Shown here: in pieces, positions 1-64,000 of the stretch
Layout of the letters: every line of letters starts with the position of its first letter
How positions within the stretch are numbered: the first letter of the stretch is position 1
From: a virus
Reading direction: 5' to 3' (one strand)
Length of the DNA stretch: 64,000 nt
IMG/VR virus record: IMGVR_UViG_3300029319_000012
Coordinates: 1 to 64,000 of that record
Position numbers and translations under genes: made by a program
The notes under the pieces: model-generated
The model's input: the letters and a program-made list of their open reading frames with translations, nothing else
Told to the model about the DNA's origin: nothing
The model's database searches: none

Positions 1-92
1 TTTTCAGGTGGCGCAACAGAGCAAGGCTTGGCATCAGTGAATTGTGGTGCGGAGAAAAGCATTAGCGCTATGATAAATGTAAAGTGTTTCAT
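1..92 (-). CDS. Secreted protein, 5' part only (runs off window)
   Basis: Reverse strand reads MKHFTFIIALMLFSAPQFTDAKPCSVAPPE..., a signal-peptide-like N-terminus; promoter-like elements directly upstream. Confidence 0.55.
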   Translation of the reverse strand, partial: MKHFTFIIALMLFSAPQFTDAKPCSVAPPE

Positions 93-98
93 GATTAT

Positions 99-127
99 AA
101 TATAGTCATCAAAAACACCAAAGTCAC
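99..127 (-). promoter_or_regulatory. Putative sigma70-type promoter, near-leaderless
   Basis: Minus strand GTGACT-17 nt-TATATT, 6 nt before the ATG at 92. Confidence 0.4.
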
Positions 128-136
128 TAAAAATAT

Positions 137-427
137 TCAGATAATGAATATCTGACTTAGATGCCAAGCTAAAACCCAAAGATAAAAAAGCCCAACCCAT
201 TTTAAAGTTTGGGGCTTATTTTTTGATAAAAAGTCAATTGCAACAGCAAATACTAAAATTTTTACAGAAGCAAATAAAAAGTGAGACTCCTGCAAAAGCC
301 AATTCATTATTGGGTTTAATTCTTCTGCCCCTCGCGATATTGAATACAATGTTAAGCCGCAATCTAAAAGATTGCCCACATGGCAAATAATAAGCCAACT
401 TAGCATAATTAATTGAGGTTGCATCAA
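137..427 (-). CDS. Small multi-pass membrane protein, DUF5658-like
   Basis: Three hydrophobic segments; D-x2-LT...G..ELNP.M pattern. Confidence 0.65.
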   Translation of the reverse strand: MMQPQLIMLSWLIICHVGNLLDCGLTLYSISRGAEELNPIMNWLLQESHFLFASVKILVFAVAIDFLSKNKPQTLKWVGLFYLWVLAWHLSQIFII

Positions 428-463
428 TATTAACTATATTTAAATAAACGTTTATAATTAAAA

Positions 464-472
464 AACTATTTA
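464..472 (+). promoter_or_regulatory. Putative phage late-promoter motif AACTATTTA
   Basis: Same 9-mer recurs upstream of the starts at 5306, 16375, 16795 and 22862. Confidence 0.55.
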
Positions 473-488
473 ATTAGAGGATTTTACT

Positions 489-3400
489 ATGCGCATATCT
501 GATCAAGAACTTCAAAAAATTGTTTTAAAAGAATTTAAAAAGCTGACCTTAGTCGAGCAAAAACAACTTGACCCACAAATTGGTCAGGCAGCGGAGGATA
601 CCTTACAGTCTCTTGACAAATTAGCAGATGATCTTGAGCGCGCCTTGCAGGACCGGCTTGAATCAGAAGAAGTTATTGACTTTGTTGAGGGCTTTGAATT
701 AGTTTTAAGACTTGCTACAACAATTCCTAGATATCTCTCTAACTTTGTCCTTGGATTGTTAAAAGATTTAGGCGTTCCCGTAGTTGATGATATTCACGAT
801 GTTGCAAATGATCTAGCAAACGGTCTCATTGCCGATAAGCTTCTTATAAGAAAACTTTTAAAAAGCATTGAGTGTGTTATTTTATACGCTCAATACAAAT
901 ATGTTCTTTCTACCGGAGATCTTAAAAGAATTGCTGAAATCGCTGCGCAATTTCAACAAGCAACAGACAAGACTGACGCAATAGAACAAATGAAAAGATT
1001 AATTAATAGCAAAAGAAGAAGCGGTCTTAGAACAGCCTTCAATCGATTTGTCGTTAATCGGATGGGACCTTTTACTGTAAGGGAAGGCAAGTACGCGGTG
1101 GCGATTTCGATTACGAGTCGATATGCTCTTGGAATTAATGACTCAATGCTAGCAAGATTGGTTTCAATCTTTAACAGAGCGCGCGGCAGAGGAATAGCAA
1201 ATATTTCTTTGGCACAAACACAAAAGATCAGAAGTATTGTACAGCCGGGTCAAGGAGGCAAACTTGAAGAAATATTTGACATACTAGAAGAAATAGATGA
1301 AAGAGCCTACAAAACACGCGGACTGGCGACAGGACAGCGCATAGGTATAAAAGACATTAAAGATAAAGCCGAGTCTATAAAAAAAGAATTAGGAGATCCC
1401 AGATCTGATACCAGAGAAGCATCACTTCTAGACGACATAATTGGATCTGAAAATTTAGATGACGTGAAAAGAAATGTGCAAAAATACTCATTCCGAAATG
1501 CCAAGATCGTAAAGCGCATTAGTTTAAATGCGCCAGCTTACAATGCTGACAGCATATTACCGCCATTAACTCCAACACAGTCACCGCTAGAACAATATAA
1601 ATTTATTATAGTTGAAATACCACCAGAGCAGGGTGGCGCTGGCAAAAGAGTTGTTCTTCGTGTTACCGATTTTCGACAATCCGAAGCACTTGGTGTGGTT
1701 GGTGGTGCTTATTATGATGGCGCTCACTATAAATTGATGGATATGGATAATGTTGAACTTAGCAATCAATTAGAAAGATATATAGCAGAGAGAGCTAATG
1801 TGAGTGAGATAGACGCATCAAGCGTGAGAGAATTAAATGAAAGGTTTATAAACAACAGAACAATTGAAAAAGTTAATTTTTCAAGTGATTTTACATTTTC
1901 TCAAGAAGCAATAGATCAATTATACCTCAGCGTGACAGACAGGTTTGACCCTAACATTCAAGAAGTCATCATTGATGTAGAAAGCATAAAACAAGGAAGG
2001 CTTAATATAGCTGCAGATCAAGTTTTAAATTTAACAGATGAAAGAAGAGCTTTATTTAGTATGTTAAACTATGAATTTGCAGCTGCTGGCGCCATGGACC
2101 CTAGTTTTGAGCCAGAAAGGCAGTATTTTGGTTTTAATTTTGACCCTGAATCTGAAAATATTATAATAAACGATAGAAAACAAAGAATGCTTGATTTAGC
2201 CTTAGAGGAGCCTCGAAGGTCCGGACAAGGTAGAGAGAGGTTAAGCGCACAAGAACGGCAAAGGCGCGCACAAGAACGGCAAAGGCGCCAACAAGAAAAT
2301 AAAAATATTAAAGAGATAAACAAACAAATTGATGAACTTGTCAATGATAATAGGACGTCAAAAGACTCAACGTTTCTCGCGCGCGGATCTTCCAGAGAAG
2401 CGATATCATTTAAATTTGGTGATCTAAACGATCTAGCCATACAGTTGGAGCGCGTCAGCGAGGTTGATTCTGTTCACATGGATGAAGCAGGACGAGCTAT
2501 ATTTAATTTAGATTTTATTGATGAAACTGTGCGCGCCGCGATACCTGGAACAATTAAGCCAGGCAGTATAGCTAGCCTCATTGAGCTTAAGCGAGCTATA
2601 CTCAACATTAGAATTCTTCTTGATAAAGATGTAAAATTGTATAAAAAAGCTTTAGAAGATTTTCTTAGCAAAAACAAAGCTAAAGAACCTCCAGACCCAG
2701 CTAAAGTTGAAAAATTCATGAATAAGCAAGGTCTTCGCATGAATCCGCTAATTCAACAGATGGTATGCATGGAAATTTTAATAGAGCAGATAGATGAAGT
2801 TCAACTTAATGAAAAATTTGCAGTAAATATAGATAAAATGGTCGACAGGCTTAGATCAGCCTTAGAAACCTCTGAAATACAACGTGCGCTAGACGCCACC
2901 GAAGAAGGCCAGCGTCTTAGGATTGAGTTAGAAAGGAATTTTGAAAAACTAAAACAAGCAAGAGGTCCTAGGCAAGCTATGGACGCGCAGGTTAGCATAT
3001 TAAACTCAGTGATCAACAAGTCTAAAGTCTTGGCAGGAACAACTACTTTGCTGGTAGGAAAAGCACTGTTGATAAGTTTTGACGCCATAGCAATTGCTAG
3101 CGTACCATTTACTGCGTATGATGCATATACAACTCCAGGCACTCAAGGTGGAACGCTCGCCGCCGTCGGCGCCGGAATCATTTCAGCTGGCGCTCTTGCA
3201 ATCCCCTTTGCTCTTTATAAAGCAGCTGCAGTGGTAGGCGTCCCAGCTGGTATCGCTGTTGGCGGGACATTTATTGTTGGTGCTGTACTTGAGTTTATGG
3301 CTGAGAGCTATTTTTATAAAACGGGCTTAACTGGTAGAATTTCGCCTGAATCTTTCAACTGCAAATTTACAAAAACTCTTATGACTAGCGATGCAGGTGA

Positions 3401-4925
3401 AAAGCGCAAAATTAAATTAAGTAACGGAGAAGAAATAGAAGTTATTCAAGGTGCAGCGGCGCCAACTTGTTATGGCTTTATGAAAACTAGATCGCTCAGC
3501 GAAGCTGAGACTGAGCAAAAGTTGCAACAAAGCGATCTCGGCGAGCCTTTAGATTTTTATGTTTCAAGAGACTCTATGGGCAAAGTTGAATATGGTCAAG
3601 AAATTTTAAATCCTATACATCGTTTTATTTATAAAAGAATTAACCAAACATTGTATGAAGAAAATTTAAACCAAGAATATAAGGATGTATGGGAAGATTT
3701 TGATTTTCGAGTAATAGTTCAGCCTAATGATAGAGTTTCTTGGAAGAAAATGCTTTACTTTGATGAGCAAACAACTGATTTTGTAGCAAACGAAACCTGG
3801 CCAGGTTTATTTTATAATCATGTGTTTCAGCAGGGTGAGGAAAATAAACAGCCAATTATACGTAGAAAATCAACCTTGCTTTTACCAGGTAATCGCATTG
3901 GATGGCTAGACGCTGATGGCAATGGCTTTTTAGAATTAAATCCAAAAAGTGATTTTGTTATACAACTTAATACATTGTTGCAAAGAAGAGTTCAGCTAAA
4001 TAGTATGCGTACATTTAAAAATCCCTTTGTGGGATCAGCTACAGAAATTGCAAATAAATCTCAGGCTTTGATTAATCTTATGCAAGAGAAACAAGAAACG
4101 CTTGTAAAGAGTCTCATCGACCATTTTGAAGGACCAATTGCAAGAAGCGCAGAAGCTGGCTATTTACAAGCTTTGAAAGAACCCGTTCTTCTTCTTGGGG
4201 TGTCGGCAAAATATGTTTTTACAGAACTATACATGCGACAGGAATTACTAAAAGACTTAGATAAAATAAAAATTGATATACTATCAAACAATCAAGGCAT
4301 TGAAAAAGCTACAGATGAAAAATTAGATTTAATATTTGAAAGAGATTTAATTTTTACACACTGGTTAGGGTCTGGCGGGCGTGATAAATTAGGTGAAGGC
4401 GAAAAATCTTTAATGAAAGGCTATCTTAATGCATTGAAAAAAGTTGCAGATAAAATTTCTAGTTCGCAAGCAGGCGCAGTGACAGCAACAGGCGAGCCTT
4501 TTAAACAAGGTTCAGATGTTCAAGATGCCGTGACATCTGAATTAATTATCAGCGGGCTTCCTGATCTTCAAAATGCTTTAAGTGCGATTGTCAATGTATG
4601 GAATAACAAAATTTCTGTTAGGTCTAAAGGATCTAGCTATCTTGACGTTATAAGGCGAATACAAACGATGCTAACAAATAAGGGAGTGAAAATAAAACAG
4701 CAAAAGATAGCAAAAGATTTACTAATAGCTAAATTAAAAAGCACTAGCTTAATGATCCCAGATGAAGAGTTTATTGATATCATCAGAAGGCAACAATCCG
4801 AGCGCGGCGTTGAAAAAGCTAGGCGGGATGCTGATGTAAGACTGCAACAGAAGCGCGGTCCACGAAATCCAAAGGATGTATCGCCCATGGGCGCGGAAGC
4901 CGGCGGTGGTCCTCCTATACAATAA
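489..4925 (+). CDS. 1478-aa putative virion internal/ejection protein
   Basis: Long ORF with AGAGG SD; leader MRISDQELQKIVLKEF; coiled-coil stretches; long Gly/Ala hydrophobic region around aa 845-935. Confidence 0.6.
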   Translation: MRISDQELQKIVLKEFKKLTLVEQKQLDPQIGQAAEDTLQSLDKLADDLERALQDRLESEEVIDFVEGFELVLRLATTIPRYLSNFVLGLLKDLGVPVVDDIHDVANDLANGLIADKLLIRKLLKSIECVILYAQYKYVLSTGDLKRIAEIAAQFQQATDKTDAIEQMKRLINSKRRSGLRTAFNRFVVNRMGPFTVREGKYAVAISITSRYALGINDSMLARLVSIFNRARGRGIANISLAQTQKIRSIVQPGQGGKLEEIFDILEEIDERAYKTRGLATGQRIGIKDIKDKAESIKKELGDPRSDTREASLLDDIIGSENLDDVKRNVQKYSFRNAKIVKRISLNAPAYNADSILPPLTPTQSPLEQYKFIIVEIPPEQGGAGKRVVLRVTDFRQSEALGVVGGAYYDGAHYKLMDMDNVELSNQLERYIAERANVSEIDASSVRELNERFINNRTIEKVNFSSDFTFSQEAIDQLYLSVTDRFDPNIQEVIIDVESIKQGRLNIAADQVLNLTDERRALFSMLNYEFAAAGAMDPSFEPERQYFGFNFDPESENIIINDRKQRMLDLALEEPRRSGQGRERLSAQERQRRAQERQRRQQENKNIKEINKQIDELVNDNRTSKDSTFLARGSSREAISFKFGDLNDLAIQLERVSEVDSVHMDEAGRAIFNLDFIDETVRAAIPGTIKPGSIASLIELKRAILNIRILLDKDVKLYKKALEDFLSKNKAKEPPDPAKVEKFMNKQGLRMNPLIQQMVCMEILIEQIDEVQLNEKFAVNIDKMVDRLRSALETSEIQRALDATEEGQRLRIELERNFEKLKQARGPRQAMDAQVSILNSVINKSKVLAGTTTLLVGKALLISFDAIAIASVPFTAYDAYTTPGTQGGTLAAVGAGIISAGALAIPFALYKAAAVVGVPAGIAVGGTFIVGAVLEFMAESYFYKTGLTGRISPESFNCKFTKTLMTSDAGEKRKIKLSNGEEIEVIQGAAAPTCYGFMKTRSLSEAETEQKLQQSDLGEPLDFYVSRDSMGKVEYGQEILNPIHRFIYKRINQTLYEENLNQEYKDVWEDFDFRVIVQPNDRVSWKKMLYFDEQTTDFVANETWPGLFYNHVFQQGEENKQPIIRRKSTLLLPGNRIGWLDADGNGFLELNPKSDFVIQLNTLLQRRVQLNSMRTFKNPFVGSATEIANKSQALINLMQEKQETLVKSLIDHFEGPIARSAEAGYLQALKEPVLLLGVSAKYVFTELYMRQELLKDLDKIKIDILSNNQGIEKATDEKLDLIFERDLIFTHWLGSGGRDKLGEGEKSLMKGYLNALKKVADKISSSQAGAVTATGEPFKQGSDVQDAVTSELIISGLPDLQNALSAIVNVWNNKISVRSKGSSYLDVIRRIQTMLTNKGVKIKQQKIAKDLLIAKLKSTSLMIPDEEFIDIIRRQQSERGVEKARRDADVRLQQKRGPRNPKDVSPMGAEAGGGPPIQ
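2245..2286 (+). repeat. 21-bp tandem repeat x2 (AQERQRR)
   Basis: gcgcacaagaacggcaaaggc repeated exactly twice, in frame. Confidence 0.9.
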
Positions 4926-4935
4926 AGATCGGTAA

Positions 4936-5238
4936 CTAATTTGCGACTTTCAAAACAGTGTGCATTGGTCTGACAAACTTCGAATCAAACGTAAGCTCTG
5001 CGCCATCTTTTGTATAGTTAACAGCTACAATGCCTGGTCGACAACGCTTGATTGCGCTAGCGACTGCTGAGTTTGTTGCAAAAAAGCTTACCGTGCCTTC
5101 TTCTTTAATTTGTTGTTTATTCCAATTGATAACAACTTCTGCATCAGGATCCCCGCCACTATGAAAAAATTTCTCTTGAAGCATATTAAGAGTGTTTTCA
5201 AATTCTGGGTGATCTTTTTTGATTGTTTTGCCTTTCAT
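4936..5238 (-). CDS. Hypothetical protein
   Basis: ORF track 4936..5292; likely start MKGKTIKK at 5238 after AAAGGA SD. Confidence 0.65.
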   Translation of the reverse strand: MKGKTIKKDHPEFENTLNMLQEKFFHSGGDPDAEVVINWNKQQIKEEGTVSFFATNSAVASAIKRCRPGIVAVNYTKDGAELTFDSKFVRPMHTVLKVAN

Positions 5239-5279
5239 AATATTTCCTTTAAATAAAAGTTCTACAGGAACATTATAGA

Positions 5280-5288
5280 AACTATTTA
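5280..5288 (+). promoter_or_regulatory. Putative late-promoter motif AACTATTTA
   Basis: Recurring motif upstream of the ATG at 5306. Confidence 0.5.
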
Positions 5289-5305
5289 TCATTAGGAAAT
5301 CAAAA

Positions 5306-5635
5306 ATGAAAATCGCATGGAAAGAAACAGAAAGCCGCCTGATACAGGATATTTATTACCACGATAAGCTCATAGGTTCAGTAAAAAAGCAGTGGGCGGC
5401 AGAGAAATGGAAGGTTAGTCCAAACTTTAGTATAATTGCTAGCTTTTCAAGCGAACTAGATTCAATACATGACTCTGCTTATAAAGCAGGGCACGCTCTG
5501 GTGGAGATCTATGAAAGAGAAATTTTCTATGAACAAGTTGAGCACGATGATCCATTTGACATTGATGATGATTCAACTTGGGATGCCAGAGTAACGCAGC
5601 CAATTGATATGAGGAAAATGTGGTCAAAACCTTGA
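5306..5635 (+). CDS. Hypothetical protein
   Basis: 109-aa ORF with AGGA SD. Confidence 0.65.
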   Translation: MKIAWKETESRLIQDIYYHDKLIGSVKKQWAAEKWKVSPNFSIIASFSSELDSIHDSAYKAGHALVEIYEREIFYEQVEHDDPFDIDDDSTWDARVTQPIDMRKMWSKP

Positions 5636-5644
5636 GGTAAAACA

Positions 5645-7543
5645 ATGATAAGAACAATCATAGCGCTATTAATCTTAATAATATCATTAAGTTGTAGTAA
5701 CTCGCAAAGCGAAGGCGCTAATTTGATTATTGAAGATTTGATTGTTGAGGACGTTACTGAAGAGGTTGAAGAGCAAGATGTTGTCGAAGAAGAGGAGGAC
5801 GTGCCACTGCTGGTTCCTAACGAATGTTTGGAATGTAAATGGTATTTTTGTCCTCCGTTGGATTCTGTCTGGCAAAATCAAATTTGCATGGATATTTGTA
5901 GCGATCCACCAACTTTGGTTTATGAATCTGGTTGCCAGCAATATATGGAGTGCGATCCAACGCAATACTTTATTGAGTCAATAGAGTGCACGACTAACAG
6001 CGGGTTTCCAGGTACACAGGATAAAGTTTGCGATAAAGGAAGAATCGTATATACCGATTGCGAAACAAGCTGCACAGAGGAGTCTTGCAATTATATTGAT
6101 GATGATTGTGATGGTCTTATTGATGAAGAGCAGCTAAATCAATGTGGAGATTGCGGCATTGTTCCTGCAGAAGTATGTGATAATATTGATAACAACTGCG
6201 ACGGCACGACTGATGAGGATCTAATTCGAGCATGTGCAACTGCATGCGGTAATGGTTATGAACTATGTGACGGTGGAATTTGGTCCTCTTGCTCTGCTGC
6301 GCAGCCATCACAAGAAATATGTGATGGATTTGATAATGATTGTGATGGAGAAGTTGATGAGGAGTTAGAGTGCATATGCACAGTTCAAGACGTTGGTGTC
6401 CTGTTCCCCTGCAAAGAAGAGCCTTTAATATGTGGCGAAGGTCTCAAGACATGTGAATGTGTTGACGATGCATGCACTGAAATTACAGTGACGCCTTGTT
6501 TTGCTTTATGCCATTGGTTTCCTCCACCAGATCCATCCACATGCGACCCATTGGTTGGTCAGATTGTTGAACAAGAAGAATGCAATAATTTTGATGAAAA
6601 TTGCAATCAACTCATTGATGAGAATCTTGTGGGCTCTTGTTACAGTGGACCTGAAGGCACGCTAATGCAAGGTATCTGTGTTCCTGGCATAATGACATGC
6701 GAAGCAGGAGAGTGGGGCTCTTATGTCGATGACGAGTTTAAAGTTAGCTATTGTGATGGTGAAATTACACCACAAGAAGAAATCTGCAATGGTCTAGATG
6801 ATAACTGCGATGGCATTACAGATTATGGCGAAGAAATGAAAGAGACAGATATTTTGTTTGTTATTGACTGGTCTGGCTCAATGAATGATGAAATTAGTGC
6901 AGTCTTAATTGCGCTTAATCAATTTGCGCAACATTATAGTGATGAGGACGTGCTGCAGTGGGGCGTCATTCGTGGACCGATTGCGGACAAAATGTCAGCG
7001 CCAGATGAGTATCTTGAGCTGACGCATAATCTTTCTGGCTTTTCTGATTTTCTTTCATCCATGGCAGCGCTAAACTTTGTTTCAACTATCGGCACAACAA
7101 TGGAGATGCTCCTTGATGCTGTGTACTTGTCTATTTCAAATATAACAACTAGCTTGCCAATTCCTATAGAAGACTTAGGCTGGAGAGGTGTTGTCAATCC
7201 AGGAGGCTATGGTAGCGTAGTCAAAGAGTCCAGCCCGCCACTTGCTGATTTTAAAATAAACTGGAGAGAAGATGTCGATAAAGTTATCATTGTGTTCAGT
7301 GATGAAAGACCTCAGAGCTATTTGGTTCCTCAAATTACAAAATCAGCACTCGAAGCAGCGATGATTGCCACACCACGTTTAAAATTATACACATTCTCTG
7401 CATATTCATTCTGGACGTGGGATGAGATGGCAATAGCGACAGGCGGCAAAGACTTTCAATTAACAAACAACCCAACTGAAATGTATAATAGTCTAATGGA
7501 GATCTTAGATGAAATTTGCATGGAGCCAACAGATGAGCAGTAA
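5645..7543 (+). CDS. Lipoprotein with Cys-rich ExCDxxDNDCDGxxDE repeats and C-terminal vWA domain
   Basis: Lipobox SLSC; about 5 repeats (e.g. EVCDNIDNNCDGTTDE, EICDGFDNDCDGEVDE); MIDAS motif DILFVIDWSGSM and IIVFSDE. Confidence 0.8.
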   Translation: MIRTIIALLILIISLSCSNSQSEGANLIIEDLIVEDVTEEVEEQDVVEEEEDVPLLVPNECLECKWYFCPPLDSVWQNQICMDICSDPPTLVYESGCQQYMECDPTQYFIESIECTTNSGFPGTQDKVCDKGRIVYTDCETSCTEESCNYIDDDCDGLIDEEQLNQCGDCGIVPAEVCDNIDNNCDGTTDEDLIRACATACGNGYELCDGGIWSSCSAAQPSQEICDGFDNDCDGEVDEELECICTVQDVGVLFPCKEEPLICGEGLKTCECVDDACTEITVTPCFALCHWFPPPDPSTCDPLVGQIVEQEECNNFDENCNQLIDENLVGSCYSGPEGTLMQGICVPGIMTCEAGEWGSYVDDEFKVSYCDGEITPQEEICNGLDDNCDGITDYGEEMKETDILFVIDWSGSMNDEISAVLIALNQFAQHYSDEDVLQWGVIRGPIADKMSAPDEYLELTHNLSGFSDFLSSMAALNFVSTIGTTMEMLLDAVYLSISNITTSLPIPIEDLGWRGVVNPGGYGSVVKESSPPLADFKINWREDVDKVIIVFSDERPQSYLVPQITKSALEAAMIATPRLKLYTFSAYSFWTWDEMAIATGGKDFQLTNNPTEMYNSLMEILDEICMEPTDEQ

Positions 7544-7766
7544 AGAAAACCAAGTCTTAAACGAAATAATTATTGAGCTGGTTGAAGAGAATAGAGTTTT
7601 AGCTAAAAAGAATGATGAGCTACAAGACGAGGTTGATTCTCTTTGGTCCTTGATGGATGAACTTACAAAATCAGATGTTGAAAACTTTAGCCACCTTTTA
7701 AAAGAGCTAGGGTCAGATATTATTACGAAAACTTTAATGGTTACAAGAAAGAAAGCAGACTGCTGA
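7533..7766 (+). CDS. Small coiled-coil protein
   Basis: Start overlaps the previous gene; heptad-like LVEENRVLAKKNDELQDEVDSL. Confidence 0.6.
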   Translation: MSSKENQVLNEIIIELVEENRVLAKKNDELQDEVDSLWSLMDELTKSDVENFSHLLKELGSDIITKTLMVTRKKADC

Positions 7767-7776
7767 GGGCATATGA

Positions 7777-8382
7777 GTGAAAAAAAAGATATTATCAGTT
7801 TTAATTATCTTATTCTTTACTGTCAACTGTAACGTGCACGAAAATGTAATATTTTCCAACAGCTATGTCAAAATATATAAAAATTCTAGATGCAAACCAT
7901 CAGACGGCTTTCCGCAAATGATTATGATCCCATTTTTTCATAGAGCCACGCAGATTGTTCCTGATTGTCAAACTTACCCTAAACATAAAACCGCGCTGGC
8001 ATTAATGATTTTCTATCACAAATGGCAAGAATATTTTGGTGATGACGATTATAAAGTAAAAGAGCTTCTTAACAAAGTCATGGTCAAGTGGGGAAGACAC
8101 CTTCGAACAATTGAAGCTAGAGGGTTTGATTTGCACGGTGAGCCAATAACAAAAGCTACAATTCAAGGCATCGTGGAAACTGACACAATTATATGGGTCT
8201 GGCAAGCCTATGGTAAAATATCAGAGACTAGCTTAATGCATGAATTGGTTCATATTTCTCTCAAGGCAAGCATCGGCACAACTGATCCAGATCACGAAGG
8301 TCATGTTTATGAGGGCTGGACGCCAGCACATACGAGAATGATCGAAGAAGCCAAAGACATGCTTCGTGCGTTTAATATATAA
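7777..8382 (+). CDS. Exported HExxH zincin-like metallopeptidase
   Basis: Signal/lipobox-like N-terminus (FFTVNC); LMHELVHISL with downstream DPDH. Confidence 0.65.
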   Translation: MKKKILSVLIILFFTVNCNVHENVIFSNSYVKIYKNSRCKPSDGFPQMIMIPFFHRATQIVPDCQTYPKHKTALALMIFYHKWQEYFGDDDYKVKELLNKVMVKWGRHLRTIEARGFDLHGEPITKATIQGIVETDTIIWVWQAYGKISETSLMHELVHISLKASIGTTDPDHEGHVYEGWTPAHTRMIEEAKDMLRAFNI

Positions 8383-8397
8383 GCATCTATTTATTAT

Positions 8398-9714
8398 ATG
8401 AAAAAATTATTTGAAAACTGGCGTAATTTTATCAATGAGCAAGACCTTACTCAAACTACGGAGGCGCCTAGAGACGGCGAATTAGTTCCCTTTCGAATCC
8501 GTGGCAAGAAAAAATCTTATAAAATTTTTAAATCCAATATTGATGATAGTGATGATGATCTACGAGTCTTTCCAATAGTAGCAAAAGGAGAAGCTCCCGA
8601 TGGTGGAGACATATATTTTAGAAATAAAAAAGAGGAAGAAGCGTGGTTTAAGTCAGGCGAAGTTATTCTAGCTGATCCTGATAATAAACAATTTAAGATT
8701 ACAAATGTTGAAACTAGATTGAGCGCAAAAAAATTCGTTGAAATATATGAAAAGACTCAAGAAGAACTAAAGTCACCTAAGGGATCTTTTGTTGAGATGC
8801 CTGGAGTTATATCTTGCTTAGATGGAAATTGCTATGAAAAAATGCTAACTTTAGGACATGTTAGTATGAAAAAGAAAGATCTTTTAAGAAAAATCAATGA
8901 TCTTCCAAAGTATAAATTGAGATCTAGAGCCAGAAAAAGTACAAAATTAATTGTATTGCACATATCCGAAACAAGCCATCCCCGAGGAACGCTCGGCGCG
9001 TTAACAGGAAAAAAAGCAAGCACAAACTACGAAGTTACCGAAGATGGAATCATATATGAATATGTTAGCCCTTATTCAGCTACAAATCATGGCGCGCCAG
9101 TAAACAATATCTCAATAGGTGTTGATTTTACTGGCAGGAGAAACAAGATTGGTGATAGTAGAACAGAGTTTTATAATTATGCAGGTTATGGTGCTAGAGA
9201 TCAAGAACCATTTAGTGCGGATCAAACCGCGCAAGGTGTTGCTTTAGTGTCAAAACTATGCGAAATGTTTGGCTTGCCACAAATAGTAGCTCCATATGAT
9301 TTTCGTATAATTCTTGTTAAATGTATAAAACAGCTATTAAAAGATTTTGGCGCCAGCCTCGAATTAAGAAAATCATTTGCTGCAGAAGGAATTAAAAAAA
9401 GTATAGAACACCATAACTACTTTAAAGTCTCTGATATACTTGAGCAAATGAATATTGGTATAGTACCTCACAAGGTAATTAATCCTGGACATGGCTGCCC
9501 AGGTCCTGGTTTTCCTTATAGCAAGTTTGGTAATGTTGCCGATGAAGACTATATTTTAAATGAGCTGAGAAGCATTATTGAAAACAAATATGAAAATGAT
9601 ATAGCTAAATTAATGAGTGACTTCACAGACAGAACACAAGTTGCAATGGTGTATAGAAGAAATAAACAAGCTAAAAAGCTAGCTGCAGCTAACAAGCAAG
9701 GTAAAACAAAATGA
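8398..9714 (+). CDS. N-acetylmuramoyl-L-alanine amidase (Amidase_2) domain protein with N-terminal leader
   Basis: LIVLHISET, STNYEVTEDGIIYEYV, NHG...NNISIGVDF, VPH...CPG; starts MKKLFENWRNFINEQ. Confidence 0.75.
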   Translation: MKKLFENWRNFINEQDLTQTTEAPRDGELVPFRIRGKKKSYKIFKSNIDDSDDDLRVFPIVAKGEAPDGGDIYFRNKKEEEAWFKSGEVILADPDNKQFKITNVETRLSAKKFVEIYEKTQEELKSPKGSFVEMPGVISCLDGNCYEKMLTLGHVSMKKKDLLRKINDLPKYKLRSRARKSTKLIVLHISETSHPRGTLGALTGKKASTNYEVTEDGIIYEYVSPYSATNHGAPVNNISIGVDFTGRRNKIGDSRTEFYNYAGYGARDQEPFSADQTAQGVALVSKLCEMFGLPQIVAPYDFRIILVKCIKQLLKDFGASLELRKSFAAEGIKKSIEHHNYFKVSDILEQMNIGIVPHKVINPGHGCPGPGFPYSKFGNVADEDYILNELRSIIENKYENDIAKLMSDFTDRTQVAMVYRRNKQAKKLAAANKQGKTK

Positions 9715-11270
9715 ATCCAATTATAGAAAAATGGAAACAATTTCTAAAAGAACAAGAAGAACAAGAGCCAGCACCAGTTTTAGATTTATCTAAAGAACTT
9801 GACTCTGGATTCTGTGATTTTAATCCTCTGATTAATCAATACGCTCAGTCGAGCCCAGATGGACTTGCAGAGATGCTTATATTTGTTGTAGCTACTCAGC
9901 AAATGCGCTGGTATGATGTTGTGCCCAAGTTTCCTTTGTTAATGCAACATCTTAGAGAAAAAGATATTTTGCTTGATCCTGAAGACGCATTTGTAAATGA
10001 TCAAGGCAAAACAATTTATAATATTCCAAAATCAATTGCGCAACTTACACTTGGACCTCGTAAAAATGCTATTCAATATATGTGGCAAAACAGAGAAAGT
10101 ATTTATTCTACTTTAAGACCAATGTTTGCAACTTATAATAAAGGTGGCGAGGATAGCTTAGCAAAAGAAGAAGCTCTTTTTAATATTTACTTAGAGTTTA
10201 TTAAGCTTCCAGGCTTGGGGCTTCCTAAGGCTGCTTTTGCTGCGCAGCTTATTGTTGGTCGTCTTGGCTGTATTGATTCGATTAACTTAAACTTATATAA
10301 AGGCTTGGACCCTGAGGGGCAGCTTATAACTTATGATAAAACCGGTCGTCCTTCGTTTAAAACTCCAGGCAAAACTAAAAAGACAGGTATCGTACAGATT
10401 ACGAAAGGCGGTGTTAAATTAGCGCAGAAGTATGTGCAATTTTTAAAGCATATCGCAGAAATGACAGGCACCACCGAAGCTAGCGTATCAAAACAGCTTT
10501 GGAACTCGTGGGTTGAGTTGGTCGCTCTTAAAATTAATAAGAAAGATGATATTACAGTTATCATGCCTGGTGGCAAAGAATACACTGTGCCAAATGACTA
10601 TTCTAAAAACATTTCAAAAGCTGATGTTAATCCTTCAGCTGCTTTCCGTAAAAAGTATATTGGTCGGATTACCGGCAAAGATATATCTCGACAGCACGAT
10701 CCAAGAAAGATGTTTGAGGGCGCAAAGAAATGGGACAGCTATGTTAAGGGCTTGATCAACGAAGCTTTGCCATATGGTGGCTATGAACCTGCTGCTATTG
10801 GTGGTGTCTCAAATCAAGGCACAACAATTCAACCACACGATACAAATGTGCAGACAGGAGTGGAGAAAGATACTTCAAAATCAATAAAAGCAGTAATGCA
10901 TCAAAATGGAAAAGTTCTTTTGCTTAAATGCAATGAGGATAAGCGAGGCTGGGATTTGCCAGGCGGTCACATTAAAGAGGATGAGAATCCACTGCAGGCG
11001 CTGCGTAGAGAGGTCTTTGAAGAAACAGGTTTACAGATTATCGACCCTAAAATAATACATGGCTATCAGCATGGTAAAAAAATGTTTGCAGAGGGCGGCT
11101 TTGGAGCCGGCGAGGTTATGCTGAGCAAAGAACACGACAGTCACGCATTCATGTCGATCAAAGAGATTAAAAAACAACGCATATCTGAAGCTTTTTTGAA
11201 GGCTATCGAGTTAGCCTTAGGTGAGAGCGCAGAAACTAGGAAGGTGAAAATTAAGATTAAAATGAGGTAA
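9711..11270 (+). CDS. HhH DNA-glycosylase-like domain fused to Nudix hydrolase
   Basis: HhH motif KLPGLGLPKAAF followed by CID; Nudix box GGHIKEDENPLQALRREVFEETGL. Confidence 0.7.
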   Translation: MNPIIEKWKQFLKEQEEQEPAPVLDLSKELDSGFCDFNPLINQYAQSSPDGLAEMLIFVVATQQMRWYDVVPKFPLLMQHLREKDILLDPEDAFVNDQGKTIYNIPKSIAQLTLGPRKNAIQYMWQNRESIYSTLRPMFATYNKGGEDSLAKEEALFNIYLEFIKLPGLGLPKAAFAAQLIVGRLGCIDSINLNLYKGLDPEGQLITYDKTGRPSFKTPGKTKKTGIVQITKGGVKLAQKYVQFLKHIAEMTGTTEASVSKQLWNSWVELVALKINKKDDITVIMPGGKEYTVPNDYSKNISKADVNPSAAFRKKYIGRITGKDISRQHDPRKMFEGAKKWDSYVKGLINEALPYGGYEPAAIGGVSNQGTTIQPHDTNVQTGVEKDTSKSIKAVMHQNGKVLLLKCNEDKRGWDLPGGHIKEDENPLQALRREVFEETGLQIIDPKIIHGYQHGKKMFAEGGFGAGEVMLSKEHDSHAFMSIKEIKKQRISEAFLKAIELALGESAETRKVKIKIKMR

Positions 11271-11273
11271 AAA

Positions 11274-12107
11274 ATGAGTTGGTTAACAAACAGATATAAT
11301 AAAAAGTCGGCAAAGCGCTATGGATGGCATCCATCATGGTTTCGTTCAGAGTTGACTGAGTTTGATGAAAACCTCGTTCAAGCCATTAAAAGATTTCAAG
11401 ACGATCATGATCTAAGTGTTGATGGTAAAGTTGGTCCAAATACATTTCGACGCCTATTGGCTGAACGAGACTTAGAAGAAGCAGATAATTTTATTTTGTG
11501 CGACGGTCAACAAGTTGATATTGATTGGGATGTTAAAATTGACCTATTGCCTAAAAACTGCTATCGCACAAATAGAAACAGAAGAAAGCCCAACATGATT
11601 GTTACTCATTGGGATGCCACAACCTCTGCAGAGAGATGCAAAAGAGTTTTGCAAGCTCGTAATATTTCATCACATTTTTGTATTGATAACGATGGTGTAA
11701 TTTATCAGTATGTCGATACAAACCATACAGCTTGGCATGCCGGCAAAGTCAATCGCTATTCAGTTGGCATTGACTTTACAAACGCATATTACTTAAAATA
11801 TTCTGACTGGTATGAGAAAAAGGGATTCGGTGAAAGACCAATCTGCAAAGACAGCAAGGTGCATGGCAGAAGACTTAAGCCGCACTTGGGTTATTATCCA
11901 ATTCAAATTAGAGCATATAAAGAACTGGTCAAGACTTTGTGTGAGCATTACAATATTAATTATGCTACACCGCCAATCGATGCAGTTTGGGATAAAGCAG
12001 CAACTGGCAGGTACAATGGTATAGTTTCCCACTATCACCTAACAAGAAATAAGATTGACTGCGCAGGGTTGAACTTGCAAGAAATTGTTAAGCAGCTGCA
12101 GAAATAA
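11274..12107 (+). CDS. Endolysin: peptidoglycan-binding domain + Amidase_2
   Basis: AIKRFQDDHDLSVDGKVGPNT (PG_binding_1); IVTHWD, SSHFCIDNDG, AWHAG, SHYHL...KIDC. Confidence 0.85.
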   Translation: MSWLTNRYNKKSAKRYGWHPSWFRSELTEFDENLVQAIKRFQDDHDLSVDGKVGPNTFRRLLAERDLEEADNFILCDGQQVDIDWDVKIDLLPKNCYRTNRNRRKPNMIVTHWDATTSAERCKRVLQARNISSHFCIDNDGVIYQYVDTNHTAWHAGKVNRYSVGIDFTNAYYLKYSDWYEKKGFGERPICKDSKVHGRRLKPHLGYYPIQIRAYKELVKTLCEHYNINYATPPIDAVWDKAATGRYNGIVSHYHLTRNKIDCAGLNLQEIVKQLQK

Positions 12108-12285
12108 CTTCTAGTCGATGTGCTCTAGCTATATCCACTAAAGCAAATCTTTTTGCAAAATCTTCATTTATCCAAATAATTTCGTATGATCGATTTCCAA
12201 CTTTTCTCTTAACAATTCCAACTGGTTTTTCTTTTTGTTTGTTGAGACCTTTTAATGTTACCAGGTCTCCGGTGTTTATATCCAA
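12088..12285 (-). CDS. Small SH3/KOW-like hypothetical protein
   Basis: 65-aa ORF, GDLVTLK...PVGIV...YEIIW beta pattern; TTG start. Confidence 0.5.
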   Translation of the reverse strand: MDINTGDLVTLKGLNKQKEKPVGIVKRKVGNRSYEIIWINEDFAKRFALVDIARAHRLEVISAAA

Positions 12286-12335
12286 AACATTTAACCCCTG
12301 TGCTTACTAATTATAATTACGGGAGTGCATGCTGT

Positions 12336-12551
12336 ATGTGCGAAAATAAATTTTTTAAAAAGCTTTTTATTTTTTCTTCGATATTTTTAATGCTCAGTTT
12401 GGTCGCCAACTCTGTTATTGTCTACGCAGCTTTTTCTACTGATCGAGAAAAAAGCACAGCGCAAGTAATCCAGAATCAACAAGAAAAAATTATTCATAAA
12501 CTAAAAAAGATGGATAAGAAAGTAAAAAAGCTAAGAGCTAAAAAGAAATGA
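12336..12551 (+). CDS. Single-TM membrane protein with coiled-coil tail (possible lysis accessory)
   Basis: GGGAG SD; one TM segment then basic coiled coil; close to the endolysin. Confidence 0.55.
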   Translation: MCENKFFKKLFIFSSIFLMLSLVANSVIVYAAFSTDREKSTAQVIQNQQEKIIHKLKKMDKKVKKLRAKKK

Positions 12552-13585
12552 GTTTCTCCCAAGACGCAAAACAAATTGATCGTTTTTTTAGAGAACGTTC
12601 AAAAGTGCTAAAAGTTAATTTTGATAAAGTTAATTTTCAAACAGTCAATTCTGGCTCTGTCGCTGGAGCTGGAAGTTTTTTGGCTGTTGATGATGAAAAA
12701 AACTTAGTTTTGGCTAGTCCTGCAGCTGCAACTCAACCAGTAACAGCTTTAAACAATCAAGCAGTCAGTAGGCTAGTCACTATTGGTGCTACTACTACCG
12801 AACTAGATGGCGAGGCAAATTTAACTTATGACGGCACAACATTTGTTATCGATGACGATACAAGATTAAACGACAACCACAAGTTTCACTTTGGCACAAA
12901 CAGTGATGCCCATATCGAATATGATGAAGATGGAAATGATATCTTGATTATATCTGGATCTGCTCAAGGCATTGTCCTAAAAGGAACAAAAGTTGAAATA
13001 GATGGTGTGCTTGAGGGAGGATCACCGCTTAAAATTGGTGGCGAGGTACAATTTGTTTCAACAGGTGAAGCCTCCGCTTTTAATTTTGGACCAAATGGTG
13101 AATCAAAAATATTTTTTGGTGATGATTCATTTTTAACTTTATCTGGATCAACTACAGGAACTGTCATTTCTGGATCTTCCCTTACAATAGAAACAACTAA
13201 AGGTATGGGCGTGGGTGTTGTTGGTGATGCAATCACACATGCAATTACTCTTCCAAACAATGATGACTCGACAGGAAGAATAAAAGCAAACGCTTTTGTT
13301 TCATATTCGTCACAAAGATACAAGAAAGATATAAAAATTTTGAATGATCCGATGGAAGTTTTAAATAAAATTGAAGGCGTTTCATTTAAATGGAAAGATA
13401 CAGATCGTTTAGATTATGGTTTTATTGCTGAGGATGTTGGAAAAGTGTTACCGAATATTGTTTCTTGGGAAAACAATAAACGTGATGCTCAAGGCATGGA
13501 CTATCTAAAAATTATTTCTTTTCTGGTTGAGGCTGTAAAAAATCAACAAAAAGAAATAAATAAATTGAAACAAACAGTTAAGTAA
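12548..13585 (+). CDS. Tail fibre-like protein with C-terminal Peptidase_S74 intramolecular chaperone
   Basis: YSSQRYKKDI...GVSFKWK...GFIAEDV...MDYLKIISFLVEAVKNQQKEI. Confidence 0.8.
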   Translation: MSFSQDAKQIDRFFRERSKVLKVNFDKVNFQTVNSGSVAGAGSFLAVDDEKNLVLASPAAATQPVTALNNQAVSRLVTIGATTTELDGEANLTYDGTTFVIDDDTRLNDNHKFHFGTNSDAHIEYDEDGNDILIISGSAQGIVLKGTKVEIDGVLEGGSPLKIGGEVQFVSTGEASAFNFGPNGESKIFFGDDSFLTLSGSTTGTVISGSSLTIETTKGMGVGVVGDAITHAITLPNNDDSTGRIKANAFVSYSSQRYKKDIKILNDPMEVLNKIEGVSFKWKDTDRLDYGFIAEDVGKVLPNIVSWENNKRDAQGMDYLKIISFLVEAVKNQQKEINKLKQTVK

Positions 13586-13667
13586 AAACTAGTTATTTCT
13601 TATGTGCGACATTAGAGCAGTGTAACGTTTTTTATTGTTTTTTCTCAGTTGTAAAATCTACTTAATG

Positions 13668-13693
13668 TGTCAGGTGCATTCGTGTATCTGGCG
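13668..13693 (+). promoter_or_regulatory. UUCG-capped 5'-UTR hairpin following promoter-like ATCTACTTA (13656-13664)
   Basis: tgtcaggtgca-TTCG-tgtatctggcg forms an 11-bp stem with G-U pairs. Confidence 0.5.
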
Positions 13694-13731
13694 TAAGATA
13701 AAATTTTACATTTTCATGGAGGAAAAATTTT

Positions 13732-16290
13732 ATGTCTAGTATTACTGCTACTCAGTTAGGTAAATTCCTAACTTTACAAAACAATTCAGGCTCGGCTGAT
13801 AGTACCGCGCCTGCAGGTGGTGTTGTTTTGTTCTCTTCTGGTTCCAACGCGGGCACCGGTTTAGATGCAAAGCTTTACCTACAAAAAGAAGGATCTGCTG
13901 ACGTTCACGAGGTCGGCGCGGATCTTAAGATTGCTGGTGATTCCGGCTCAAGCACTGTTTCTTTAGGTGCCGGTCAGACACTTACAGTCGCTGGTGCTGC
14001 TGCTAACGGTATTGACACTAGTGTTTCTGGGCAAACAGTCACAGTTGCATTGGATCTTAACGAGCTAGCTGCAAAAGCTAGTCCTGTTGGCGCTGACGCG
14101 CTTGGCTTAGTTGACAGCGCAGACGGCAACGCTACAAAGAAAGTTACAATCTCAAATCTTGCTGGTCTGATGGCTGGCACTGTAACCAGCACTGGTCTGG
14201 CTAACAGCTCTGGTGTTTTATCGCTTGATATTCAAAACATGACCGCAGCGGCTACTGTTGATGATGGCGATCTTGTTGTTATCGACGATGGCGCAGGTGG
14301 CACACTCAGAAAAATGACTCGTGCAAACTTTATTGAGTCTGCTGCTCTTGATAACATCGACATTGATGGTGGTGCTATTGATGGCGCTGCGATTGGCGCT
14401 AACGATCCATCTACTATTCAGGCAACAACTATTTCTGGTTCTTCTACTCTTAATGTTGTAGGCGTTTCTAGCTTTGGTCCAGCTGCTCAAACAACTATTT
14501 CTGCAGCTGGTGTTGTTTCCGGCTCTGGAGCATCGACACTTCACCAATTGACTGCTGATCGTGGTACTTTTACAGCACTTGTTGCTGACACATTGGATGT
14601 TAACACAATCAACAGCATAACATCGACTGTAAATGACCTTGAGGTCTCGGACAGAAGAATCGTTGCTGCCCTCGATGCAACATCTCTGCAGGCTGATGGC
14701 GGTGGTCTCCGAGTTGGTGGTGATGCATCCACCGCTGGTCACATGAGTATTCTCTACGATCACAGCAATACTGCTATGGACTTAAACGTTGGTGGATCGA
14801 CCATTGCGCTGCTCGATGCAAATGGTCTTGATGTAACTGGCGCCTTATCGGGCTCTGGTGATTCAACAATCCATAAAGTCACAATGGATCAATTGGTTGC
14901 TGCAACAGCTGATATCAATGGCGGCTCTATCGATGGAGCAACAATTGGTGCTGCCAGCCAATCTTCTGTCAAAGCAACAACTATTTCTGGATCAAGCACA
15001 CTTGGAGTTGCTGGTGTTGCTACTTTTGGTAGCGAGCGCCTAACAATTTCTGCTGTTGGTGTTCTTTCCGGTTCTGCTACAGCAACATTGCACAACGCTA
15101 CTTTAGACCAAGTTACAGTTGGATCTGCTGACATTAACGGCGGCAATATCGATGGCACTGCAATTGGTGCTACTAGCCAATCTTCTGTTAAAGCAACCAC
15201 ACTTTCTGGTTCGGGTGCTCTTTCTGTTGTAGGTGCTTCTAGTTTTGGTCCTGGCGCGCAGGCAGTGATTACCGCAGCAGGTGCCTTGACAGCCGCTTCT
15301 GCTACTCTTAATGGAAATCTTTCCGGCTCAGGCACTCTTATTATTGAAGGTGCTTCCAGCTTTGGTGCAGGTGCTCAGGCAACTATTTCTGCAGTCGGCG
15401 CGGCGGTTCTTGCTTCTGCAAAAGTTAGCGATCTTACAGACGGTCGTGTTGTTCTTGCTGGCACAAGTGGCGAGCTTGAGGACAGTGGTAACCTCACTTT
15501 TGATGGCTCTACATTAACTATTACTGGTGCTGTTTCAGGTTCAGGTAATATCAGTAGTGCAGCTGCTTTAAACGCAGCTAAAGGAGACTTTGGAGTTATC
15601 GGATCTGGTGCCAACCAAGGTGCTGCAGGCTCAAAAGTTGGATTTTTTGCTGGTAACCAAGGATCAGGCTTGGCTGCTCAAGGGTACTCCGCAGGCAACG
15701 GCGGCGTATCTGTTCTTGGCTCAAGTGGTAACATTCAAGCCGGCGGTAGCGGACTTTTTGAGAAAGGTCTCAATATTGGTCTTAATACTGCTAACCGCAG
15801 TGCGAACGCCGATGTTGTTTTCCACACTCAAACTGAAGACAACTTCTTTAAGCTTGATGTTGATCAAGATGATATTCGGATTGATGGTGCTAATATGCAA
15901 ATTGGCTTTGACAAAGATCCAGAGTCAGGTTACGCAATTGATGTTTCTGATTCTAGAACTCACAATAAAGTTCGAGCTGATGCTTTTGTCACTTACTCGG
16001 ATAGAAACCTCAAGACAGACATCACCCCAATGACTGATGCTCTTGATCGAGTTATGGCGCTTGAGCCAGTTAGATACGAAATGAAATCTGCCCCAGGCAA
16101 AGCTGATTTCGGATTTATCGCTCAGGACCTTGCAAAGGTTGCTCCAGAGGTTTGTGGATTTGACTCTAAAACTGGTGAAGGCAATGCTATCGACTACGGT
16201 CGTATGTCTGCGCTTCTCGCTGGTGCTGTCAAGTCGCAGCAGCTTCAAATTGAAGAGCTTAAGACAATTATCGCAAAATTACAAAAGTAA
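13732..16290 (+). CDS. Long tail fibre protein with Peptidase_S74 chaperone
   Basis: GGAGG SD; Gly/Ala/Ser/Thr-rich with internal repeats; C-terminal YSDRNLKTDI...GFIAQDL...IDYGRMSALL. Confidence 0.85.
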   Translation: MSSITATQLGKFLTLQNNSGSADSTAPAGGVVLFSSGSNAGTGLDAKLYLQKEGSADVHEVGADLKIAGDSGSSTVSLGAGQTLTVAGAAANGIDTSVSGQTVTVALDLNELAAKASPVGADALGLVDSADGNATKKVTISNLAGLMAGTVTSTGLANSSGVLSLDIQNMTAAATVDDGDLVVIDDGAGGTLRKMTRANFIESAALDNIDIDGGAIDGAAIGANDPSTIQATTISGSSTLNVVGVSSFGPAAQTTISAAGVVSGSGASTLHQLTADRGTFTALVADTLDVNTINSITSTVNDLEVSDRRIVAALDATSLQADGGGLRVGGDASTAGHMSILYDHSNTAMDLNVGGSTIALLDANGLDVTGALSGSGDSTIHKVTMDQLVAATADINGGSIDGATIGAASQSSVKATTISGSSTLGVAGVATFGSERLTISAVGVLSGSATATLHNATLDQVTVGSADINGGNIDGTAIGATSQSSVKATTLSGSGALSVVGASSFGPGAQAVITAAGALTAASATLNGNLSGSGTLIIEGASSFGAGAQATISAVGAAVLASAKVSDLTDGRVVLAGTSGELEDSGNLTFDGSTLTITGAVSGSGNISSAAALNAAKGDFGVIGSGANQGAAGSKVGFFAGNQGSGLAAQGYSAGNGGVSVLGSSGNIQAGGSGLFEKGLNIGLNTANRSANADVVFHTQTEDNFFKLDVDQDDIRIDGANMQIGFDKDPESGYAIDVSDSRTHNKVRADAFVTYSDRNLKTDITPMTDALDRVMALEPVRYEMKSAPGKADFGFIAQDLAKVAPEVCGFDSKTGEGNAIDYGRMSALLAGAVKSQQLQIEELKTIIAKLQK

Positions 16291-16312
16291 TTTGATTAGA
16301 TAATTTTAATCT

Positions 16313-16345
16313 GGGGGGTCGGAGTGATCCGGCTCCCCTTTTTTT
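16313..16345 (+). terminator. Rho-independent terminator
   Basis: GGGGGGTCGGA-GTGA-TCCGGCTCCCC hairpin with GNRA loop followed by T7. Confidence 0.85.
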
Positions 16346-16374
16346 ATTTTAACTATTTATTTAGAGGCGAGCAC

Positions 16375-16605
16375 ATGACCAACGAAGTTAATTTACAAAC
16401 ACTAAAAGACTGGTTTACATTTGTTGTTGCGGTTGTTGCAACTGTTGCCGGTGTTATATTCTGGGTTCAGTCAATTAATGATCCAAAGTTTGAAAAAATA
16501 GAGAAAGATATCCAAACTTTAAGAAGCGATATAAAACAAATCAGAGACAACAACAATGAGATATTAAGAATTGTTGGTCGGCTTGAAGGCAAGCTAGAAA
16601 ATTAA
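16375..16605 (+). CDS. Small single-TM coiled-coil protein (holin/XhlA-like architecture)
   Basis: AACTATTTA motif and GAGG SD upstream; TM FVVAVVATVAGVIFW then coiled coil ending GRLEGKLEN. Confidence 0.6.
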   Translation: MTNEVNLQTLKDWFTFVVAVVATVAGVIFWVQSINDPKFEKIEKDIQTLRSDIKQIRDNNNEILRIVGRLEGKLEN

Positions 16606-16616
16606 TTATTATAATA

Positions 16617-16718
16617 TTATTTAGCTAAAAACTTTAAGAGCATAAAAGGCAAGCTAAATAGAAAAAAAGTAAAACGAATGCTAAAAATCCAAACTGCGAT
16701 GTAAATTGCAACGTCCAT
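16617..16718 (-). CDS. 33-aa hydrophobic peptide (not in ORF track)
   Basis: MDVAIYIAVWIFSIRFTFFLFSLPFMLLKFLAK; GGAGG SD; TTGACT-16-TATAAT upstream. Confidence 0.6.
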   Translation of the reverse strand: MDVAIYIAVWIFSIRFTFFLFSLPFMLLKFLAK

Positions 16719-16734
16719 TTTGTCCTCCACTTAC

Positions 16735-16762
16735 ATTATAATAACTATTTTTGCATAGTCAA
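16735..16762 (-). promoter_or_regulatory. Sigma70-type promoter
   Basis: Minus strand TTGACT-16 nt-TATAAT. Confidence 0.6.
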
Positions 16763-16794
16763 TTGTACCAAACTATTTACCTAGAGGTAATTTT

Positions 16795-17736
16795 ATGAAA
16801 GTTGGTGATACTTTTAAACCAAAAAGCACTTTAAATCCAAAGATATGGGACCAAGAGCAGTTAAAAGGCGAAATTAGAGAGCGTCTAATGGAAATTGCCG
16901 GTGAGTTCTATGAGGGTCTTGATTTAAATGTCGCTGATATTGATGATATCACGTTTACTGGATCTCTTGCAAACTTTAATTACACAAAATTTTCTGATAT
17001 CGATCTTCATATCTTGATTGATTATAAAAAAATTGATGAAAATGAAGATCTAGTCAAAGAATACTTTAGAGCAAAGTCATCTTTGTGGAATCAAAAACAC
17101 AAAATCATGATAAATGGCTATGAAGTTGAAATTTATGTGCAAGATTCTGATGAGCCTCATCATTCATCAGGTGTTTATTCTGTTGAAAATGACGGATGGC
17201 TTGTTAAGCCAGTTAAATCTGACGTTGATTATGATGAAGAAGTTATTGACAAGAAGATTGATACGTTTGTTGGCAAGATTGAAGACGCGCTAGAGCTTTT
17301 TAAAGATAAAAAATATGAAGAAGCCCACGATTTTGCTAAAAGAACCTTTGAAAGAATCAAAAAATTCCGTCAAACTGGCTTGGAAAGGGAAGGTGAGTAC
17401 TCAACTGAAAACCTTACGTTTAAATATTTGAGAAATAATGGATATATTGAAGATATTTTGGATGTTCGAACACAATCTTATGATAAAATGAAGTCAATTG
17501 AAGGAGATTTTGGTAAAAAATATAAAATATTTGTTGATAAACCTAAAATTAAAGAGATTCATGGCTTTGATAGGTTAAATGAGCTTGAAAAGTTTCAAAA
17601 AAAGGTAAAAAGTCGACATCAGCGCATGAAAAAGCGTTTAATTGCACTTGGAAATCAAAAAACTGGGGCTGCTTACCCCGGCAAGCCAAATTATAAGCGT
17701 TCTAAGTCAGCCCCACCAGGCTTTGGAGGCACATGA
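16795..17736 (+). CDS. Pol-beta superfamily nucleotidyltransferase
   Basis: FTGSLANFNYTKFSDIDLH (GS...DxD) and third acidic residue in EVEIYVQD. Confidence 0.8.
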   Translation: MKVGDTFKPKSTLNPKIWDQEQLKGEIRERLMEIAGEFYEGLDLNVADIDDITFTGSLANFNYTKFSDIDLHILIDYKKIDENEDLVKEYFRAKSSLWNQKHKIMINGYEVEIYVQDSDEPHHSSGVYSVENDGWLVKPVKSDVDYDEEVIDKKIDTFVGKIEDALELFKDKKYEEAHDFAKRTFERIKKFRQTGLEREGEYSTENLTFKYLRNNGYIEDILDVRTQSYDKMKSIEGDFGKKYKIFVDKPKIKEIHGFDRLNELEKFQKKVKSRHQRMKKRLIALGNQKTGAAYPGKPNYKRSKSAPPGFGGT

Positions 17737-18842
17737 TGCATAAAATGTTCAATATTAAAGACATTTCAGGCAAGTGTGGACAAGCTGTGCGTCATGCCGG
17801 CGATTTTTTGCCTTATGCGCAGCAAAAATTAGGTTTTAACAAGCCTGTTGGCGTTAATTTTGTCTCAGACATGGAAAATGCCAAAGATCCTTTTGGAAAA
17901 ACAGCATATTACGACCCAAACAAGATGGAAATTACCGTTTATGTTGACAAAAGACACATAAAAGATATTTTACGATCACTTTCGCACGAATTGGTGCATC
18001 ATACACAAAATTGTCGTGGTGAATTTGATCGCGAGCATGAAACCGGACCCGGCTATGCACAAAGAGATCCACATATGCGCAAAATGGAAGCTGAAGCCTA
18101 CTTATTGGGTAACGGTTTTCTTTTTCGCGATTATGAAGACCAACTAAAGGAGAAAAAAACAATGGGACTCAAACTAGATGAAAATAAAGCTAATGAAGGC
18201 ATGGTGTATGAACCTGGCAGTCATAAGAGTTATAGTGGCACAAAACCCACAGATAAATCACTCAGCAGACTTAAAATGACTAGAACCAAACCGGCAGGAG
18301 ATGTTTCTTTGCCACCAAAAAAGAAAAAGCCGGCTGATCTTGACAAACTTCAAACAGAAGAAGAGATGGAGATGGTAAAGCATCCAAAAACAGGAAAAAT
18401 GGTTCCTAAATTTGCTGTTGACGGTGAAGGACCAAACGATGAGCTTTCTGAAGATAATCATGGTGATAAAAAGCCTAACATTGGCGACGAAAAGAAGCCT
18501 AACATTGGCGACGAAAAGAAAAAAAAGAAGCCAAAAAAGAGAGAAGGCGGCATGACTATTAGTAGACCTGGGGACATGACTGTCGGGTTAGAAGAAGGCG
18601 ACGAAGTTTCTGAAGAGCTAGGTCCAAAGGTGGCTACGCACAAAGGCAAGGCAGTTAAAAAGATCGTATCCCGAGGTGAGGTTGACACACACCCAGCATA
18701 TGATACACCGCAAGCTAAGCGTGCAAGACAGGGTAAAGGTAAATTAACAGTTGAGCCTGAAAAGAAAAAAAATGAAAACTGGGCAAAAGGCGATAAGCAC
18801 GAACTTCTTTTCGAAAGATTAGTTAAAAAGTGGGCTAAATAA
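17733..18842 (+). CDS. HExxH zincin-like domain with long charged low-complexity tail
   Basis: LRSLSHELVHHTQ...MEAEAY; Lys/Glu-rich C-terminal half. Confidence 0.7.
   Translation: MMHKMFNIKDISGKCGQAVRHAGDFLPYAQQKLGFNKPVGVNFVSDMENAKDPFGKTAYYDPNKMEITVYVDKRHIKDILRSLSHELVHHTQNCRGEFDREHETGPGYAQRDPHMRKMEAEAYLLGNGFLFRDYEDQLKEKKTMGLKLDENKANEGMVYEPGSHKSYSGTKPTDKSLSRLKMTRTKPAGDVSLPPKKKKPADLDKLQTEEEMEMVKHPKTGKMVPKFAVDGEGPNDELSEDNHGDKKPNIGDEKKPNIGDEKKKKKPKKREGGMTISRPGDMTVGLEEGDEVSEELGPKVATHKGKAVKKIVSRGEVDTHPAYDTPQAKRARQGKGKLTVEPEKKKNENWAKGDKHELLFERLVKKWAK
18471..18518 (+). repeat. 24-bp tandem repeat x2 (KPNIGDEK)
   Basis: aagcctaacattggcgacgaaaag repeated exactly twice. Confidence 0.9.
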
Positions 18843-18853
18843 GAGGTAATTTT

Positions 18854-21628
18854 ATGGGCGGCGCTGCAGGACATATGGCACATCCATTTGATTGCCGCGA
18901 GGTAAGAAATGGTCAGGATTTAATTAATTTTTATGTAAAAACGGTTAATGCTATACCTCTTTACGAAGAAGAACCAAAAGAAAGCTCTGTTTCTGTTAAA
19001 TTAGACGGTGTTAATGCATCTTTTCGTCTTCAGAAGGCAAATAATCCTGCCGGTTTTATGTTTGTGATAGACAGAGGTGGAAAAACACCTGGAGCACGTA
19101 CAAAATATGATTTTGAAGGTGTAACTCCAGATAATGTGGTAAAAAGATTTGGAGGCAATAAAGATCATGGCATGGTTCAGGTTGTTAACCACATGTCAAA
19201 GATTCTAAATCATAATTTGATGGAATTAAAACCATATGTTGAGGCTTTGGGTATTTTTGAGCGCATGGGTCCTGATGGAGTCTTTTTTGATGCTGAATAT
19301 TATGCAAATGCAGACGATCCAAAAGGTCCAGACGCAGAAAGAGGCTATAAGCCAGTAAAAAACAGTGTTAATTATAATCAAAATTATATTGCCATTCATA
19401 GGCTTTCAGAATTTTATACTGAGACAAAAGAGACAAAAACAGGAAAAACAAGATCAAGGCGCCTTACAAGAGGTTTTTATTGGGAAACAGTTGCAGAAAT
19501 TAATGATCTCCTTAGGCAAAAAGATCAATTATTAGCCCAACGCCAAGACACTGTAGAGATTGACCAACTTATTGCTGCAAAAAACAACGAGCTAAAGGCA
19601 AAGAAGCAAGAACATCAAGAAGTGCTTAATAACCTTGCAAAAGCTATACAAACATATGCGACTGAATTAGACATGCCTTTTAATATATACACGAAGATTG
19701 GTGTTCGCTTTAAAGAGGGTTTGACCAGAGAAATAGTGTTAAAAAGGATTGAGGAGGCTCTCAATATAAGAGTTCCTTACAGCTATAAAAAAGTTAATGA
19801 GCAAATGAGTATTGGACCTGTTAAGATTAATGAACAAACAGGCGAGCTTGAAGGCAGAACTTTAAAAGAACTTCTTTTATCGGTTAAAACAAACCCTGCA
19901 CATGTTGCTTATTATCCAGATACTCCAGGATTTACCAAAGATGGTGAGTCAGTAAAAGGCAAAATACGTACCAAAGATGACTATATAGAAGACCCAAAAC
20001 AAAGCGCGTTTGCTCTTAAGATGTATCAAGATATTATGGTCACGGGGCATGAAACTGGTATTGGTCCATTTGATATAGGGAATAGCCCTCGTGATGCAGA
20101 GGCGATCAACAGTGCAGTCATTCTTTGGCATGCCGTGCGTCATATTGGTAAAGCCTTAAAGAAATCTATTACAACCGATGTAGATTTAGGCGTTGAAGGT
20201 GGAGATGAAAAACATGAAGGAATTGTTATACAATCGACAGAAATATGTGATGGCATTGCATTTAAATTTACTGGAGAATTTATTGTAGATAACAGATCAA
20301 GTGGTTTTGGTGTTGCCCCAAAAGGCAAAGATATACCTTCCGATTCGGCTGAGGCTTTATTTGAAACTAAGTTTAAATATGGTGAACTACTAGAAAGTTT
20401 TACAGTTGATACTCAAATTGTTGCAGAGCAAAAAGAAAGATATGCTATCATGATACCTGGCGGATTTAAGCCACCGACTGGTGGTCATTATAAAATGATT
20501 AAGCATTATGAAAAACAATCAGATGTTGAAAAAGTTTTTGTTGTAACTGGGTACAAATCACGTGGTGGAGTTACTTTGCAGCAAAGCAAACAAATATTTG
20601 AAATATATGGTGGGTTTTCTGATAAGGTTGTTTTTCTTACCAGCCGCGATGCATCAATAACATCATTTGGTGAGTGCTACGAACTAATAAAAGACCCGCA
20701 GTTTGTTGATCAATACTCACATTTAACTTTTTCAATTGGTGCATCCGACAAAGATGACGATGAAAAAAGAATCAGAGGTTTTCAAAGATACTTTGAAAAC
20801 AACAAAGGTCTAACCACAGCTAATATTGACTCATACCCTGCAGCGCCAGCATACGAAGTCAATGGTAAGCCAGCTTCAGCTTCACGCATGAGAAAAGCTT
20901 ATGATGATGGCAACTGGGAAGAGTTCAAGCGGATGCTTCCAGATGATAATTTTTATGATGATGTTGTGCAAGTGCTTAATAAACAAACAAATACAATTGA
21001 GCTTGAGGAGGGCGCTGAAAGCAAAGATTTTTTTACGATGAGCTACCTATTTTCTTTGGTTGACGAAGTTTTGCTTGAGAGAAAAAGCATGAACGACAAA
21101 GTAAGCGATAAAATAAGCTACCTGATGAAAAAAGAGAAAAAACCACAAGATCAGGCGGTTGCAATTGCACTTAGTATGAGAGATCGTGGAGAATTAGCTG
21201 AAAAAGAAGAAAAACAATGCGCGCTTAATGAAGAGGGTAAAGATTGTCCTGTGCACGGTAAAAAAGCATGCCCAACTCAAGAACATATCGCTGTGCAAGA
21301 ATTAGCTGTAAATGAGCAAGAGGAAGAGGTTGATACGGAGACCAGAGTACGACAATTAGCTGCTCCATTAATCGCTAGTCTTGGCTTGCCAGAAGACCAA
21401 TCAGAAAGAGCCTATGACGAACTAGTTAATTCTATAGTAGATCAAGTTACTGCACTTGAGACACAGAAACAAAAAGACCAAGAGGAAGTAGAAGCTAGGT
21501 TGGCAGCTGGGGATACAGCCGGATTAGCACAAGAGGTCTCTGGCGTTGGGTCTATAGCAGGATATTCAGTACCAAAAAAACATAGAAGGGGAAAAAAGCA
21601 TGAGCAAGGAATTATTAGAGGAGCGTAA
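18854..21628 (+). CDS. ATP-dependent ligase-fold domain fused to HxGH (cytidylyltransferase/NMNAT-like) nucleotidyltransferase plus small modules
   Basis: SVKLDGVN (KxDG), FFDAEYY, EGIVI, FKFTG; then PGGFKPPTGGH and SASRMRK. Confidence 0.7.
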   Translation: MGGAAGHMAHPFDCREVRNGQDLINFYVKTVNAIPLYEEEPKESSVSVKLDGVNASFRLQKANNPAGFMFVIDRGGKTPGARTKYDFEGVTPDNVVKRFGGNKDHGMVQVVNHMSKILNHNLMELKPYVEALGIFERMGPDGVFFDAEYYANADDPKGPDAERGYKPVKNSVNYNQNYIAIHRLSEFYTETKETKTGKTRSRRLTRGFYWETVAEINDLLRQKDQLLAQRQDTVEIDQLIAAKNNELKAKKQEHQEVLNNLAKAIQTYATELDMPFNIYTKIGVRFKEGLTREIVLKRIEEALNIRVPYSYKKVNEQMSIGPVKINEQTGELEGRTLKELLLSVKTNPAHVAYYPDTPGFTKDGESVKGKIRTKDDYIEDPKQSAFALKMYQDIMVTGHETGIGPFDIGNSPRDAEAINSAVILWHAVRHIGKALKKSITTDVDLGVEGGDEKHEGIVIQSTEICDGIAFKFTGEFIVDNRSSGFGVAPKGKDIPSDSAEALFETKFKYGELLESFTVDTQIVAEQKERYAIMIPGGFKPPTGGHYKMIKHYEKQSDVEKVFVVTGYKSRGGVTLQQSKQIFEIYGGFSDKVVFLTSRDASITSFGECYELIKDPQFVDQYSHLTFSIGASDKDDDEKRIRGFQRYFENNKGLTTANIDSYPAAPAYEVNGKPASASRMRKAYDDGNWEEFKRMLPDDNFYDDVVQVLNKQTNTIELEEGAESKDFFTMSYLFSLVDEVLLERKSMNDKVSDKISYLMKKEKKPQDQAVAIALSMRDRGELAEKEEKQCALNEEGKDCPVHGKKACPTQEHIAVQELAVNEQEEEVDTETRVRQLAAPLIASLGLPEDQSERAYDELVNSIVDQVTALETQKQKDQEEVEARLAAGDTAGLAQEVSGVGSIAGYSVPKKHRRGKKHEQGIIRGA

Positions 21629-22457
21629 GCTCAGATCTTTAATTAGAAAAGCAATAAAACTAAGAAAATCGCAACTGACTGAAAACAACTTACTTAAATC
21701 TGATGAAGAAAAGCTAAGGCAAGTTATTAGACGAATGCTAGCTGAGGGTAGTGATATTGATGCAGATACAGAGCCAGCCCCTTACGAATCAACTGCCTTA
21801 TCGGCTCTTGCTGATGCATTTAACCAAATATTACCCGTTTTAAAAACTGGTTTGCGAAAATTAAGAAAACCAGAAGAAAGACGTTCATATAGAGCACACA
21901 TCTTGCAAAAGTTTAAATCAATGTTTGATAATTTTGAAGGATTGGATGCTCAACAAGCGATGGGTGAAGGTGACTTGACAGAACAAGAAAAAGACGTCAA
22001 AATTAAAATTGACAATCGTCCCGATGACGCAATGATTGTTCCAGATATTGAGAAAGAACGCTTTAAGCCTGAAGAAGAGCCAGAGCTTGAGCCTGATGAT
22101 GCTGATGTTGATCAACTAGCTATCTCTACTGAAGACCCTACCGGAGCTAGGTTTGCTTTTAGCACAATCAACAATTCAAACATTGAAAAACTGCTTGGTG
22201 ACAAGAGAAAGCTTCTGCCCTCTGATGAGTACAGAGAAGAGTATAAAAACTATGCTTTATATAACGTTGATCTTTGGCTTTTAACTTACGAAAAGGAATT
22301 AGCAGACGAGCTTGGTACAGAGCCGGCATTTACTGATGTTGTAACTCCTAAGCCAGAGGGCGCACAGGTTTCAGCCAGAGCAGCTGCTCAGGATACTCCT
22401 GATTTGCCTGATATTGACGATATAGAAATTCCAGAGCCAGAACAACAGGCTGTCTAA
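21600..22457 (+). CDS. Acidic hypothetical protein with leader-like N-terminus
   Basis: EERKLRSLIRKAI / EEKLRQVIRRMLAE duplicated motif; acidic C-terminus. Confidence 0.65.
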   Translation: MSKELLEERKLRSLIRKAIKLRKSQLTENNLLKSDEEKLRQVIRRMLAEGSDIDADTEPAPYESTALSALADAFNQILPVLKTGLRKLRKPEERRSYRAHILQKFKSMFDNFEGLDAQQAMGEGDLTEQEKDVKIKIDNRPDDAMIVPDIEKERFKPEEEPELEPDDADVDQLAISTEDPTGARFAFSTINNSNIEKLLGDKRKLLPSDEYREEYKNYALYNVDLWLLTYEKELADELGTEPAFTDVVTPKPEGAQVSARAAAQDTPDLPDIDDIEIPEPEQQAV

Positions 22458-22819
22458 TGTGGGAAAGTAAAAGAAGTAGGTTTAAAAGACCAGACCGTGA
22501 TTTCTATAGTATTTCTAATAAATTAAAATCTCAAAATAAGATTAATGAAAATTTTGAGATTATGCTGTCTTCTTTAACCTTGGAAGAGATTATCGCACTC
22601 AGGCTTGAGTTAGCTGCTAAGGTAGTTAATTTTAAGCTATATGGGCTAAATCTTTGGCAAAACTTACCAGAATTAGTTAAAGATGCAGTGCTTAAGTATG
22701 TCTACTCAGCTGCGAGAACAAAAGGCGAGATGGCTGCTTTTTTAGGATTAGATCGATCAACATTAAAAAAGCTCTTAAAAAAACATAATACGTCTAGTTA
22801 TTTTGACAAAAGCCAGTAA
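22457..22819 (+). CDS. Fis-type helix-turn-helix protein
   Basis: C-terminal RTKGEMAAFLGLDRSTLKKLLKKHN. Confidence 0.65.
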   Translation: MWESKRSRFKRPDRDFYSISNKLKSQNKINENFEIMLSSLTLEEIIALRLELAAKVVNFKLYGLNLWQNLPELVKDAVLKYVYSAARTKGEMAAFLGLDRSTLKKLLKKHNTSSYFDKSQ

Positions 22820-22861
22820 ATATTATTGAGTTAGTTAGTTGGCTTTTTAACTATTTAAAGT

Positions 22862-23467
22862 ATGACCATGCAAATAACAAAAGAAATTCTGCAAGAGCTT
22901 ATTAAGGAGGAGGTTGATAACTCCTTAGAAGAAAAACGCAAGCGAAGTAGAAAAAGAACTAAGAAGCGTAAAAAGTCAAAAGTTAAAAAACGTAAGTCTT
23001 CAAAAGTTAAAAAACGTAAGTCTTCAAAAGTTAAAAAACGTAAGTCTTCTGGCAAAAAAGATGCATGTTATTACAAAGTTAAATCCAGGTATAGCGTTTG
23101 GCCATCTGCATATGCTTCTGGTGCCCTTGTTAGATGTCGAAAAGTAGGCGCTAAGAACTGGGGTAATAAATCAAAGAAAAACGAAAATTTGCAAGAAGAG
23201 CTAGTGTCGTCTGAAATTCAAGCACTACATAGCAAAATGAAAGATCGCTATGAAGAGCTTAAAGCAAAAAAAGAAAAAAGTCGAGAAGAAGAGCGCAATG
23301 AGCTTAGAATGAAAAAAGCCTTAGATGATCCTGGCTTAAAGCAAGCATTGGCTGACGATAGAAAAAGACAAAGCTTGCTGGACTTGTTTAATTTCAATCT
23401 TGACGAAATCATCTCAGAAGTGATTGATGAAGTGTTGGCTGAAAAAAAAAATCTAAAGAACGGCTAA
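22862..23467 (+). CDS. Very basic (protamine/histone-like) leader-bearing protein with Cys module
   Basis: MQITKEILQELIKEE leader; K/R/S repeats; DACYYKVKSRYSVWPSAYASGALVRCRK module. Confidence 0.75.
   Translation: MTMQITKEILQELIKEEVDNSLEEKRKRSRKRTKKRKKSKVKKRKSSKVKKRKSSKVKKRKSSGKKDACYYKVKSRYSVWPSAYASGALVRCRKVGAKNWGNKSKKNENLQEELVSSEIQALHSKMKDRYEELKAKKEKSREEERNELRMKKALDDPGLKQALADDRKRQSLLDLFNFNLDEIISEVIDEVLAEKKNLKNG
22976..23047 (+). repeat. 24-bp tandem repeat x3 (SKVKKRKS)
   Basis: tcaaaagttaaaaaacgtaagtct x3 perfect copies. Confidence 0.95.
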
Positions 23468-23802
23468 AGAATCTTTCTGAGGATCCAAAAGTGGGCACAG
23501 GCAAGAAGCCAAAAGGCTCTGGTCGTCGTTTATATACAGATGAAGATCCTAGTGATACTGTAAGTGTAAAATTTACATCAGCGAGTGCTGTGCAAGATAC
23601 TCTTGCAAAAAAGTCTTTTAAATCAAAGTCTCACAAAAGACAATCACAAATTATAAATCTAATTAAACAAAGAGCTTGTGTTGCAGCAGGACGAGCTAAA
23701 GATCCAGAAAAAAAGAAAAAATTAAGATCGGCATGTGAATATGCAAAAAAACGAGCTGAAGCTTCAAAACGCAAAACTAAAAGAATGAGAAAAAAGAAAT
23801 GA
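23452..23802 (+). CDS. Basic protein module, probably the -1-frame continuation of 22862
   Basis: Frame open from the A10 run: SKERLKNLSEDPKVGTGKKPKGSGRRLYTDEDP...; the annotated GTG start at 23491 is weak. Confidence 0.6.
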   Translation, partial: SKERLKNLSEDPKVGTGKKPKGSGRRLYTDEDPSDTVSVKFTSASAVQDTLAKKSFKSKSHKRQSQIINLIKQRACVAAGRAKDPEKKKKLRSACEYAKKRAEASKRKTKRMRKKK

Positions 23803-24326
23803 TTACGCTTGATGAATTTATAGAAATTGTTCGCGAAGAGTTGGATGGTGTGTTATCCGAAAAATGTGAAAAAGGCTATAAAACTCATCCAAAGCGCAAA
23901 ACTAAAATTATGTTTGGTCAACGATATAGAAATTGTGTTAAAGCCGAACACCGGCAAATTGATTTAACAGAAGAAGAACTAGAAGAAATAAGACAGCTGC
24001 TTGAATCTGATAAAGATCTTGAAGAGAGCCTTAAAGATTGGTTTGAAAAGTCTAGAGGGACAACTAAATCAGGAAAAAAAGTAGGAGGCTGGGTTCAAGT
24101 TGGTGGTAAGTATGATGGTGCACCCTGTGCAAAGCAACCAGGGCAGAAAACAAAACCAAAATGTGTTTCTTCTGCAAAAAGAAGAAGCATGTCAAAGAAA
24201 GAGAGAGAATCAGCTGCTAGAAGAAAAAGAAAAAAGGATTCGAATCCCGATAGAAAAGGCAAGCCGATAAACGTCTCCACTGATCCACAAAGAAAACGAA
24301 AGAAAAAGAAAAAAAAGAAGGGATAG
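23799..24326 (+). CDS. Basic leader-bearing protein with two Cys-pair mini-modules
   Basis: MITLDEFIEIVREELD; CEKGYK...RNCVK; SLKDWF...GWVQ...PCAKQ...PKCV; poly-Lys tail. Confidence 0.75.
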   Translation: MITLDEFIEIVREELDGVLSEKCEKGYKTHPKRKTKIMFGQRYRNCVKAEHRQIDLTEEELEEIRQLLESDKDLEESLKDWFEKSRGTTKSGKKVGGWVQVGGKYDGAPCAKQPGQKTKPKCVSSAKRRSMSKKERESAARRKRKKDSNPDRKGKPINVSTDPQRKRKKKKKKKG

Positions 24327-24330
24327 CAAA

Positions 24331-24519
24331 ATGTGCCTGATATGTGTTGAGCTAGCAAAAAATACACTAACTTCAATTGAAGCTAAAAGAAATTTTGCTG
24401 AAATGAGATCTCAAATTGACGAGCAGCACCAATCAGAAGTATTACAACGCATACAAATGAAAGAGGACGAAGAAAACATTATTGATGTTTATTTAAGGTA
24501 CGAAGCAGATACAGATTAA
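24331..24519 (+). CDS. Small CxxC protein
   Basis: MCLICVEL, 62 aa, tight operonic spacing. Confidence 0.6.
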   Translation: MCLICVELAKNTLTSIEAKRNFAEMRSQIDEQHQSEVLQRIQMKEDEENIIDVYLRYEADTD

Positions 24520-24740
24520 TGAAGATTACAAAGTCACAATTAAAACAAATAATAAAAGAGGAAATTAGCCTAGTTGATACTGTTGATGATTATCACATGA
24601 TGTTATTGAAAACAGCAGAAAGATATGCAAAATTAGCAGAGGCTTATCCAGATAAAGATTTTATGCTAACTCAAATACGTAATCTGCATGCTATGTTTGC
24701 AAATATGGAAAAAAGATTTTTAACAAACAAAGGGCTTTAA
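24519..24740 (+). CDS. Small leader-bearing protein
   Basis: MKITKSQLKQIIKEEI leader. Confidence 0.7.
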   Translation: MKITKSQLKQIIKEEISLVDTVDDYHMMLLKTAERYAKLAEAYPDKDFMLTQIRNLHAMFANMEKRFLTNKGL

Positions 24741-24741
24741 A

Positions 24742-25200
24742 ATGAAAATTACAGAACGAGAACTAAAACAAGTAATAAAAGAAGAAATTGATATTCTCTT
24801 AAAAGAAGAAGACTTGCTTGAGCACCTTCAACATGGAGCTGTTTTAGAAGATGGCACTCCTGTTTGTGAAGCCTGCTTGTTTGAAACTATCTCTCCAGCT
24901 CTTTGTGAATGTCCTGATCTTATACCAGAGGCAAAGTATCGCGGTCGTAAAGTAAAGCTAAACAAAATTATGCGTGGCGATGTCAAGAAATTTAAAGTCT
25001 TTGTTAAAGATCCTAAAACTGGTAAAATTAAAAAAGTTAATTTTGGTCATGGTGGTAAAAGTGCAAAACGCAAAGGTGAAAAAACTATGAGAATTCGTAA
25101 GTCAAACCCTAAAGCACGAAAAAACTTTAGAGCTAGACATAATTGCAAGAATCCAGGTCCAAAAACCAAAGCAAGATACTGGGCATGTAGAACTTGGTAA
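24742..25200 (+). CDS. Leader-bearing basic protein, DUF6321-like C-terminal domain
   Basis: MKITERELKQVIKEEI; CEAC; KKVNFG...RKNFRARHNC...KARYWAC. Confidence 0.7.
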   Translation: MKITERELKQVIKEEIDILLKEEDLLEHLQHGAVLEDGTPVCEACLFETISPALCECPDLIPEAKYRGRKVKLNKIMRGDVKKFKVFVKDPKTGKIKKVNFGHGGKSAKRKGEKTMRIRKSNPKARKNFRARHNCKNPGPKTKARYWACRTW

Positions 25201-25201
25201 A

Positions 25202-25615
25202 ATGAAAATTATAATTAAAATTATTAAAAAAATTAAAAATATGGTTTGTCCACCTGCTACGCAGGATGTTGCATTAAATACAAAAAATAGAAATGCTACC
25301 AGAAAGAATCATATGTATGGACCGTTGAATGTAGAAGAGCCCGGTGATTACTGGAAAAAGCTAGCTGAAAAATGGGACACGACTGAAAAAGCAGCAAAGA
25401 AATCGACATGTGGTGTTTGTGTTGCATTTGATATATCTCCTAGAATGAATGAATGTATGCCTGGTCCTGTTTCTGATGCATCTGGTAGACTAGGCTATTG
25501 TTGGATGCATCATTTTAAGTGCCACTCTGCAAGGTCATGTGACACTTGGGCTATGGGTGGACCAATTAAAGATAATAGCAAGTCTTATGATTGGCAACAA
25601 AAAAATAAATTTTAG
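25202..25615 (+). CDS. Cys-rich putative metal/Fe-S-binding protein
   Basis: CPPATQD...CGVC...GYCWMHHFKCHSARSCDTW. Confidence 0.7.
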   Translation: MKIIIKIIKKIKNMVCPPATQDVALNTKNRNATRKNHMYGPLNVEEPGDYWKKLAEKWDTTEKAAKKSTCGVCVAFDISPRMNECMPGPVSDASGRLGYCWMHHFKCHSARSCDTWAMGGPIKDNSKSYDWQQKNKF

Positions 25616-25718
25616 TATATTATTAACTCTTAATTAGAATTATGATAATTTATTATTTACATATATTAATAGGTTATTATATAAATTAATACTAAGAATA
25701 TTAAATAAGGAGTTAATT

Positions 25719-26039
25719 TTGGAAGAGACAGAAGAAATTAAACCTGCTATTAAACCAGGTAAACCATGGAAAAATGAAGGATATTATATTTCCTTTGAAG
25801 AAGCTGATGCAGTAAGACAAAAGCTTAATCGTATATGGGAAGGTAATGATCAGCATAAAGGTATGCAAGTTAAAGTTAAATGGTCTAGTGCTAAGCAAAA
25901 ATTTATGGTTAAAACTAGATTACATCCAGACTTTGAGCCAGTAAAAGAAATAAAGGAAACTAAAAACAATGGGAAAGGTAAACGACGAAATAAAAAAAAT
26001 ACAGATCGAACAAAATTTGACCCTACCGCAAGTGTTTGA
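25719..26039 (+). CDS. Hypothetical protein
   Basis: AAGGAG SD before TTG start; basic C-terminus. Confidence 0.65.
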   Translation: MEETEEIKPAIKPGKPWKNEGYYISFEEADAVRQKLNRIWEGNDQHKGMQVKVKWSSAKQKFMVKTRLHPDFEPVKEIKETKNNGKGKRRNKKNTDRTKFDPTASV

Positions 26040-26139
26040 AAAGTATCCTCACTTAGCAAATCTTCAATATGAAGAGATGCAAGAAGAAAAAAATTTAAAA
26101 GAAAATAGTTCGAACAAGAAACAACTTCTTTTAGATTGA
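25969..26139 (+). CDS. 56-aa hypothetical protein (not in ORF track)
   Basis: MGKVNDEIKKIQIEQNLTLPQVFEKYPHLA...KKQLLLD; AAGGA upstream; overlaps end of the previous gene. Confidence 0.5.
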   Translation: MGKVNDEIKKIQIEQNLTLPQVFEKYPHLANLQYEEMQEEKNLKENSSNKKQLLLD

Positions 26140-26216
26140 TGGCTCGTAGCTCAGATGGTTAGAGCGCGGCTCTTATAAGGTCGTAGTCGTGGGTTCAAAT
26201 CCCACCGAGCCAACCA
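26140..26216 (+). tRNA. tRNA-Ile (anticodon UAU)
   Basis: Acceptor TGGCTCG/CGAGCCA + A + CCA; D arm GCTC/GAGC; anticodon stem CGGCT/GGTCG with loop CT-TAT-AA; T arm GTGGG-TTCAAAT-CCCAC. Confidence 0.9.
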
Positions 26217-26256
26217 TTTGTATTAGTTAAGTCTACTTACCTTAGGAGGGTAAGTT

Positions 26257-26523
26257 TTGACAATAATTGAGTGCGAAGAGTGTGAATCAAAGCTAGTGTC
26301 TTCAAACTATAGCACTCAAAATGCATGTCAAACTTGTCAATGTGGAAATATACAAATTATTTTTATTGATAGTGTTCCCCCTTCAAAACTAAAAGGCTTA
26401 GTGACTGTCAGGTATCGTAATTCTTATCCAAAAATATACGAGATATCTGAAGGCGAAAAGTATAGAAAACAAAGAGAAGAAGAAAGACTTAAAAAAACAA
26501 AAAAATTAGGCTTTCAAAATTAA
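26257..26523 (+). CDS. Zinc-ribbon protein
   Basis: CEEC...CQCG; AGGAGG SD. Confidence 0.65.
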   Translation: MTIIECEECESKLVSSNYSTQNACQTCQCGNIQIIFIDSVPPSKLKGLVTVRYRNSYPKIYEISEGEKYRKQREEERLKKTKKLGFQN

Positions 26524-26541
26524 TTGTGATATACTTACTTT

Positions 26542-26560
26542 AGAGCCATATGGCTCTTTT
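26542..26560 (+). terminator. Possible terminator / palindrome
   Basis: Perfect 16-bp palindrome AGAGCCATATGGCTCT followed by TTT. Confidence 0.4.
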
Positions 26561-26594
26561 GTTGCAACATTCTGTTGTAGTGGAGAAGTGTATC

Positions 26595-26723
26595 ATGAGT
26601 TTAATCAAAACTCTTGACAAGGGTTATTTCTTTATTCGCGAGACCATACTAACAGCACGAGACGTAGTTATGTTTTTGCTTATGTTAGCGTATCTTTTGA
26701 TCGTTGTAAGAACTAGCCTTTAA
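26595..26723 (+). CDS. 42-aa membrane peptide (not in ORF track)
   Basis: MSLIKTLDKGYFFIRETILTARDVVMFLLMLAYLLIVVRTSL; GGAG SD; ends flush with the convergent protease gene. Confidence 0.45.
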   Translation: MSLIKTLDKGYFFIRETILTARDVVMFLLMLAYLLIVVRTSL

Positions 26724-27431
26724 TCAAGGAAACTTTATAAAATTCCAAAGTCGTTCGTAGGTAGCTGAAATAGTGACATGGTGAAATCTGTAATGAACAG
26801 AGTGAATCATGCCAACTATTTCGCCGTTAATATTTAGAATCGCACTTCCAGACGAACCCCCCATGGTCGGAATACTATAGAAAGAGTGCCCTTGGTCGTT
26901 TCCAAAATATCTACCTTGAAACATGGGCACCATTTCACCAATCATGATGCCTCCCGGTCCTGCCAAATTATAAACTAGTTCGCCATATTCTGGTCGCTTC
27001 TTAGCTAATTTTAAGGCTGGTAAATCTAAATCAACCTCTACCCCTTGCATGAGGCATATGTCATGTTTTGTATCAAATTTAATGGTTTTTACAATATATT
27101 CTTTTTCTGTCCTATCAATTGCTTTAACATACCAATCACCACCTGAAGCTTCGATTAATTCAAATAATTTTTGCTGACATACATGAGCTGCGGTTAAAAC
27201 AGTTTTCTTTTTTCTGTGTGTAACGATTGCACCAGAGCCTGATGATATTAGTGAATATCCATCACAAGTCATGGACATATCGTCACACTCTCCTAGTCTG
27301 CCCCAAGCTTCTAATTTTACGACTGATTTTTTAACAGTTTGCGCAGTCTTAATTATACTACTTTGCATACTGCAACTATTTATTAAGAAAGCTGCAAGTA
27401 GTATATAAAGGGACATTGCAAATTTTTTCAT
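26724..27431 (-). CDS. Trypsin-like serine protease lipoprotein
   Basis: Lipobox INSC; LTAAHVC (His), HDICL (Asp), GGSSGS (Ser). Confidence 0.85.
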   Translation of the reverse strand: MKKFAMSLYILLAAFLINSCSMQSSIIKTAQTVKKSVVKLEAWGRLGECDDMSMTCDGYSLISSGSGAIVTHRKKKTVLTAAHVCQQKLFELIEASGGDWYVKAIDRTEKEYIVKTIKFDTKHDICLMQGVEVDLDLPALKLAKKRPEYGELVYNLAGPGGIMIGEMVPMFQGRYFGNDQGHSFYSIPTMGGSSGSAILNINGEIVGMIHSVHYRFHHVTISATYERLWNFIKFP

Positions 27432-27466
27432 TATGAATTAACTAGTTTTTGATAATAGAGTAAAGC

Positions 27467-28774
27467 ATGAAAAAAACTTACATCCTTGATACAAACGTCT
27501 TATTGACCAATTCAAAATCGATTTTTGAGTATAAAAACAATGATATCGTCATTCCTTTGAAAGTTCTTGACGAAATTGACAAGCATAAAAAACGCCATGA
27601 TGGTGTTGGGTTGAACGCTAGATCAACAATTAGAGTTCTTGATGATTTAAGAAGCAAAGGCAATTTACATAAAGGCGTTAGGATAGATAAAGGACTAGGG
27701 ATAATTTCTGTCAGAGGATATGACTTTGAAGATGTCCCATTGGCATGTGATGTTACAAGCGCAGATAATCAAATTATTACAACTGCTCTGACTGAAAAAA
27801 AGAACAACCCAAAAAAGAAAGTTATTCTAGTGTCAAGAGATATCAACATGAGAGTCAAATGTGATGCACTTGAAATCTTAACTGAAGATTACATCCCAGA
27901 AAAAGTTATCACAGATCATAATGAATTATTTTCAGGCTTCTCTCAACATTTAATTGACGATCAAATCATTGATAGATTTTATTCTGGAGAAGACATATAC
28001 CTAGACGAGGGCACGCACAATTATAATTCAAATCAATTTGTTATGCTTGTTTCGAGTTCAAATGAAAAAAAGACAGCTTTGGCAAAATTTGTTTCTAAAG
28101 ATCTGCCTCTTAAGAAAGTTATTGAGAGAAACAGTGGCACTTGGGGTCTCAAGCCTAGAAATAAAGAGCAGATGTTTGCTTTGGATGTTTTGCTTGATCC
28201 AGAAATTCCGATTATAACTCTTATTGGCAAAGCAGGTTGCGGCAAAACATTATTAGCTATTGCTGCTGGCTTAGATCAAGTACTTGATCAAGAAATATAT
28301 AAGAAATTAGTTGTCACAAGACCTGTGCAGCCTCTTGGAAAAGATATTGGCTATTTACCAGGCACAATGGAAGAAAAAATGCAGCCATGGCTGATGCCAA
28401 TTCAAGACAATATTGAGTTTCTAATGAATGGCAAGAAAGATAGCATGAATCATTTTTTCGAAGATAAGACAATATCTGTTGAGGCGTTAACTTATATCCG
28501 AGGCAGATCTATATCAAACGCATTTATTATTGTTGATGAAGCACAGAACTTAACAACCCATGAGCTTAAGACTATAATTACTAGAGTTGGTGAAAATACA
28601 AAAATTGTTCTTACAGGAGATGTAGAACAAATAGATAATGTTTACTTAGACGCAACCACTAACGGCTTGTCTTACGCAATTGAAAAATTTAAAAAACACA
28701 CACTTGCAGCTCACATGACTCTTGTAAAAGGAGAGAGATCAAAGGTTGCAACTTTAGCATCAAAGGTATTATAA
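27467..28774 (+). CDS. phoH: PIN-PhoH family ATPase (PhoH2/YlaK-like)
   Basis: N-terminal PIN ILDTNVLL; Walker A GKAGCGKT; IGYLPG, RGRS, DEAQN, GDVEQID. Confidence 0.93.
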   Translation: MKKTYILDTNVLLTNSKSIFEYKNNDIVIPLKVLDEIDKHKKRHDGVGLNARSTIRVLDDLRSKGNLHKGVRIDKGLGIISVRGYDFEDVPLACDVTSADNQIITTALTEKKNNPKKKVILVSRDINMRVKCDALEILTEDYIPEKVITDHNELFSGFSQHLIDDQIIDRFYSGEDIYLDEGTHNYNSNQFVMLVSSSNEKKTALAKFVSKDLPLKKVIERNSGTWGLKPRNKEQMFALDVLLDPEIPIITLIGKAGCGKTLLAIAAGLDQVLDQEIYKKLVVTRPVQPLGKDIGYLPGTMEEKMQPWLMPIQDNIEFLMNGKKDSMNHFFEDKTISVEALTYIRGRSISNAFIIVDEAQNLTTHELKTIITRVGENTKIVLTGDVEQIDNVYLDATTNGLSYAIEKFKKHTLAAHMTLVKGERSKVATLASKVL

Positions 28775-29082
28775 TGGAAACTATCGACGCAAAACAATTT
28801 GAAAGAACCCCTATTTTAGACGAAACAGTTGAGCCAGAGAATGATCTTAAAAATACTCTGGTTGAATATGTTGGTGAAAAACTGAACCCTCAAGACATGA
28901 ATGTCACAGTTGAGATGATTGTGAACGTTATGGCTGATGAATTTCCAGAATTTGTTTTGGCATTAGCAGAGGAAAACTGGGTGCGGGGATACCAACAAGC
29001 GCTAGATGATGTTGAATCTGGTCGAAAAATGATGGAAGAAGAAAAAAATGAAAAAGAAAGATCTTGCAAATTATGTGAGTGA
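28774..29082 (+). CDS. Hypothetical protein
   Basis: 102-aa ORF coupled to phoH. Confidence 0.7.
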   Translation: METIDAKQFERTPILDETVEPENDLKNTLVEYVGEKLNPQDMNVTVEMIVNVMADEFPEFVLALAEENWVRGYQQALDDVESGRKMMEEEKNEKERSCKLCE

Positions 29083-29743
29083 GCAAAACAGTAAATTAAA
29101 AAATCAAAAAATTGGAAAATTTGAAATATTTTTTAAGGACGCTTTTGATAAGCAGTTTGACTATGCAAAAGCTTTTAAGTCTGTAGATTTTATGCTTCCT
29201 GATCATTTTTTAGAGCTAATCGACATTGTTTATGTTGGAAGCTTTGATCATTTTAAAAATGGCTCGTATAATGCTGCTTATGAAAATGGCGCAGTTTACG
29301 TCAGCAATCTACAAGATAATGTTAAAGACTTAATCGACGACTTGATACATGAAATAGCGCATGCTGTTGAGGAAGCGTATGATCATGAAGTTTATTCAGA
29401 TAAAATGATACAAAAAAACTTCCTAGCAAAACGAAAAAAAATAGAATCAATTTTAGATTATGAGGGCTATGATTTAAGTGGTGTTGATTTTATGAACCCA
29501 TATTACTCAAAAAACATGGATATATTTTTAAGAGACGAGGTAGGCTATGAAACGCTACATAATTTAATACCAGGTTTGTTCTTAGCTCCTTATTCAATTT
29601 CATCTTTACGAGAGTATTTCGCCAGGGGATTCGAAGAATTTTATTTAGGAAAACTACATGACTTAAAGACAACTTGTCCCTATATTTTTAATAAAATTGT
29701 TAGCCTGCATGATAACAAGGAAAGAGAAGAGTATGAATTTTAA
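29048..29743 (+). CDS. HExxH zincin-like protein
   Basis: LIHEIAHAVE ... SLREYFARGFE. Confidence 0.7.
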   Translation: MKKKDLANYVSEQNSKLKNQKIGKFEIFFKDAFDKQFDYAKAFKSVDFMLPDHFLELIDIVYVGSFDHFKNGSYNAAYENGAVYVSNLQDNVKDLIDDLIHEIAHAVEEAYDHEVYSDKMIQKNFLAKRKKIESILDYEGYDLSGVDFMNPYYSKNMDIFLRDEVGYETLHNLIPGLFLAPYSISSLREYFARGFEEFYLGKLHDLKTTCPYIFNKIVSLHDNKEREEYEF

Positions 29744-30065
29744 TATTAAAAGAGAAAAAAATCAAATAATTGTATGTGTTAACCTAGAGCCTAAAAAAAT
29801 GCTTGGAGACAAAAGAATTAGAGTTGGCATGCCAACTGTATTAGATTTGATCAAAGATAATTTTACTTTTGGAAAAAATGAATCACTTGGATCTTGCATT
29901 AAATTAGCAGGCTTAGATAACTCAGACTCACAGCGATGCTGTGGCGAATGGATTTTTACAATCAACAAGCCGCAAGAAATTAAATCGAAGCCAGCAAAGC
30001 AAGCAAAAGCTAGCGCCACTCAACAGCCTACAAAGCTTAAATCAAAAGTAAAAGTGAGTAAGTAG
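29733..30065 (+). CDS. Hypothetical protein
   Basis: Likely start MNFNIK overlapping the previous stop. Confidence 0.6.
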   Translation: MNFNIKREKNQIIVCVNLEPKKMLGDKRIRVGMPTVLDLIKDNFTFGKNESLGSCIKLAGLDNSDSQRCCGEWIFTINKPQEIKSKPAKQAKASATQQPTKLKSKVKVSK

Positions 30066-30832
30066 TGAGACAGCACATATCTTTTTCTGAGTTAAAAATA
30101 TGGAATGACTGCGCCTTCAAGCACAAGCTGGTTTATTTGGATGGCATCAAAGAGTTTAAAGGCAGCGAGCACACAGCATTTGGTACTGCAATGCATTATG
30201 TTTGTGAGAATGTTTTTGATGAAAGCAATGACTTGCAAAATATATTTCAAACTAAATTTCTTAATGAACTTAAATCTCTTAAAGCAGATAATGTTCCTCT
30301 AAATAAAAATTTGGTAGAAAATATGCGTAAGCAAGGTAATAAGATGCTTTCTTATATTTTACCTGCTGTTAAAAAAACATTTGGATCATTTGAAGTTATT
30401 TCTATAGAAGAAGATTTATATATACCAATTGAGCAAGATCTTCACTTTAAAGGGTTTATCGATCTGGTTCTTAAGGTTGGTGATACATACCATGTTATTG
30501 ACTGGAAGACTTGTTCTTGGGGTTGGGACGCTCGGCGCAAGGCAGATCGCATGACAACATATCAGCTAACACTGTATAAGCATTTTTTTGCTAAGAAGCA
30601 CAATATTGATGTCGATAAAATTGAAACTCACTTCGCTTTGCTTAAAAGAACGGCAAAGACGGACAACGTTGAGATATTTCGTGTTACCAGTGGACAAAAG
30701 AAAATACAAAATGCTATTAAACTTCTGGATAAAGCTGTTTATAATATAAAAAATTCAAAGTTTATAAAGAACAAGCTATCTTGTACTTCCGGCTTTGGAT
30801 GTGAATTTTATAAAACACAATATTGCAGGTAG
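30065..30832 (+). CDS. PD-(D/E)XK nuclease (RecB/Cas4-like)
   Basis: ISFSEL..WNDC, FGTAMH, KGFIDLV, VIDWKT, QLTLY, C-terminal C..C..C. Confidence 0.85.
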   Translation: MRQHISFSELKIWNDCAFKHKLVYLDGIKEFKGSEHTAFGTAMHYVCENVFDESNDLQNIFQTKFLNELKSLKADNVPLNKNLVENMRKQGNKMLSYILPAVKKTFGSFEVISIEEDLYIPIEQDLHFKGFIDLVLKVGDTYHVIDWKTCSWGWDARRKADRMTTYQLTLYKHFFAKKHNIDVDKIETHFALLKRTAKTDNVEIFRVTSGQKKIQNAIKLLDKAVYNIKNSKFIKNKLSCTSGFGCEFYKTQYCR

Positions 30833-30838
30833 GTTAAA

Positions 30839-32089
30839 ATGTCTAAAAAAATTAAAGTGTTCGTTATTTCTGATCACCCTTACTCTCCGTCAGGTGTTGG
30901 AACACAAACACGCTACATGGTAGAGAGCTTATTAGCAACTGGTAACTATCAGTTTATTTGTTTCGGCGGCGCCATTAAGCACAATGATTACAAACCTCAA
31001 AAAACTGATAAGTGGGGAGATGACTTGCTTATCTTTCCGGTAGATGGCTATGGAACACAAGATTCAGTTCGATCGATTATAATGACTGAAAAACCAGATA
31101 TGCTCTGGTTCATGACAGATCCTAGATTCTTTCCATGGCTATGGGAAATGGAAGATGAAATTAGGTCTCTGATTCCTATGATTTATTACCATGTATGGGA
31201 TAATTATCCATATCCCATGTATAATAAAGTTTGGTACGACTCAACTGATGTTGTTGCATGTATATCAAAACTAACTCATGATATTGTTTCAACAGTTTCA
31301 CCTGAAGTTGATTCTTTTTATATGCCACATGCAGTAAACACTGAATTCTTTAAGCCTTTATCTGAAGAAGATCGATCTGAACTTAGAAAGAACATGGATA
31401 TACCAGACGACAAGTTTGTTGTGTTTTGGAATAATCGGAATGCAAGAAGAAAGCAGCCTGCTACTTTAATTTTCTTGTTTAAAGAATTTTTAGATAAGGT
31501 TGGGCATGATAAAGCTAAATTAATTATGCATACTGACCCGACAGATATCAACGGACCAAACTTGGTTGCTGTTATTAACAATCTAGGATTAAATCAAGGT
31601 CAAGTACAGTTTTCGACTCAGAAACTAGAATTTCCGCAACTAGCTGCAATCTATAATATTGCAGATGTCACTGTTAATGTTTCAGACGCTGAGGGCTTTG
31701 GGTTGTCGACCCTAGAGTCTTTATGCTGCGGTCGCCCAATTATTGTTAATATGACTGGTGGGTTAAAAGATCAAGTAACTGATGGTGAGAATTGGTATGG
31801 CATTGGTATTGAGCCAAGATCAAAGTCAGTAATTGGCTCGCAAGATATACCATATATCTATGAAGATAGATTTGTTGGGGAAGATTTTGTTGATGCGCTT
31901 ACACAGATGTATAACATGACAAAAGAAGAGCGTCTTGAGTTGGGTGAGAAGTGTCATGAGTTTGCAAATAAAAACTTTAACTTTGAAGACTATTGCACAA
32001 AATGGGATGAGAAGCTGAGAGAAGTACATGCAAAATATGGCTCTTGGGGAGAAAGAGAATATCAATCATGGGAGATGTTAGAGGTTTAA
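30839..32089 (+). CDS. GT-B (GT4-like) glycosyltransferase
   Basis: NRNARRK; SDAEGFGLSTLESLCCG. Confidence 0.88.
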   Translation: MSKKIKVFVISDHPYSPSGVGTQTRYMVESLLATGNYQFICFGGAIKHNDYKPQKTDKWGDDLLIFPVDGYGTQDSVRSIIMTEKPDMLWFMTDPRFFPWLWEMEDEIRSLIPMIYYHVWDNYPYPMYNKVWYDSTDVVACISKLTHDIVSTVSPEVDSFYMPHAVNTEFFKPLSEEDRSELRKNMDIPDDKFVVFWNNRNARRKQPATLIFLFKEFLDKVGHDKAKLIMHTDPTDINGPNLVAVINNLGLNQGQVQFSTQKLEFPQLAAIYNIADVTVNVSDAEGFGLSTLESLCCGRPIIVNMTGGLKDQVTDGENWYGIGIEPRSKSVIGSQDIPYIYEDRFVGEDFVDALTQMYNMTKEERLELGEKCHEFANKNFNFEDYCTKWDEKLREVHAKYGSWGEREYQSWEMLEV

Positions 32090-32090
32090 T

Positions 32091-33350
32091 ATGAAAAAAG
32101 TTTTATTAAAAGCACCATTGTTAACACAAAGTGGATATGGGCATCACGGAAGAACAGTATTGAGGGCACTACAGACTCGCCCAGATTTGTTTGATATTTA
32201 CATAATCCCAATGACTTGGGGGCATACCAGCTGGCTTCCAGATGCATCAGCTGAAAGAGTATGGATTGATTCAAATATTAAAAAGACAATTGAGTATATG
32301 AAAGCTGGAGGTCAGTTTGACATGTCTCTTCAAGTGTCAATCCCGCCTGAGTGGGAAAAGCTAGCGCCTATAAATATTGGCATCACGGCTGGCATTGAGA
32401 CAGATAAAGTTGCTCCACAGTGGATAGAAAAAGGAAATTTAATGGACAAAATTATTACAATTTCCAAGCATTCAGTTGACAGTTATAAAGATACAGTCTA
32501 TAAAGCACAAGATAATCAAACTGGTAAAGAGTTTGATTACCGCCTAGTAGCACCAATAGAATACGTTTCTTATCCCGTATTAAAAGCTGAACCAGCAAAA
32601 ATTGACTTAGATTTGCAGACTGATTTCAATTTTTTAGCCGTTGCACAGATGGGACCTAGAAAAAATCTAATTGCAACAGTCAGAGCTTTTGTTGAAAAAT
32701 TTAAGGACAATGAGAATGTTGGCTTAATTATAAAAACTAACATTGCTAAAAACTCAAAAATTGACAGAATCAATTCGCATGCTCAACTAAAAGCAATGGT
32801 TGATCAATTTGGCGAGAAAAAATGCAAGGTTTACATTGTACATGGAAGGCTTTCAGATCAAGAGATGGCTGCGCTCTATACGCATCCTAAAATTAAAGCC
32901 TTGGTTTCAACAACTCATGGCGAAGGATTTGGGTTGCCGCTCTTTGAAGCAGCTTACTATGGCTTGCCTGTTCTGGCAACTGACTGGTCAGGACATACAG
33001 ATTTTCTGTACAAAACTATTAAACAGAAAAATGGCAATACAAAAACAAAACATATGTTTGGAAGAATTACACATACTCTCAGACCAATCCAGAAAGAAGC
33101 GGTGTGGGATGGCGTACTAATGCAAGATTCTCAGTGGGCATACGCAGAAATTGGCTCTGTAAAAATGAACATGGAAGAAGTATATAAAGATCATGGCAGA
33201 TTTAAAAAGCGCGCCAAAGAACTGCAAAATTGGATTAGTAAAGAATTCAGTGAGAAAAAACAATATGCTGAATATATAGAACAGATAAACTCGGTCGGCT
33301 CTGAACTAGATGAAGAGATTGACGACTTGTTTGCACAAATGGCAGTATAA
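32091..33350 (+). CDS. GT-B (GT4-like) glycosyltransferase
   Basis: SGYGHHGR; RKN; HGEGFGLPLFEAA; TDWSGHTDF. Confidence 0.88.
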   Translation: MKKVLLKAPLLTQSGYGHHGRTVLRALQTRPDLFDIYIIPMTWGHTSWLPDASAERVWIDSNIKKTIEYMKAGGQFDMSLQVSIPPEWEKLAPINIGITAGIETDKVAPQWIEKGNLMDKIITISKHSVDSYKDTVYKAQDNQTGKEFDYRLVAPIEYVSYPVLKAEPAKIDLDLQTDFNFLAVAQMGPRKNLIATVRAFVEKFKDNENVGLIIKTNIAKNSKIDRINSHAQLKAMVDQFGEKKCKVYIVHGRLSDQEMAALYTHPKIKALVSTTHGEGFGLPLFEAAYYGLPVLATDWSGHTDFLYKTIKQKNGNTKTKHMFGRITHTLRPIQKEAVWDGVLMQDSQWAYAEIGSVKMNMEEVYKDHGRFKKRAKELQNWISKEFSEKKQYAEYIEQINSVGSELDEEIDDLFAQMAV

Positions 33351-33351
33351 A

Positions 33352-34995
33352 ATGATAATATTTGTTTGCGACGCTTTTGTAGAACAATACACAGGCGGTG
33401 CGGAACTAACAACACAAGCTATTATTGATGCATCCTCATATCCTGTAATGAGGGTGCTTTCTAATAAAGTAACGCCTGAATTAATGAGCCAACACAGTGA
33501 CTCATATTGGGTTTTTGGTAATTTTTCTAACTTAGCTCCTCAATGCATTGTTTATGCAATTAAAAATTTAGACTATTCAATTATTGAATATGATTATAAG
33601 TTTTGTAAATATAGATCAATTAAGAAGCATAAAAAGATAGAAAACGTTTGTAATTGTCATAATGAAAGAATAGGCAAGATGGTGTCTACTTTTCTGGCTA
33701 AGTCAAAGTTGAATTTTTGGATGTCACAAAAACAGCTTGATACGTACAAAGAAATATTTCCATTTTTAAAAGGAAACAATGTTGTATTGAGTTCAGTTTT
33801 TTCTGAGTCTACACTGGAGCATCTTGTACACTTAAATTTGAGCATAAAAAAGAAAAAAATTAAAAAAGAGAAGTGGCTAATTCTTGATTCACCTTCTTGG
33901 ATTAAAGGTAGGGATGTAGCCGTACATTATGCAAAACATAATAATCTTGACTATGAGTTGGTTTGGGGCTTAAGTTATCCACAAATGCTTTTAAAACTAG
34001 CGGAGGCAAAAGGTATAATCTTTTTACCTTTGGCGGCTGATACTTGTCCGCGTTTTGTAATTGAAGCTAAAATGTTAGGATGTGATCTTATTCTCAATGA
34101 GGATGTTCAGCATAAAAACGAGCCATGGTTTGATAATCCTCGATCTACCTACGAGTACTTATCAACCAGGGCAGACTTCTTCTGGGATAAGATAGAAAAG
34201 ATAGCTTCAAAAAATCTTGGCTTTTCTGTGCCAGAAAAAAATACCGACAGCCACATTAAGTTAATCGTGCCATTTTATAATGCTGGAGCATGGCTTAAAA
34301 ACTGCATTGATAGTTTAAAAAAGCAAGCCAATACAAACTTTGAATGCATAATGATTGACGATATGTCGACAGATAATTCAGTGAAAATAGCTAAAAAACA
34401 CATTGATTCTGATAGTAGATTTAAGCTAATAGTAAATAAAGAAAAGCGTTATGCGCTTGGTAATATATGTCATGCTATTGAAAATGCTGAGTGTAATGAT
34501 GATGATATAATTGTCTTGCTGGATGGTGACGACTGGCTAGCTTCATCTCAGTCATTAAGTATATTGTCTTCTGAATATTCAAAAGAGAAATGTTTGATGA
34601 CTTATGGCAGTTATATTTATAGTCCATCTTCCATGAAAGGTGTTGAGCCATCAGCGTATTCTGATGATGTTATACAGAATAATTTGTTTAGAGAGGATCA
34701 TTGGCGAGCGTCGCACTTAAGAAGCTTTAAATATAAGCTCTGGAAGCATTTAAATCACAACGATTTAAAAGATGAGCAAGGTGAATATTACAAAATGACT
34801 TATGACCAAGCGATTATGTTGCCGCTTTTAGAGATGGCTGGAGATCGATCTCATTACATTGATCAAATATTATACGTGTACAACAAAGAAAACCCCTTAA
34901 GCATCGACAAGAACAAGGCACAAGAGCAATATAATCTAGCTTTAAAAATAAGAAATAAGAAGAAATATGATAAACTAGATGAAAGTATACTTTGA
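33352..34995 (+). CDS. Fused GT-B-like + GT2 glycosyltransferase
   Basis: GGAELT and DTCPRFVIEAKMLG; then IVPFYNA, IDDMSTD, LLDGDDW. Confidence 0.85.
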   Translation: MIIFVCDAFVEQYTGGAELTTQAIIDASSYPVMRVLSNKVTPELMSQHSDSYWVFGNFSNLAPQCIVYAIKNLDYSIIEYDYKFCKYRSIKKHKKIENVCNCHNERIGKMVSTFLAKSKLNFWMSQKQLDTYKEIFPFLKGNNVVLSSVFSESTLEHLVHLNLSIKKKKIKKEKWLILDSPSWIKGRDVAVHYAKHNNLDYELVWGLSYPQMLLKLAEAKGIIFLPLAADTCPRFVIEAKMLGCDLILNEDVQHKNEPWFDNPRSTYEYLSTRADFFWDKIEKIASKNLGFSVPEKNTDSHIKLIVPFYNAGAWLKNCIDSLKKQANTNFECIMIDDMSTDNSVKIAKKHIDSDSRFKLIVNKEKRYALGNICHAIENAECNDDDIIVLLDGDDWLASSQSLSILSSEYSKEKCLMTYGSYIYSPSSMKGVEPSAYSDDVIQNNLFREDHWRASHLRSFKYKLWKHLNHNDLKDEQGEYYKMTYDQAIMLPLLEMAGDRSHYIDQILYVYNKENPLSIDKNKAQEQYNLALKIRNKKKYDKLDESIL

Positions 34996-35878
34996 AAATG
35001 TTAATTTTAGAAGCTTATCTGGACCAAATTCATTTGCTAATAAGTTAGCAAAATACCTTTTGCAATCTGGTGTTGAAATCGTTGATTCTGTTGCAGAGTC
35101 AGATAAGAGGCTTTGTTTTATAGAGACTCGCGACTATGGCTGCAAAAAGCCAATCATACAAAGATTAGATGGGATATATTTTAATCTATTGCAAGATTAT
35201 AAAGCGCAAAATTCTAATATTCAACAAACGTTTAAACACTCAAGTGCAGTGGTTTATCAAACAAGCTTCAATCAAAAATTAATAAATAAGTTTTTTGGTG
35301 TGCACGAAAAATCAGTTGTAATACCAAATGGAGCTGACTTAAAAAAAATTGAAGCAATTCCTGCTTTAGTGCATACTAAGCTTGACAAGTTTAAAAGCAT
35401 TTGGAGCTGTGCGTCTCATTGGCGTCCACATAAAAGATTAGATGATAATATCAGGTATTTTTTAGAACACTCTAGCTTAGACGAGTGCCTGGTCGTTGCA
35501 GGCGATACAAACAAAAATTATGTTAAGAATGATAGAATTTTTTATATTGGCTCAGTTTCACACGAAAAATTGATATCTCTTTATAAAGCGTCCAAATATT
35601 TTATTCACTTATCTTGGCTAGATCATTGCCCAAATGTTGTTGTTGACGCTCGTGCATCAGGTTGTCAAGTGATTTGCTCTTCAGCAGGTGGCACTGTTGA
35701 GATTGCTGGAGAAAATGCAGTTGTTATTGAAGAGGATGAGTGGGATTTTAAACCAGTGAGGCTTTATGACCCACCTCCATTAAATTTTGATAAAAAAGTA
35801 AAAAACACCCATAATTCAGATTATAATATGGAAACTGTAGCCGCAGCCTACAAAAATTTTATGGAGTCCGTTATATGA
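34979..35878 (+). CDS. GT-B (GT4-like) glycosyltransferase
   Basis: SGPNSF; IPNG; DHCPNVVVDARASG; SSAGGTVE. Confidence 0.8.
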   Translation: MKVYFENVNFRSLSGPNSFANKLAKYLLQSGVEIVDSVAESDKRLCFIETRDYGCKKPIIQRLDGIYFNLLQDYKAQNSNIQQTFKHSSAVVYQTSFNQKLINKFFGVHEKSVVIPNGADLKKIEAIPALVHTKLDKFKSIWSCASHWRPHKRLDDNIRYFLEHSSLDECLVVAGDTNKNYVKNDRIFYIGSVSHEKLISLYKASKYFIHLSWLDHCPNVVVDARASGCQVICSSAGGTVEIAGENAVVIEEDEWDFKPVRLYDPPPLNFDKKVKNTHNSDYNMETVAAAYKNFMESVI

Positions 35879-36966
35879 AAGTAGATTTGTTAGACTTAAC
35901 CAGACAATATCAAAAAATCAAACATGAAGTCGACCCGGTGGTAGATTTCATTATCACATCGCAAAGGTTTATTAATGGTCCAGTTGTTGAAACATTCCAA
36001 GAAAATTTTGCAAAATATTGCGATACAAAATATGCTGTTGGCTGCAGCTCTGGCACTGATGCCTTACTTATGTCCTTAACAGCTTTGGATATTGGTCGTG
36101 GAGATGAAGTTATAACAACTCCATTTACTTTTTTTTCAACGGTTGAAGTCATTGTAAGACGAGGTGCGAAGCCAGTATTTGTCGATATTCAAGAAGATAC
36201 TTTTAATATTGATGTCGAACAGTTAGAAAAAGCAATAACTAAAAAAACAAAGGCAATTATTCCAGTGCACATCTTTGGTCAATGTGCCGACATGGATCGA
36301 ATAATGTCAATTGCCGAAAAACATAACTTGCACGTTATAGAAGATGCCGCGCAGGCAATTAGTGCTTTGTGGCAAGGCAAAAAAGCTGGCTCAATTGGCA
36401 CAACCGGTTGCTTTAGTTTTTTCCCCTCAAAAAACCTTGGAGGTTTTGGCGATGGCGGAATGGTTACAACAAACGATGAAACTTTATATAATAAGATGCT
36501 TCAAATTAGACAGCATGGAATTAGCCTAACAGAGAGATATAAATATGATTACCTTGGAGGTAATTTTAGATTAGATGCTCTACAAGCAGGAGTTCTAGAT
36601 GTTAAGTTAAGACATATTGATGAATGGTCAAATGCAAGAAGACAAAATGCAGAGTATTATTATAATCATTTAAAAAGCTATAATTTGCCTTTTGTTGACG
36701 ATCGCGGACATCATATATACAATCAATTTGTAATTAAAACTGACAATCGCAATGACGTTATTGAAAAACTTAAGGAAGCACAAATCGGCTATGGAATTTA
36801 TTATCCTAATGCGATACATTTACAAAAGCCGATGAAGTATTTAAAATATAAAAAAGGCTCACTGCCAGTTTGTGAGAAAGTTTGCGAGCAGGTTTTAGCG
36901 CTTCCTATATATCCTGATCTTCTTCAGGAAGAGCTAGAGTACGTCGCTTATGTAATGGAGAAGTAG
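35875..36966 (+). CDS. DegT/DnrJ/EryC1/StrS PLP-dependent sugar aminotransferase (WbpE/WlbC-like)
   Basis: SGTDAL, PFTFF, EDAAQA, FSFFPSKNLGGFGDGG. Confidence 0.92.
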   Translation: MKVDLLDLTRQYQKIKHEVDPVVDFIITSQRFINGPVVETFQENFAKYCDTKYAVGCSSGTDALLMSLTALDIGRGDEVITTPFTFFSTVEVIVRRGAKPVFVDIQEDTFNIDVEQLEKAITKKTKAIIPVHIFGQCADMDRIMSIAEKHNLHVIEDAAQAISALWQGKKAGSIGTTGCFSFFPSKNLGGFGDGGMVTTNDETLYNKMLQIRQHGISLTERYKYDYLGGNFRLDALQAGVLDVKLRHIDEWSNARRQNAEYYYNHLKSYNLPFVDDRGHHIYNQFVIKTDNRNDVIEKLKEAQIGYGIYYPNAIHLQKPMKYLKYKKGSLPVCEKVCEQVLALPIYPDLLQEELEYVAYVMEK

Positions 36967-37836
36967 ATGAATGTAATGGTTGTCGGTTGCGGCGCAATGG
37001 GTAAAAAACATGTCAGTGTTTTAAAACAAATCTCTGACACTAAAGTTTTCATGGTTGATCCAGCGTCAAGTGACCTGGAGGTTTTTTCTAGCATTGATGC
37101 TGTTTTATCAAAAAATAAAATTGATTTTGCTGTTATCGCTACGCCAACTAAAACACATTACGATATAGCTTGTCAATTATTACAGAGCAAGATAAGTGTT
37201 TTAATTGAAAAGCCTGTGTTTCATGATTTAGTTGACAAAGAGCAGCTACTTAATTTAGCATCTAAAAATAATTGTAAGCTGGCAGTAGGGCACATTGAAA
37301 GGTTTAATCCGGCAGTGGTTGCACTAAAAAATGAGCTGGCAAATCAAAAAGTATTACATGCAAAATTTGAACGTCTTAGCCCATTTCCTAATCGTGTTAT
37401 GGACGTGGGAGTCAAGCTAGACTTAGCTATTCATGATGTTGACTTGATTAATTTTATTTTACCAAGCAAGATAAAATCTTGTACTAGCGGTAAAACAAGA
37501 GCATTCGCTGATAATGAAGATACAGCAGCTTTCCTTTTTAATCTTGAAGATGGCTCAACCGCTAGTGTATTGACCAGCTGGTTATCACCGTTTAGAAGAA
37601 GAGGTATAGAGGTTTTAACCGACAAAAATTTTTATGAAGTTGATTTAATCAATCAAACAGCAATAAGAAGAACTGCGCACACATGCAATTCTCATACCTC
37701 ACATAATGTTTTTATAAACAAGCATAATGCTCTGAAGGTTCAGCTGGAGTCTTTTATGAGTTACGTTAAAAACAATGAAATTGGAAATCTAGCAACGATA
37801 GAGGATGGTTATGAAGCTTTAGGGTACGTACTATGA
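36967..37836 (+). CDS. Gfo/Idh/MocA oxidoreductase (WbpB/WlbA-like)
   Basis: VGCGAMG, IATPT..H, LIEKP, GHIERFNP, DLAIHDVD. Confidence 0.88.
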   Translation: MNVMVVGCGAMGKKHVSVLKQISDTKVFMVDPASSDLEVFSSIDAVLSKNKIDFAVIATPTKTHYDIACQLLQSKISVLIEKPVFHDLVDKEQLLNLASKNNCKLAVGHIERFNPAVVALKNELANQKVLHAKFERLSPFPNRVMDVGVKLDLAIHDVDLINFILPSKIKSCTSGKTRAFADNEDTAAFLFNLEDGSTASVLTSWLSPFRRRGIEVLTDKNFYEVDLINQTAIRRTAHTCNSHTSHNVFINKHNALKVQLESFMSYVKNNEIGNLATIEDGYEALGYVL

Positions 37837-38723
37837 AAGGCTGTATAAATATTATTTCGTCTAGAAAGCTTTGCATAGAGCACTGTCTAAGATCTTTGTG
37901 GGAGGGCTACAACCACAAACATGAATACCCAACTTATGTTTATTACTTTGATGATATATACGATGATTTAAGCTTTCAAAAACAAATAAAAGAAAGCATC
38001 AGCCAGAACATTCATTTTGTCTCAGTGCCTTATAGAACACCGGACTTTATTGATGAATCGGACATGTTTTACAATAGGCAGGATATATCATATGTGCGCA
38101 ATTCTTTTTCAATAAACAGAAAAGGATACTTACACATGTGTAATTTTACAAGCAACATGTATGGATATGAAAATACTGAGTTGGAAAAATATGATTTTAT
38201 CATGACACATGATGATGAATCAGGTTATGATAAATTAATGCCTTATGATCCTTTTGATGTTTTGGAGCAAGAAGGATACCAAATTGGTGCTTTTTTTGTT
38301 GGTCAAAGATTAAAAAATGGTCAGCCGCACCAAGGGCATTTAGATACAAGGGTTGGCTTGTGGGATTTTACAAAAAGATTTTTGATTGATAATGATATTG
38401 ACCCTAAATCAAAGTCTTTAGCTGATCTTCTAGTTGACTCGCAGGCACACAATAATTTTCATTTTCTAGAGTGGTGTGATACATATGTGATTAAAAACAC
38501 TGCTTTTCAAACAGATTTGTGGAAAAAATGGATTAGTGCTGTTAATAAGAGCGGCGGCATATATAAGTATCGATGGGGTGACAACGAGATCATCAGCTTG
38601 TTTGCTCACATGCTGCAAGATAAAATTTATAATTTTGGTGCAGTTCGTGATGGGATTCATAATCAAGGCAAGTTTAGGTATTTGCAAGATTATGCTCCGG
38701 GAGTTAGAGATCTCAGCAGGTAA
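37833..38723 (+). CDS. GT15 (Kre2/Mnt1-like) mannosyltransferase-like protein
   Basis: GYLHMCNF, YDFIMTHDDES, GGIYKYRWGD. Confidence 0.7.
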   Translation: MKGCINIISSRKLCIEHCLRSLWEGYNHKHEYPTYVYYFDDIYDDLSFQKQIKESISQNIHFVSVPYRTPDFIDESDMFYNRQDISYVRNSFSINRKGYLHMCNFTSNMYGYENTELEKYDFIMTHDDESGYDKLMPYDPFDVLEQEGYQIGAFFVGQRLKNGQPHQGHLDTRVGLWDFTKRFLIDNDIDPKSKSLADLLVDSQAHNNFHFLEWCDTYVIKNTAFQTDLWKKWISAVNKSGGIYKYRWGDNEIISLFAHMLQDKIYNFGAVRDGIHNQGKFRYLQDYAPGVRDLSR

Positions 38724-38725
38724 TT

Positions 38726-39673
38726 ATGAAAATACTATACATAGACCCAGTTGTCAAGACAGCTACATCAGCAAACTATCATTATTATGATGGTGTTTAT
38801 GACGAACTAATAAAAGAACATCAAGTTGCGTTACTGGCTCATGTTCCAGCCAACGTTAAAGATATATGTAGACACAATAACTTTGAGCCAGATTTTGTTG
38901 TTTTTGGATTAGGGTGGTTTAATCATAAATATTTTAACAAAATTCAAGGTCTAGATTATCCATCGGCATGTGTATTATTCAAGCCGCAAAATGAATTAAA
39001 AGAAAAGCTTGATTTTTGCAAAATAAACAGTATTGATGTTTTATTAACACCAAATCCTGATTTTGCAGGATACGAAAATATAACTGGTGTTAAATCTATG
39101 CTCTTTCCATATGGATTTGATGCTGATACGTTTTACGATAGAGGTCTAAAAAAAGAATATGATGTTGGTTTTTCTGGTGCGTTGCACGAAAATAAACATT
39201 ATCCACCGGGTGCTTTTCCTGTTGAGAATATTAGAACGAAAATAGGTGGTCTTCTTAATGACAATCACGATATCAACGTTTTCTGGAGTTCAAGTGATTC
39301 TCAGCCGGCTAGAATACCTAGCTATGAAGAATATTCAAAAAAAATTAACAGCTCTAAAATATGGATAGCCACCCAAGCAGCGTTTGGTGATATAACACCA
39401 AGATACTATGAGGTTGCTGCATCCGGTGCTTTGCTGTTTTGTCAAAAAATACCACAGCAATATGAACATATTTTTAAAAACGGTTATAATTGTATTGAGT
39501 TTAATCATGATTTAAGTGATTTTAACAAAAAATTAACTTATTATCTTAACAATGATAGTGAAAGACGCTCAATTGTTAATAATGCTCTAGAGTTTTTTCA
39601 TGACAAATATCAGTGGAAAAACAGAGCAAGTGAGCTAATCACAGTAATGCAAGAAGTGATCGATGGACAATAA
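38726..39673 (+). CDS. CgeB-like glycosyltransferase
   Basis: YDVGFSG, EEYSKKINSSKI, PRYYEVAASGALL, YYLNNDSER. Confidence 0.78.
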   Translation: MKILYIDPVVKTATSANYHYYDGVYDELIKEHQVALLAHVPANVKDICRHNNFEPDFVVFGLGWFNHKYFNKIQGLDYPSACVLFKPQNELKEKLDFCKINSIDVLLTPNPDFAGYENITGVKSMLFPYGFDADTFYDRGLKKEYDVGFSGALHENKHYPPGAFPVENIRTKIGGLLNDNHDINVFWSSSDSQPARIPSYEEYSKKINSSKIWIATQAAFGDITPRYYEVAASGALLFCQKIPQQYEHIFKNGYNCIEFNHDLSDFNKKLTYYLNNDSERRSIVNNALEFFHDKYQWKNRASELITVMQEVIDGQ

Positions 39674-40517
39674 ACAAATATTCAAACAAAATTTAAAAAT
39701 GATTGAAATAGAAATTTATTCCTATTGCAACCGAGTTTGTTGGTTCTGCCCAAATTCTTTTATTGATAGAAGAAGTGAAAATAAATTTATGTCGGAAAGC
39801 GATTATTTAGATTTGCTGAATCAACTAGCTGAAATTGATTATTCAGGTGAAGTAGCGTATAGTCGATATAATGAGCCCTTGGCTAACAGGCAGGTGTTTG
39901 TTGAAAGAGTCAAGCAAGCTAGGCAGATATTACCAAATGCTATATTAAAGACAAATACAAATGGCGATTATGTTACAAGAGATTACATTGAAGAGTTAGC
40001 TGAAGTTGGATTTAATCAGCTTTGGATTCAGCAGTATTTAGCGAATGAAGAGAGATACGATCATAAAAAGATGTATGATAGAATTCATAAAAAAATAAAA
40101 AAGCTAGGCTTGCCGGCAACTGAGCTAACAAATATACAAGGCTGCAAACTAGAATATGACTTGTCGTATAAAGAAATGACAATACACATTAGGGCGAGAA
40201 ATTTTGAGCTAGATGGATCGAGTCGAGGAGACACAGTTCCAATTGCTGATGATTATCAGAGAACACAAAGATGCATGCAAGTTTCTGATAATATGTATAT
40301 AGATTATAATGGAAGCGTAATGGTTTGCTGTGCTTTACGCTCAGACGTGCCGGGACAAGAAAGCGGTATAATGGGGCATATTAGCGACGGAAAGCTGTGG
40401 GATATTCATGTTAATGATAGCTATTCTTCATGGAGAGAACATCATAAAGAGGATGGACCTAAAGAGGGTTTTTGTAGAACGTGTCGAGATAGCGTGAAGC
40501 CGACTTATGAGCAATAA
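39663..40517 (+). CDS. Radical SAM protein with SPASM/twitch-like C-terminus
   Basis: CNRVCWFC; YNEP; TNG; IDYNGSVMVCC...CRTC. Confidence 0.85.
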   Translation: MDNKQIFKQNLKMIEIEIYSYCNRVCWFCPNSFIDRRSENKFMSESDYLDLLNQLAEIDYSGEVAYSRYNEPLANRQVFVERVKQARQILPNAILKTNTNGDYVTRDYIEELAEVGFNQLWIQQYLANEERYDHKKMYDRIHKKIKKLGLPATELTNIQGCKLEYDLSYKEMTIHIRARNFELDGSSRGDTVPIADDYQRTQRCMQVSDNMYIDYNGSVMVCCALRSDVPGQESGIMGHISDGKLWDIHVNDSYSSWREHHKEDGPKEGFCRTCRDSVKPTYEQ

Positions 40518-40611
40518 TAGAAAGTTGCAGGAAATGTTGCCAATTGAAGAATACGATTTAATGGACAAATAAATTTAGTTGTTATACGAAGGTCATAGAA
40601 CAGGAAAATAA

Positions 40612-41265
40612 ATGAAAATGCAAAAACATCAAACATATTGGCAAGAAAGCTTGGCTGAGCAAGATCTTAAAAAGTGGCTTGGAAATAGTAAAACTTTGCA
40701 CAATGCTTATGTATTTGACCGCATACGCCGATATAAATCTGTTATAGATTGCGGCGCAGGAGTTTTCAGTCAGCATCAATTAATAACTGAATTCAATTTA
40801 GACATAAGATATGTTGGGACTGAAATAACAAAAAGGTTTGTTGATATCGGAATTGAAAAGGGAATAGAGGTATATCACTGTTCAGTTGAAAAAATGAACG
40901 TCCCTGATCAGTACTGTGAAGTTGCTATATGTTTATCAGTTCTTAATCACCAATTAGACTTTAAAAATTCAATCATGGAATTGCTAAGAGTTGCAGAAAA
41001 AGAAGTCATAATTAGTTTTTTTAAGCCCTTTGTAGAAGCGCCCGACACTTGCGGAGAAATACTAAAAAATAAAAATAAATATCCAATTATAAACATGGAT
41101 AAAAATATAGGTGTATCAATTCAAAGACATAAAAAATTTATTTATACTTTTTTTTCAAAAAGGGCAATTGAAAAATTTTTAGATAATTTGCCGGTAAAAT
41201 ATTTTTTTGAAGTTTTGGAAGATCACACAATAATGCTTCACATAATAAAACAGGAAGATAAATGA
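40612..41265 (+). CDS. Class I SAM-dependent methyltransferase
   Basis: VIDCGAG; SVLNH; ELLRVA. Confidence 0.75.
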   Translation: MKMQKHQTYWQESLAEQDLKKWLGNSKTLHNAYVFDRIRRYKSVIDCGAGVFSQHQLITEFNLDIRYVGTEITKRFVDIGIEKGIEVYHCSVEKMNVPDQYCEVAICLSVLNHQLDFKNSIMELLRVAEKEVIISFFKPFVEAPDTCGEILKNKNKYPIINMDKNIGVSIQRHKKFIYTFFSKRAIEKFLDNLPVKYFFEVLEDHTIMLHIIKQEDK

Positions 41266-42053
41266 AAGTAGCAGTATTAATAACAGGACAGTTAAGAGAC
41301 TATAAAGTTAATTGCATTAATCATGTCAAGCATTTATTAGAGCCAAACAACGCAGATGTGTTTGGCTATATATGCACAAAAAATACTTTGCATTCGTGTG
41401 GTCAGTCTTTAGAGCAGAAATATTATTTAACAAATGAATATCAAGAAGAAGAAATAAAAACTAGCCTATCTGAAATTTATGGTGATCACCTAAAAGATAT
41501 TGTTGTTGATTCAAATGAAAAACTGCCAGATGATAATTTTGGCACTCTAGGCTATTTCAGGACCAGAATGCAAAATCAGATCGATAACATTGCGAAGGGA
41601 TATGAATTAGCAAAAAACTATTCGAAAAATAATAATTTTGAATACGATGTTATTATTAGATGTCGCCCAGATAACTCTGTATATTTGAGTCCAGTTGATG
41701 TTTCTAAAATTCAGTTTAAAGACGATTTAATCTACAGCACAGTTTTTATGCCATCTGGTCATAGAGATTTGTGCTTTTTTGCTATGTCAAATCCTCAAAC
41801 ATTTGAAAAGTATATTACATATAAGTATTTGGACGGCGAAGACGCTAGCAGGACAGACAGTAATTTTAAATGCACCGAACATGCATGGGAGGACTACTTA
41901 GTTTCAATGGGCGTTCAGGTTGCCTATGTTCAGGATATTTGTCGTCCATTTACTGGATTTTATAAAGATCGACCGGTCTCTGATTTTCCTTATAGAGTAA
42001 AAGATGCAAAATTAATTGATGCTGAGGGCAACTTTGTTGATCAGGTAATATAA
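41262..42053 (+). CDS. Putative glycosyltransferase / glycan-modifying enzyme
   Basis: MKVAVLITGQLR...YDVIIRCRPD pattern, typical of viral glycan clusters. Confidence 0.6.
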   Translation: MKVAVLITGQLRDYKVNCINHVKHLLEPNNADVFGYICTKNTLHSCGQSLEQKYYLTNEYQEEEIKTSLSEIYGDHLKDIVVDSNEKLPDDNFGTLGYFRTRMQNQIDNIAKGYELAKNYSKNNNFEYDVIIRCRPDNSVYLSPVDVSKIQFKDDLIYSTVFMPSGHRDLCFFAMSNPQTFEKYITYKYLDGEDASRTDSNFKCTEHAWEDYLVSMGVQVAYVQDICRPFTGFYKDRPVSDFPYRVKDAKLIDAEGNFVDQVI

Positions 42054-42054
42054 T

Positions 42055-42894
42055 ATGATTTTTCTTCACCTTACAAATGGCTTCGGCAATAACTTGTTTC
42101 AATACATCGCTGCTCGTTTGCTAGCAGAGAAGCACAACAAAAAACTAATTGTCATACCACCTAGTAAAACTTACTATGGCACGGATGAACTAAAAAAAAT
42201 AAATGTGCAGTTTTCGTCAGCTGAAAGAAAGGGCAACTTGGCTCATGTTAATGATACTAACTACTTAGCTGCCTTCAAGCCAGAATACTCTGAATTTTCT
42301 TTTGTTATGTGTGGGTACTTTGAAGACTATCGTTATTATATTGATCATATTGAAAAAATAAAAACTTGGTTTCCACAGCCATCTGAAGCAAATAATAAAG
42401 ATCTCGTTATTCATTTACGTGCAGGGGACAGGCTTTTTTATAAGAATGAGTTCGATACAAAGCCAACTGCTGAGCATTTTAAAAATGCAATAAAAAACTT
42501 TAATTTTGATGGTTTACATATTGTCTCTGATATGCCAAAATGGGAGCATATAAATACTAAAGATTTAAACCATATGAGTTTTCATTATAATGTACCAAAA
42601 AAACAAAGAGTAGAAGCACAAAAATCTGTTGACTACTTTAATTCTCTTGTTGATTGCTTTTCAAAATATAATCCTGTTTTTAAAAAGAGAAGCGTGGCTG
42701 ATGATTTTCAGTTTATTAGGGGCTTTAAAAATATTTTATTTCAACACGGCACCATGAGCTGGTGGGCTGCTGCTTTAAGTGAAGCCGAAAGAGTGGGTGT
42801 TTACGGTCCCTGGCGTCCATGGAAAGGCGCCTCAAACAAAAATTTAAGCAATGTGCCAATTGATAGTTGGTTTAAGTGGGGTGAGGATGTCTGA
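42055..42894 (+). CDS. GT11 alpha-1,2-fucosyltransferase-like protein
   Basis: GFGNNLFQY, GYFED, IHLRAGD, GTMSWWAA. Confidence 0.8.
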   Translation: MIFLHLTNGFGNNLFQYIAARLLAEKHNKKLIVIPPSKTYYGTDELKKINVQFSSAERKGNLAHVNDTNYLAAFKPEYSEFSFVMCGYFEDYRYYIDHIEKIKTWFPQPSEANNKDLVIHLRAGDRLFYKNEFDTKPTAEHFKNAIKNFNFDGLHIVSDMPKWEHINTKDLNHMSFHYNVPKKQRVEAQKSVDYFNSLVDCFSKYNPVFKKRSVADDFQFIRGFKNILFQHGTMSWWAAALSEAERVGVYGPWRPWKGASNKNLSNVPIDSWFKWGEDV

Positions 42895-43765
42895 TAAAAA
42901 AAGATGCTTGGTGACAGGACACAAAGGATACATTGGTTCTAAGCTATACAACAAGCTACAAAACATGGGTCATGAGGTTTTAGGGATTGATTTAGTTGAT
43001 GGCGATGATCTATGCATGCTTAATTCTAACGATCATGCAAAGTATTTTAATTTTCAACCAGAGTATATATTTCATTTAGCATGCTGGCCACGTGTTGGAT
43101 TCAGTATTGAAAACCCTGTAGCAACTATGAAAAATAATGTAATGGCTGGAACAGTCTTATTAGATTATGCAAAAAAAGTGGGCGCCAAAAGAGTTATTTA
43201 CTCTAGTTCTTCATCGATTCTTGGCAACGGTCAAGGACCTGAAAGTCCATATGCGCTACAAAAAATGGTTACAGAGGTTGAGTGCAAGTTATACGCTTCC
43301 CTTTATGATATTGACACAGTTTCTTTGCGTTATTTTAACGTTTACTCAGAAGATCAACAAGCAGATGGTCCATATGCAACAGCCATATGCAATTGGATGA
43401 AGTATATTAAAGAAGATAAAACACCATTTATTACAGGTGATGGAGAGCAGCGACGAGACATGTTGCATGTTGACGATGCTATCTCTGCCAATATATTTGC
43501 CATGGAAAGAGGTGAAAACTTTAATGGCGGCGTATATGATGTTGGTACCGGAAACAACATATCGCTAAACGAAGTAAAGCATATTGTAAATGGCTTCTTC
43601 CCTGATGTATCTTTTGAATACCGTGACGATAGACCAAATGAAGTTAGAGAAACAAAAGCTTTAATTTATCCATTAAAACAATTAGGTTGGCAAACCAATA
43701 TTACAATTGAATCAGGAATATCTAGTTGTTTTGAAAATCTAAAACAGGAGTTAGAAAATGTATAA
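42887..43765 (+). CDS. NAD-dependent nucleotide-sugar epimerase/dehydratase
   Basis: VTGHKGYIG, YSSSSS, YALQK, LRYFNVY, GDGEQRRD. Confidence 0.9.
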   Translation: MSDKKRCLVTGHKGYIGSKLYNKLQNMGHEVLGIDLVDGDDLCMLNSNDHAKYFNFQPEYIFHLACWPRVGFSIENPVATMKNNVMAGTVLLDYAKKVGAKRVIYSSSSSILGNGQGPESPYALQKMVTEVECKLYASLYDIDTVSLRYFNVYSEDQQADGPYATAICNWMKYIKEDKTPFITGDGEQRRDMLHVDDAISANIFAMERGENFNGGVYDVGTGNNISLNEVKHIVNGFFPDVSFEYRDDRPNEVRETKALIYPLKQLGWQTNITIESGISSCFENLKQELENV

Positions 43766-43934
43766 ACTATCAGACGAAGCGCTCGGAGCTGTTATGCTCG
43801 CGCTACAAAATTCATTAATGCATCAAACGGATATTGTCCCAGTTTTAAAGAACTTTGATTTTAAGCCCGATGACAAAAGCGAGCTTTATGTGATGAATCC
43901 GCCTATTCTTAAAATGGATCATCCAGAAGAATGA
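43758..43934 (+). CDS. 58-aa hypothetical protein (not in ORF track)
   Basis: MYKLSDEALGAVMLALQNSLMHQTDIVPVL...; AGGAG SD; fills the gap between coupled genes. Confidence 0.65.
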   Translation: MYKLSDEALGAVMLALQNSLMHQTDIVPVLKNFDFKPDDKSELYVMNPPILKMDHPEE

Positions 43935-44197
43935 TGCCAAAATACATCTATAAGTGTAAAAATTGCGATAGTCTTTTAACTTTTTATCATTCTGTATCTG
44001 AAAACAGATCAGACTGCACAGAGTGTGGAACAAAAGATATTTTAGTTAAAACACCGCCAAATTTTATGCTGTATAAAGATGTTGATCAAAATAAGAAAGT
44101 CGGAGATGAAGTTAAAAAATCAATTGAGGACTTTAGATCCGATCTTGAAGATGAGAAGCAGAGGTTAAGAGAGAGTGTTTGGCAACCAGATGATTAA
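43934..44197 (+). CDS. FmdB-like zinc-ribbon protein
   Basis: MPKYIYKCKNC...CTECG. Confidence 0.75.
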   Translation: MPKYIYKCKNCDSLLTFYHSVSENRSDCTECGTKDILVKTPPNFMLYKDVDQNKKVGDEVKKSIEDFRSDLEDEKQRLRESVWQPDD

Positions 44198-44582
44198 ATA
44201 TGGATTAGCGGCATCTGTCATTATCAATGCTGTTTTTTTAATGTATGTGCTTGGTGTAGTTTATTTTTTGCTATACGTGAGTGCTTTAATTAATATTTTA
44301 TTAATTGTTTACTGTGTAACTCTTTTAAGAAAAGAAAATAGACTCAGGGATGATGTCATGTCAATTTTTAAGTCTATAGAGGAATTTTCAGATCATTTAG
44401 ATAATTTATATTCTCTAGAGACTTTTTATGGGGATGAAACCATTCAAGGCTTAATCGACCACTCTAGAGGTGTCATTAATGATATTGTCAATATGCAAGA
44501 AAAATATTATGATGACGTAGAAGTTGAGGAAATTAAGTATGACGAAGCCCAAGAGGACGCGCCGGAAAAGGACAACGAATAG
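44190..44582 (+). CDS. Membrane protein
   Basis: Two N-terminal TM segments; acidic cytoplasmic tail. Confidence 0.65.
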   Translation: MIKYGLAASVIINAVFLMYVLGVVYFLLYVSALINILLIVYCVTLLRKENRLRDDVMSIFKSIEEFSDHLDNLYSLETFYGDETIQGLIDHSRGVINDIVNMQEKYYDDVEVEEIKYDEAQEDAPEKDNE

Positions 44583-45240
44583 GTACTTTACCAAAGTACA
44601 TGAAGACGCAATAATTAAATATGCTTTAACAGACTCTAGAGCTGTTAGATCTGATTTATATATTGAGTTTATCGAGCCAGCTTTTCACGAGATGGTAGAA
44701 AAGATTGTTTTTACATATAAGTTTAATAATCTACCAAACATTGATTATTTAAAAGATGATTGTAAAATATGGCTAATGACAATCCTTGATAAGTATGATC
44801 CTAACAGAAAGTCAAAAGCGTTCTCTTATTTTAGTGTTATTACAAAAAATTGGTTTATTCATAAAGTAAAGCAAAACTCTAAAAAACTTAAAAGAGATCT
44901 TAAGTATGAAGATCTAACTAAAGAAACAGAGATTAAAGAGTTAATTGTAGAAAATACTTATGAATCTGACAGAGAAGAAAGAGAATTTTGGATGCATCTT
45001 TTTCAAGAGATGGAAAGTTGGGAAAAGCTTAAGCTTAAAGATAATGAGAAAAAAGTACTTGATGCCATAAAAATTCTATTTGACAGCATTGAACAAATTG
45101 AGATTTTTAACAAAAAAGCTATTTACCTATACATGAGAGAAATCACAGGGTTGAATACAAAACAGATTGTCAATAACCTGAATAGAATCAGAAAAAGGTA
45201 TAGGAGCTTTGTTGTCGAATGGCAAAAGGGAAACATATAG
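44539..45240 (+). CDS. Phage sigma factor (T4 gp55-like late sigma)
   Basis: Sigma region-2-like KYDPNRKSKAFSYFSVITKNWF; YFTKVHEDAIIKY N-terminus; HTH-like C-terminus. Confidence 0.65.
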   Translation: MTKPKRTRRKRTTNRYFTKVHEDAIIKYALTDSRAVRSDLYIEFIEPAFHEMVEKIVFTYKFNNLPNIDYLKDDCKIWLMTILDKYDPNRKSKAFSYFSVITKNWFIHKVKQNSKKLKRDLKYEDLTKETEIKELIVENTYESDREEREFWMHLFQEMESWEKLKLKDNEKKVLDAIKILFDSIEQIEIFNKKAIYLYMREITGLNTKQIVNNLNRIRKRYRSFVVEWQKGNI

Positions 45241-45515
45241 ATTCTGACGAATATATCAATGAAGCGATTGATAACGTTAGGAAAGACCGCGCTATGGCTT
45301 CGACTTTGCTTATAGAGGTCATGAAGCTTCTTAAGTCAGATGAAAACAAGCATCAATACTCTGGTCCTGTTGCAGCAAAATATTTAGAAACACTGCAGCG
45401 CTCAAATGAGCAGCTTGTTAAGCTAGCTTCATTAATGTCAAAAAAAGAAGCAGCAGTGGCAGACATGTCTTCTATTGATAAATCTGACATATATGATATG
45501 ATCAAAGAGGATTAG
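45219..45515 (+). CDS. Hypothetical coiled-coil protein
   Basis: KYLETLQRSNEQLVKLA. Confidence 0.65.
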   Translation: MAKGKHIDSDEYINEAIDNVRKDRAMASTLLIEVMKLLKSDENKHQYSGPVAAKYLETLQRSNEQLVKLASLMSKKEAAVADMSSIDKSDIYDMIKED

Positions 45516-45517
45516 AT

Positions 45518-48500
45518 GTGTCAAGAACAGTAGAAAATTGGGATTTTGCCAGGGTTCATGATTTTGGAATGATCAATAAGATCAATTCATCTATTCTAAG
45601 GTCCAGATACAACCCAAGAAACGGCGGCTTTGAAGAAGTTAAAAAGCTAATCAGCAGGCAATATGAATTTAATATTTTGCCTGAGCACCATGGTCCACAT
45701 TTAGCAGTTGTCCTTAAAGTGTTAAATGATGGCGCAGACGGCATTTATGCTAGAACAAAAAGCTATAGAAGTTTTTTAAGCGATGATTCGCCCGGCGGGG
45801 CAGGTACAAATCCAAATTTAGTCTTCAGTGAATTAAATCGATCTTTAGGACCAGACGGCGCAAAGCGCAATTTAACTCGTGTTATAGCAAAAGTGCCTGA
45901 TTATGATATCGACTTGCCATGGCCAGAAACAGCCTTTGATCGCAGAGCCTTAAATCTTCATGGTGAATATTGGGCACAATCAACAGACAAACAGTTTAGT
46001 AATCTAAAAGCCGGTCAAGTAATATTAGTTGTTTTTAATAACACGACAATTCGCTCCGCTGCAGCCGATGGAGAATATTCTGGTTTGATTGTTGGCGTCC
46101 CCACTGCCAGGTTTATGAATAGTCTTGCTTTTGCTTCAAACAATGCGGTCTCTTCATTTGAGCCTGTAAACTGCCCTAGCCCACGGCTTTTAATTGGACC
46201 AACTGGAAAAAAAGTTGTTGTTGAAACAAAATCTGATATGCCTACTAGGTTTTTACAAAATATTAAAAGTAAAATAAAAACAGGTATTTATGGAGATGGC
46301 ACGATACAAACAAAAACACATTTTTCTAATTGCTTAAGTGCCTTTACAATTTCTCACAAAAACAAAATTAACAGCCCAGCCCCTGGTCCATCAAGTGCTT
46401 TTATATGGGTTGGGCACCTTAGATCAAATGGACCATTGGATTTGCTTGACAGGGCAATGTCTAAGGGCAGAGAAACAATTATATACGCACCAAGGCACTT
46501 TGATATTAATGCACCATTTGAGATAAAATATTATCTTCATGATTTTGCTGGTTTTGGTCGAGCATGGATTGAGGGTCCAGATACAGCGATTGATAAAGCT
46601 GCCAAGGCAGACCCTGAGCTTGGCGGTCCTAACGATTTTGTAACAAAAATCGCCCCTGCTATTAATGACATGATTAAAGATAAAAGAAACTTTATTTTAG
46701 TCATACCAGAACTTATGCATTCTATGGGCTTTGGAACGGGCAATACAGAAACTGGCAGGGTCAGCGCCCTAGCAAACGGTGAACTATTTTCTGATGGCAA
46801 TCATCCTTTTAAGCCAGAGTTTATTCCTCAAGAACGCTTGAGGTCAACTCCTCTAATGACGGATCCACAAATGCGGGCTGCAGTGTTTGGGTACTTAAAC
46901 ACAATGTCTGCAAAAGTTGGTGAAAAGCTGTCAACAATAACCCTGCTAACAGGACGATCAGTTTCCTCTTTTACAGCTGGCTATACATCTGGAGATTTTC
47001 AAAATTTTCATTCAGATGTTTTAGAAATATTGGAGCAATATTTAGGGGTAGATTATTCTTTATTAGATTACACACACCTAATCGGAGATAATGCCGGCGC
47101 ACTTACAATAGCCTCAATGGGTTCAACAATAGCTGCCAGCGAAAGCCACAATGCAGGACAAGATTCTTTCAACAGCATGATTGCAGCTGCTAAAGTTAGG
47201 AGGATTGATTTTATTGACAGAGGCAGTGCCAATCAGACACTTGGCTTGTTTGAAAAAGCACCACCAGTCCAGTTTTATGAAGATTTTTTAAGCAATCTTA
47301 GCACGCCCTTGGAATTTAATTATGTTACTTTTCACAAAGGCGGCTCTTCTGTTGGTGCTTCTAGAACATTTTTCGATTTGTTGCCACCAGAAATTCACGT
47401 TAATGAGTTTTCAACGAATTACACTGCTGGCGTCGATGGCTTTGCTTTTTCTTTGAATAATGGTCCTGGAACTATTAATTTATTATTGCATAAGCCATCC
47501 AGCGGCGCCTCCACAGATGCAGCTACAGGGCTGTGCTTTTCCTATAAAAGTGATAATGACCAGGCGCCAGTTCGTCCAGCTGGTTCTTACACTTATCAAC
47601 AGCCCTCAACCACACCAAATCATGCTGGCGCTCTGCAGAGATCATCAGGAAACCGCGAGGTTGCAGAAAGATTAGAAAAAATTACCAATCGAAACGTTAT
47701 TTTATCTTATTTTGAAACAGCGCTGCAGAGAATATCAACTAACGGATTAGCTGCTTTTTGCAACGATGACGAAAGTGTCCCACAAAATCAGTTAGTATAT
47801 CAAAAATATTGCGAAAATGGTATAGTAAATACACAGCAGGGTGGCATTTTTGCGATAGATCATTCATCTTGGATTGAAAATCGGTTTGGTCAATTAAAAG
47901 ACAATTATTTTCTTATTCCATTTTATACACAACTGAGTCAAATAAACTCTGAGGACGATTTCAAAGCACAAATAGAAGAATATAAAGCTGCTCTAGAAGA
48001 AGCTAAAAAAGAAATAAAAGAGTCGCCTGAAATTAACACATCAGTTGTTCCTGCGTTGGCATCGCTTAACGGAGCTACTATAAAAAAACGTTATGATTTA
48101 TTAAAAACTTTTAATAAGGATTATTGGACTTCAGGCGGCGCGTATCAGTTTATGCTGGGGGTTGATAGTTTTAACAGTGCAGACGAAGCAACATCGTTAT
48201 TGGATCCAGCCGGCGGTTTTATTGGCGAAGTTTTATACGCTAATGCAAAAGCAGAAGCTTATGAAGAGATGGTTAAAGCTTTGGAGTCAAAAAAAGAAGA
48301 TTTTGCAGAGCGCAATAAAGACCAAAGAGTTGCAACCAGTTTTGATTGTAAGCCAAATTCGAAAAGAATCAGCGAGCTGGGCGTTCGTCGACAAGGAAAC
48401 GAAGGAAAAGTTGGAGACTCAGTTGATGTAGGCTGTTCTGGTCTTACCGTTCAAACTATTCGCGGAGCTTTTAGAAATACTAGAGATATTGTTTCATTTC

Positions 48501-49621
48501 TGCCTTATACTCCATCCTCTAGCGATTTTGAACCATTTGAAAAAATATCTAACGTAAGAGTTTCAAAAAACAATACTGGCATAAAAGAGAAAATTTCACA
48601 AAAATATTCTGAGTTTGGCAAAACTGCAGAGGCTGCAGATTTTAAAGGAATAGAAACAATTGTTAGAGTTAAAGATAACGCACAAGGAAGAATAGGAGCT
48701 GGATCTAAACGAAGTGTAAAAGTGTTTGGCTGCATAGCAAGATTAATTTCTGAATCTTGGGCAGAGGCTACTAGGCGATCTGGCTACTTGCCGTTCAGAG
48801 CTGTTAATGGGCTGGTGGGCGATCTTGGCGTTGAAGGAATAACTGCGTATTCAAGGGGCGTTTCCCCTTTTGCTTACGGGCTAGCTATAACAATTGATCC
48901 TTTTTTATGCCTTAGCGTGTCACCTGAAAATATGACTAATTCAATATGGACTGGTGCTTGGACTCCAAGCTTAACAAGCACAAAGGTGGTGGTTGAGCAG
49001 TTAATGGAGTACGGTGTTTTTAAAACAGCTTCTGTTGATAATTTTAGAAAACTAGCTTTCACAAATGTTGCATCAAGGCAACTACGAGATGTTGGGGCAC
49101 TCAATCAAGCTTTTGTTGAAGGTGCCTATAACGTAGATATTGATGATATTAACAAATTGATGCAGCTAGCAAATGATAATAGTATTGGCGCTTATGGCAA
49201 GATATCAAGAGATGCCGCAGGCTCATCAATTTGTCCTGTGATGGCAAATCCAACCAAGTGGATGGTTGAGTTTTGTGAAAGAAGTGGGATGAGATGGTAC
49301 AATTCTTTCTTTTTAAAGAAAAGATGGAATCAAGGATCAAAAAAATGGATTGATATTCAAGCTGGGACGGCAAATGATTTTACCAGCAGAGAAAAAAACT
49401 TTTTAAGTAGAGTGTATGATATTCCAAATATCGTTGAAAGAGTTAGAGCTGTATCTGTTGATTTTAGAAAACCATATCATAGAATAGATAAGCATGCTCA
49501 ATTCATGTTTACGGATTTAAGAACACCATATATTCCATTTTCAGAAATTGTGCAAGCTAAGAATGCGGTTGATGCTATGGCACGTGCCTTCGCTGCACGA
49601 GATCGCGCGTTAGCAGATTGA
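45518..49621 (+). CDS. 1367-aa putative baseplate/tail-associated multidomain protein
   Basis: Long ORF with GTG start in the baseplate module; alpha/beta-hydrolase-like and M15-peptidase-like segments with altered catalytic motifs. Confidence 0.55.
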   Translation: MSRTVENWDFARVHDFGMINKINSSILRSRYNPRNGGFEEVKKLISRQYEFNILPEHHGPHLAVVLKVLNDGADGIYARTKSYRSFLSDDSPGGAGTNPNLVFSELNRSLGPDGAKRNLTRVIAKVPDYDIDLPWPETAFDRRALNLHGEYWAQSTDKQFSNLKAGQVILVVFNNTTIRSAAADGEYSGLIVGVPTARFMNSLAFASNNAVSSFEPVNCPSPRLLIGPTGKKVVVETKSDMPTRFLQNIKSKIKTGIYGDGTIQTKTHFSNCLSAFTISHKNKINSPAPGPSSAFIWVGHLRSNGPLDLLDRAMSKGRETIIYAPRHFDINAPFEIKYYLHDFAGFGRAWIEGPDTAIDKAAKADPELGGPNDFVTKIAPAINDMIKDKRNFILVIPELMHSMGFGTGNTETGRVSALANGELFSDGNHPFKPEFIPQERLRSTPLMTDPQMRAAVFGYLNTMSAKVGEKLSTITLLTGRSVSSFTAGYTSGDFQNFHSDVLEILEQYLGVDYSLLDYTHLIGDNAGALTIASMGSTIAASESHNAGQDSFNSMIAAAKVRRIDFIDRGSANQTLGLFEKAPPVQFYEDFLSNLSTPLEFNYVTFHKGGSSVGASRTFFDLLPPEIHVNEFSTNYTAGVDGFAFSLNNGPGTINLLLHKPSSGASTDAATGLCFSYKSDNDQAPVRPAGSYTYQQPSTTPNHAGALQRSSGNREVAERLEKITNRNVILSYFETALQRISTNGLAAFCNDDESVPQNQLVYQKYCENGIVNTQQGGIFAIDHSSWIENRFGQLKDNYFLIPFYTQLSQINSEDDFKAQIEEYKAALEEAKKEIKESPEINTSVVPALASLNGATIKKRYDLLKTFNKDYWTSGGAYQFMLGVDSFNSADEATSLLDPAGGFIGEVLYANAKAEAYEEMVKALESKKEDFAERNKDQRVATSFDCKPNSKRISELGVRRQGNEGKVGDSVDVGCSGLTVQTIRGAFRNTRDIVSFLPYTPSSSDFEPFEKISNVRVSKNNTGIKEKISQKYSEFGKTAEAADFKGIETIVRVKDNAQGRIGAGSKRSVKVFGCIARLISESWAEATRRSGYLPFRAVNGLVGDLGVEGITAYSRGVSPFAYGLAITIDPFLCLSVSPENMTNSIWTGAWTPSLTSTKVVVEQLMEYGVFKTASVDNFRKLAFTNVASRQLRDVGALNQAFVEGAYNVDIDDINKLMQLANDNSIGAYGKISRDAAGSSICPVMANPTKWMVEFCERSGMRWYNSFFLKKRWNQGSKKWIDIQAGTANDFTSREKNFLSRVYDIPNIVERVRAVSVDFRKPYHRIDKHAQFMFTDLRTPYIPFSEIVQAKNAVDAMARAFAARDRALAD

Positions 49622-49661
49622 TCATTTTACAATAATTTTTTCATAGGATATAATAAACAGC

Positions 49662-51020
49662 ATGCCCTCTAACATATCAATAACACAGGCGCAAAAGTCA
49701 TCAGCTGATGGTCCAGTTTCTGTAACAAGAGTTTCAGTGACAGACGCTAGCGGACAACCAACTGCAGCTTTGACTACAACTTCAAAACAAAAAGCAGACA
49801 AGTTTGTTAATGAACAGCTTGATAAACATCCAGATGCTACAATAAACAATACACCCGCTGATGAATATAAACAAGAATCTGAGGCAAATCAAAATTTACC
49901 ACAGATATCACCCCCGCCTGCACCAGCACCAGCTCCTGAGCAAGGTCTAGGCGAAGAGAGCATATATGATGAAGCGCAAGGATCGTTCCCCGGTCCCCGT
50001 GGCGAAGAAACTACAAGACCGCCTGCGCTCACAAAACAAACAAGATTTACTGCTGGTGTGCATCCAGACAGACTTCAAAGCTATGACAGATTAACTGAGG
50101 CAGAAAAAGTTAAGTTTGGGGTAAATGGTGCATGCGGAAATATAAAAATGCAACCAAAATGCCATAGACCAAAAGCATTTAATGAAGAGGTCTTTAGAAA
50201 CCCTGATGGGAATGCGTTTATTGTTCTTGGAAGCGACCGCCCCGGTCGAAAACACACAGGCTATGGAGGCGCCGCTCATACTCAAACAGATGCAATTGAT
50301 ATATGTGTTGGCTTAGGAGGACCTAATCCGTATGAATACAGAAAGGCATATAATTCTGAAACGCGCAAAATGGAATATAAACTAAAAGAAACAAACCCTA
50401 ATTTTTTTGAGGATGCTGCAAGAATTTATTTAAGCCAAAAAACTGATGTTGACAGAAACTTTGGTCTAAGACAATTTAAAGGAAAATCAAACGATTATGA
50501 TGCACCAGCCGGCGCAACTGGCGCTAAGTCTGCTATCGGAGTAAAAGCAGATCATATTAGAGTTATTGGGCGTGAGACAATTGATATTGTAACAGGCACC
50601 GACAGTAAAAATTCTGCAGGTGGTGATATAAATGGTGAAAAAACTGGCATCAATATTGTTGCCAATAATCAATATGATACCTTGCAACCAATGGTGCTAG
50701 GAACAAATGCAACATTGGCTTTTGACAGTCTGGCAGATAAAGTTGCAGAGCTAGCTACAATTGTTGAGGCATTTACAGAGTATCAGCTAGAGTACAATAA
50801 TGTAATTGCTACACACGACCATATCTCGCCTTTTTTTGGAATTCCAACAACCCAATCTAAACAATTGTTACAGTCAATATTTAGCACAACTTTTAAATTT
50901 TTTAACAATACTAAAATGAGCATAATCAAGCATTTAACAAATTTATCTGGGTTTAAATCAAAATATTTGCGAGACAGTGGTAAATACTTTATACAAAGCG
51001 ATAATAATAAAACAAATTAA
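49662..51020 (+). CDS. Putative baseplate hub/spike protein
   Basis: Beta-strand-rich IVLGSDRP, ARIYLSQKTDVD, IGVKADHIRVIGRE; located upstream of gp25/gp6 homologs. Confidence 0.5.
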   Translation: MPSNISITQAQKSSADGPVSVTRVSVTDASGQPTAALTTTSKQKADKFVNEQLDKHPDATINNTPADEYKQESEANQNLPQISPPPAPAPAPEQGLGEESIYDEAQGSFPGPRGEETTRPPALTKQTRFTAGVHPDRLQSYDRLTEAEKVKFGVNGACGNIKMQPKCHRPKAFNEEVFRNPDGNAFIVLGSDRPGRKHTGYGGAAHTQTDAIDICVGLGGPNPYEYRKAYNSETRKMEYKLKETNPNFFEDAARIYLSQKTDVDRNFGLRQFKGKSNDYDAPAGATGAKSAIGVKADHIRVIGRETIDIVTGTDSKNSAGGDINGEKTGINIVANNQYDTLQPMVLGTNATLAFDSLADKVAELATIVEAFTEYQLEYNNVIATHDHISPFFGIPTTQSKQLLQSIFSTTFKFFNNTKMSIIKHLTNLSGFKSKYLRDSGKYFIQSDNNKTN

Positions 51021-51032
51021 TCAGGAACATTC

Positions 51033-54000
51033 ATGCCAACACCAACAATAGATGAAGCTATAGTGGGATTTGCTAACGTTGTAGCATCTATCTCAGAACT
51101 GCTAGACACTCCTGGGCAGGGGAATCAAGTGCTGTGGGGCATACCGATCGGAACAGCACAAGATCTAGATTGGGACGACTCTCTACCCTTTCCAATGACA
51201 ATTAATCAGCCTGAAGTTTCTTTTATGGGCTTCGATGATCTAGATGAACAAGAGCAAGAGTTTGCTAGCACTCAGGCGCTAAAAGAGGAGTTTATTCTTA
51301 TATTTAAGGCGATTCGCGCAACCGCAGCTCTGATTATACAAGACGATAAAGCAATAACATTGCCTGCTCCTGCGCTAGAGGCACTAGGCATTACCCCTCT
51401 GCCAAAAAACATAAGCTCTTTTCAACAAAATATTATACCAAAAGTAAAAACATTTGTTGAAGATCTAAAAATAATGCAAGAAAATTATTATTTTTCTGCC
51501 AACCAAGACGAGCTGAATGAAGCCTTTACCCCCGCTCCTGGAGTTGAAATATTTAGTCAGATTTCATCTATTTTAGACCCTGACGGTGCTATTCTTGAGT
51601 TTCTAGGTCTTTTCGGTACAACTGTCAGCCTTTTGCCTGATGTAAGATCAATATCTACTACATCATCTCCTGCAAACTCAGTTTTTCTAACTGATTCTGA
51701 GCTTGAACGCTCACTAGGTTTTTTTGGTAACGCGCCTGATTACTATATTGGATTTTTATTATCACCAAAAAGATCTGGTATATTTGATGATCCAAATAAT
51801 CCAGACAAAAAATTTGTACGAAATAATGGCTATATACCAGCTAGGCGCTCGCCTTTTGCAGAGACTGGTTTTCGTGAAGAGCATGGCTGGGATAAGCCGG
51901 TTACACAGCACTATGATGATATCAACGGTCTTGTAGACATAGTTGGAGGAACTTTTGATTCGAATGGTATTGAAATACCATTGGGTACAGCTGTATACGT
52001 AACTGAAATTGTTGAAGGTGCTGAAGGCTTGTGGGTTGGTTTTGTTCCATTCCCAAATGCTCAATTTACAGAGCAACAAATTAAAAATCTAACGTTAGAT
52101 TACAAGTATATCCTGTACACAAGACCAGAGTTTATCAGAAAATCTGAAAACAGCGCTAATTTAAGTCCTGAGCCGTTACTAAAATATAATCCATCTTCAA
52201 CAATATCAAATTCACAATTAGAAGCAGCTTACGATCAGGTAGGGTCTGGTGTTGTTAAGACTTTGCATACTGCTAATAAATTAGCAAACGAGCAGTCAAA
52301 AGAATTTTTTGATCCTCAAGGTCAATCTTTTAGCTGGACATCTCTAAAGAAGATGGATTTTTTCTTGCAATATGTTGATTTTGGCTTTTACAATGAAAAA
52401 GAATATAGAGAAATCATTGCACCGCAAGGTCCTGATGGTTCTGGTCCGAGGGGTCCTCTGCTTCGCCCTGATATTCTAGAATCTAATACCAGATATAAGT
52501 TTTCATCAGGATATTATTATTTTATTGTTGGCGATGGATCAACACCTCAGTTAGTTGCAACATCATCTGACGCAAATCCAACAAGCTATACAGCAGATGG
52601 AGTGCCAGTTGGTCTTTCGGATGATGAAGCCGAAGCAATAAGGGCAGGGAACTTAGGTGTTGTCAGCGAACAAACAAGAAATGCAGCGTTTAATGATTTA
52701 TTGCGCGCCCTTGGAAAAGATACCACGCCATCAGCTCTTTTAAATTCTATAAAAAATAAATATTTTGCTGAGATTTCAAGTGCTGTTAATCCATCATCAA
52801 TTAGTGACAGCAATCAAAGGGTGTTGTATGCTGTACCAGCATCGTACATTGAGCCTTTACCGGATTCAAAAGCAGCATATGATGAAGATTTCCTACCAGG
52901 CTCTCAGTTTTTAGGTGGAAAAAATTATATAGCAAACATAAAACTACAAGACTTTATTGTAGAGAATGAATCTGGAACATCAGCAGAAGGTGCGTCTGAG
53001 CAGACTGAGCATGTAAAAAGTATTGTGGCAAAATTAGAAGAATTTTCTAAGCAAGTACAGATATTTGAAGATAACGGTGGAACTGTTTTAAATCCAAAAA
53101 GCTTGCCATTTGACATGCAAACTCAAATTGATGCGTTTAAAAAATTACCAACTATCCTTAGGGCGTTTCTACAAAGACAAGCAGCGCCCTATTCTGATAG
53201 CAGCGATTTGCTTGATTCTCTTATTGCAGAGTCTATAACAGATCCTGAATCTAATCACAGGCTAGAAATTGGCTTAAAAGATAATGGAAAGCTTGGAGAA
53301 GATGTGAGGCTGACAATATCTTATGTTCTTTTTATACCTGACCCAGAATCTCAATCAACACTACGCTCAGCAATCACAGCTAGATCATCTTTTATTGACA
53401 TATTTGATGCTGAAACTAATGCCCCAACTGGTATTGGCTTTATATTAAGAAGGGGGCTAGACTTTCTTAGAAACGAAATTGCAGGGCTCGATGTTTCAAC
53501 AGGATTAGTTGCAGACGCATCAACTGGTCAAGCGATAGACGAATTATCGACTCTTAATGATCAATCGTCTGTGATGGGAACAAGATCTTTATTTTATTTA
53601 ATGCATGCTGATTACATAAAAGATTTTTCTAGAAATGATGCTAGCGATGATCCTGTAAACAAGGCTAATAAATGGGTTTACGACTTGCAAGAAATTACAG
53701 TGCCACCTTTATTAATATGGTACAGCAAAAAAGCAAGTGCTGCTAATGAAAAGCCAGATTGCTCTGAATTATATGAAAAGCTTCAAAGGCTTGGACCAAA
53801 CCCAACAGAAGAAGAGCTTCTTATTCAAGAGACCTACTATCGCGATTGTTTAGACTATCATTATGATAAATTTAAAAAACCAACTCCAGCAACTGGCTTA
53901 AGAACTTCAAGGGTAAGCCTAGAGTCAGCGATGGATAAGATGTCAAATTCAAAAACAGGCGGCATGTCTAAAGAGGGCATGATTGTTTATCGAGCATTTT

Positions 54001-57000
54001 TAAACCACCTAGACCCCCAAGGCATTATGAGTTTGATGATGGCATGTTTTCAGCATAAACTTGGCTTGCCACTAACCGCAGAAGCTATATGTGAATATGC
54101 TATTACAAAATTAGTTGAAGCTGACTTCCTTGGTTTTAGTAAAGCTGTTAACGATTTTAGTCCAGTACTAGCTGCAGCTCTAGGGTTGACACCGACTTTT
54201 GTTGATCCAGCAAAAAGAAAAGAACTTGAAGATAAGATTGATAAGAATTTATCAACAATCGCAGAAAATTTTGATGATGCCATGACTGCCGATGGCAAGC
54301 AGCCTCCTGATGAGCAAGCCTCAACTCGTGTTGGACCACTTGGACCAGTTGTTGATGATAGCTTTGCTGGCACAGAAGTAGCTACCGCGCTAGCTATTTT
54401 GTACGCACAAACAGAAGTACAGGAATCAATATTAGGCAATGATCCAAATGTAGCGGGAATTACCGAAGCCATTGAAGCTCTACGTAGGGCTGAATTAAAA
54501 GAATATAGAATTGATTTAGTACCAGCGTTTAGAGCTAATCAAGACGCTCAAGCCGAGCTTGAAGCATATGAGCGAGTTCAAATCGAGCGAGAGAGAAAAA
54601 AATTATTAGACTCTGGCTATAGCTCAAGACAAACTGATTCTATTTTAATTCTAAATGGTTTGCTGCGACCATCACCAACACAGATCGATGGTTTTTTAAC
54701 CGGACCAAACAATGTTTTTGATTCTGGTACTCGCGCTACAGACTTTTTAAATAAAACAGTTAGACCAGGCAGGATAGATGGTAGTCTTTCAACCGGTGCA
54801 CCAGGTCTACAATCTGCTGCACAAGGTCTTCAAGAGGCGAAAGCATGGGTTAGCTGGGCAAAAAGGATTGTTGATCTAGGTGCAATTTGCGAAGCAGTTG
54901 TTGGACCACTACTTAAATTGCCTGGAAATCTTCTTAAAGGCGACGGCGAAGGGTTCTTTGACGACTATGCTCGTCGACTCCAGAAATATTTTGATTTTCC
55001 TAAGCCAAAATTTAATTTACCGGACAACTTGCCAGTTGATAATCGAGTTGGAGACTATAATAAAAAGCTTCTAGAGGCGTTTTTGGGTATGATTGGCATG
55101 ATGCTTGGACAAGTTGCCAACGCACTTTTAAGAGATCTGCTAGAGCGATGCTTTGAAGAAGAGGATCCTCAGTCTGCTGGTAGCCCTGTTGATAGCACGC
55201 CAGCATTAGATATCCCAAGCTTGCAAAATAGAATCGCTCCGTTAATTCCAAATGCGCCAAGGGCAGATATTTTAGCTTGGCTGACTGCCTTGTTAGACCG
55301 ATTAAACAAAGCACAACTTTGTTCTTTATTGCGAAGAGAAGCTTCAACCCGTCTTTTAAATTTCTGTGTTGATTACACTAGAACAAGTCATCCGCTAGTC
55401 TATCAGTCAGGTATTGACTCAAGTGAGCAAATAAAGAATATATTTGCAATCCTTGGTGAGGAAGTTGGGCTAGATATCTGCAATACAATAGAAGCCGTCG
55501 AGGCTGTCTTAACAGAAGATGCTTGTGGAAAAGTAGAATACAATACTGATGACAGAATTAATTCGCTCATGGAAGCTGGATTAACACAAAAAGAAGCACA
55601 GCTTCAAACATTCAGAGAGCTGCAAGCGTTCAAGGATAAGATCTTCGACTTAGGAGAATTTTTATTCCCCAATAACAATCCATTAGAAAACAAGCTGCCT
55701 GATATTTGTGGACCAAATGGGTTCTTTGTTTTGCCACCAGCCATCAAGACATCAATGAAAAAGATAACTGATAACATGCTGGCTCAAGTTAAAGGCGCGC
55801 TTATATCTGATATGGCTGATCTAAAGTTTTTAACGCTTCCACCAAAAGCCATAACAGCAGCCAACAATCCAGATCAACTATTGGGATCTTTTGCAGATTT
55901 TACTAAAAATGCAAGAGATCCTTATAAGAAACTACTTTTTGCTTATGTCGGTCCTGGCAGAGTACAGTCAGTGGACGGAGATAATTTTAATATTGATTAT
56001 GGAGGCATGCCAAATTATCAGCTTTGCTATAATGAGTCAGTCCATTACAATATGATTCATGTACCAAAGAGTCAAAGTGAAGTTGTTGATCAAATAATAA
56101 GTGATCGTGTTGATAAATTTATTGCCGATCAAAAACAAAAAGCTCTCAACAATTTATATACTTCTCTAAATACCTATGAATCCGTTACTCTAGAAGCATT
56201 CGAGGCGCTTGTTGCAACTGGCGATGGTGATCTAGACGAAGGACTTAAATTTATTGTTGATCAAGCATTTGAATATTTTCTTGGCAACTCACATATTTCA
56301 CTTCAAATTGGTGATGATGGAAAATACCACCCACACGACACCACAGCCGAAAACCTTCAAGGCAGTCTTGAGGACGCTATAAGACAAAGAATTCAAGGCA
56401 CTGTGGGACCTGAAGGCTCAGCTTTATACGAGCAGACCGTGCATAAGCAAGGCGATGGAGATCAATCTAATATTTATGTTGGTGGAGATTTATCACATGA
56501 AATATATTATGGTGGTATGAATAACACCTCTCCACCATCGTTAATAAAAAATTTAAAGTTTACCGATGAGTTTACAATACTTGGAATGCCATTCATGATA
56601 CAAGGTTCGGATAAATACCCAGATAATACAATTTTAATTGGAAAAGGTGATGCTGGTGAAGACGGTAAGAGTTTCCAGACTGATTACGGCGGCGGCGGTG
56701 CGAATCGAGATTTAAGTGTTTATACAACCGGATCTTTTCAGACATTTGAATCAGACGTTGATTTGGAGCCTTTGCCAGAAGGAAGTGGGGTGGGAAGTTA
56801 TGCTCAAGAGGTAAGAAGATTAATTCAGGAAAGAAGTAGCGCTTTATCCACTGGAAATAGCCTTTTAAGGGTTACATACGATAGCCCTGCAGCAGAACTT
56901 TTGAGCGCTCCAGGCTTTGTTCCGATAAATATTTCAACCCTCCTGCGCGAGTTTCCTCAAGATTTTATTTATGCTAAATCGTCTGGTCCACTCCTCGCTG

Positions 57001-60000
57001 AAAATTTTGAGGACTACTCAGAAGAGCATGCATCGTTTGTTGCAAAGTTTCCTGCTGTTTTTACAAATTTATCTAATGCTTTGCAAGAGTATATGGAAAA
57101 AAATGACCTTTTAAGTGTAAAGACAAAGGACTTAGCAGAGGGAACGTCACAAAACGGCGCGGAAGTAGTAGGTGCTCTCGGTTCGCCCGTGCAGATGACA
57201 GGGGAAGGTGAGGTAGTAGAACTCGGCGACGGGGAAACAACGATACTTTATGGACCTGCACCAAATGATTTTACTGGATTTAACTCCAGCATAATTGATG
57301 GAATATCAGACCATATCAAAAGTCAATTTGCTAAAGATTTAAAGCCCATGGGTTTGGAAAACTTTATTTATTCTCATGAAATGCTAGTACATGGTCAAAA
57401 GTCAAAATATAGACCAGCCGCAGTGCTTGAAGATACTCTAGAGAGAGGTCCTGGCACTTCCTGGGGATTGAAAGCAACACCAGCTGTAAATCATGCAAAA
57501 ACTGAAAAAGATGACCTTAGAGCAATATTTTCTAATTTTGGCTCAAGTCTTTCAAGGACTTATTTTTCTTTAGATACAAAATTAAAAGATATTTCACCCA
57601 ATAGAAATCATTGGTATGGCATGCTCATGGCTTTTACTGGTGTTCAGCTCGATGGCGCTATTGACAATCTTAATAAATACAATATGGATAGCCACCCTGG
57701 CAGCTACGAGGATGAAGGCGATACAGATAGATACTTTGAAGAATTAAAGATGTTTAGAGCTAGCCCAGGATTAAGATTTATAACTGAACACATAGCTTAT
57801 GTAAATGATAAAGATCACAATATTATTGATGCATTTATGGAGTTTACTTTAGGTGAAGCTTCAGGCATCACTGAAGAAAGAGTGTCTGCCATTTATCCTA
57901 ATTTAAAAGGCATTGTTGGCAATATAAAAGGCGTTATGCTAACAAAAATGAGATTTTTCTGCGACACAGTTACCTATGAGGGTCACGATAGAAGATTTTT
58001 ACATGATGCAGGCGCAGCTGTTGGTCAGATGGACTCAATCCCAAGAGAGCCAAAGCCAAAAGATGATTCTGAATCATACGATGGAAACAAGCTTTATCCA
58101 TCAATAATGCCCTTGGCGATTCTTTATGAAGAGGTGTTTAGAGACCCAACTAACGCATGGAATCAAGATGCAGATACTTTATTAAACCTGTACTCTATGG
58201 ACACGGAGCCTGTTAGCGAAGAATTAAAAGAGGCTTTAGAAAATTACAGTCCAAGTGGCTTCCCTCCATACTTTGGCTTTAAAGAGAATGGTATGGAAGA
58301 TTATATTTTGGGCAGGGCTGATAATGACTTCGCGCTGGCTTTAGAATCTTATCATTCATTTAACCCTAATACAATAAAATTAGATCTTCCAGTTAGAAAT
58401 ATTTCAGTGTTAAGTGTTGATGCAGGTGAAACAACAAAAAGAATCACAGATTTGTTTTCAGATTTAGGTTCAGGAATTGATGCAGCTAATGATGATCCAG
58501 AGTTAAAAGCAGAACTTTCTACGGTTAGTGAGCAACTAGGCTTGCTTTCAGTCAATAGTTCAATGATATATCAAAATTTTGATTCTGATGTATCATTAAG
58601 CACTTTATATCCTGATTATAAAGATGCATATTTCTTTGGTAAGGGCAAATTTGTTGAGTCAGATTTTGATAGCTTCTATTATGCCGTCGCTGAGCCCAGC
58701 AACAGCGATTCTGCACTTGTTAGAAAATTAAATAATGCTAAATATAATTTTAATATCTATAGATCTCAAGGGCTCGACATGGGTCAGAATGTTAGCAACT
58801 TATTGACTAATATTTACACAATTGATCCGCCACTCAATCCGCCATACGAAAATTTTCTACCTAAAAAAGAGATTGTTGACACATATATTGAAACGATATA
58901 TCCATCCGAGCTTAATTATACTAATCAAATTACTCACGGGGCAGATAAGATCGTGATCGCAACAACTCCTGATAATCAAACGGCGGGCTTTTCAACTGTG
59001 CCAGATTTGCTTCCAAATATGACTGGCAAACTCCCTCCTGAAGACCCAATTACAAGACTATTTCATCATGATAAAAACACAAGAGCAAAAATATTTGGTC
59101 GCTTGATTACAAAAAAACTTGAAAAAGCATTTTTAGATAATGGAGGAACAGTAAATCAAGATGCCTTAGCTTATATCGAACACAACCTTTCTTCATACGG
59201 ATATTCTGCAATGAAGATGGCTTATTCAAATCAAGCTTTTGCAAAGTTAAAATCCTCTAGGCTCAATACTAGAAAAATGTTGCGCAAGATTTGGGATAAA
59301 ATTTTACAGCTGCCAGAAAATAGCTCTGCAAGTCAAGAATGTAAAGATCTTTTTGATCGAATCAATCTTTCAACAACAAAAGATTTAATTAAGACAAATA
59401 CAGACTTTTTCAATGTTTCAAAGGTCAAAAATTTAATACTAGATTCGTTTGAAAAGGCAGCATGTCGCGATGTATTTAATCCTGAAACACCAAGAGACAG
59501 CGCAGCTCGCAATGCACTTCTTGAGGGATCGATTATTGTTTTAATAAAAGTTTACTGTCTAGAGATGTGTCTAGCAAGTGTTTTTGCTTGGGACAGTTTT
59601 AATCTGCGAGACGTATTTTCCAGTAAATTAATGACCAGAGTAATAGTGCAAAATATTAAAGAAGGCATTGTAACAAGCCCAAGAGCCATATCGTTTGACG
59701 ATATTGCAAACGTGGCTAGCCAATATCTAATAAAAAAGATACCTAAGTATGATCAATACTACGCTGGTATAATACCTCAAAGCCCTTTTGAGAAAATGGT
59801 TGAAATGGAGGCTAATGACTTAGCTGGTACAATCCAGAACATGTTGCCCAATAGCAATCCCCTTACAACAGATCTAACGATTGATTTAGTTAAAAATTCT
59901 GATCCCGATTTTGCTGTGTCGTTTGATACAAAGTTTCCAAGTTTTGTGGAGAACGAAGGGCAGTTTTTATATGCCCTAAGTAAACTTCTTAGTGAGACCG

Positions 60001-62489
60001 AGCCGGTTGATTATGTTGTTGGGGCAAGGATAACAAACAACCCATATACAATAAACATTGGACGCAATATTAAATCAGCCACGGTTAGTAATATGGCGTA
60101 TATTACTGATAATATTAATCAGTTTTTTGATAAGCATATAAATGATTCATATAACGATAAGGCAGATTTTTTTGGAAGCAGTCTTCCAAAAACAACACCA
60201 AGCCAGCGCGATTACTTTTATTCATTACCTGTAAAAACTATATATAATAATAATCCTGGAGATTTAAGTTTTGGCGGCATAGAGCGTTTTGTTTCGAATA
60301 GTACAGAAGTGCAGCAATACAAGAATTCTGTTAATAACATTTTCGCTTTTGATGATACCGCACCAAGCCCACTACCTCCACCGCCTTCAGGGGGAACAAA
60401 TGCAGCTCCTGGCGCGATTACTAGAACGCGAGAAAGACTATCTTCTATTTTTCAAGGGGCTAGCCCTTGGAGCAAGGAAAATATTCACGAATTTTTAGTT
60501 CCAAACGAAATCAATTCAAAATTAGGTAATTTTATTTTCCAACCGTTTGTTAAGATTGTAGAGCAAGATAATATTAACAAATTTTCTGTTGTTGAGTATC
60601 TAGATCCAGTAACAAAAGTGCCTTGTGACTCTCCAGGTATTTTAAATATCATTCCTGGAGCACAAATATTGCCTATTCTAGAAGATTATCGATCTGGAAA
60701 TAATCAATACAATTGTCATCTCTATGGCTATGTTCCCTTGAATGTCTGGACAGATTTTTATCAAAATGTATTTTTAACACAAATTGAAGAGGAGCCCTCT
60801 GGTAGATTAAAAAAATTATTTGCTAGATATGGACTTGAGCCATTCTTTAAAAGTATAGAGATCGGCATTCGAATGACTTATATAGCTTCGCACCCAATTG
60901 AATTTAAGTTTTCAGGATTTAATTACGCAGATTTTGTAAATGAAAATATATCACCCTCAGCGCTAGAAAAAACAAAAAGCATTATATCTACTAGAGCAAC
61001 AAGAGTTTATGGTCAGCCAACCACTGGGATTGGCGTGGATGAAAATGGCGCAGTCACTACACTTGTTAACGAAATGCATGTCCCTATCGTTGAAGTGTCA
61101 AGAGAATTAAAGTTCTCTAAAAGAGGCTTTATTGTTGAGGGTAACCTAGAGAGCCAACCTTATTCAAAGCTAGGAAGTTATTTATTGCTTGATGCATCCA
61201 CTGTTAGCACAATTAATGAGTTTATTATGGATATGAGCACAGTCGATTCAACTAATGAGCAATTTAATATGATTGATATTCTTTCAGATGTGGAAGATGT
61301 ACAAGCTATTGCCGGTCTTGTTAAAAGCTTTGGTAATAATTTTTCACAACTATTCTATAAAGATTTAGCACAAGAATTGATAGATAACTTAAAAGCAACA
61401 GCAGAGTTTAAACTAATATTTGATCATTTATTGCCGATAAAAGATTATTCAGCGCTCGCTTTCTTGTATGGGGGAGATAGCCTTAGTCCGCTGATTAAAG
61501 AATCATCAATCATACTTGAACAGACAAAAAATACTCTTAACAATATTGTTGATTCATTATTTAATGACGATCAATTTGATTTAAATCCTGATATTTTAAC
61601 TGCTAGATTAGAAGACACCTTAAAAGCTGACCAGACTGATACCAGGGGTAAAGGTACTGATTTAGAAAAAGAAATAGCGAAAATAATATTAAGAACGCCA
61701 CTTTTAGTTCTTAAAGGCTTTGTCGAGGTAACAGATCCCGCTATCATATTAGCTAAATTAATTATTGACATTGCTAATAGTGTTCAGCAAGCAGCAATCG
61801 CAGCTGCAGAAGCTGCTTTGAATGCTGCAAAACAAGCAGCACGTGGAGCCTTAAGGGAATCAGAGAATGCCAAGTCGCAAACAGAAATTCAAGTTCGCGT
61901 CGCTGCATCACTAGCACAATCAACTTATGACTCAGGAATAAAAGACTCTCTAGAGTCGCTTGGTCATGCAGACGCTGTTACTTTTGATGTTAGCGCTGAT
62001 GCTATCAGCGATTGGCAAGACACAGTGAAAGTAAATGATAGTCAAAAAGCAGAAATAAAAGCAAAGGCAGAGGAAGATCCTGAAACTTATGAGGCTATTT
62101 TAGCTTTCATTGAAACGGTTGAATCTCTAGAGGAGCTAATAGAAGTTTTTGTAGAGTTAGAAGAAACTGTAGAAACTTTAAAAGAAAAAGTTGCACAAAT
62201 TCAAAATGAAATAGATACAAAATTAGCTGAAGCAAAGAAGATCCTAAAAGATATTTTTGCTTCTCCATTCCTGCTTCCAGGGCTATGGGCAGCAATGGTG
62301 CCAACCATGGTGCCTCTTGGAGGTGGTTTAATTCCACCGCCACCTGGCTTGTTTGTACCAACGCCACCGAGTACCATCCCTGGTATGATTTATTTAGCAA
62401 TACTATTTATAGATGGAGTAGAGCAAGCTATACATAATTCTACGCAAAACACCAACAACGAAGATAATAATTGCAGTGATGAACTGTAG
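51033..62489 (+). CDS. 3818-aa giant putative virion (tail/baseplate) protein
   Basis: Uninterrupted 11.4-kb ORF; C-terminal coiled coil and Pro-rich hydrophobic tail; directly precedes the gp25-like gene. Confidence 0.65.
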   Translation: MPTPTIDEAIVGFANVVASISELLDTPGQGNQVLWGIPIGTAQDLDWDDSLPFPMTINQPEVSFMGFDDLDEQEQEFASTQALKEEFILIFKAIRATAALIIQDDKAITLPAPALEALGITPLPKNISSFQQNIIPKVKTFVEDLKIMQENYYFSANQDELNEAFTPAPGVEIFSQISSILDPDGAILEFLGLFGTTVSLLPDVRSISTTSSPANSVFLTDSELERSLGFFGNAPDYYIGFLLSPKRSGIFDDPNNPDKKFVRNNGYIPARRSPFAETGFREEHGWDKPVTQHYDDINGLVDIVGGTFDSNGIEIPLGTAVYVTEIVEGAEGLWVGFVPFPNAQFTEQQIKNLTLDYKYILYTRPEFIRKSENSANLSPEPLLKYNPSSTISNSQLEAAYDQVGSGVVKTLHTANKLANEQSKEFFDPQGQSFSWTSLKKMDFFLQYVDFGFYNEKEYREIIAPQGPDGSGPRGPLLRPDILESNTRYKFSSGYYYFIVGDGSTPQLVATSSDANPTSYTADGVPVGLSDDEAEAIRAGNLGVVSEQTRNAAFNDLLRALGKDTTPSALLNSIKNKYFAEISSAVNPSSISDSNQRVLYAVPASYIEPLPDSKAAYDEDFLPGSQFLGGKNYIANIKLQDFIVENESGTSAEGASEQTEHVKSIVAKLEEFSKQVQIFEDNGGTVLNPKSLPFDMQTQIDAFKKLPTILRAFLQRQAAPYSDSSDLLDSLIAESITDPESNHRLEIGLKDNGKLGEDVRLTISYVLFIPDPESQSTLRSAITARSSFIDIFDAETNAPTGIGFILRRGLDFLRNEIAGLDVSTGLVADASTGQAIDELSTLNDQSSVMGTRSLFYLMHADYIKDFSRNDASDDPVNKANKWVYDLQEITVPPLLIWYSKKASAANEKPDCSELYEKLQRLGPNPTEEELLIQETYYRDCLDYHYDKFKKPTPATGLRTSRVSLESAMDKMSNSKTGGMSKEGMIVYRAFLNHLDPQGIMSLMMACFQHKLGLPLTAEAICEYAITKLVEADFLGFSKAVNDFSPVLAAALGLTPTFVDPAKRKELEDKIDKNLSTIAENFDDAMTADGKQPPDEQASTRVGPLGPVVDDSFAGTEVATALAILYAQTEVQESILGNDPNVAGITEAIEALRRAELKEYRIDLVPAFRANQDAQAELEAYERVQIERERKKLLDSGYSSRQTDSILILNGLLRPSPTQIDGFLTGPNNVFDSGTRATDFLNKTVRPGRIDGSLSTGAPGLQSAAQGLQEAKAWVSWAKRIVDLGAICEAVVGPLLKLPGNLLKGDGEGFFDDYARRLQKYFDFPKPKFNLPDNLPVDNRVGDYNKKLLEAFLGMIGMMLGQVANALLRDLLERCFEEEDPQSAGSPVDSTPALDIPSLQNRIAPLIPNAPRADILAWLTALLDRLNKAQLCSLLRREASTRLLNFCVDYTRTSHPLVYQSGIDSSEQIKNIFAILGEEVGLDICNTIEAVEAVLTEDACGKVEYNTDDRINSLMEAGLTQKEAQLQTFRELQAFKDKIFDLGEFLFPNNNPLENKLPDICGPNGFFVLPPAIKTSMKKITDNMLAQVKGALISDMADLKFLTLPPKAITAANNPDQLLGSFADFTKNARDPYKKLLFAYVGPGRVQSVDGDNFNIDYGGMPNYQLCYNESVHYNMIHVPKSQSEVVDQIISDRVDKFIADQKQKALNNLYTSLNTYESVTLEAFEALVATGDGDLDEGLKFIVDQAFEYFLGNSHISLQIGDDGKYHPHDTTAENLQGSLEDAIRQRIQGTVGPEGSALYEQTVHKQGDGDQSNIYVGGDLSHEIYYGGMNNTSPPSLIKNLKFTDEFTILGMPFMIQGSDKYPDNTILIGKGDAGEDGKSFQTDYGGGGANRDLSVYTTGSFQTFESDVDLEPLPEGSGVGSYAQEVRRLIQERSSALSTGNSLLRVTYDSPAAELLSAPGFVPINISTLLREFPQDFIYAKSSGPLLAENFEDYSEEHASFVAKFPAVFTNLSNALQEYMEKNDLLSVKTKDLAEGTSQNGAEVVGALGSPVQMTGEGEVVELGDGETTILYGPAPNDFTGFNSSIIDGISDHIKSQFAKDLKPMGLENFIYSHEMLVHGQKSKYRPAAVLEDTLERGPGTSWGLKATPAVNHAKTEKDDLRAIFSNFGSSLSRTYFSLDTKLKDISPNRNHWYGMLMAFTGVQLDGAIDNLNKYNMDSHPGSYEDEGDTDRYFEELKMFRASPGLRFITEHIAYVNDKDHNIIDAFMEFTLGEASGITEERVSAIYPNLKGIVGNIKGVMLTKMRFFCDTVTYEGHDRRFLHDAGAAVGQMDSIPREPKPKDDSESYDGNKLYPSIMPLAILYEEVFRDPTNAWNQDADTLLNLYSMDTEPVSEELKEALENYSPSGFPPYFGFKENGMEDYILGRADNDFALALESYHSFNPNTIKLDLPVRNISVLSVDAGETTKRITDLFSDLGSGIDAANDDPELKAELSTVSEQLGLLSVNSSMIYQNFDSDVSLSTLYPDYKDAYFFGKGKFVESDFDSFYYAVAEPSNSDSALVRKLNNAKYNFNIYRSQGLDMGQNVSNLLTNIYTIDPPLNPPYENFLPKKEIVDTYIETIYPSELNYTNQITHGADKIVIATTPDNQTAGFSTVPDLLPNMTGKLPPEDPITRLFHHDKNTRAKIFGRLITKKLEKAFLDNGGTVNQDALAYIEHNLSSYGYSAMKMAYSNQAFAKLKSSRLNTRKMLRKIWDKILQLPENSSASQECKDLFDRINLSTTKDLIKTNTDFFNVSKVKNLILDSFEKAACRDVFNPETPRDSAARNALLEGSIIVLIKVYCLEMCLASVFAWDSFNLRDVFSSKLMTRVIVQNIKEGIVTSPRAISFDDIANVASQYLIKKIPKYDQYYAGIIPQSPFEKMVEMEANDLAGTIQNMLPNSNPLTTDLTIDLVKNSDPDFAVSFDTKFPSFVENEGQFLYALSKLLSETEPVDYVVGARITNNPYTINIGRNIKSATVSNMAYITDNINQFFDKHINDSYNDKADFFGSSLPKTTPSQRDYFYSLPVKTIYNNNPGDLSFGGIERFVSNSTEVQQYKNSVNNIFAFDDTAPSPLPPPPSGGTNAAPGAITRTRERLSSIFQGASPWSKENIHEFLVPNEINSKLGNFIFQPFVKIVEQDNINKFSVVEYLDPVTKVPCDSPGILNIIPGAQILPILEDYRSGNNQYNCHLYGYVPLNVWTDFYQNVFLTQIEEEPSGRLKKLFARYGLEPFFKSIEIGIRMTYIASHPIEFKFSGFNYADFVNENISPSALEKTKSIISTRATRVYGQPTTGIGVDENGAVTTLVNEMHVPIVEVSRELKFSKRGFIVEGNLESQPYSKLGSYLLLDASTVSTINEFIMDMSTVDSTNEQFNMIDILSDVEDVQAIAGLVKSFGNNFSQLFYKDLAQELIDNLKATAEFKLIFDHLLPIKDYSALAFLYGGDSLSPLIKESSIILEQTKNTLNNIVDSLFNDDQFDLNPDILTARLEDTLKADQTDTRGKGTDLEKEIAKIILRTPLLVLKGFVEVTDPAIILAKLIIDIANSVQQAAIAAAEAALNAAKQAARGALRESENAKSQTEIQVRVAASLAQSTYDSGIKDSLESLGHADAVTFDVSADAISDWQDTVKVNDSQKAEIKAKAEEDPETYEAILAFIETVESLEELIEVFVELEETVETLKEKVAQIQNEIDTKLAEAKKILKDIFASPFLLPGLWAAMVPTMVPLGGGLIPPPPGLFVPTPPSTIPGMIYLAILFIDGVEQAIHNSTQNTNNEDNNCSDEL

Positions 62490-62501
62490 AGGTTTAAGCA
62501 A

Positions 62502-62903
62502 ATGTCTGGAATAGGTCCAAAGTTACCATTATCACGAGATGTAGAAGAAGGTTTTTATGTTTCTAATAAAACGTATGCTGAGCAAATAAAGCAAAATTTC
62601 AAAAACTTACTTTTAACATCACCTGGCGAACGAGCCATGAATCCTGATTTTGGAGTTGGTCTAAGGGATGTGTTGTTTGAGCCAAGACCGGTTGCAATTA
62701 ACAAGATTAAGCAAAGAGTTAATCAGCAAACGAAAAAGTACTTGCCATTCCTTGTGATAGAAGAATTAAACTTTGACCAAGGCGGCGATGACCAGTTTCA
62801 TGTTGACTCAAACATACTTTCTATTGAAATACGTTTTTCTGTACCAAGTTTAAATTTAAATTCTTCAATAATTTTAAATTCTGAGGATAATTATAGCACA
62901 TGA
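62502..62903 (+). CDS. Baseplate wedge subunit, T4 gp25-like
   Basis: QIKQNFKNLLLTSPGERAMNPDFGVGLRDVLFE. Confidence 0.9.
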   Translation: MSGIGPKLPLSRDVEEGFYVSNKTYAEQIKQNFKNLLLTSPGERAMNPDFGVGLRDVLFEPRPVAINKIKQRVNQQTKKYLPFLVIEELNFDQGGDDQFHVDSNILSIEIRFSVPSLNLNSSIILNSEDNYST

Positions 62904-64000
62904 AAGATGAAACTAAAAAACTAATAAGATATACCAATAGAGACTTTAACTCTATTAAGCGTGGCTTGGTCGATTATGCTAAAAGATACTATCCAGATGT
63001 GTATAAAGACTTTTCTGAAGCATCATTCGGCTCGTTAATGCTCGATACTGTTTCTTATATTGGCGATGTTTTGTCTTTTTATCTAGATTATCAAGCAAAT
63101 GAGTCGTTCCTTGATACAGCTATTGAGTACAACAATGTGTTAAGATTAGCAGAGCAAGTAGGCTACAAAGAGCATCTAAGCTCAAACTCTTTTGGTGTGC
63201 TAACAATGTATGTTATATGCCCAGTTGATGTAGACGGTTCTGGTCCAGATTTAGATTACTTGCCAGTTTTGAACAAAGGATCAAAATTTTCAACTACAGC
63301 TGGTCAGATATTTACGTTGGTTGATGATGTTAACTTTGCTGATCCAAACAACGAGGCTGTTGTTGCAACACAAGACAACGACGGCGCACAGACTGCGTTT
63401 GCTATTAAGGCATATGGAAATGTTATTTCTGGCGAGCTTACAGAGACAACCGTGAACGTTGGAGCATTTAAAAGATTTTTGAACATCCCAATCACTGAGC
63501 CAAATATAACAGAAGTTGTTTCAGTTGTTGATTCAGAGGGTCATGAGTATTTTGAGGTTGACTATCTTTCGCAAGACGTTGTTTATAGGTCTGTTGTTAA
63601 TAAAGACCCTGATACACGAGAAACAACACCAAACATCATAATAACAACATCGGTACCGAGGCGATATACTGTAAGTAAAAAGTTTGGTCAAGTCTCATTA
63701 AAGTTTGGCTATGGTTCTGAGGATACGTTAAAAGCAGATGCAGTGACTCACCCTGCAAATGTTGTTTTAAAGCGCCATGGCAGAGATTATGATTCAGATC
63801 TTTCATTTGATCCAGCTAAGCTTATCCAGACTGATAAGTTTGGTATTTCGCCAGCCAACACAACAATGACAATTGTCTATAGGACCAATACTTCTGACAA
63901 CAATAATGTTGCTAGTAGGGCTCTAAATACTGTTACTCTTCCTTTAATGACTTTTGGAGCAAATGCAACAGATGCGTCAAAAAGAAGTCTTGTTTCAAAC
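62900..64000 (+). CDS. Baseplate wedge subunit, T4 gp6-like (partial, runs off window)
   Basis: MKDETKKLIRYTNRDFNSIKRGLVDYAKRYYPDVYKDFSEASFGSLMLDTVSYIGDVLSFYLDYQANESFLDTA; ATGA overlap with the gp25-like gene. Confidence 0.85.
   Translation, partial: MKDETKKLIRYTNRDFNSIKRGLVDYAKRYYPDVYKDFSEASFGSLMLDTVSYIGDVLSFYLDYQANESFLDTAIEYNNVLRLAEQVGYKEHLSSNSFGVLTMYVICPVDVDGSGPDLDYLPVLNKGSKFSTTAGQIFTLVDDVNFADPNNEAVVATQDNDGAQTAFAIKAYGNVISGELTETTVNVGAFKRFLNIPITEPNITEVVSVVDSEGHEYFEVDYLSQDVVYRSVVNKDPDTRETTPNIIITTSVPRRYTVSKKFGQVSLKFGYGSEDTLKADAVTHPANVVLKRHGRDYDSDLSFDPAKLIQTDKFGISPANTTMTIVYRTNTSDNNNVASRALNTVTLPLMTFGANATDASKRSLVSN

Follow-up and report, generated by a model that had tools for sequence, protein, structure and literature searches.

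Two recurrent N-terminal leaders of uncultured marine T4-like phages as candidate capsid-targeting propeptides

Why should a peptidoglycan amidase, a glycosylase-like NUDIX fusion and several small basic proteins of a single phage begin with related short peptides? The question is raised by a window of 64,000 nucleotides (positions 1 to 64,000 of IMG/VR record IMGVR_UViG_3300029319_000012), part of a 106-kb fragment (59 % complete) from an uncultured T4-like marine phage. A sequence-only reading of this DNA had proposed a modular tag that loads diverse proteins into the phage head. With a probability of about 70 %, the two leaders described here are capsid-targeting propeptides of the T4 kind. 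The case is well supported, if circumstantial, and all predictions of this reading that could be tested computationally turned out as expected.

The leaders fall into two types. Type A, with the consensus M-K-I-T-K-x-Q-L-K-Q-I-I-K-E, is carried by six proteins of the contig and type B, with the consensus M-K-L-L-F-E-N-W-R-x-Y-L-x-E, by four. Within the window, type A starts are found at 489, 22862 (where the ORF opens M-T-M and the leader proper runs from 22868), 23799, 24519 and 24742, and type B starts at 8398 and 9711. These starts all translate as originally claimed, and the leader observation proves stronger than first stated. Extending the scan to the whole contig revealed four further leader genes beyond the window. 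The relevant features are:

489..4925, plus strand: 1478-aa protein, function not assigned; divergent type A leader at residues 1-15, with L-K-E at 13-15
8398..9714, plus strand: 438-aa protein with Amidase_2 at residues 181-294; type B leader in codons 1-14 (8398-8439)
9711..11270, plus strand: HhH DNA-glycosylase-like and NUDIX protein; variant type B leader in codons 1-14 (9711-9752)
11274..12107, plus strand: leaderless endolysin, PG_binding_1 and Amidase_2 by family matches
21600..22457, plus strand: 285-aa acidic protein, non-member; loose internal type-A-like stretch at residues 32-47
22862..23467, plus strand: 201-aa very basic protein (pI 10.1), phrog_727; type A leader at 22868-22909
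23491..23802, plus strand: 103-aa basic protein, no leader; used in the comparison with relative G003
23799..24326, plus strand: 175-aa basic protein, phrog_727; short type-A-like leader of 13 residues, V-R-E, and a second L-S-E at 19-21
24519..24740, plus strand: 73-aa protein; canonical type A leader, 32 bits
24742..25200, plus strand: 152-aa Cys-rich basic protein, phrog_7595; canonical type A leader, second L-K-E at 20-22
25202..25615, plus strand: 137-aa protein; first 14 residues degenerate and Glu-less
contig 93378 and 93941, outside the window: further type B leader genes
contig 94844, outside the window: further type A leader gene
contig 102866, outside the window: type-A-like helix on a head-core gene

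A position-specific score made from the leaders was run over 94 ORFs, with leave-one-out scoring as a check. Members score 21-39 bits, every one of them at the N-terminus, whereas the top internal site reaches 17.5 bits for type A and 14.1 bits for type B. On leave-one-out, seven members remain at 18-29 bits (the 8398 leader, at 37 bits in the full profile, retains 28) and 9711 drops to 10.4. The weak members are 23799, with 3.2 bits, and 489, which has 21 bits with itself in the profile and -0.9 without; the latter is kept as a member, but a divergent one. The Glu of the [ILV]-x-E motif is residue 14 in eight of the ten leaders and residue 13 or 15 in the remaining two, and many type A leaders carry a second such site at residue 21/22. 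Conservation ends at Glu 14 in type B and at about residue 22 in type A, with acidic or flexible sequence next.

PhoH and the glycan genes had been said to lack leaders, and none is present on either; the tail fibres and the endolysin are likewise without one. The endolysin, of the same catalytic family as the 8398 amidase but untagged, is an internal control. As amphipathic, charged helices without a hydrophobic run, none of the leaders shows the hydrophobic core of ~10-20 residues after a basic N-region that characterizes Sec/Tat or lipoprotein signals. Genuine lipoprotein-type starts sit on other genes, for example 5645 and 7777. Two parts of the sequence-only reading did not stand. The protein at 21600 had been counted as a looser member, and we reject it, as its match is loose and internal and the gene is conserved clade-wide, not variable cargo. 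Nor is there a clear case of the membrane-inserting cargo it had described, the single hydrophobic stretch lying near residue 915 of the 1478-aa protein. This protein, encoded at 489, has no Pfam or PHROG match.

The assignment of 9711 as a glycosylase/NUDIX fusion, on the other hand, holds. Its domain order is leader, HhH DNA-glycosylase-like domain, degenerate internal leader-like joint and NUDIX domain (E=1.9e-13). The glycosylase part is a probable assignment, suggested by an atlas lead to Ogg-HhH and by a fold search in which HhH-GPD glycosylases come out on top (Z 6-8.2) for residues 32-192 of a low-confidence model, itself built from five sequences with a mean pLDDT of 45 and usable at residues ~40-180 only. 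In the model the leader is helical over residues 2-16 and then passes into coil, again at low confidence, and no weight is placed on it. Homologues of 9711 without the NUDIX domain finish in the leader-like remnant L-L-F-E-N-W.

The leaders are by no means private to this genome. The patterns have more than 300 matches in IMG/VR, about 90 % of them with a Met at the exact register: for type B the Met lies exactly four residues upstream in 136 of 155 matches, and for type A it is at -2 in 147 of 158, seven more having GTG/TTG starts. Different codons are used at 46 % of the positions that share a residue, and with codons varying so freely, selection acts at the peptide level. Reverse-pattern controls gave no match in 10 genomes. 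Types A and B are hallmarks of an entire clade, whose phages have genomes of 175-205 kb. The cultured portals closest to that of the contig are 44 % and 41 % identical, and the relatives looked for through portal and 9711 homologues included no cultured member of the clade; in the same search the 9711 protein had no phage homologue outside its NUDIX part. A pattern scan found type A absent from T4, P-SSM2 and Mel-JY01, no leaders of either kind were seen in the first 50 kb of Mel-JY01, and P-SSM2 gp114, the cyanophage homologue of the phrog_727 cargo, is without a leader. A search of the literature, directed at the core motif of type B and at CTS-like tags of T4-like phages from metagenomes, returned nothing relevant, and we found no paper describing a tag such as the type A leader.

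The attached proteins are extremely diverse, 254 cargo sequences falling into 190 unrelated clusters. They include the DNA glycosylase-NUDIX protein, peptidoglycan amidase, protein and nucleotide kinases, nucleotidases, nucleotidyltransferases, RNA-repair-type (2H) phosphoesterases and many small proteins without assigned function. Type B is found mostly on enzymes and type A mostly on small proteins, and clade-wide the cargo is mostly acidic (median pI ~5), a point against the parallel with the basic T4 internal proteins. Leaders are swapped between orthologous cargo: the module of 22862, with type A here, carries type B in G003. They can also be present on one orthologue and missing from its counterpart. 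The orthologue of 25202 in G003 is 81 % identical and has a type-B-like leader in which Phe replaces Trp, and several IMG/VR contigs have this cargo domain joined to type B leaders. Moreover, internal leaders mark the joints of fused proteins. In G003 the homologue of 23491 is fused to that of 23799 via an internal leader-like joint, and the module equivalent to 24519 is fused upstream of the 24742 homologue.

If the leaders are removed by a prohead protease, their ends should be telling. It counts against the reading that [ILV]-x-E is a short motif and common in helices. Residues 12-14 were left free in the patterns and windows further downstream used as a control. Residue 14 is Glu in 121 of 148 leaders and Asp in 2, and a hydrophobic residue (L, I, V or M) occupies position 12 in 133 of them. 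[LIVM]-x-E ends at residues 14-17 in 131 of 146 leaders and [LIVM]-x-D in 3, against 5-9 (E) and 9-15 (D) in the control windows. T4 gp21 cleaves behind L/I-x-E and does not process sites with Asp (PMC9026906). The Glu-specific leader ending matches gp21 specificity.

The contig encodes, at 102244-102864, a protease of this family (Peptidase_S77; Pfam 1e-30, phrog_207 5e-59), which aligns to T4 gp21 (PDB 5JBL) and keeps the His of E-L-D-H-P and the Ser of S-S-R-G, as well as a portal of the T4 gp20 type (8e-79). Genes 100499, 102866 and 104093 are in the right positions for the scaffolding core (gp22/gp67/gp68 equivalents), though none has a family-model match. The proteins densest in [LIV]-x-E are those of the scaffold and core, the protease and three leader proteins, 24742 having the top value of the genome (5.9 per 100 aa). 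The capsid proteins of the clade, including the truncated one at the contig end, contain E-L-L-[KR]-E|A-S about 20 residues before a conserved F-P-I-V-R-R, at the place where gp23 is cut during maturation. The PF03420 protease is found in all nine leader-bearing records of 96 % completeness or more. To our knowledge the prohead protease is universal in T4-like phages, and its co-occurrence with the leaders is for this reason necessary and not discriminating. In G066, a 100 %-complete IMG/VR record without the protease, the match is non-canonical, non-N-terminal and in a 62-aa ORF, and was taken as chance. Among fragments of 17-45 % completeness with type A leaders, 12 of 16 contain the protease gene (4.5 expected, P=1e-4): type A genes are physically linked to the head module. 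Type B genes are unlinked to it, with the protease in 4 of 24 fragments (8.2 expected). As for transcription signals, 489 and 22862 are preceded by the promoter-like motif ACTATTTA, at distances of 24 and 12 nt respectively, and a strand-specific motif, ACTA[AT]TTA, is found upstream of the scaffold and baseplate genes and of several leader genes. The T4 late promoter TATAAATA has 8 copies on the plus strand and 10 on the minus strand, none of them near a leader gene start.

From these data we infer the following path. The leader would form a short amphipathic helix at the N-terminus, by which its protein would dock on the scaffolding core during prohead assembly. The gp21-type protease of the contig would then cut after the Glu of [ILV]-x-E, at residue 14 in both types, and many type A leaders would be cut again at residue 21/22. 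Cleavage would release the cargo within the head, from where it would leave with the DNA at infection. Such a tag would be portable, in that it could be swapped between cargo, lost, or retained as an internal joint when cargo genes fuse.

The Glu-specific ending in itself fits cleavage and is silent on packaging. The leader might be a protease-removable propeptide that times the activity of its cargo and not its location, with the prohead protease or another Glu-specific protease activating or destroying, at the prohead or in the cytoplasm, a cargo that is not carried in the virion. The type B cargo, which comprises guanylate kinase, HAD/NT5C, cytidylyltransferase and NUDIX proteins, consists of ordinary-looking nucleotide enzymes that could act in the cytoplasm, and their genes are unlinked to the head genes. 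We nevertheless consider this unlikely. T4-family prohead proteases work inside the prohead core (PMC9026906), the 13 conserved residues before the cut go far beyond what a cleavage site needs, the aromatic and hydrophobic positions of the leaders resemble the T4 tag, and type A genes are linked to the head module.

Still less probable is that the leaders mark their proteins for recognition by a different common partner, for instance a chaperone, a multi-enzyme complex or an enzyme that modifies them. The window does contain a radical-SAM gene (39663-40517), but this gene has no homologue in the nine complete leader-bearing genomes, three of which have a Radical_SAM (PF04055) protein, compared with nine of nine for the protease, and a partner of this kind leaves the preference for Glu over Asp at the leader end unexplained. 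A RiPP-like tag for a radical-SAM maturase was rejected, as the enzyme does not co-occur with the tag. That the leaders have no shared function, being either generic amphipathic helices inherited when gene starts were duplicated or a cassette for recombination at the DNA level that aids gene shuffling, is largely refuted and very improbable on the sequence data: short helical motifs do recur by chance (the start of the large terminase is loosely similar, at 10 bits) and an exchange of cassettes could be favoured by conserved gene starts, a possibility raised for the internal-protein locus of T-even phages, but the score gap between members and background is clear, more than 300 occurrences share one register, codons vary freely under selection on the peptide, reversed patterns match nowhere in 10 genomes, and the position-specific enrichment is for Glu over Asp.

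The capsid-targeting reading can be taken one tentative step further, to two address codes that, together with protease-cut joints, pre-load a large and fast-changing enzyme toolkit into the capsid. Type A would then be a 22-residue, double-cut helix, similar to that of the core protein whose gene follows the protease gene, and type B a 14-residue Trp tag reminiscent of a capsid-protein propeptide K-W...L-L-E. Each would have its own docking partner in the core and its own copy number or order of release, and the payload would serve for counter-defence and repair as soon as the phage enters.

If the tags act as those of T4 do, the proteins injected by ocean phages of a large and abundant group, as yet uncultured, could be read from sequence alone. 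Every ORF opening with either leader would be a candidate virion-delivered effector, and the cargo list a rich source of candidate functions in first-minute host takeover and anti-defence. A mechanism of three or four T4 proteins would be widened to hundreds of families, two parallel tags and fusion joints, and phage-capsid protein delivery would gain new natural packaging tags.

How does this putative system compare with known ones? The cleavage motif of phiKZ-type phages is (S/A/G)-x-E; the phage studied here is, unlike them, a T4-like one of 175-205 kb with a hydrophobic P3. The giant phages phiKZ, 201phi2-1 and SPN3US resemble it in having many head-internal proteins cut after Glu by diverged gp21 homologues, but their propeptides are long and not one shared short tag. 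These propeptides can contain redundant cleavage sites (PMC9026906), which recall the double site of type A.

In T4 itself, the CTS is found on the internal proteins IPI, IPII and IPIII and on the Alt propeptide and is removed by gp21 (PMC3012670, PMC9026906). Like the leaders, it is a short N-terminal tag on unrelated proteins that ends in hydrophobic-x-Glu, in a genome that also encodes a portal of the gp20 type, a protease of the gp21 family and a scaffold rich in this motif, and the cargo set varies between relatives. As read from the T4 genome, the CTS and the 8398 leader both start with M-K and end in F-I-x-E, a likeness of pattern in a tag too short for statistics to demonstrate homology. 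Other T4 proteins show similar stretches: gp24 opens with 10 residues ending L-R-E, gp67 contains D-L-I-K-E-E, identical to the type A end, and gp23 contains L-L-N-K-W-K-P-L-L-E, which recalls type B (compare E-K-W-K-Q-F-L-K-E in 9711). All three are core or structural proteins and not portable tags, and the likenesses, being short, could be convergent and are best taken as a lead, not a test. The T4 tag is known from experiment and the leaders from sequence. Finally, the leaders measure 14 (type B) or ~22 residues (type A) compared with 10 in T4, occur in two classes within one genome and are carried by ~10-19 genes per genome instead of 3-4. Unlike in T4, they also form internal joints of fused cargo, and while the T4 internal proteins are basic, the clade cargo spans hundreds of families, many of them enzymes and most of them acidic.

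Two short leaders, with the patterns M-K-I-T-K-x-Q-L-K-Q-I-I-K-E-E (type A) and M-K-K-L-F-E-N-W-R-x-[FY]-[ILV]-x-E (type B), head otherwise unrelated proteins of this contig and are putative capsid-targeting tags of the T4 kind. The starts at which the sequence-only reading had placed leaders all translate as claimed in the window ORFs, and the amidase and glycosylase/Nudix fusion it named as cargo are the Amidase_2 and HhH-glycosylase-like/NUDIX proteins listed below. Its looser type A member at 21600 was dropped, since the match is loose and internal and the gene is conserved clade-wide. The leader genes, by gene start, are:

489: type A, divergent form; 1478-aa protein, function unassigned
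8398: type B; Amidase_2 protein, separate from the endolysin at 11274, which has no leader
9711: type B, variant; HhH-glycosylase-like domain fused to NUDIX
22862: type A, the leader itself beginning at 22868; very basic phrog_727 protein
23799: type A, shorter form; very basic phrog_727 protein
24519: type A; small protein
24742: type A; small protein
Contig 93378 (outside the window): type B
Contig 93941 (outside the window): type B
Contig 94844 (outside the window): type A
Contig 102866: type-A-like helix on a small gene directly after the protease

In a profile scan of 94 ORFs, members scored 21-39 bits, every time at the N-terminus, and the top internal site reached 17.5 bits (type A) or 14.1 bits (type B). 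On leave-one-out, seven members score 18-29 bits and 9711 scores 10.4, while support is weak for 23799 (3.2) and 489 (-0.9). The Glu of [ILV]-x-E is residue 14 in 8 of the 10 contig leaders.

Degenerate DNA patterns of our own design, which define the IMG/VR samples, matched at least about 120 contigs per leader, and among the matches listed one contig often holds several copies. Type B has a Met exactly four residues upstream in 136 of the 155 matches listed, the remainder mostly beginning at GTG/TTG or carrying their Met a few residues farther upstream; for type A, the Met lies at -2 in 147/158 of those listed, with an alternative start in 7 more. A reverse-pattern control on ten genomes gave 0 matches, and every true leader match is on the coding strand. 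Complete leader-bearing records measure 174-204 kb and have portals 57-68 % identical to that of the contig; this common size range and portal mark the leaders as characteristic of a single uncultured T4-like clade. Among cultured phages, Microcystis phage Mel-JY01 has the nearest portal, at 44 % identity, followed by Flavobacterium phage immuto at 41 %. The type A pattern was absent from T4, cyanophage P-SSM2 and Mel-JY01 in a scan of these three genomes.

The contig is a single piece of 106,405 bp (CheckV completeness 59 %) whose first 64 kb make up the window; nearly all genes are on the + strand. It carries a T4-type head module comprising the large terminase, a gp20-type portal (Pfam 8e-79) and a Peptidase_S77 protease (Pfam 1e-30; phrog_207 5e-59), whose catalytic His and Ser are in place when aligned to T4 gp21 (5JBL). 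Genes for a small core protein, a ribosomal-protein-S21 homologue, a scaffold-like protein and the major capsid protein follow 3' of the protease. The S21 homologue (77 aa, contig 103259-103492, phrog_21469, 1.3e-6) lies between the protease and scaffold-like genes, and Mel-JY01 has an S21-type gene annotated at the same place. The capsid gene (contig 105281-106405) runs off the contig end after about 375 residues, so that the record is a fragment; the G+C of this last 1.1 kb is 49 %, against 37 % contig-wide.

T4 gp21 cleaves after L/I-x-E, and Asp in place of Glu in the T4 tag stops processing (PMC9026906). When the type B scan was rerun with residues 12-14 left free, residue 12 was L, I, V or M in 133/148 of the matches listed, and residue 14 was Glu in 121/148 and Asp in 2; most of those without Glu 14 have one to three residues inserted ahead of the same motif. 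With the motif end allowed at residues 14-17, the type B matches listed hold [LIVM]-x-E in 131/146 and [LIVM]-x-D in 3, compared with 5-9 and 9-15, respectively, in downstream control windows of equal size. Type B conservation stops abruptly at Glu 14. That of type A continues as far as residue 22 or so, and in 57 % of cases there is another [LIVM]-x-E at 21/22. Capsid proteins of the clade, including the truncated one, have E-L-L-[KR]-E and then A-S in common, some 20 residues ahead of a conserved F-P-I-V-R-R; T4 gp23 is matured at this position. Among contig proteins, [LIV]-x-E density peaks in the scaffold-like protein, two core candidates and the protease, and is equal in leader proteins 22862, 23799 and 24742.

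PF03420, the Peptidase_S77 family, occurs in 9/9 leader-bearing records at least 96 % complete. The only complete record that lacks it has a match that is neither canonical nor N-terminal and is taken to be due to chance. Among fragments 17-45 % complete, the protease gene is present on 12 of the 16 with type A (4.5 expected, P=1e-4), so type A genes are preferentially located close to the head module; it is present on 4/24 with type B (8.2 expected), so type B genes are not.

A possible alternative, mainly for type B, is a cleavable regulatory propeptide that acts without packaging. Recognition of the leader by a radical-SAM enzyme is not supported: none of nine complete relatives has the gene in question (window 39663-40517, within the long ORF run at 30839-43765 taken for glycan genes by the sequence-only reading), and only 3/9 have a member of its family. 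A DNA cassette or chance helix is excluded by the fixed register, the preference for Glu over Asp and the free codon choice (46 % of same-residue positions differ in codon between random pairs), which indicates selection on the peptide and not on the DNA.

Stripped of leaders, 254 distinct cargo sequences from the matches listed form 190 BLAST clusters, 156 of them singletons, with median sizes of 90 aa for the small type A cargo and 203 aa for the larger type B cargo. Type B domains include guanylate-kinase, NUDIX, cytidylyltransferase, HAD/NT5C, protein-kinase and 2H-phosphoesterase. On the contig, most leader proteins (7/10) are basic; clade-wide, cargo is mostly acidic. Leaders are exchanged between modules: the basic module that follows a type A leader in 22862 bears a type B leader in G003, a complete relative (67 % identity), and the G003 orthologue (81 % identical) of 25202, whose start is degenerate here, has a type-B-like one with Phe replacing Trp. 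The equivalents of 24519 and 24742 form one fused protein in G003 with a complete type A leader internal at residues 215-236, and those of 23491 and 23799 are also fused. Homologues of 9711 without NUDIX end in a leader-like remnant where NUDIX joins here, and leader-NUDIX proteins are found free-standing in IMG/VR. The phrog_727 modules (window 23052-24275) are 73-78 % identical in DNA to a gene of many cyanomyoviruses, where they form a single leaderless protein (P-SSM2 gp114, between the tail-sheath stabiliser and gp16); this likeness suggests exchange between the clade and cyanophages.

The main leader cluster of G003 (3.7-18.8 kb) adjoins the endolysin gene (18804); the window likewise has leader genes beside the endolysin, followed by tail-fibre genes. 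One S74 fibre occupies 12548-13585; the next (13732-16290, 852 aa, S74 chaperone domain) has a G+C of 47 % in surroundings of about 36 %, a contrast suggestive of recent acquisition. The octamer ACTA[AT]TTA is strand-specific: G003 has 31 copies on the + strand and 0 on the - strand (shuffles predict 15), and this contig 13 versus 3. Scaffold, baseplate-wedge and other structural genes have a copy 9-56 nt upstream, as do leader genes 489, 22862 and 93378; copies 12-27 nt before gene starts, that of the scaffold-like gene included, are at window 465-472, 5281-5288, 16772-16779 and 22850-22857 and at contig 85231, 93366 and 104074. This placement is at most suggestive of late expression common to leader and structural genes, and the octamer could serve the clade as a late promoter. 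The T4 motif TATAAATA is not in use.

Elsewhere in the window, a single 3818-aa ORF (51033-62489; 3684 aa in G003) precedes baseplate-wedge-like genes. A 924-aa protein (18854-21628), followed by the conserved acidic protein 21600, is conserved in the clade; its Mel-JY01 counterpart carries a cytidylyltransferase-like annotation. The 924-aa protein opens with G-H-M-x-H-P-F-D, and its cytidyltransferase PHROG matches are weak.

In T-even phages, the capsid-targeting sequence is the sole feature common to diverse internal proteins (PMC3012670; PMC9026906). Packaging, cleavage and injection of the leader proteins are putative, by analogy with this principle. T4 propeptides resemble the leaders only over short stretches, and a literature search found no published description of type A or type B. 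At 65.4-67.5 kb of T4, ipII, ipIII, e (lysozyme) and nudE are neighbours, as are leader-amidase, leader-glycosylase-NUDIX and endolysin at window 8398-12107, a likeness that may be coincidence. Unlike the T-even tag, two distinct and longer leaders coexist here within one genome, on at least ten genes per genome and cargo families numbering in the hundreds across the clade; the cargo includes enzymes, and the leaders are reused as joints of fused proteins.

What the first reader, a model, noticed from the sequence alone, without database searches (positions are those of the whole stretch)
18854..21000. ATP-dependent ligase fold fused to an HxGH nucleotidyltransferase
Seen: ligase/capping-enzyme-type motifs in the expected order, I (KLDG), III (FFDAEYY), IV (EGIVI) and V (FKFTG), followed by a separate domain with GGFKPPTGGH and SASRMR. 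Known: these patterns mark the covalent Lys-AMP/GMP nucleotidyltransferases (RNA/DNA ligases, capping enzymes) and the NMNAT/CoaD/cytidylyltransferase family respectively. Inference: a two-step nucleotide-transfer enzyme, possibly for RNA end repair/capping, NAD regeneration or a novel dinucleotide. I do not recognise this as a characterised fusion.
Basis: partly seen in the sequence, partly recalled or inferred. Interest (0 to 1): 0.72.

Follow-up and report, generated by a model that had tools for sequence, protein, structure and literature searches.

The report
Phage RNA-ligase-like plus adenylyltransferase fusion
A marine T4-like phage encodes a 924-residue protein that joins a very divergent RNA-ligase-type enzyme to an NMNAT/PPAT-type nucleotidyltransferase; this untested enzyme pair is common in ocean phages and may travel inside the virus particle.

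Summary
All six quoted motifs are present.

- **C-terminal domain (aa ~530-715):** a clear HIGH-superfamily nucleotidyltransferase. Foldseek matches NadM, NadD, NMNAT and PPAT at E about 1e-5. A family profile matches PPAT at 1.8e-7.
- **Pairing:** the two domains occur together in hundreds of marine phage protein clusters, fused in either order or encoded side by side. Cyanomyoviruses carry a look-alike pair, Pfam DUF6267 + CTP_transf_like, annotated "cytidylyltransferase".
- **New here:** when the ligase-like domain is internal, it is always preceded by [LIVM][LIV]-x-E|GG, which fits a T4 prohead-protease site. When it is N-terminal, the protein starts M-GG. The genome encodes that protease.
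- **Virions:** two published proteomes detect the cyanophage cytidylyltransferase in virions.

Best reading: a processed, probably virion-carried two-enzyme module that acts on RNA ends or nucleotides. The substrates are unknown. Other first readers of this scan noted the same fusion in two other genomes.

The parts
18854..21628 (+). Whole ORF, 924 aa (P0001), stop codon included
18854..20296 (+). N-terminal ligase-like covalent nucleotidyltransferase domain, aa 1-481
18857..18892 (+). N-terminal element GGAAGHMAHPFD (aa 2-13). The domain always starts at this GG.
   Evidence: H10 199/199, H7 194/199, G2 185/199. 145 proteins start M-GG, and 57 internal copies follow [LIVM][LIV]xE.
18998..19009 (+). 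Motif I, KLDG; K49 is the predicted AMP-accepting lysine
   Evidence: K49, G52 and N54 199/199. Its offset from the domain start matches K99 of T4 Rnl1 in the structural alignment: 1..481 against 53..251.
19070..19081 (+). Motif Ia-like DRGG (R74)
   Evidence: D73 196/199, R74 195/199
19283..19303 (+). Motif III, FFDAEYY (E148)
   Evidence: E148 197/199. hhalign pairs it with E159 of T4 Rnl1, but not significantly.
19436..20173 (+). Insertion between motifs IIIa and IV (aa ~195-440): helical hairpin 210-271, small beta subdomain, helical bundle. It is about 140 aa longer than in most relatives.
   Evidence: secondary structure; domain lengths about 340 aa against 485 aa
20216..20275 (+). Motif IV EGIVI (E455, G456) and motif V FKFTG (K471; T473 replaces the second lysine)
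   Evidence: 199/199 for E455, G456, K471 and G474. hhalign pairs them with E227 and K240 of T4 Rnl1.
20297..20440 (+). Disordered interdomain linker (aa 482-529) with conserved ALFE|T (504), ELLE|S (514) and IVAE|Q (525)
   Evidence: pLDDT <50 at aa 482-500. Sites conserved in 49/50, 46/50 and 36/45 close homologues.
20441..20998 (+). HIGH-superfamily nucleotidyltransferase domain (aa ~530-715), with TGGH at aa 542-545 and SASRMR at aa 675-680
   Evidence: AF2 pLDDT 88.3. Foldseek: NadM 6e-6, NadD, NMNAT, PPAT, probability 1.0. Profile against PDB: PPAT 1.8e-7. PHROG 3041 'cytidyltransferase' 3.8e-5.
21032..21079 (+). Leader-like helix ending in VLLE|R (aa 727-742)
   Evidence: helix in the model. 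It resembles the N-terminal leaders of neighbouring small ORFs. The site is conserved in 21/50. Inference.
21080..21625 (+). Charged, poorly conserved C-terminal tail (aa 743-924)
   Evidence: only weak PHROG hits to small unknown phage proteins; variable among homologues
16795..17736 (+). Upstream neighbour: Pol-beta-type nucleotidyltransferase (GS...DID)
   Evidence: phrog_36119 1.2e-47; weak DrrA/SidM and GlnD similarity
17733..18842 (+). Upstream neighbour: HELVHH zincin-like protein with a K/E-rich tail
   Evidence: sequence; a homologue lies within 8 kb of the ligase-like gene in 25 of 80 related loci
22862..25200 (+). Downstream run of small basic ORFs that share an N-terminal leader of the type MKITxxxLKQIIKEE
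   Evidence: ORF 24742-25200 has homologues in 27 of 80 related loci

Best explanation
The gene encodes a modular protein of a marine T4-like myovirus.

Shown:
- aa 1-481 adopt the adenylyltransferase fold of ATP-dependent RNA ligases. The nucleotidyl-transfer motifs (I KxDGxN, Ia DRG, III, IV EG, V KxTG) are fully conserved, which indicates an active enzyme that would form a Lys49-NMP intermediate.
- aa 530-715 are a HIGH-superfamily (TxGH...SxSRxR) nucleotidyltransferase with the NMNAT/PPAT fold. Enzymes of this kind transfer an NMP from an NTP onto a phosphate or carboxylate of a small substrate.
- The two domains form a conserved pair in hundreds of marine phage lineages. They are fused in either order or encoded side by side.

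Inferred:
- The pair works in one pathway on 5'-phosphate or pyrophosphate-linked nucleotides. The most likely roles are sealing or adenylylating broken RNA ends and making or recycling an adenylylated cofactor.
- The protein is cut at [LIV]-x-E sites by the T4-type prohead protease, carried in the capsid and delivered with the DNA. It would then act at the very start of infection against host RNA- or nucleotide-targeting defences.
- The ligase-like domain needs a free Gly-Gly N-terminus next to its invariant GHMxHP element. In this protein that end is made by removal of Met1. In relatives where the domain is internal, it is made by cleavage after LLxE.

For: **Fold of the C domain.**. In addition, 23 of 46 family members hit PF01467.

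**Pairing.** Of 80 IMG/VR loci found through N-domain motifs alone, 36 are fused by the HMM test. About 19 more carry a divergent YPGRFQPFGKHH nucleotidyltransferase at the N-terminus, and 9 have the domain in a neighbouring ORF. The reversed order is seen in P0069 and in Microcystis phage Mel-JY01.

**Processing.** In 47 distinct internal contexts, P4 is L/I/M/V in 46, P3 is L/I/V in 47 and P1 is E in 40, always followed by GG. Peptidase_S77 is present in this genome and in 5 of 5 related large genomes. This phage's gp23-like capsid protein has QLLKE|ASS just before its mature domain. T4-type proteases cleave after Glu following a short motif (PMC9026906). The linker [LIVM]xE sites are conserved.

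**Virion carriage of the cyanophage counterpart.** S-SZBM1_140 was detected in CsCl-purified virions (PMC9146016). 'Frequent detection' of cytidyltransferases in cyanophage virion proteomes is reported in PMC10665884.
Against: - No sequence method links the N domain to ligases significantly. Pfam, NCBIfam and PDB phmmer found nothing, and hhalign gave P 0.04-0.3.
- Motif V lacks the second lysine.
- There is no OB fold or other known ligase C-terminal domain.
- No end-healing enzyme (kinase or phosphatase) was seen nearby.
- This protein has no N-terminal capsid-targeting leader. The gene lies next to tail-fibre and lysis genes, not head genes.
- In S-PM2 the counterpart sits among replication genes.
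- The virion proteomics evidence is 2-3 peptides, and its authors note possible carry-over.
- [LIVM]xE is a short motif: there are 21 in this protein.
Confidence: 0.55

Rival explanations
1. NAD+ module. The C domain is a true NMN/NaMN adenylyltransferase that rebuilds NAD+ during infection, for example against NAD+-depleting defences. The ligase-like domain either uses that NAD+ as its AMP donor or is an independent effector.
For: The best Foldseek hits are NadM and NadD NMNATs. Reversed-order relatives carry GRFQPF..HH, close to the archaeal/NadM NMNAT motif GRFQPFHxGH. A Nudix protein is encoded nearby, with weak NadM-Nudix-type NCBIfam hits. Phage HIGH NTase-Nudix NAD+ salvage systems are described in PMC7824862.
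Against: The PPAT hits are equally good or better by sequence profile. This protein has TxGH, as PPAT does (from memory). No Nampt/NadV was looked for or seen in the window. NMNAT alone cannot restore NAD+ from ADP-ribose plus nicotinamide.
Confidence: 0.2
2. Ordinary auxiliary metabolic gene. The C domain is a sugar- or glycerol-phosphate cytidylyltransferase (TagD-like) that feeds the phage's glycosyltransferase cluster or host envelope synthesis, and the N domain is an unrelated accessory.
For: Cyanophage papers annotate the homologue this way. Five glycosyltransferase-like genes and an aminotransferase lie at 30.8-37 kb in the window.
Against: It does not explain the persistent pairing with a ligase-like domain in both orders, nor the detection in virions. 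No TagD-specific hit was obtained.
Confidence: 0.08
3. Assembly factor. Like T4 gp63 (RnlA), which also promotes tail-fibre attachment, the ligase-like domain serves mainly in virion assembly.
For: The best structural match is T4 Rnl1, annotated 'RNA ligase and tail fiber protein attachment catalyst'. The gene follows two Peptidase_S74 tail-fibre genes.
Against: Near-invariant catalytic residues across 199 sequences argue for enzymatic function. Related loci rarely keep the tail-fibre neighbours: 2 of 80.
Confidence: 0.05
4. [not shown]
Against: Five motifs occur in the canonical order on the right secondary-structure elements. Nine different ligase families are retrieved, and they are the only full-length matches. 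The start and end offsets match the Rnl1 motif I and V lysines.
Confidence: 0.07

Closest known systems
T4 RNA ligase 1 (RnlA, gp63) and the wider ATP-dependent RNA ligases (Trl1-LIG, NgrRnl/Rnl5, REL1/Rnl2, Rnl3)
   Same: Predicted adenylyltransferase fold. Motif order is I (KxDGxN, the RNA-ligase form with N rather than R, from memory), Ia, III, IIIa, IV, V. hhalign pairs E148, E455 and K471 with E159, E227 and K240 of Rnl1 (not significant); K49-K99 rests on matching offsets in the structural alignment.
   Different: No significant sequence similarity. An extra invariant N-terminal GG..GHMxHP element. An insertion of 200-300 aa between motifs IIIa and IV. Motif V is KxTG, with Thr replacing the second Lys. 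No Rnl1, Rnl2 or OB-type C-terminal domain. Always partnered with a HIGH nucleotidyltransferase.
Cyanomyovirus 'cytidylyltransferase' (Pfam DUF6267 + CTP_transf_like; e.g. S-PM2 p138/p139, S-SZBM1_141/_140)
   Same: Same two-part design. The N-terminal domain opens with an HxxH..D element a few residues from the start, followed by K-W-D-G, EGFV and K..K-type motifs, and then a HIGH NTase with G.F.PPT.GH and SAS..RKA. Found in T4-like marine myoviruses. The C domains are detectably homologous (1.3e-11). The two families did not co-occur in the genomes tested.
   Different: The N domains are not linked by HMMs in either direction. The only links are ESM features at 0.95 and a weak Foldseek hit at 1.6e-2. 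The cyanophage form lacks the GG start and the LLxE junction pattern.
NMNAT / NaMNAT (NadM, NadD, NadR-type) and PPAT (CoaD)
   Same: Rossmann-like HIGH fold, an (H/T)xGH motif and a C-terminal ISxTxxR-like motif.
   Different: About 15% identity. Below Pfam's threshold for this protein itself. The substrate-binding residues could not be assigned. Fused to a ligase-like domain and a charged tail.
T4 head-internal, prohead-protease-processed proteins (Alt, IPI-III) and 'polyvalent' injected phage proteins
   Same: The genome encodes a gp21-type protease. There are Glu-terminated hydrophobic cleavage-like motifs at domain borders, neighbouring small basic proteins with shared leaders, and relatives with multi-enzyme architectures.
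   Different: No N-terminal capsid-targeting sequence on this protein. Packaging is not shown for this family. The gene is not in the head module.

Membership tests
Covalent nucleotidyltransferase superfamily (ATP-dependent ligases / capping enzymes) | Motif I KxDG with the nucleophilic lysine | tested here: met
   KLDG at aa 49-52; K49 and G52 conserved 199/199
Covalent nucleotidyltransferase superfamily (ATP-dependent ligases / capping enzymes) | Motifs Ia, III, IIIa, IV and V, colinear, on the beta strands of the NTase fold | tested here: met
   Order confirmed. Strands 46-49, 68-72, 143-151, 177-193, 456-459 and 470-472. Deviation: motif V is KxTG, with one lysine only.
Covalent nucleotidyltransferase superfamily (ATP-dependent ligases / capping enzymes) | Adenylyltransferase fold by structure comparison | tested here: met
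   [not shown]
Covalent nucleotidyltransferase superfamily (ATP-dependent ligases / capping enzymes) | Formation of a covalent Lys-NMP adduct | not testable with these tools
   Needs [alpha-32P]NTP or NAD+ labelling of wild type against K49A
T4 RnlA family (Pfam PF09511 RNA_lig_T4_1) | Significant match to the family HMM | tested here: not met
   No hit in the genome at E<=1. Pfam scan empty. hhalign against a 120-sequence Rnl1 alignment gave P 0.04.
Pfam DUF6267 (PF19782) | Significant match to the family HMM | tested here: not met
   No hit at E<=10 in this genome, with the positive control ringing in S-PM2 and S-SZBM1. The HMM of this protein's N-domain family does not hit DUF6267 proteins.
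HIGH-superfamily nucleotidyltransferases (Pfam CTP_transf_like clan) | (H/T)xGH motif after the first beta strand | tested here: met
   PGGFKPPTGGH at aa 535-545, after strand 530-536
HIGH-superfamily nucleotidyltransferases (Pfam CTP_transf_like clan) | C-terminal ISxTxxR-type motif | tested here: met
   SASRMR at aa 675-680; the family consensus is SASxMRKA
HIGH-superfamily nucleotidyltransferases (Pfam CTP_transf_like clan) | Fold and profile similarity | tested here: met
   Foldseek probability 1.0, E 6e-6. Family profile against PPAT 1.8e-7. This protein alone is below Pfam's cut-off, but 23 of 46 relatives hit PF01467.
NMN/NaMN adenylyltransferase specifically | Substrate specificity for NMN or NaMN | tested here: inconclusive
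   NMNAT, NaMNAT and PPAT score alike. An enzyme assay is needed.
T4-type prohead-protease-processed, capsid-carried proteins | gp21-type protease (Peptidase_S77) in the genome | tested here: met
   G000 102325-102768, E 5.5e-32; also 5 of 5 related genomes
T4-type prohead-protease-processed, capsid-carried proteins | Cleavage motif ending in Glu at the processed borders | tested here: met
   By sequence only. [LIVM][LIV]xE|GG in 40 of 47 internal contexts. Linker sites ELLE514 and ALFE504 are conserved. Actual cleavage was not observed.
T4-type prohead-protease-processed, capsid-carried proteins | N-terminal capsid-targeting leader | tested here: not met
   This protein starts directly with the catalytic element MGGAAGHM. 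Leader-like helices occur only internally, at aa ~500-514 and 727-742.
T4-type prohead-protease-processed, capsid-carried proteins | Presence in purified virions | not testable with these tools
   Only literature on the cyanophage counterpart: PMC9146016 and PMC10665884

The most novel reading that the evidence does not exclude
The ligase-like domain would be a zymogen-type enzyme, switched on when the prohead protease (or Met removal) exposes the Gly-Gly N-terminus next to the invariant GHMxHP element. It would receive its nucleotidyl donor from the partner HIGH nucleotidyltransferase, an ATP-to-dinucleotide-to-Lys49 relay that replaces the missing OB domain and motif VI. The pair would be injected from the capsid as a ready-made RNA-end or nucleotide repair or modification kit. 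That would make it a new class of virion-delivered ligase system, shared by a large share of marine T4-like phages.
Probability: 0.12. Interest if true: 0.85.

Novelty: new variant of a known kind. Interest (0 to 1): 0.62.

Why it matters
This enzyme pair, in this form or the DUF6267 form, is present across marine T4-like phages, cyanomyoviruses above all. It is currently labelled only 'cytidylyltransferase' or 'hypothetical'.

Recognising that half of it is a ligase-type enzyme gives concrete assays for a widespread phage gene of unknown function. So does the observation that the pair has protease-site-like borders and that its cyanophage counterpart turns up in virions. It could be a new injected counter-defence or RNA-repair system, and possibly a new ligase reagent. 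If the free-N-terminus requirement holds, it would be an unusual way of activating a nucleotidyltransferase.

Tried and rejected
- **Whole-protein family searches.** Pfam, NCBIfam and PDB phmmer gave nothing for the N domain.
- **tblastn against 50,697 phage records.** No match for the whole protein or for aa 1-199. Only distant relatives gave cultured examples: Mel-JY01, and Flavobacterium phage NMNATs for the C domain.
- **hhalign of the family against ligases.** Comparisons with T4 Rnl1, T4 Rnl2 and a 120-sequence Rnl1 alignment were not significant. Global mode and MAC realignment gave nonsense.
- **hhalign and HMM searches against DUF6267 proteins.** No link. That alignment had low diversity, Neff 1.4-1.6.
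- **Foldseek of the N-domain model against PDB.** No hit below E 1e-3. Many high-Z VIA rows are helical-hairpin matches to aa 205-275 and were discounted.
- **RlaP idea.** I considered that the upstream Pol-beta nucleotidyltransferase is an RlaP (RNA-ligase-associated) enzyme, an idea taken from PMC7824862. There is no Pfam support, so it is left open.
- **The look-up of encoding contigs.** Neighbourhoods were taken from IMG/VR loci instead.
- **Literature.** No paper mentions DUF6267, Mel-JY01 or 'cytitidyltransferase'.
- **Not verified.** The homology of S-CREM2 ORF154 to this family.
Full report
**The sequence**

The window belongs to a 106-kb IMG/VR virus record estimated to be 59% complete. 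ORF 18854-21628 (+) encodes 924 aa. Only five sense codons precede its ATG.

**C-terminal domain**

- On its own the protein scores below Pfam thresholds. The best hit is the Citrate_ly_lig C-terminal domain at 17.1 bits, against a cut-off of 20.9.
- PHROG 3041 and 395, both named 'cytidyltransferase', match aa 523-722.
- A profile of 46 relatives hits PPAT at 1.8e-7, and archaeal NMNAT and NadD at 1e-4 to 1e-5.
- The AlphaFold model of aa 515-745 has pLDDT 88.3. Foldseek places it with NadM, NadD, NMNAT and PPAT at probability 1.0, E 6e-6 and upward.
- With TGGH and SASRMR present, this is a HIGH-superfamily nucleotidyltransferase. Its substrate cannot be read from these data.

**N-terminal domain**

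- There is no Pfam, NCBIfam or PDB sequence hit.
- The model of aa 1-500, built from a 46-sequence alignment, has pLDDT 86.7 and pTM 0.85.
- Foldseek finds nothing below 1e-3, but its top rows are T4 Rnl1, archaeal Rnl3, REL1, Trl1, the Pnkp ligase domain, ASFV ligase and T7 ligase.
- The T4 Rnl1 alignment covers chain residues 53-251. K49 lies 48 residues from the model start, and K99 lies 46 from residue 53. K471 lies 10 residues from the model end of the alignment, and K240 lies 11 from residue 251. The motif I and motif V lysines therefore correspond.
- hhalign against T4 Rnl1 or a 120-sequence Rnl1 alignment is not significant (P 0.04-0.3). Its only local alignments are colinear, however, and pair E148 with E159, E455 with E227 and K471 with K240.
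- Across 199 domain sequences, K49, G52, N54, E455, G456, K471 and G474 are invariant, and D51, R74, E148 and T473 nearly so.

I conclude that this is a very divergent, probably active member of the covalent nucleotidyltransferase superfamily, nearest to RNA ligases. It has three peculiarities:

- an invariant N-terminal GG..GHMxHP element;
- a 200-300 aa insertion between motifs IIIa and IV;
- Thr in place of the second motif V lysine.

**Distribution and architecture**

- The word-indexed homologue search returned about 90 clusters, and the exhaustive search 646 representatives at E<=1e-3.
- The typical N domain is about 340 aa long. Here it is 485 aa.
- In 80 IMG/VR loci retrieved through N-domain motifs only, the HIGH domain is fused in 36: 15 in this order and 21 reversed. 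About 19 more proteins start with a divergent YPGRFQPFGKHH nucleotidyltransferase. In 9 loci the domain lies in a neighbouring ORF. The remaining loci hold stand-alone proteins of about 350-400 aa.
- Other fused pieces include DUF192, DUF2608, DUF5661 and, by BFVD naming, a SET domain.
- A cultured example is Microcystis phage Mel-JY01 WWT39297.1, a 'cytidylyltransferase like protein' with the reversed order.

**Junction**

In all 57 proteins where the ligase-like domain is internal (47 distinct contexts), it is preceded by [LIMV][LIV]-x-E, or Cys in 6, followed by GG[AS][AG]GHM. In 145 proteins the polypeptide begins M-GG. The domain therefore always starts at the same Gly-Gly.

The upstream motif fits T4-type prohead proteases, which cut after Glu following a short motif (PMC9026906). 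Four observations bear on this:

- The genome encodes Peptidase_S77, as do 5 of 5 large related viral genomes.
- Its gp23-like capsid protein carries QLLKE|ASS about ten residues before the mature domain.
- In this protein the disordered linker keeps ALFE504, ELLE514 and IVAE525 in 80-98% of 50 close homologues. A helix ending in VLLE742 follows the second domain.
- Neighbouring small basic ORFs, and a small ORF next to the protease, share similar N-terminal leaders.

None of this shows cleavage. It is a consistent sequence pattern.

**Cyanophage counterpart**

- ESM Atlas neighbours of the N domain partly carry Pfam DUF6267.
- In S-PM2, p138 and p139 together make DUF6267 followed by CTP_transf_like. 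They are split by a frameshift in AJ630128 and intact in LN828717.
- The S-PM2 sequence shows an HxxH..D start, K-W-D-G, and EGFV...K..K motifs.
- This fusion occurs in 7,222 proteins and 549 phage records, mostly cyanomyoviruses.
- HMMs do not connect the two N-domain families in either direction.
- They did not co-occur in the genomes tested, and the positive control worked.
- The C domains are homologous at 1.3e-11.

**Virion association of the counterpart**

In S-SZBM1, gene _141 is DUF6267 and gene _140 is the cytidylyltransferase. Protein _140 and the adjacent _139 were detected in CsCl-purified virions (PMC9146016). S-CREM2 virions also contained a cytidylyltransferase. Its authors remark on the 'frequent detection' of such enzymes in cyanophage virion proteomes, while cautioning about carry-over (PMC10665884). 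I did not verify the homology of the S-CREM2 protein.

**Gene context in the window**

- Upstream lie two amidases, a Nudix protein, two Peptidase_S74 tail fibres, a Pol-beta-type nucleotidyltransferase and an HExxH protein.
- Downstream lie small basic proteins, PhoH, and glycosyltransferase and aminotransferase genes.
- Homologues of the HExxH protein occur in 25 of the 80 related loci, and homologues of ORF 24742-25200 in 27.
- Iyer, Aravind and colleagues have argued that Nudix and similar enzymes encoded near virion lysozymes are head-packaged and injected (PMC9503650).

**Mechanism**

- *Shown:* two nucleotidyl-transfer folds, with catalytic motifs under strong constraint, forming a conserved pair.
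- *Inferred:* they act in one pathway on pyrophosphate-linked nucleotides. Lys49 would be adenylylated and would pass AMP to a 5'-phosphate, probably of RNA. The HIGH domain would make or recycle an adenylylated small molecule.
- *Inferred:* the protein is cut at [LIV]xE sites and carried in the capsid, to act at the onset of infection.

The rivals are an NAD+-salvage role, a TagD-like metabolic role, a gp63-like assembly role, and a non-ligase chemistry. They are listed separately with their odds.

**Novelty**

The domain families are known kinds. The N domain is an unmodelled family. I found no paper describing its ligase nature, or that of DUF6267. The junction pattern is new as far as I can tell.

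Other first-stage readers of this scan flagged the same fusion in two other genomes and suggested protease-like linkers and an injected repair kit. I tested those leads here, and they hold at the level of sequence pattern.

Noticed in passing
window 16795-17736 (+): A 313-aa Pol-beta-type nucleotidyltransferase (GS...SDIDLH) lies directly upstream. It matches phrog_36119 (1.2e-47) and has only weak DrrA/SidM and GlnD-like similarity, so it could be an AMPylase or an RNA-end NTase. A homologue is present in 4 of 80 related loci by blastp.
   Followed up: partly
window 17733-18842 (+): A 369-aa protein with an HELVHH zincin motif in its first ~130 aa, followed by a long K/E-rich tail. It has no family hit. 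A homologue lies within 8 kb of the ligase-like gene in 25 of 80 loci. It could be an alternative processing protease for the polyprotein.
   Followed up: partly
window 22862-25200 (+); genome 94829-95161 and 102866-103255: Several small, very basic ORFs begin with near-identical leaders of the type MKITxxxLKQIIKEE(I/L). A similar leader sits on the small ORF next to the prohead protease. These may be capsid-targeting propeptides of internal head proteins. ORF 24742-25200 recurs in 27 of 80 related loci.
   Followed up: partly
window 9711-11270 (+): A 519-aa protein with a C-terminal Nudix domain and a ~380-aa unknown N-terminal part lies between two N-acetylmuramoyl-L-alanine amidases. One PHROG hit is to a portal-fused Nudix, a context described in the literature as head-packaged.
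   Followed up: no
relatives P0056, P0086, P0087, P0089, P0090, P0199: In six junction contexts, the residue before the GG start of the ligase-like domain is Cys instead of Glu (LLLC|GG, LLMC|GG, LLVC|GG). This may reflect a different protease specificity or self-cleavage. Unexplained.
   Followed up: no
window 51033-62489, 489-4925, 45518-49621 (+): Three very large ORFs of 3818, 1478 and 1367 aa. The 1367-aa ORF had no PHROG hit; the other two were not searched.
   Followed up: no
window 30839-36966 (+): A run of four or five glycosyltransferase-like genes and an aminotransferase, after a PhoH-like gene at 27467-28774. They may serve surface-glycan or DNA-sugar modification.
   Followed up: no
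L091 (S-PM2 AJ630128) 5026-6805: The DUF6267 domain of S-PM2 is split over p138 and p139 in two frames in record AJ630128, but is one 591-aa ORF in LN828717. This is probably a sequencing frameshift in the older record.
   Followed up: partly
window 21221-21274 (aa 790-807 of the ORF): A C-x8-C-P-V-H-x4-C pattern in the tail, possibly a small zinc knuckle. Hardly any of the 50 close homologues have residues aligned in this part of the tail (1 of 50 at the neighbouring aa 793).
   Followed up: no
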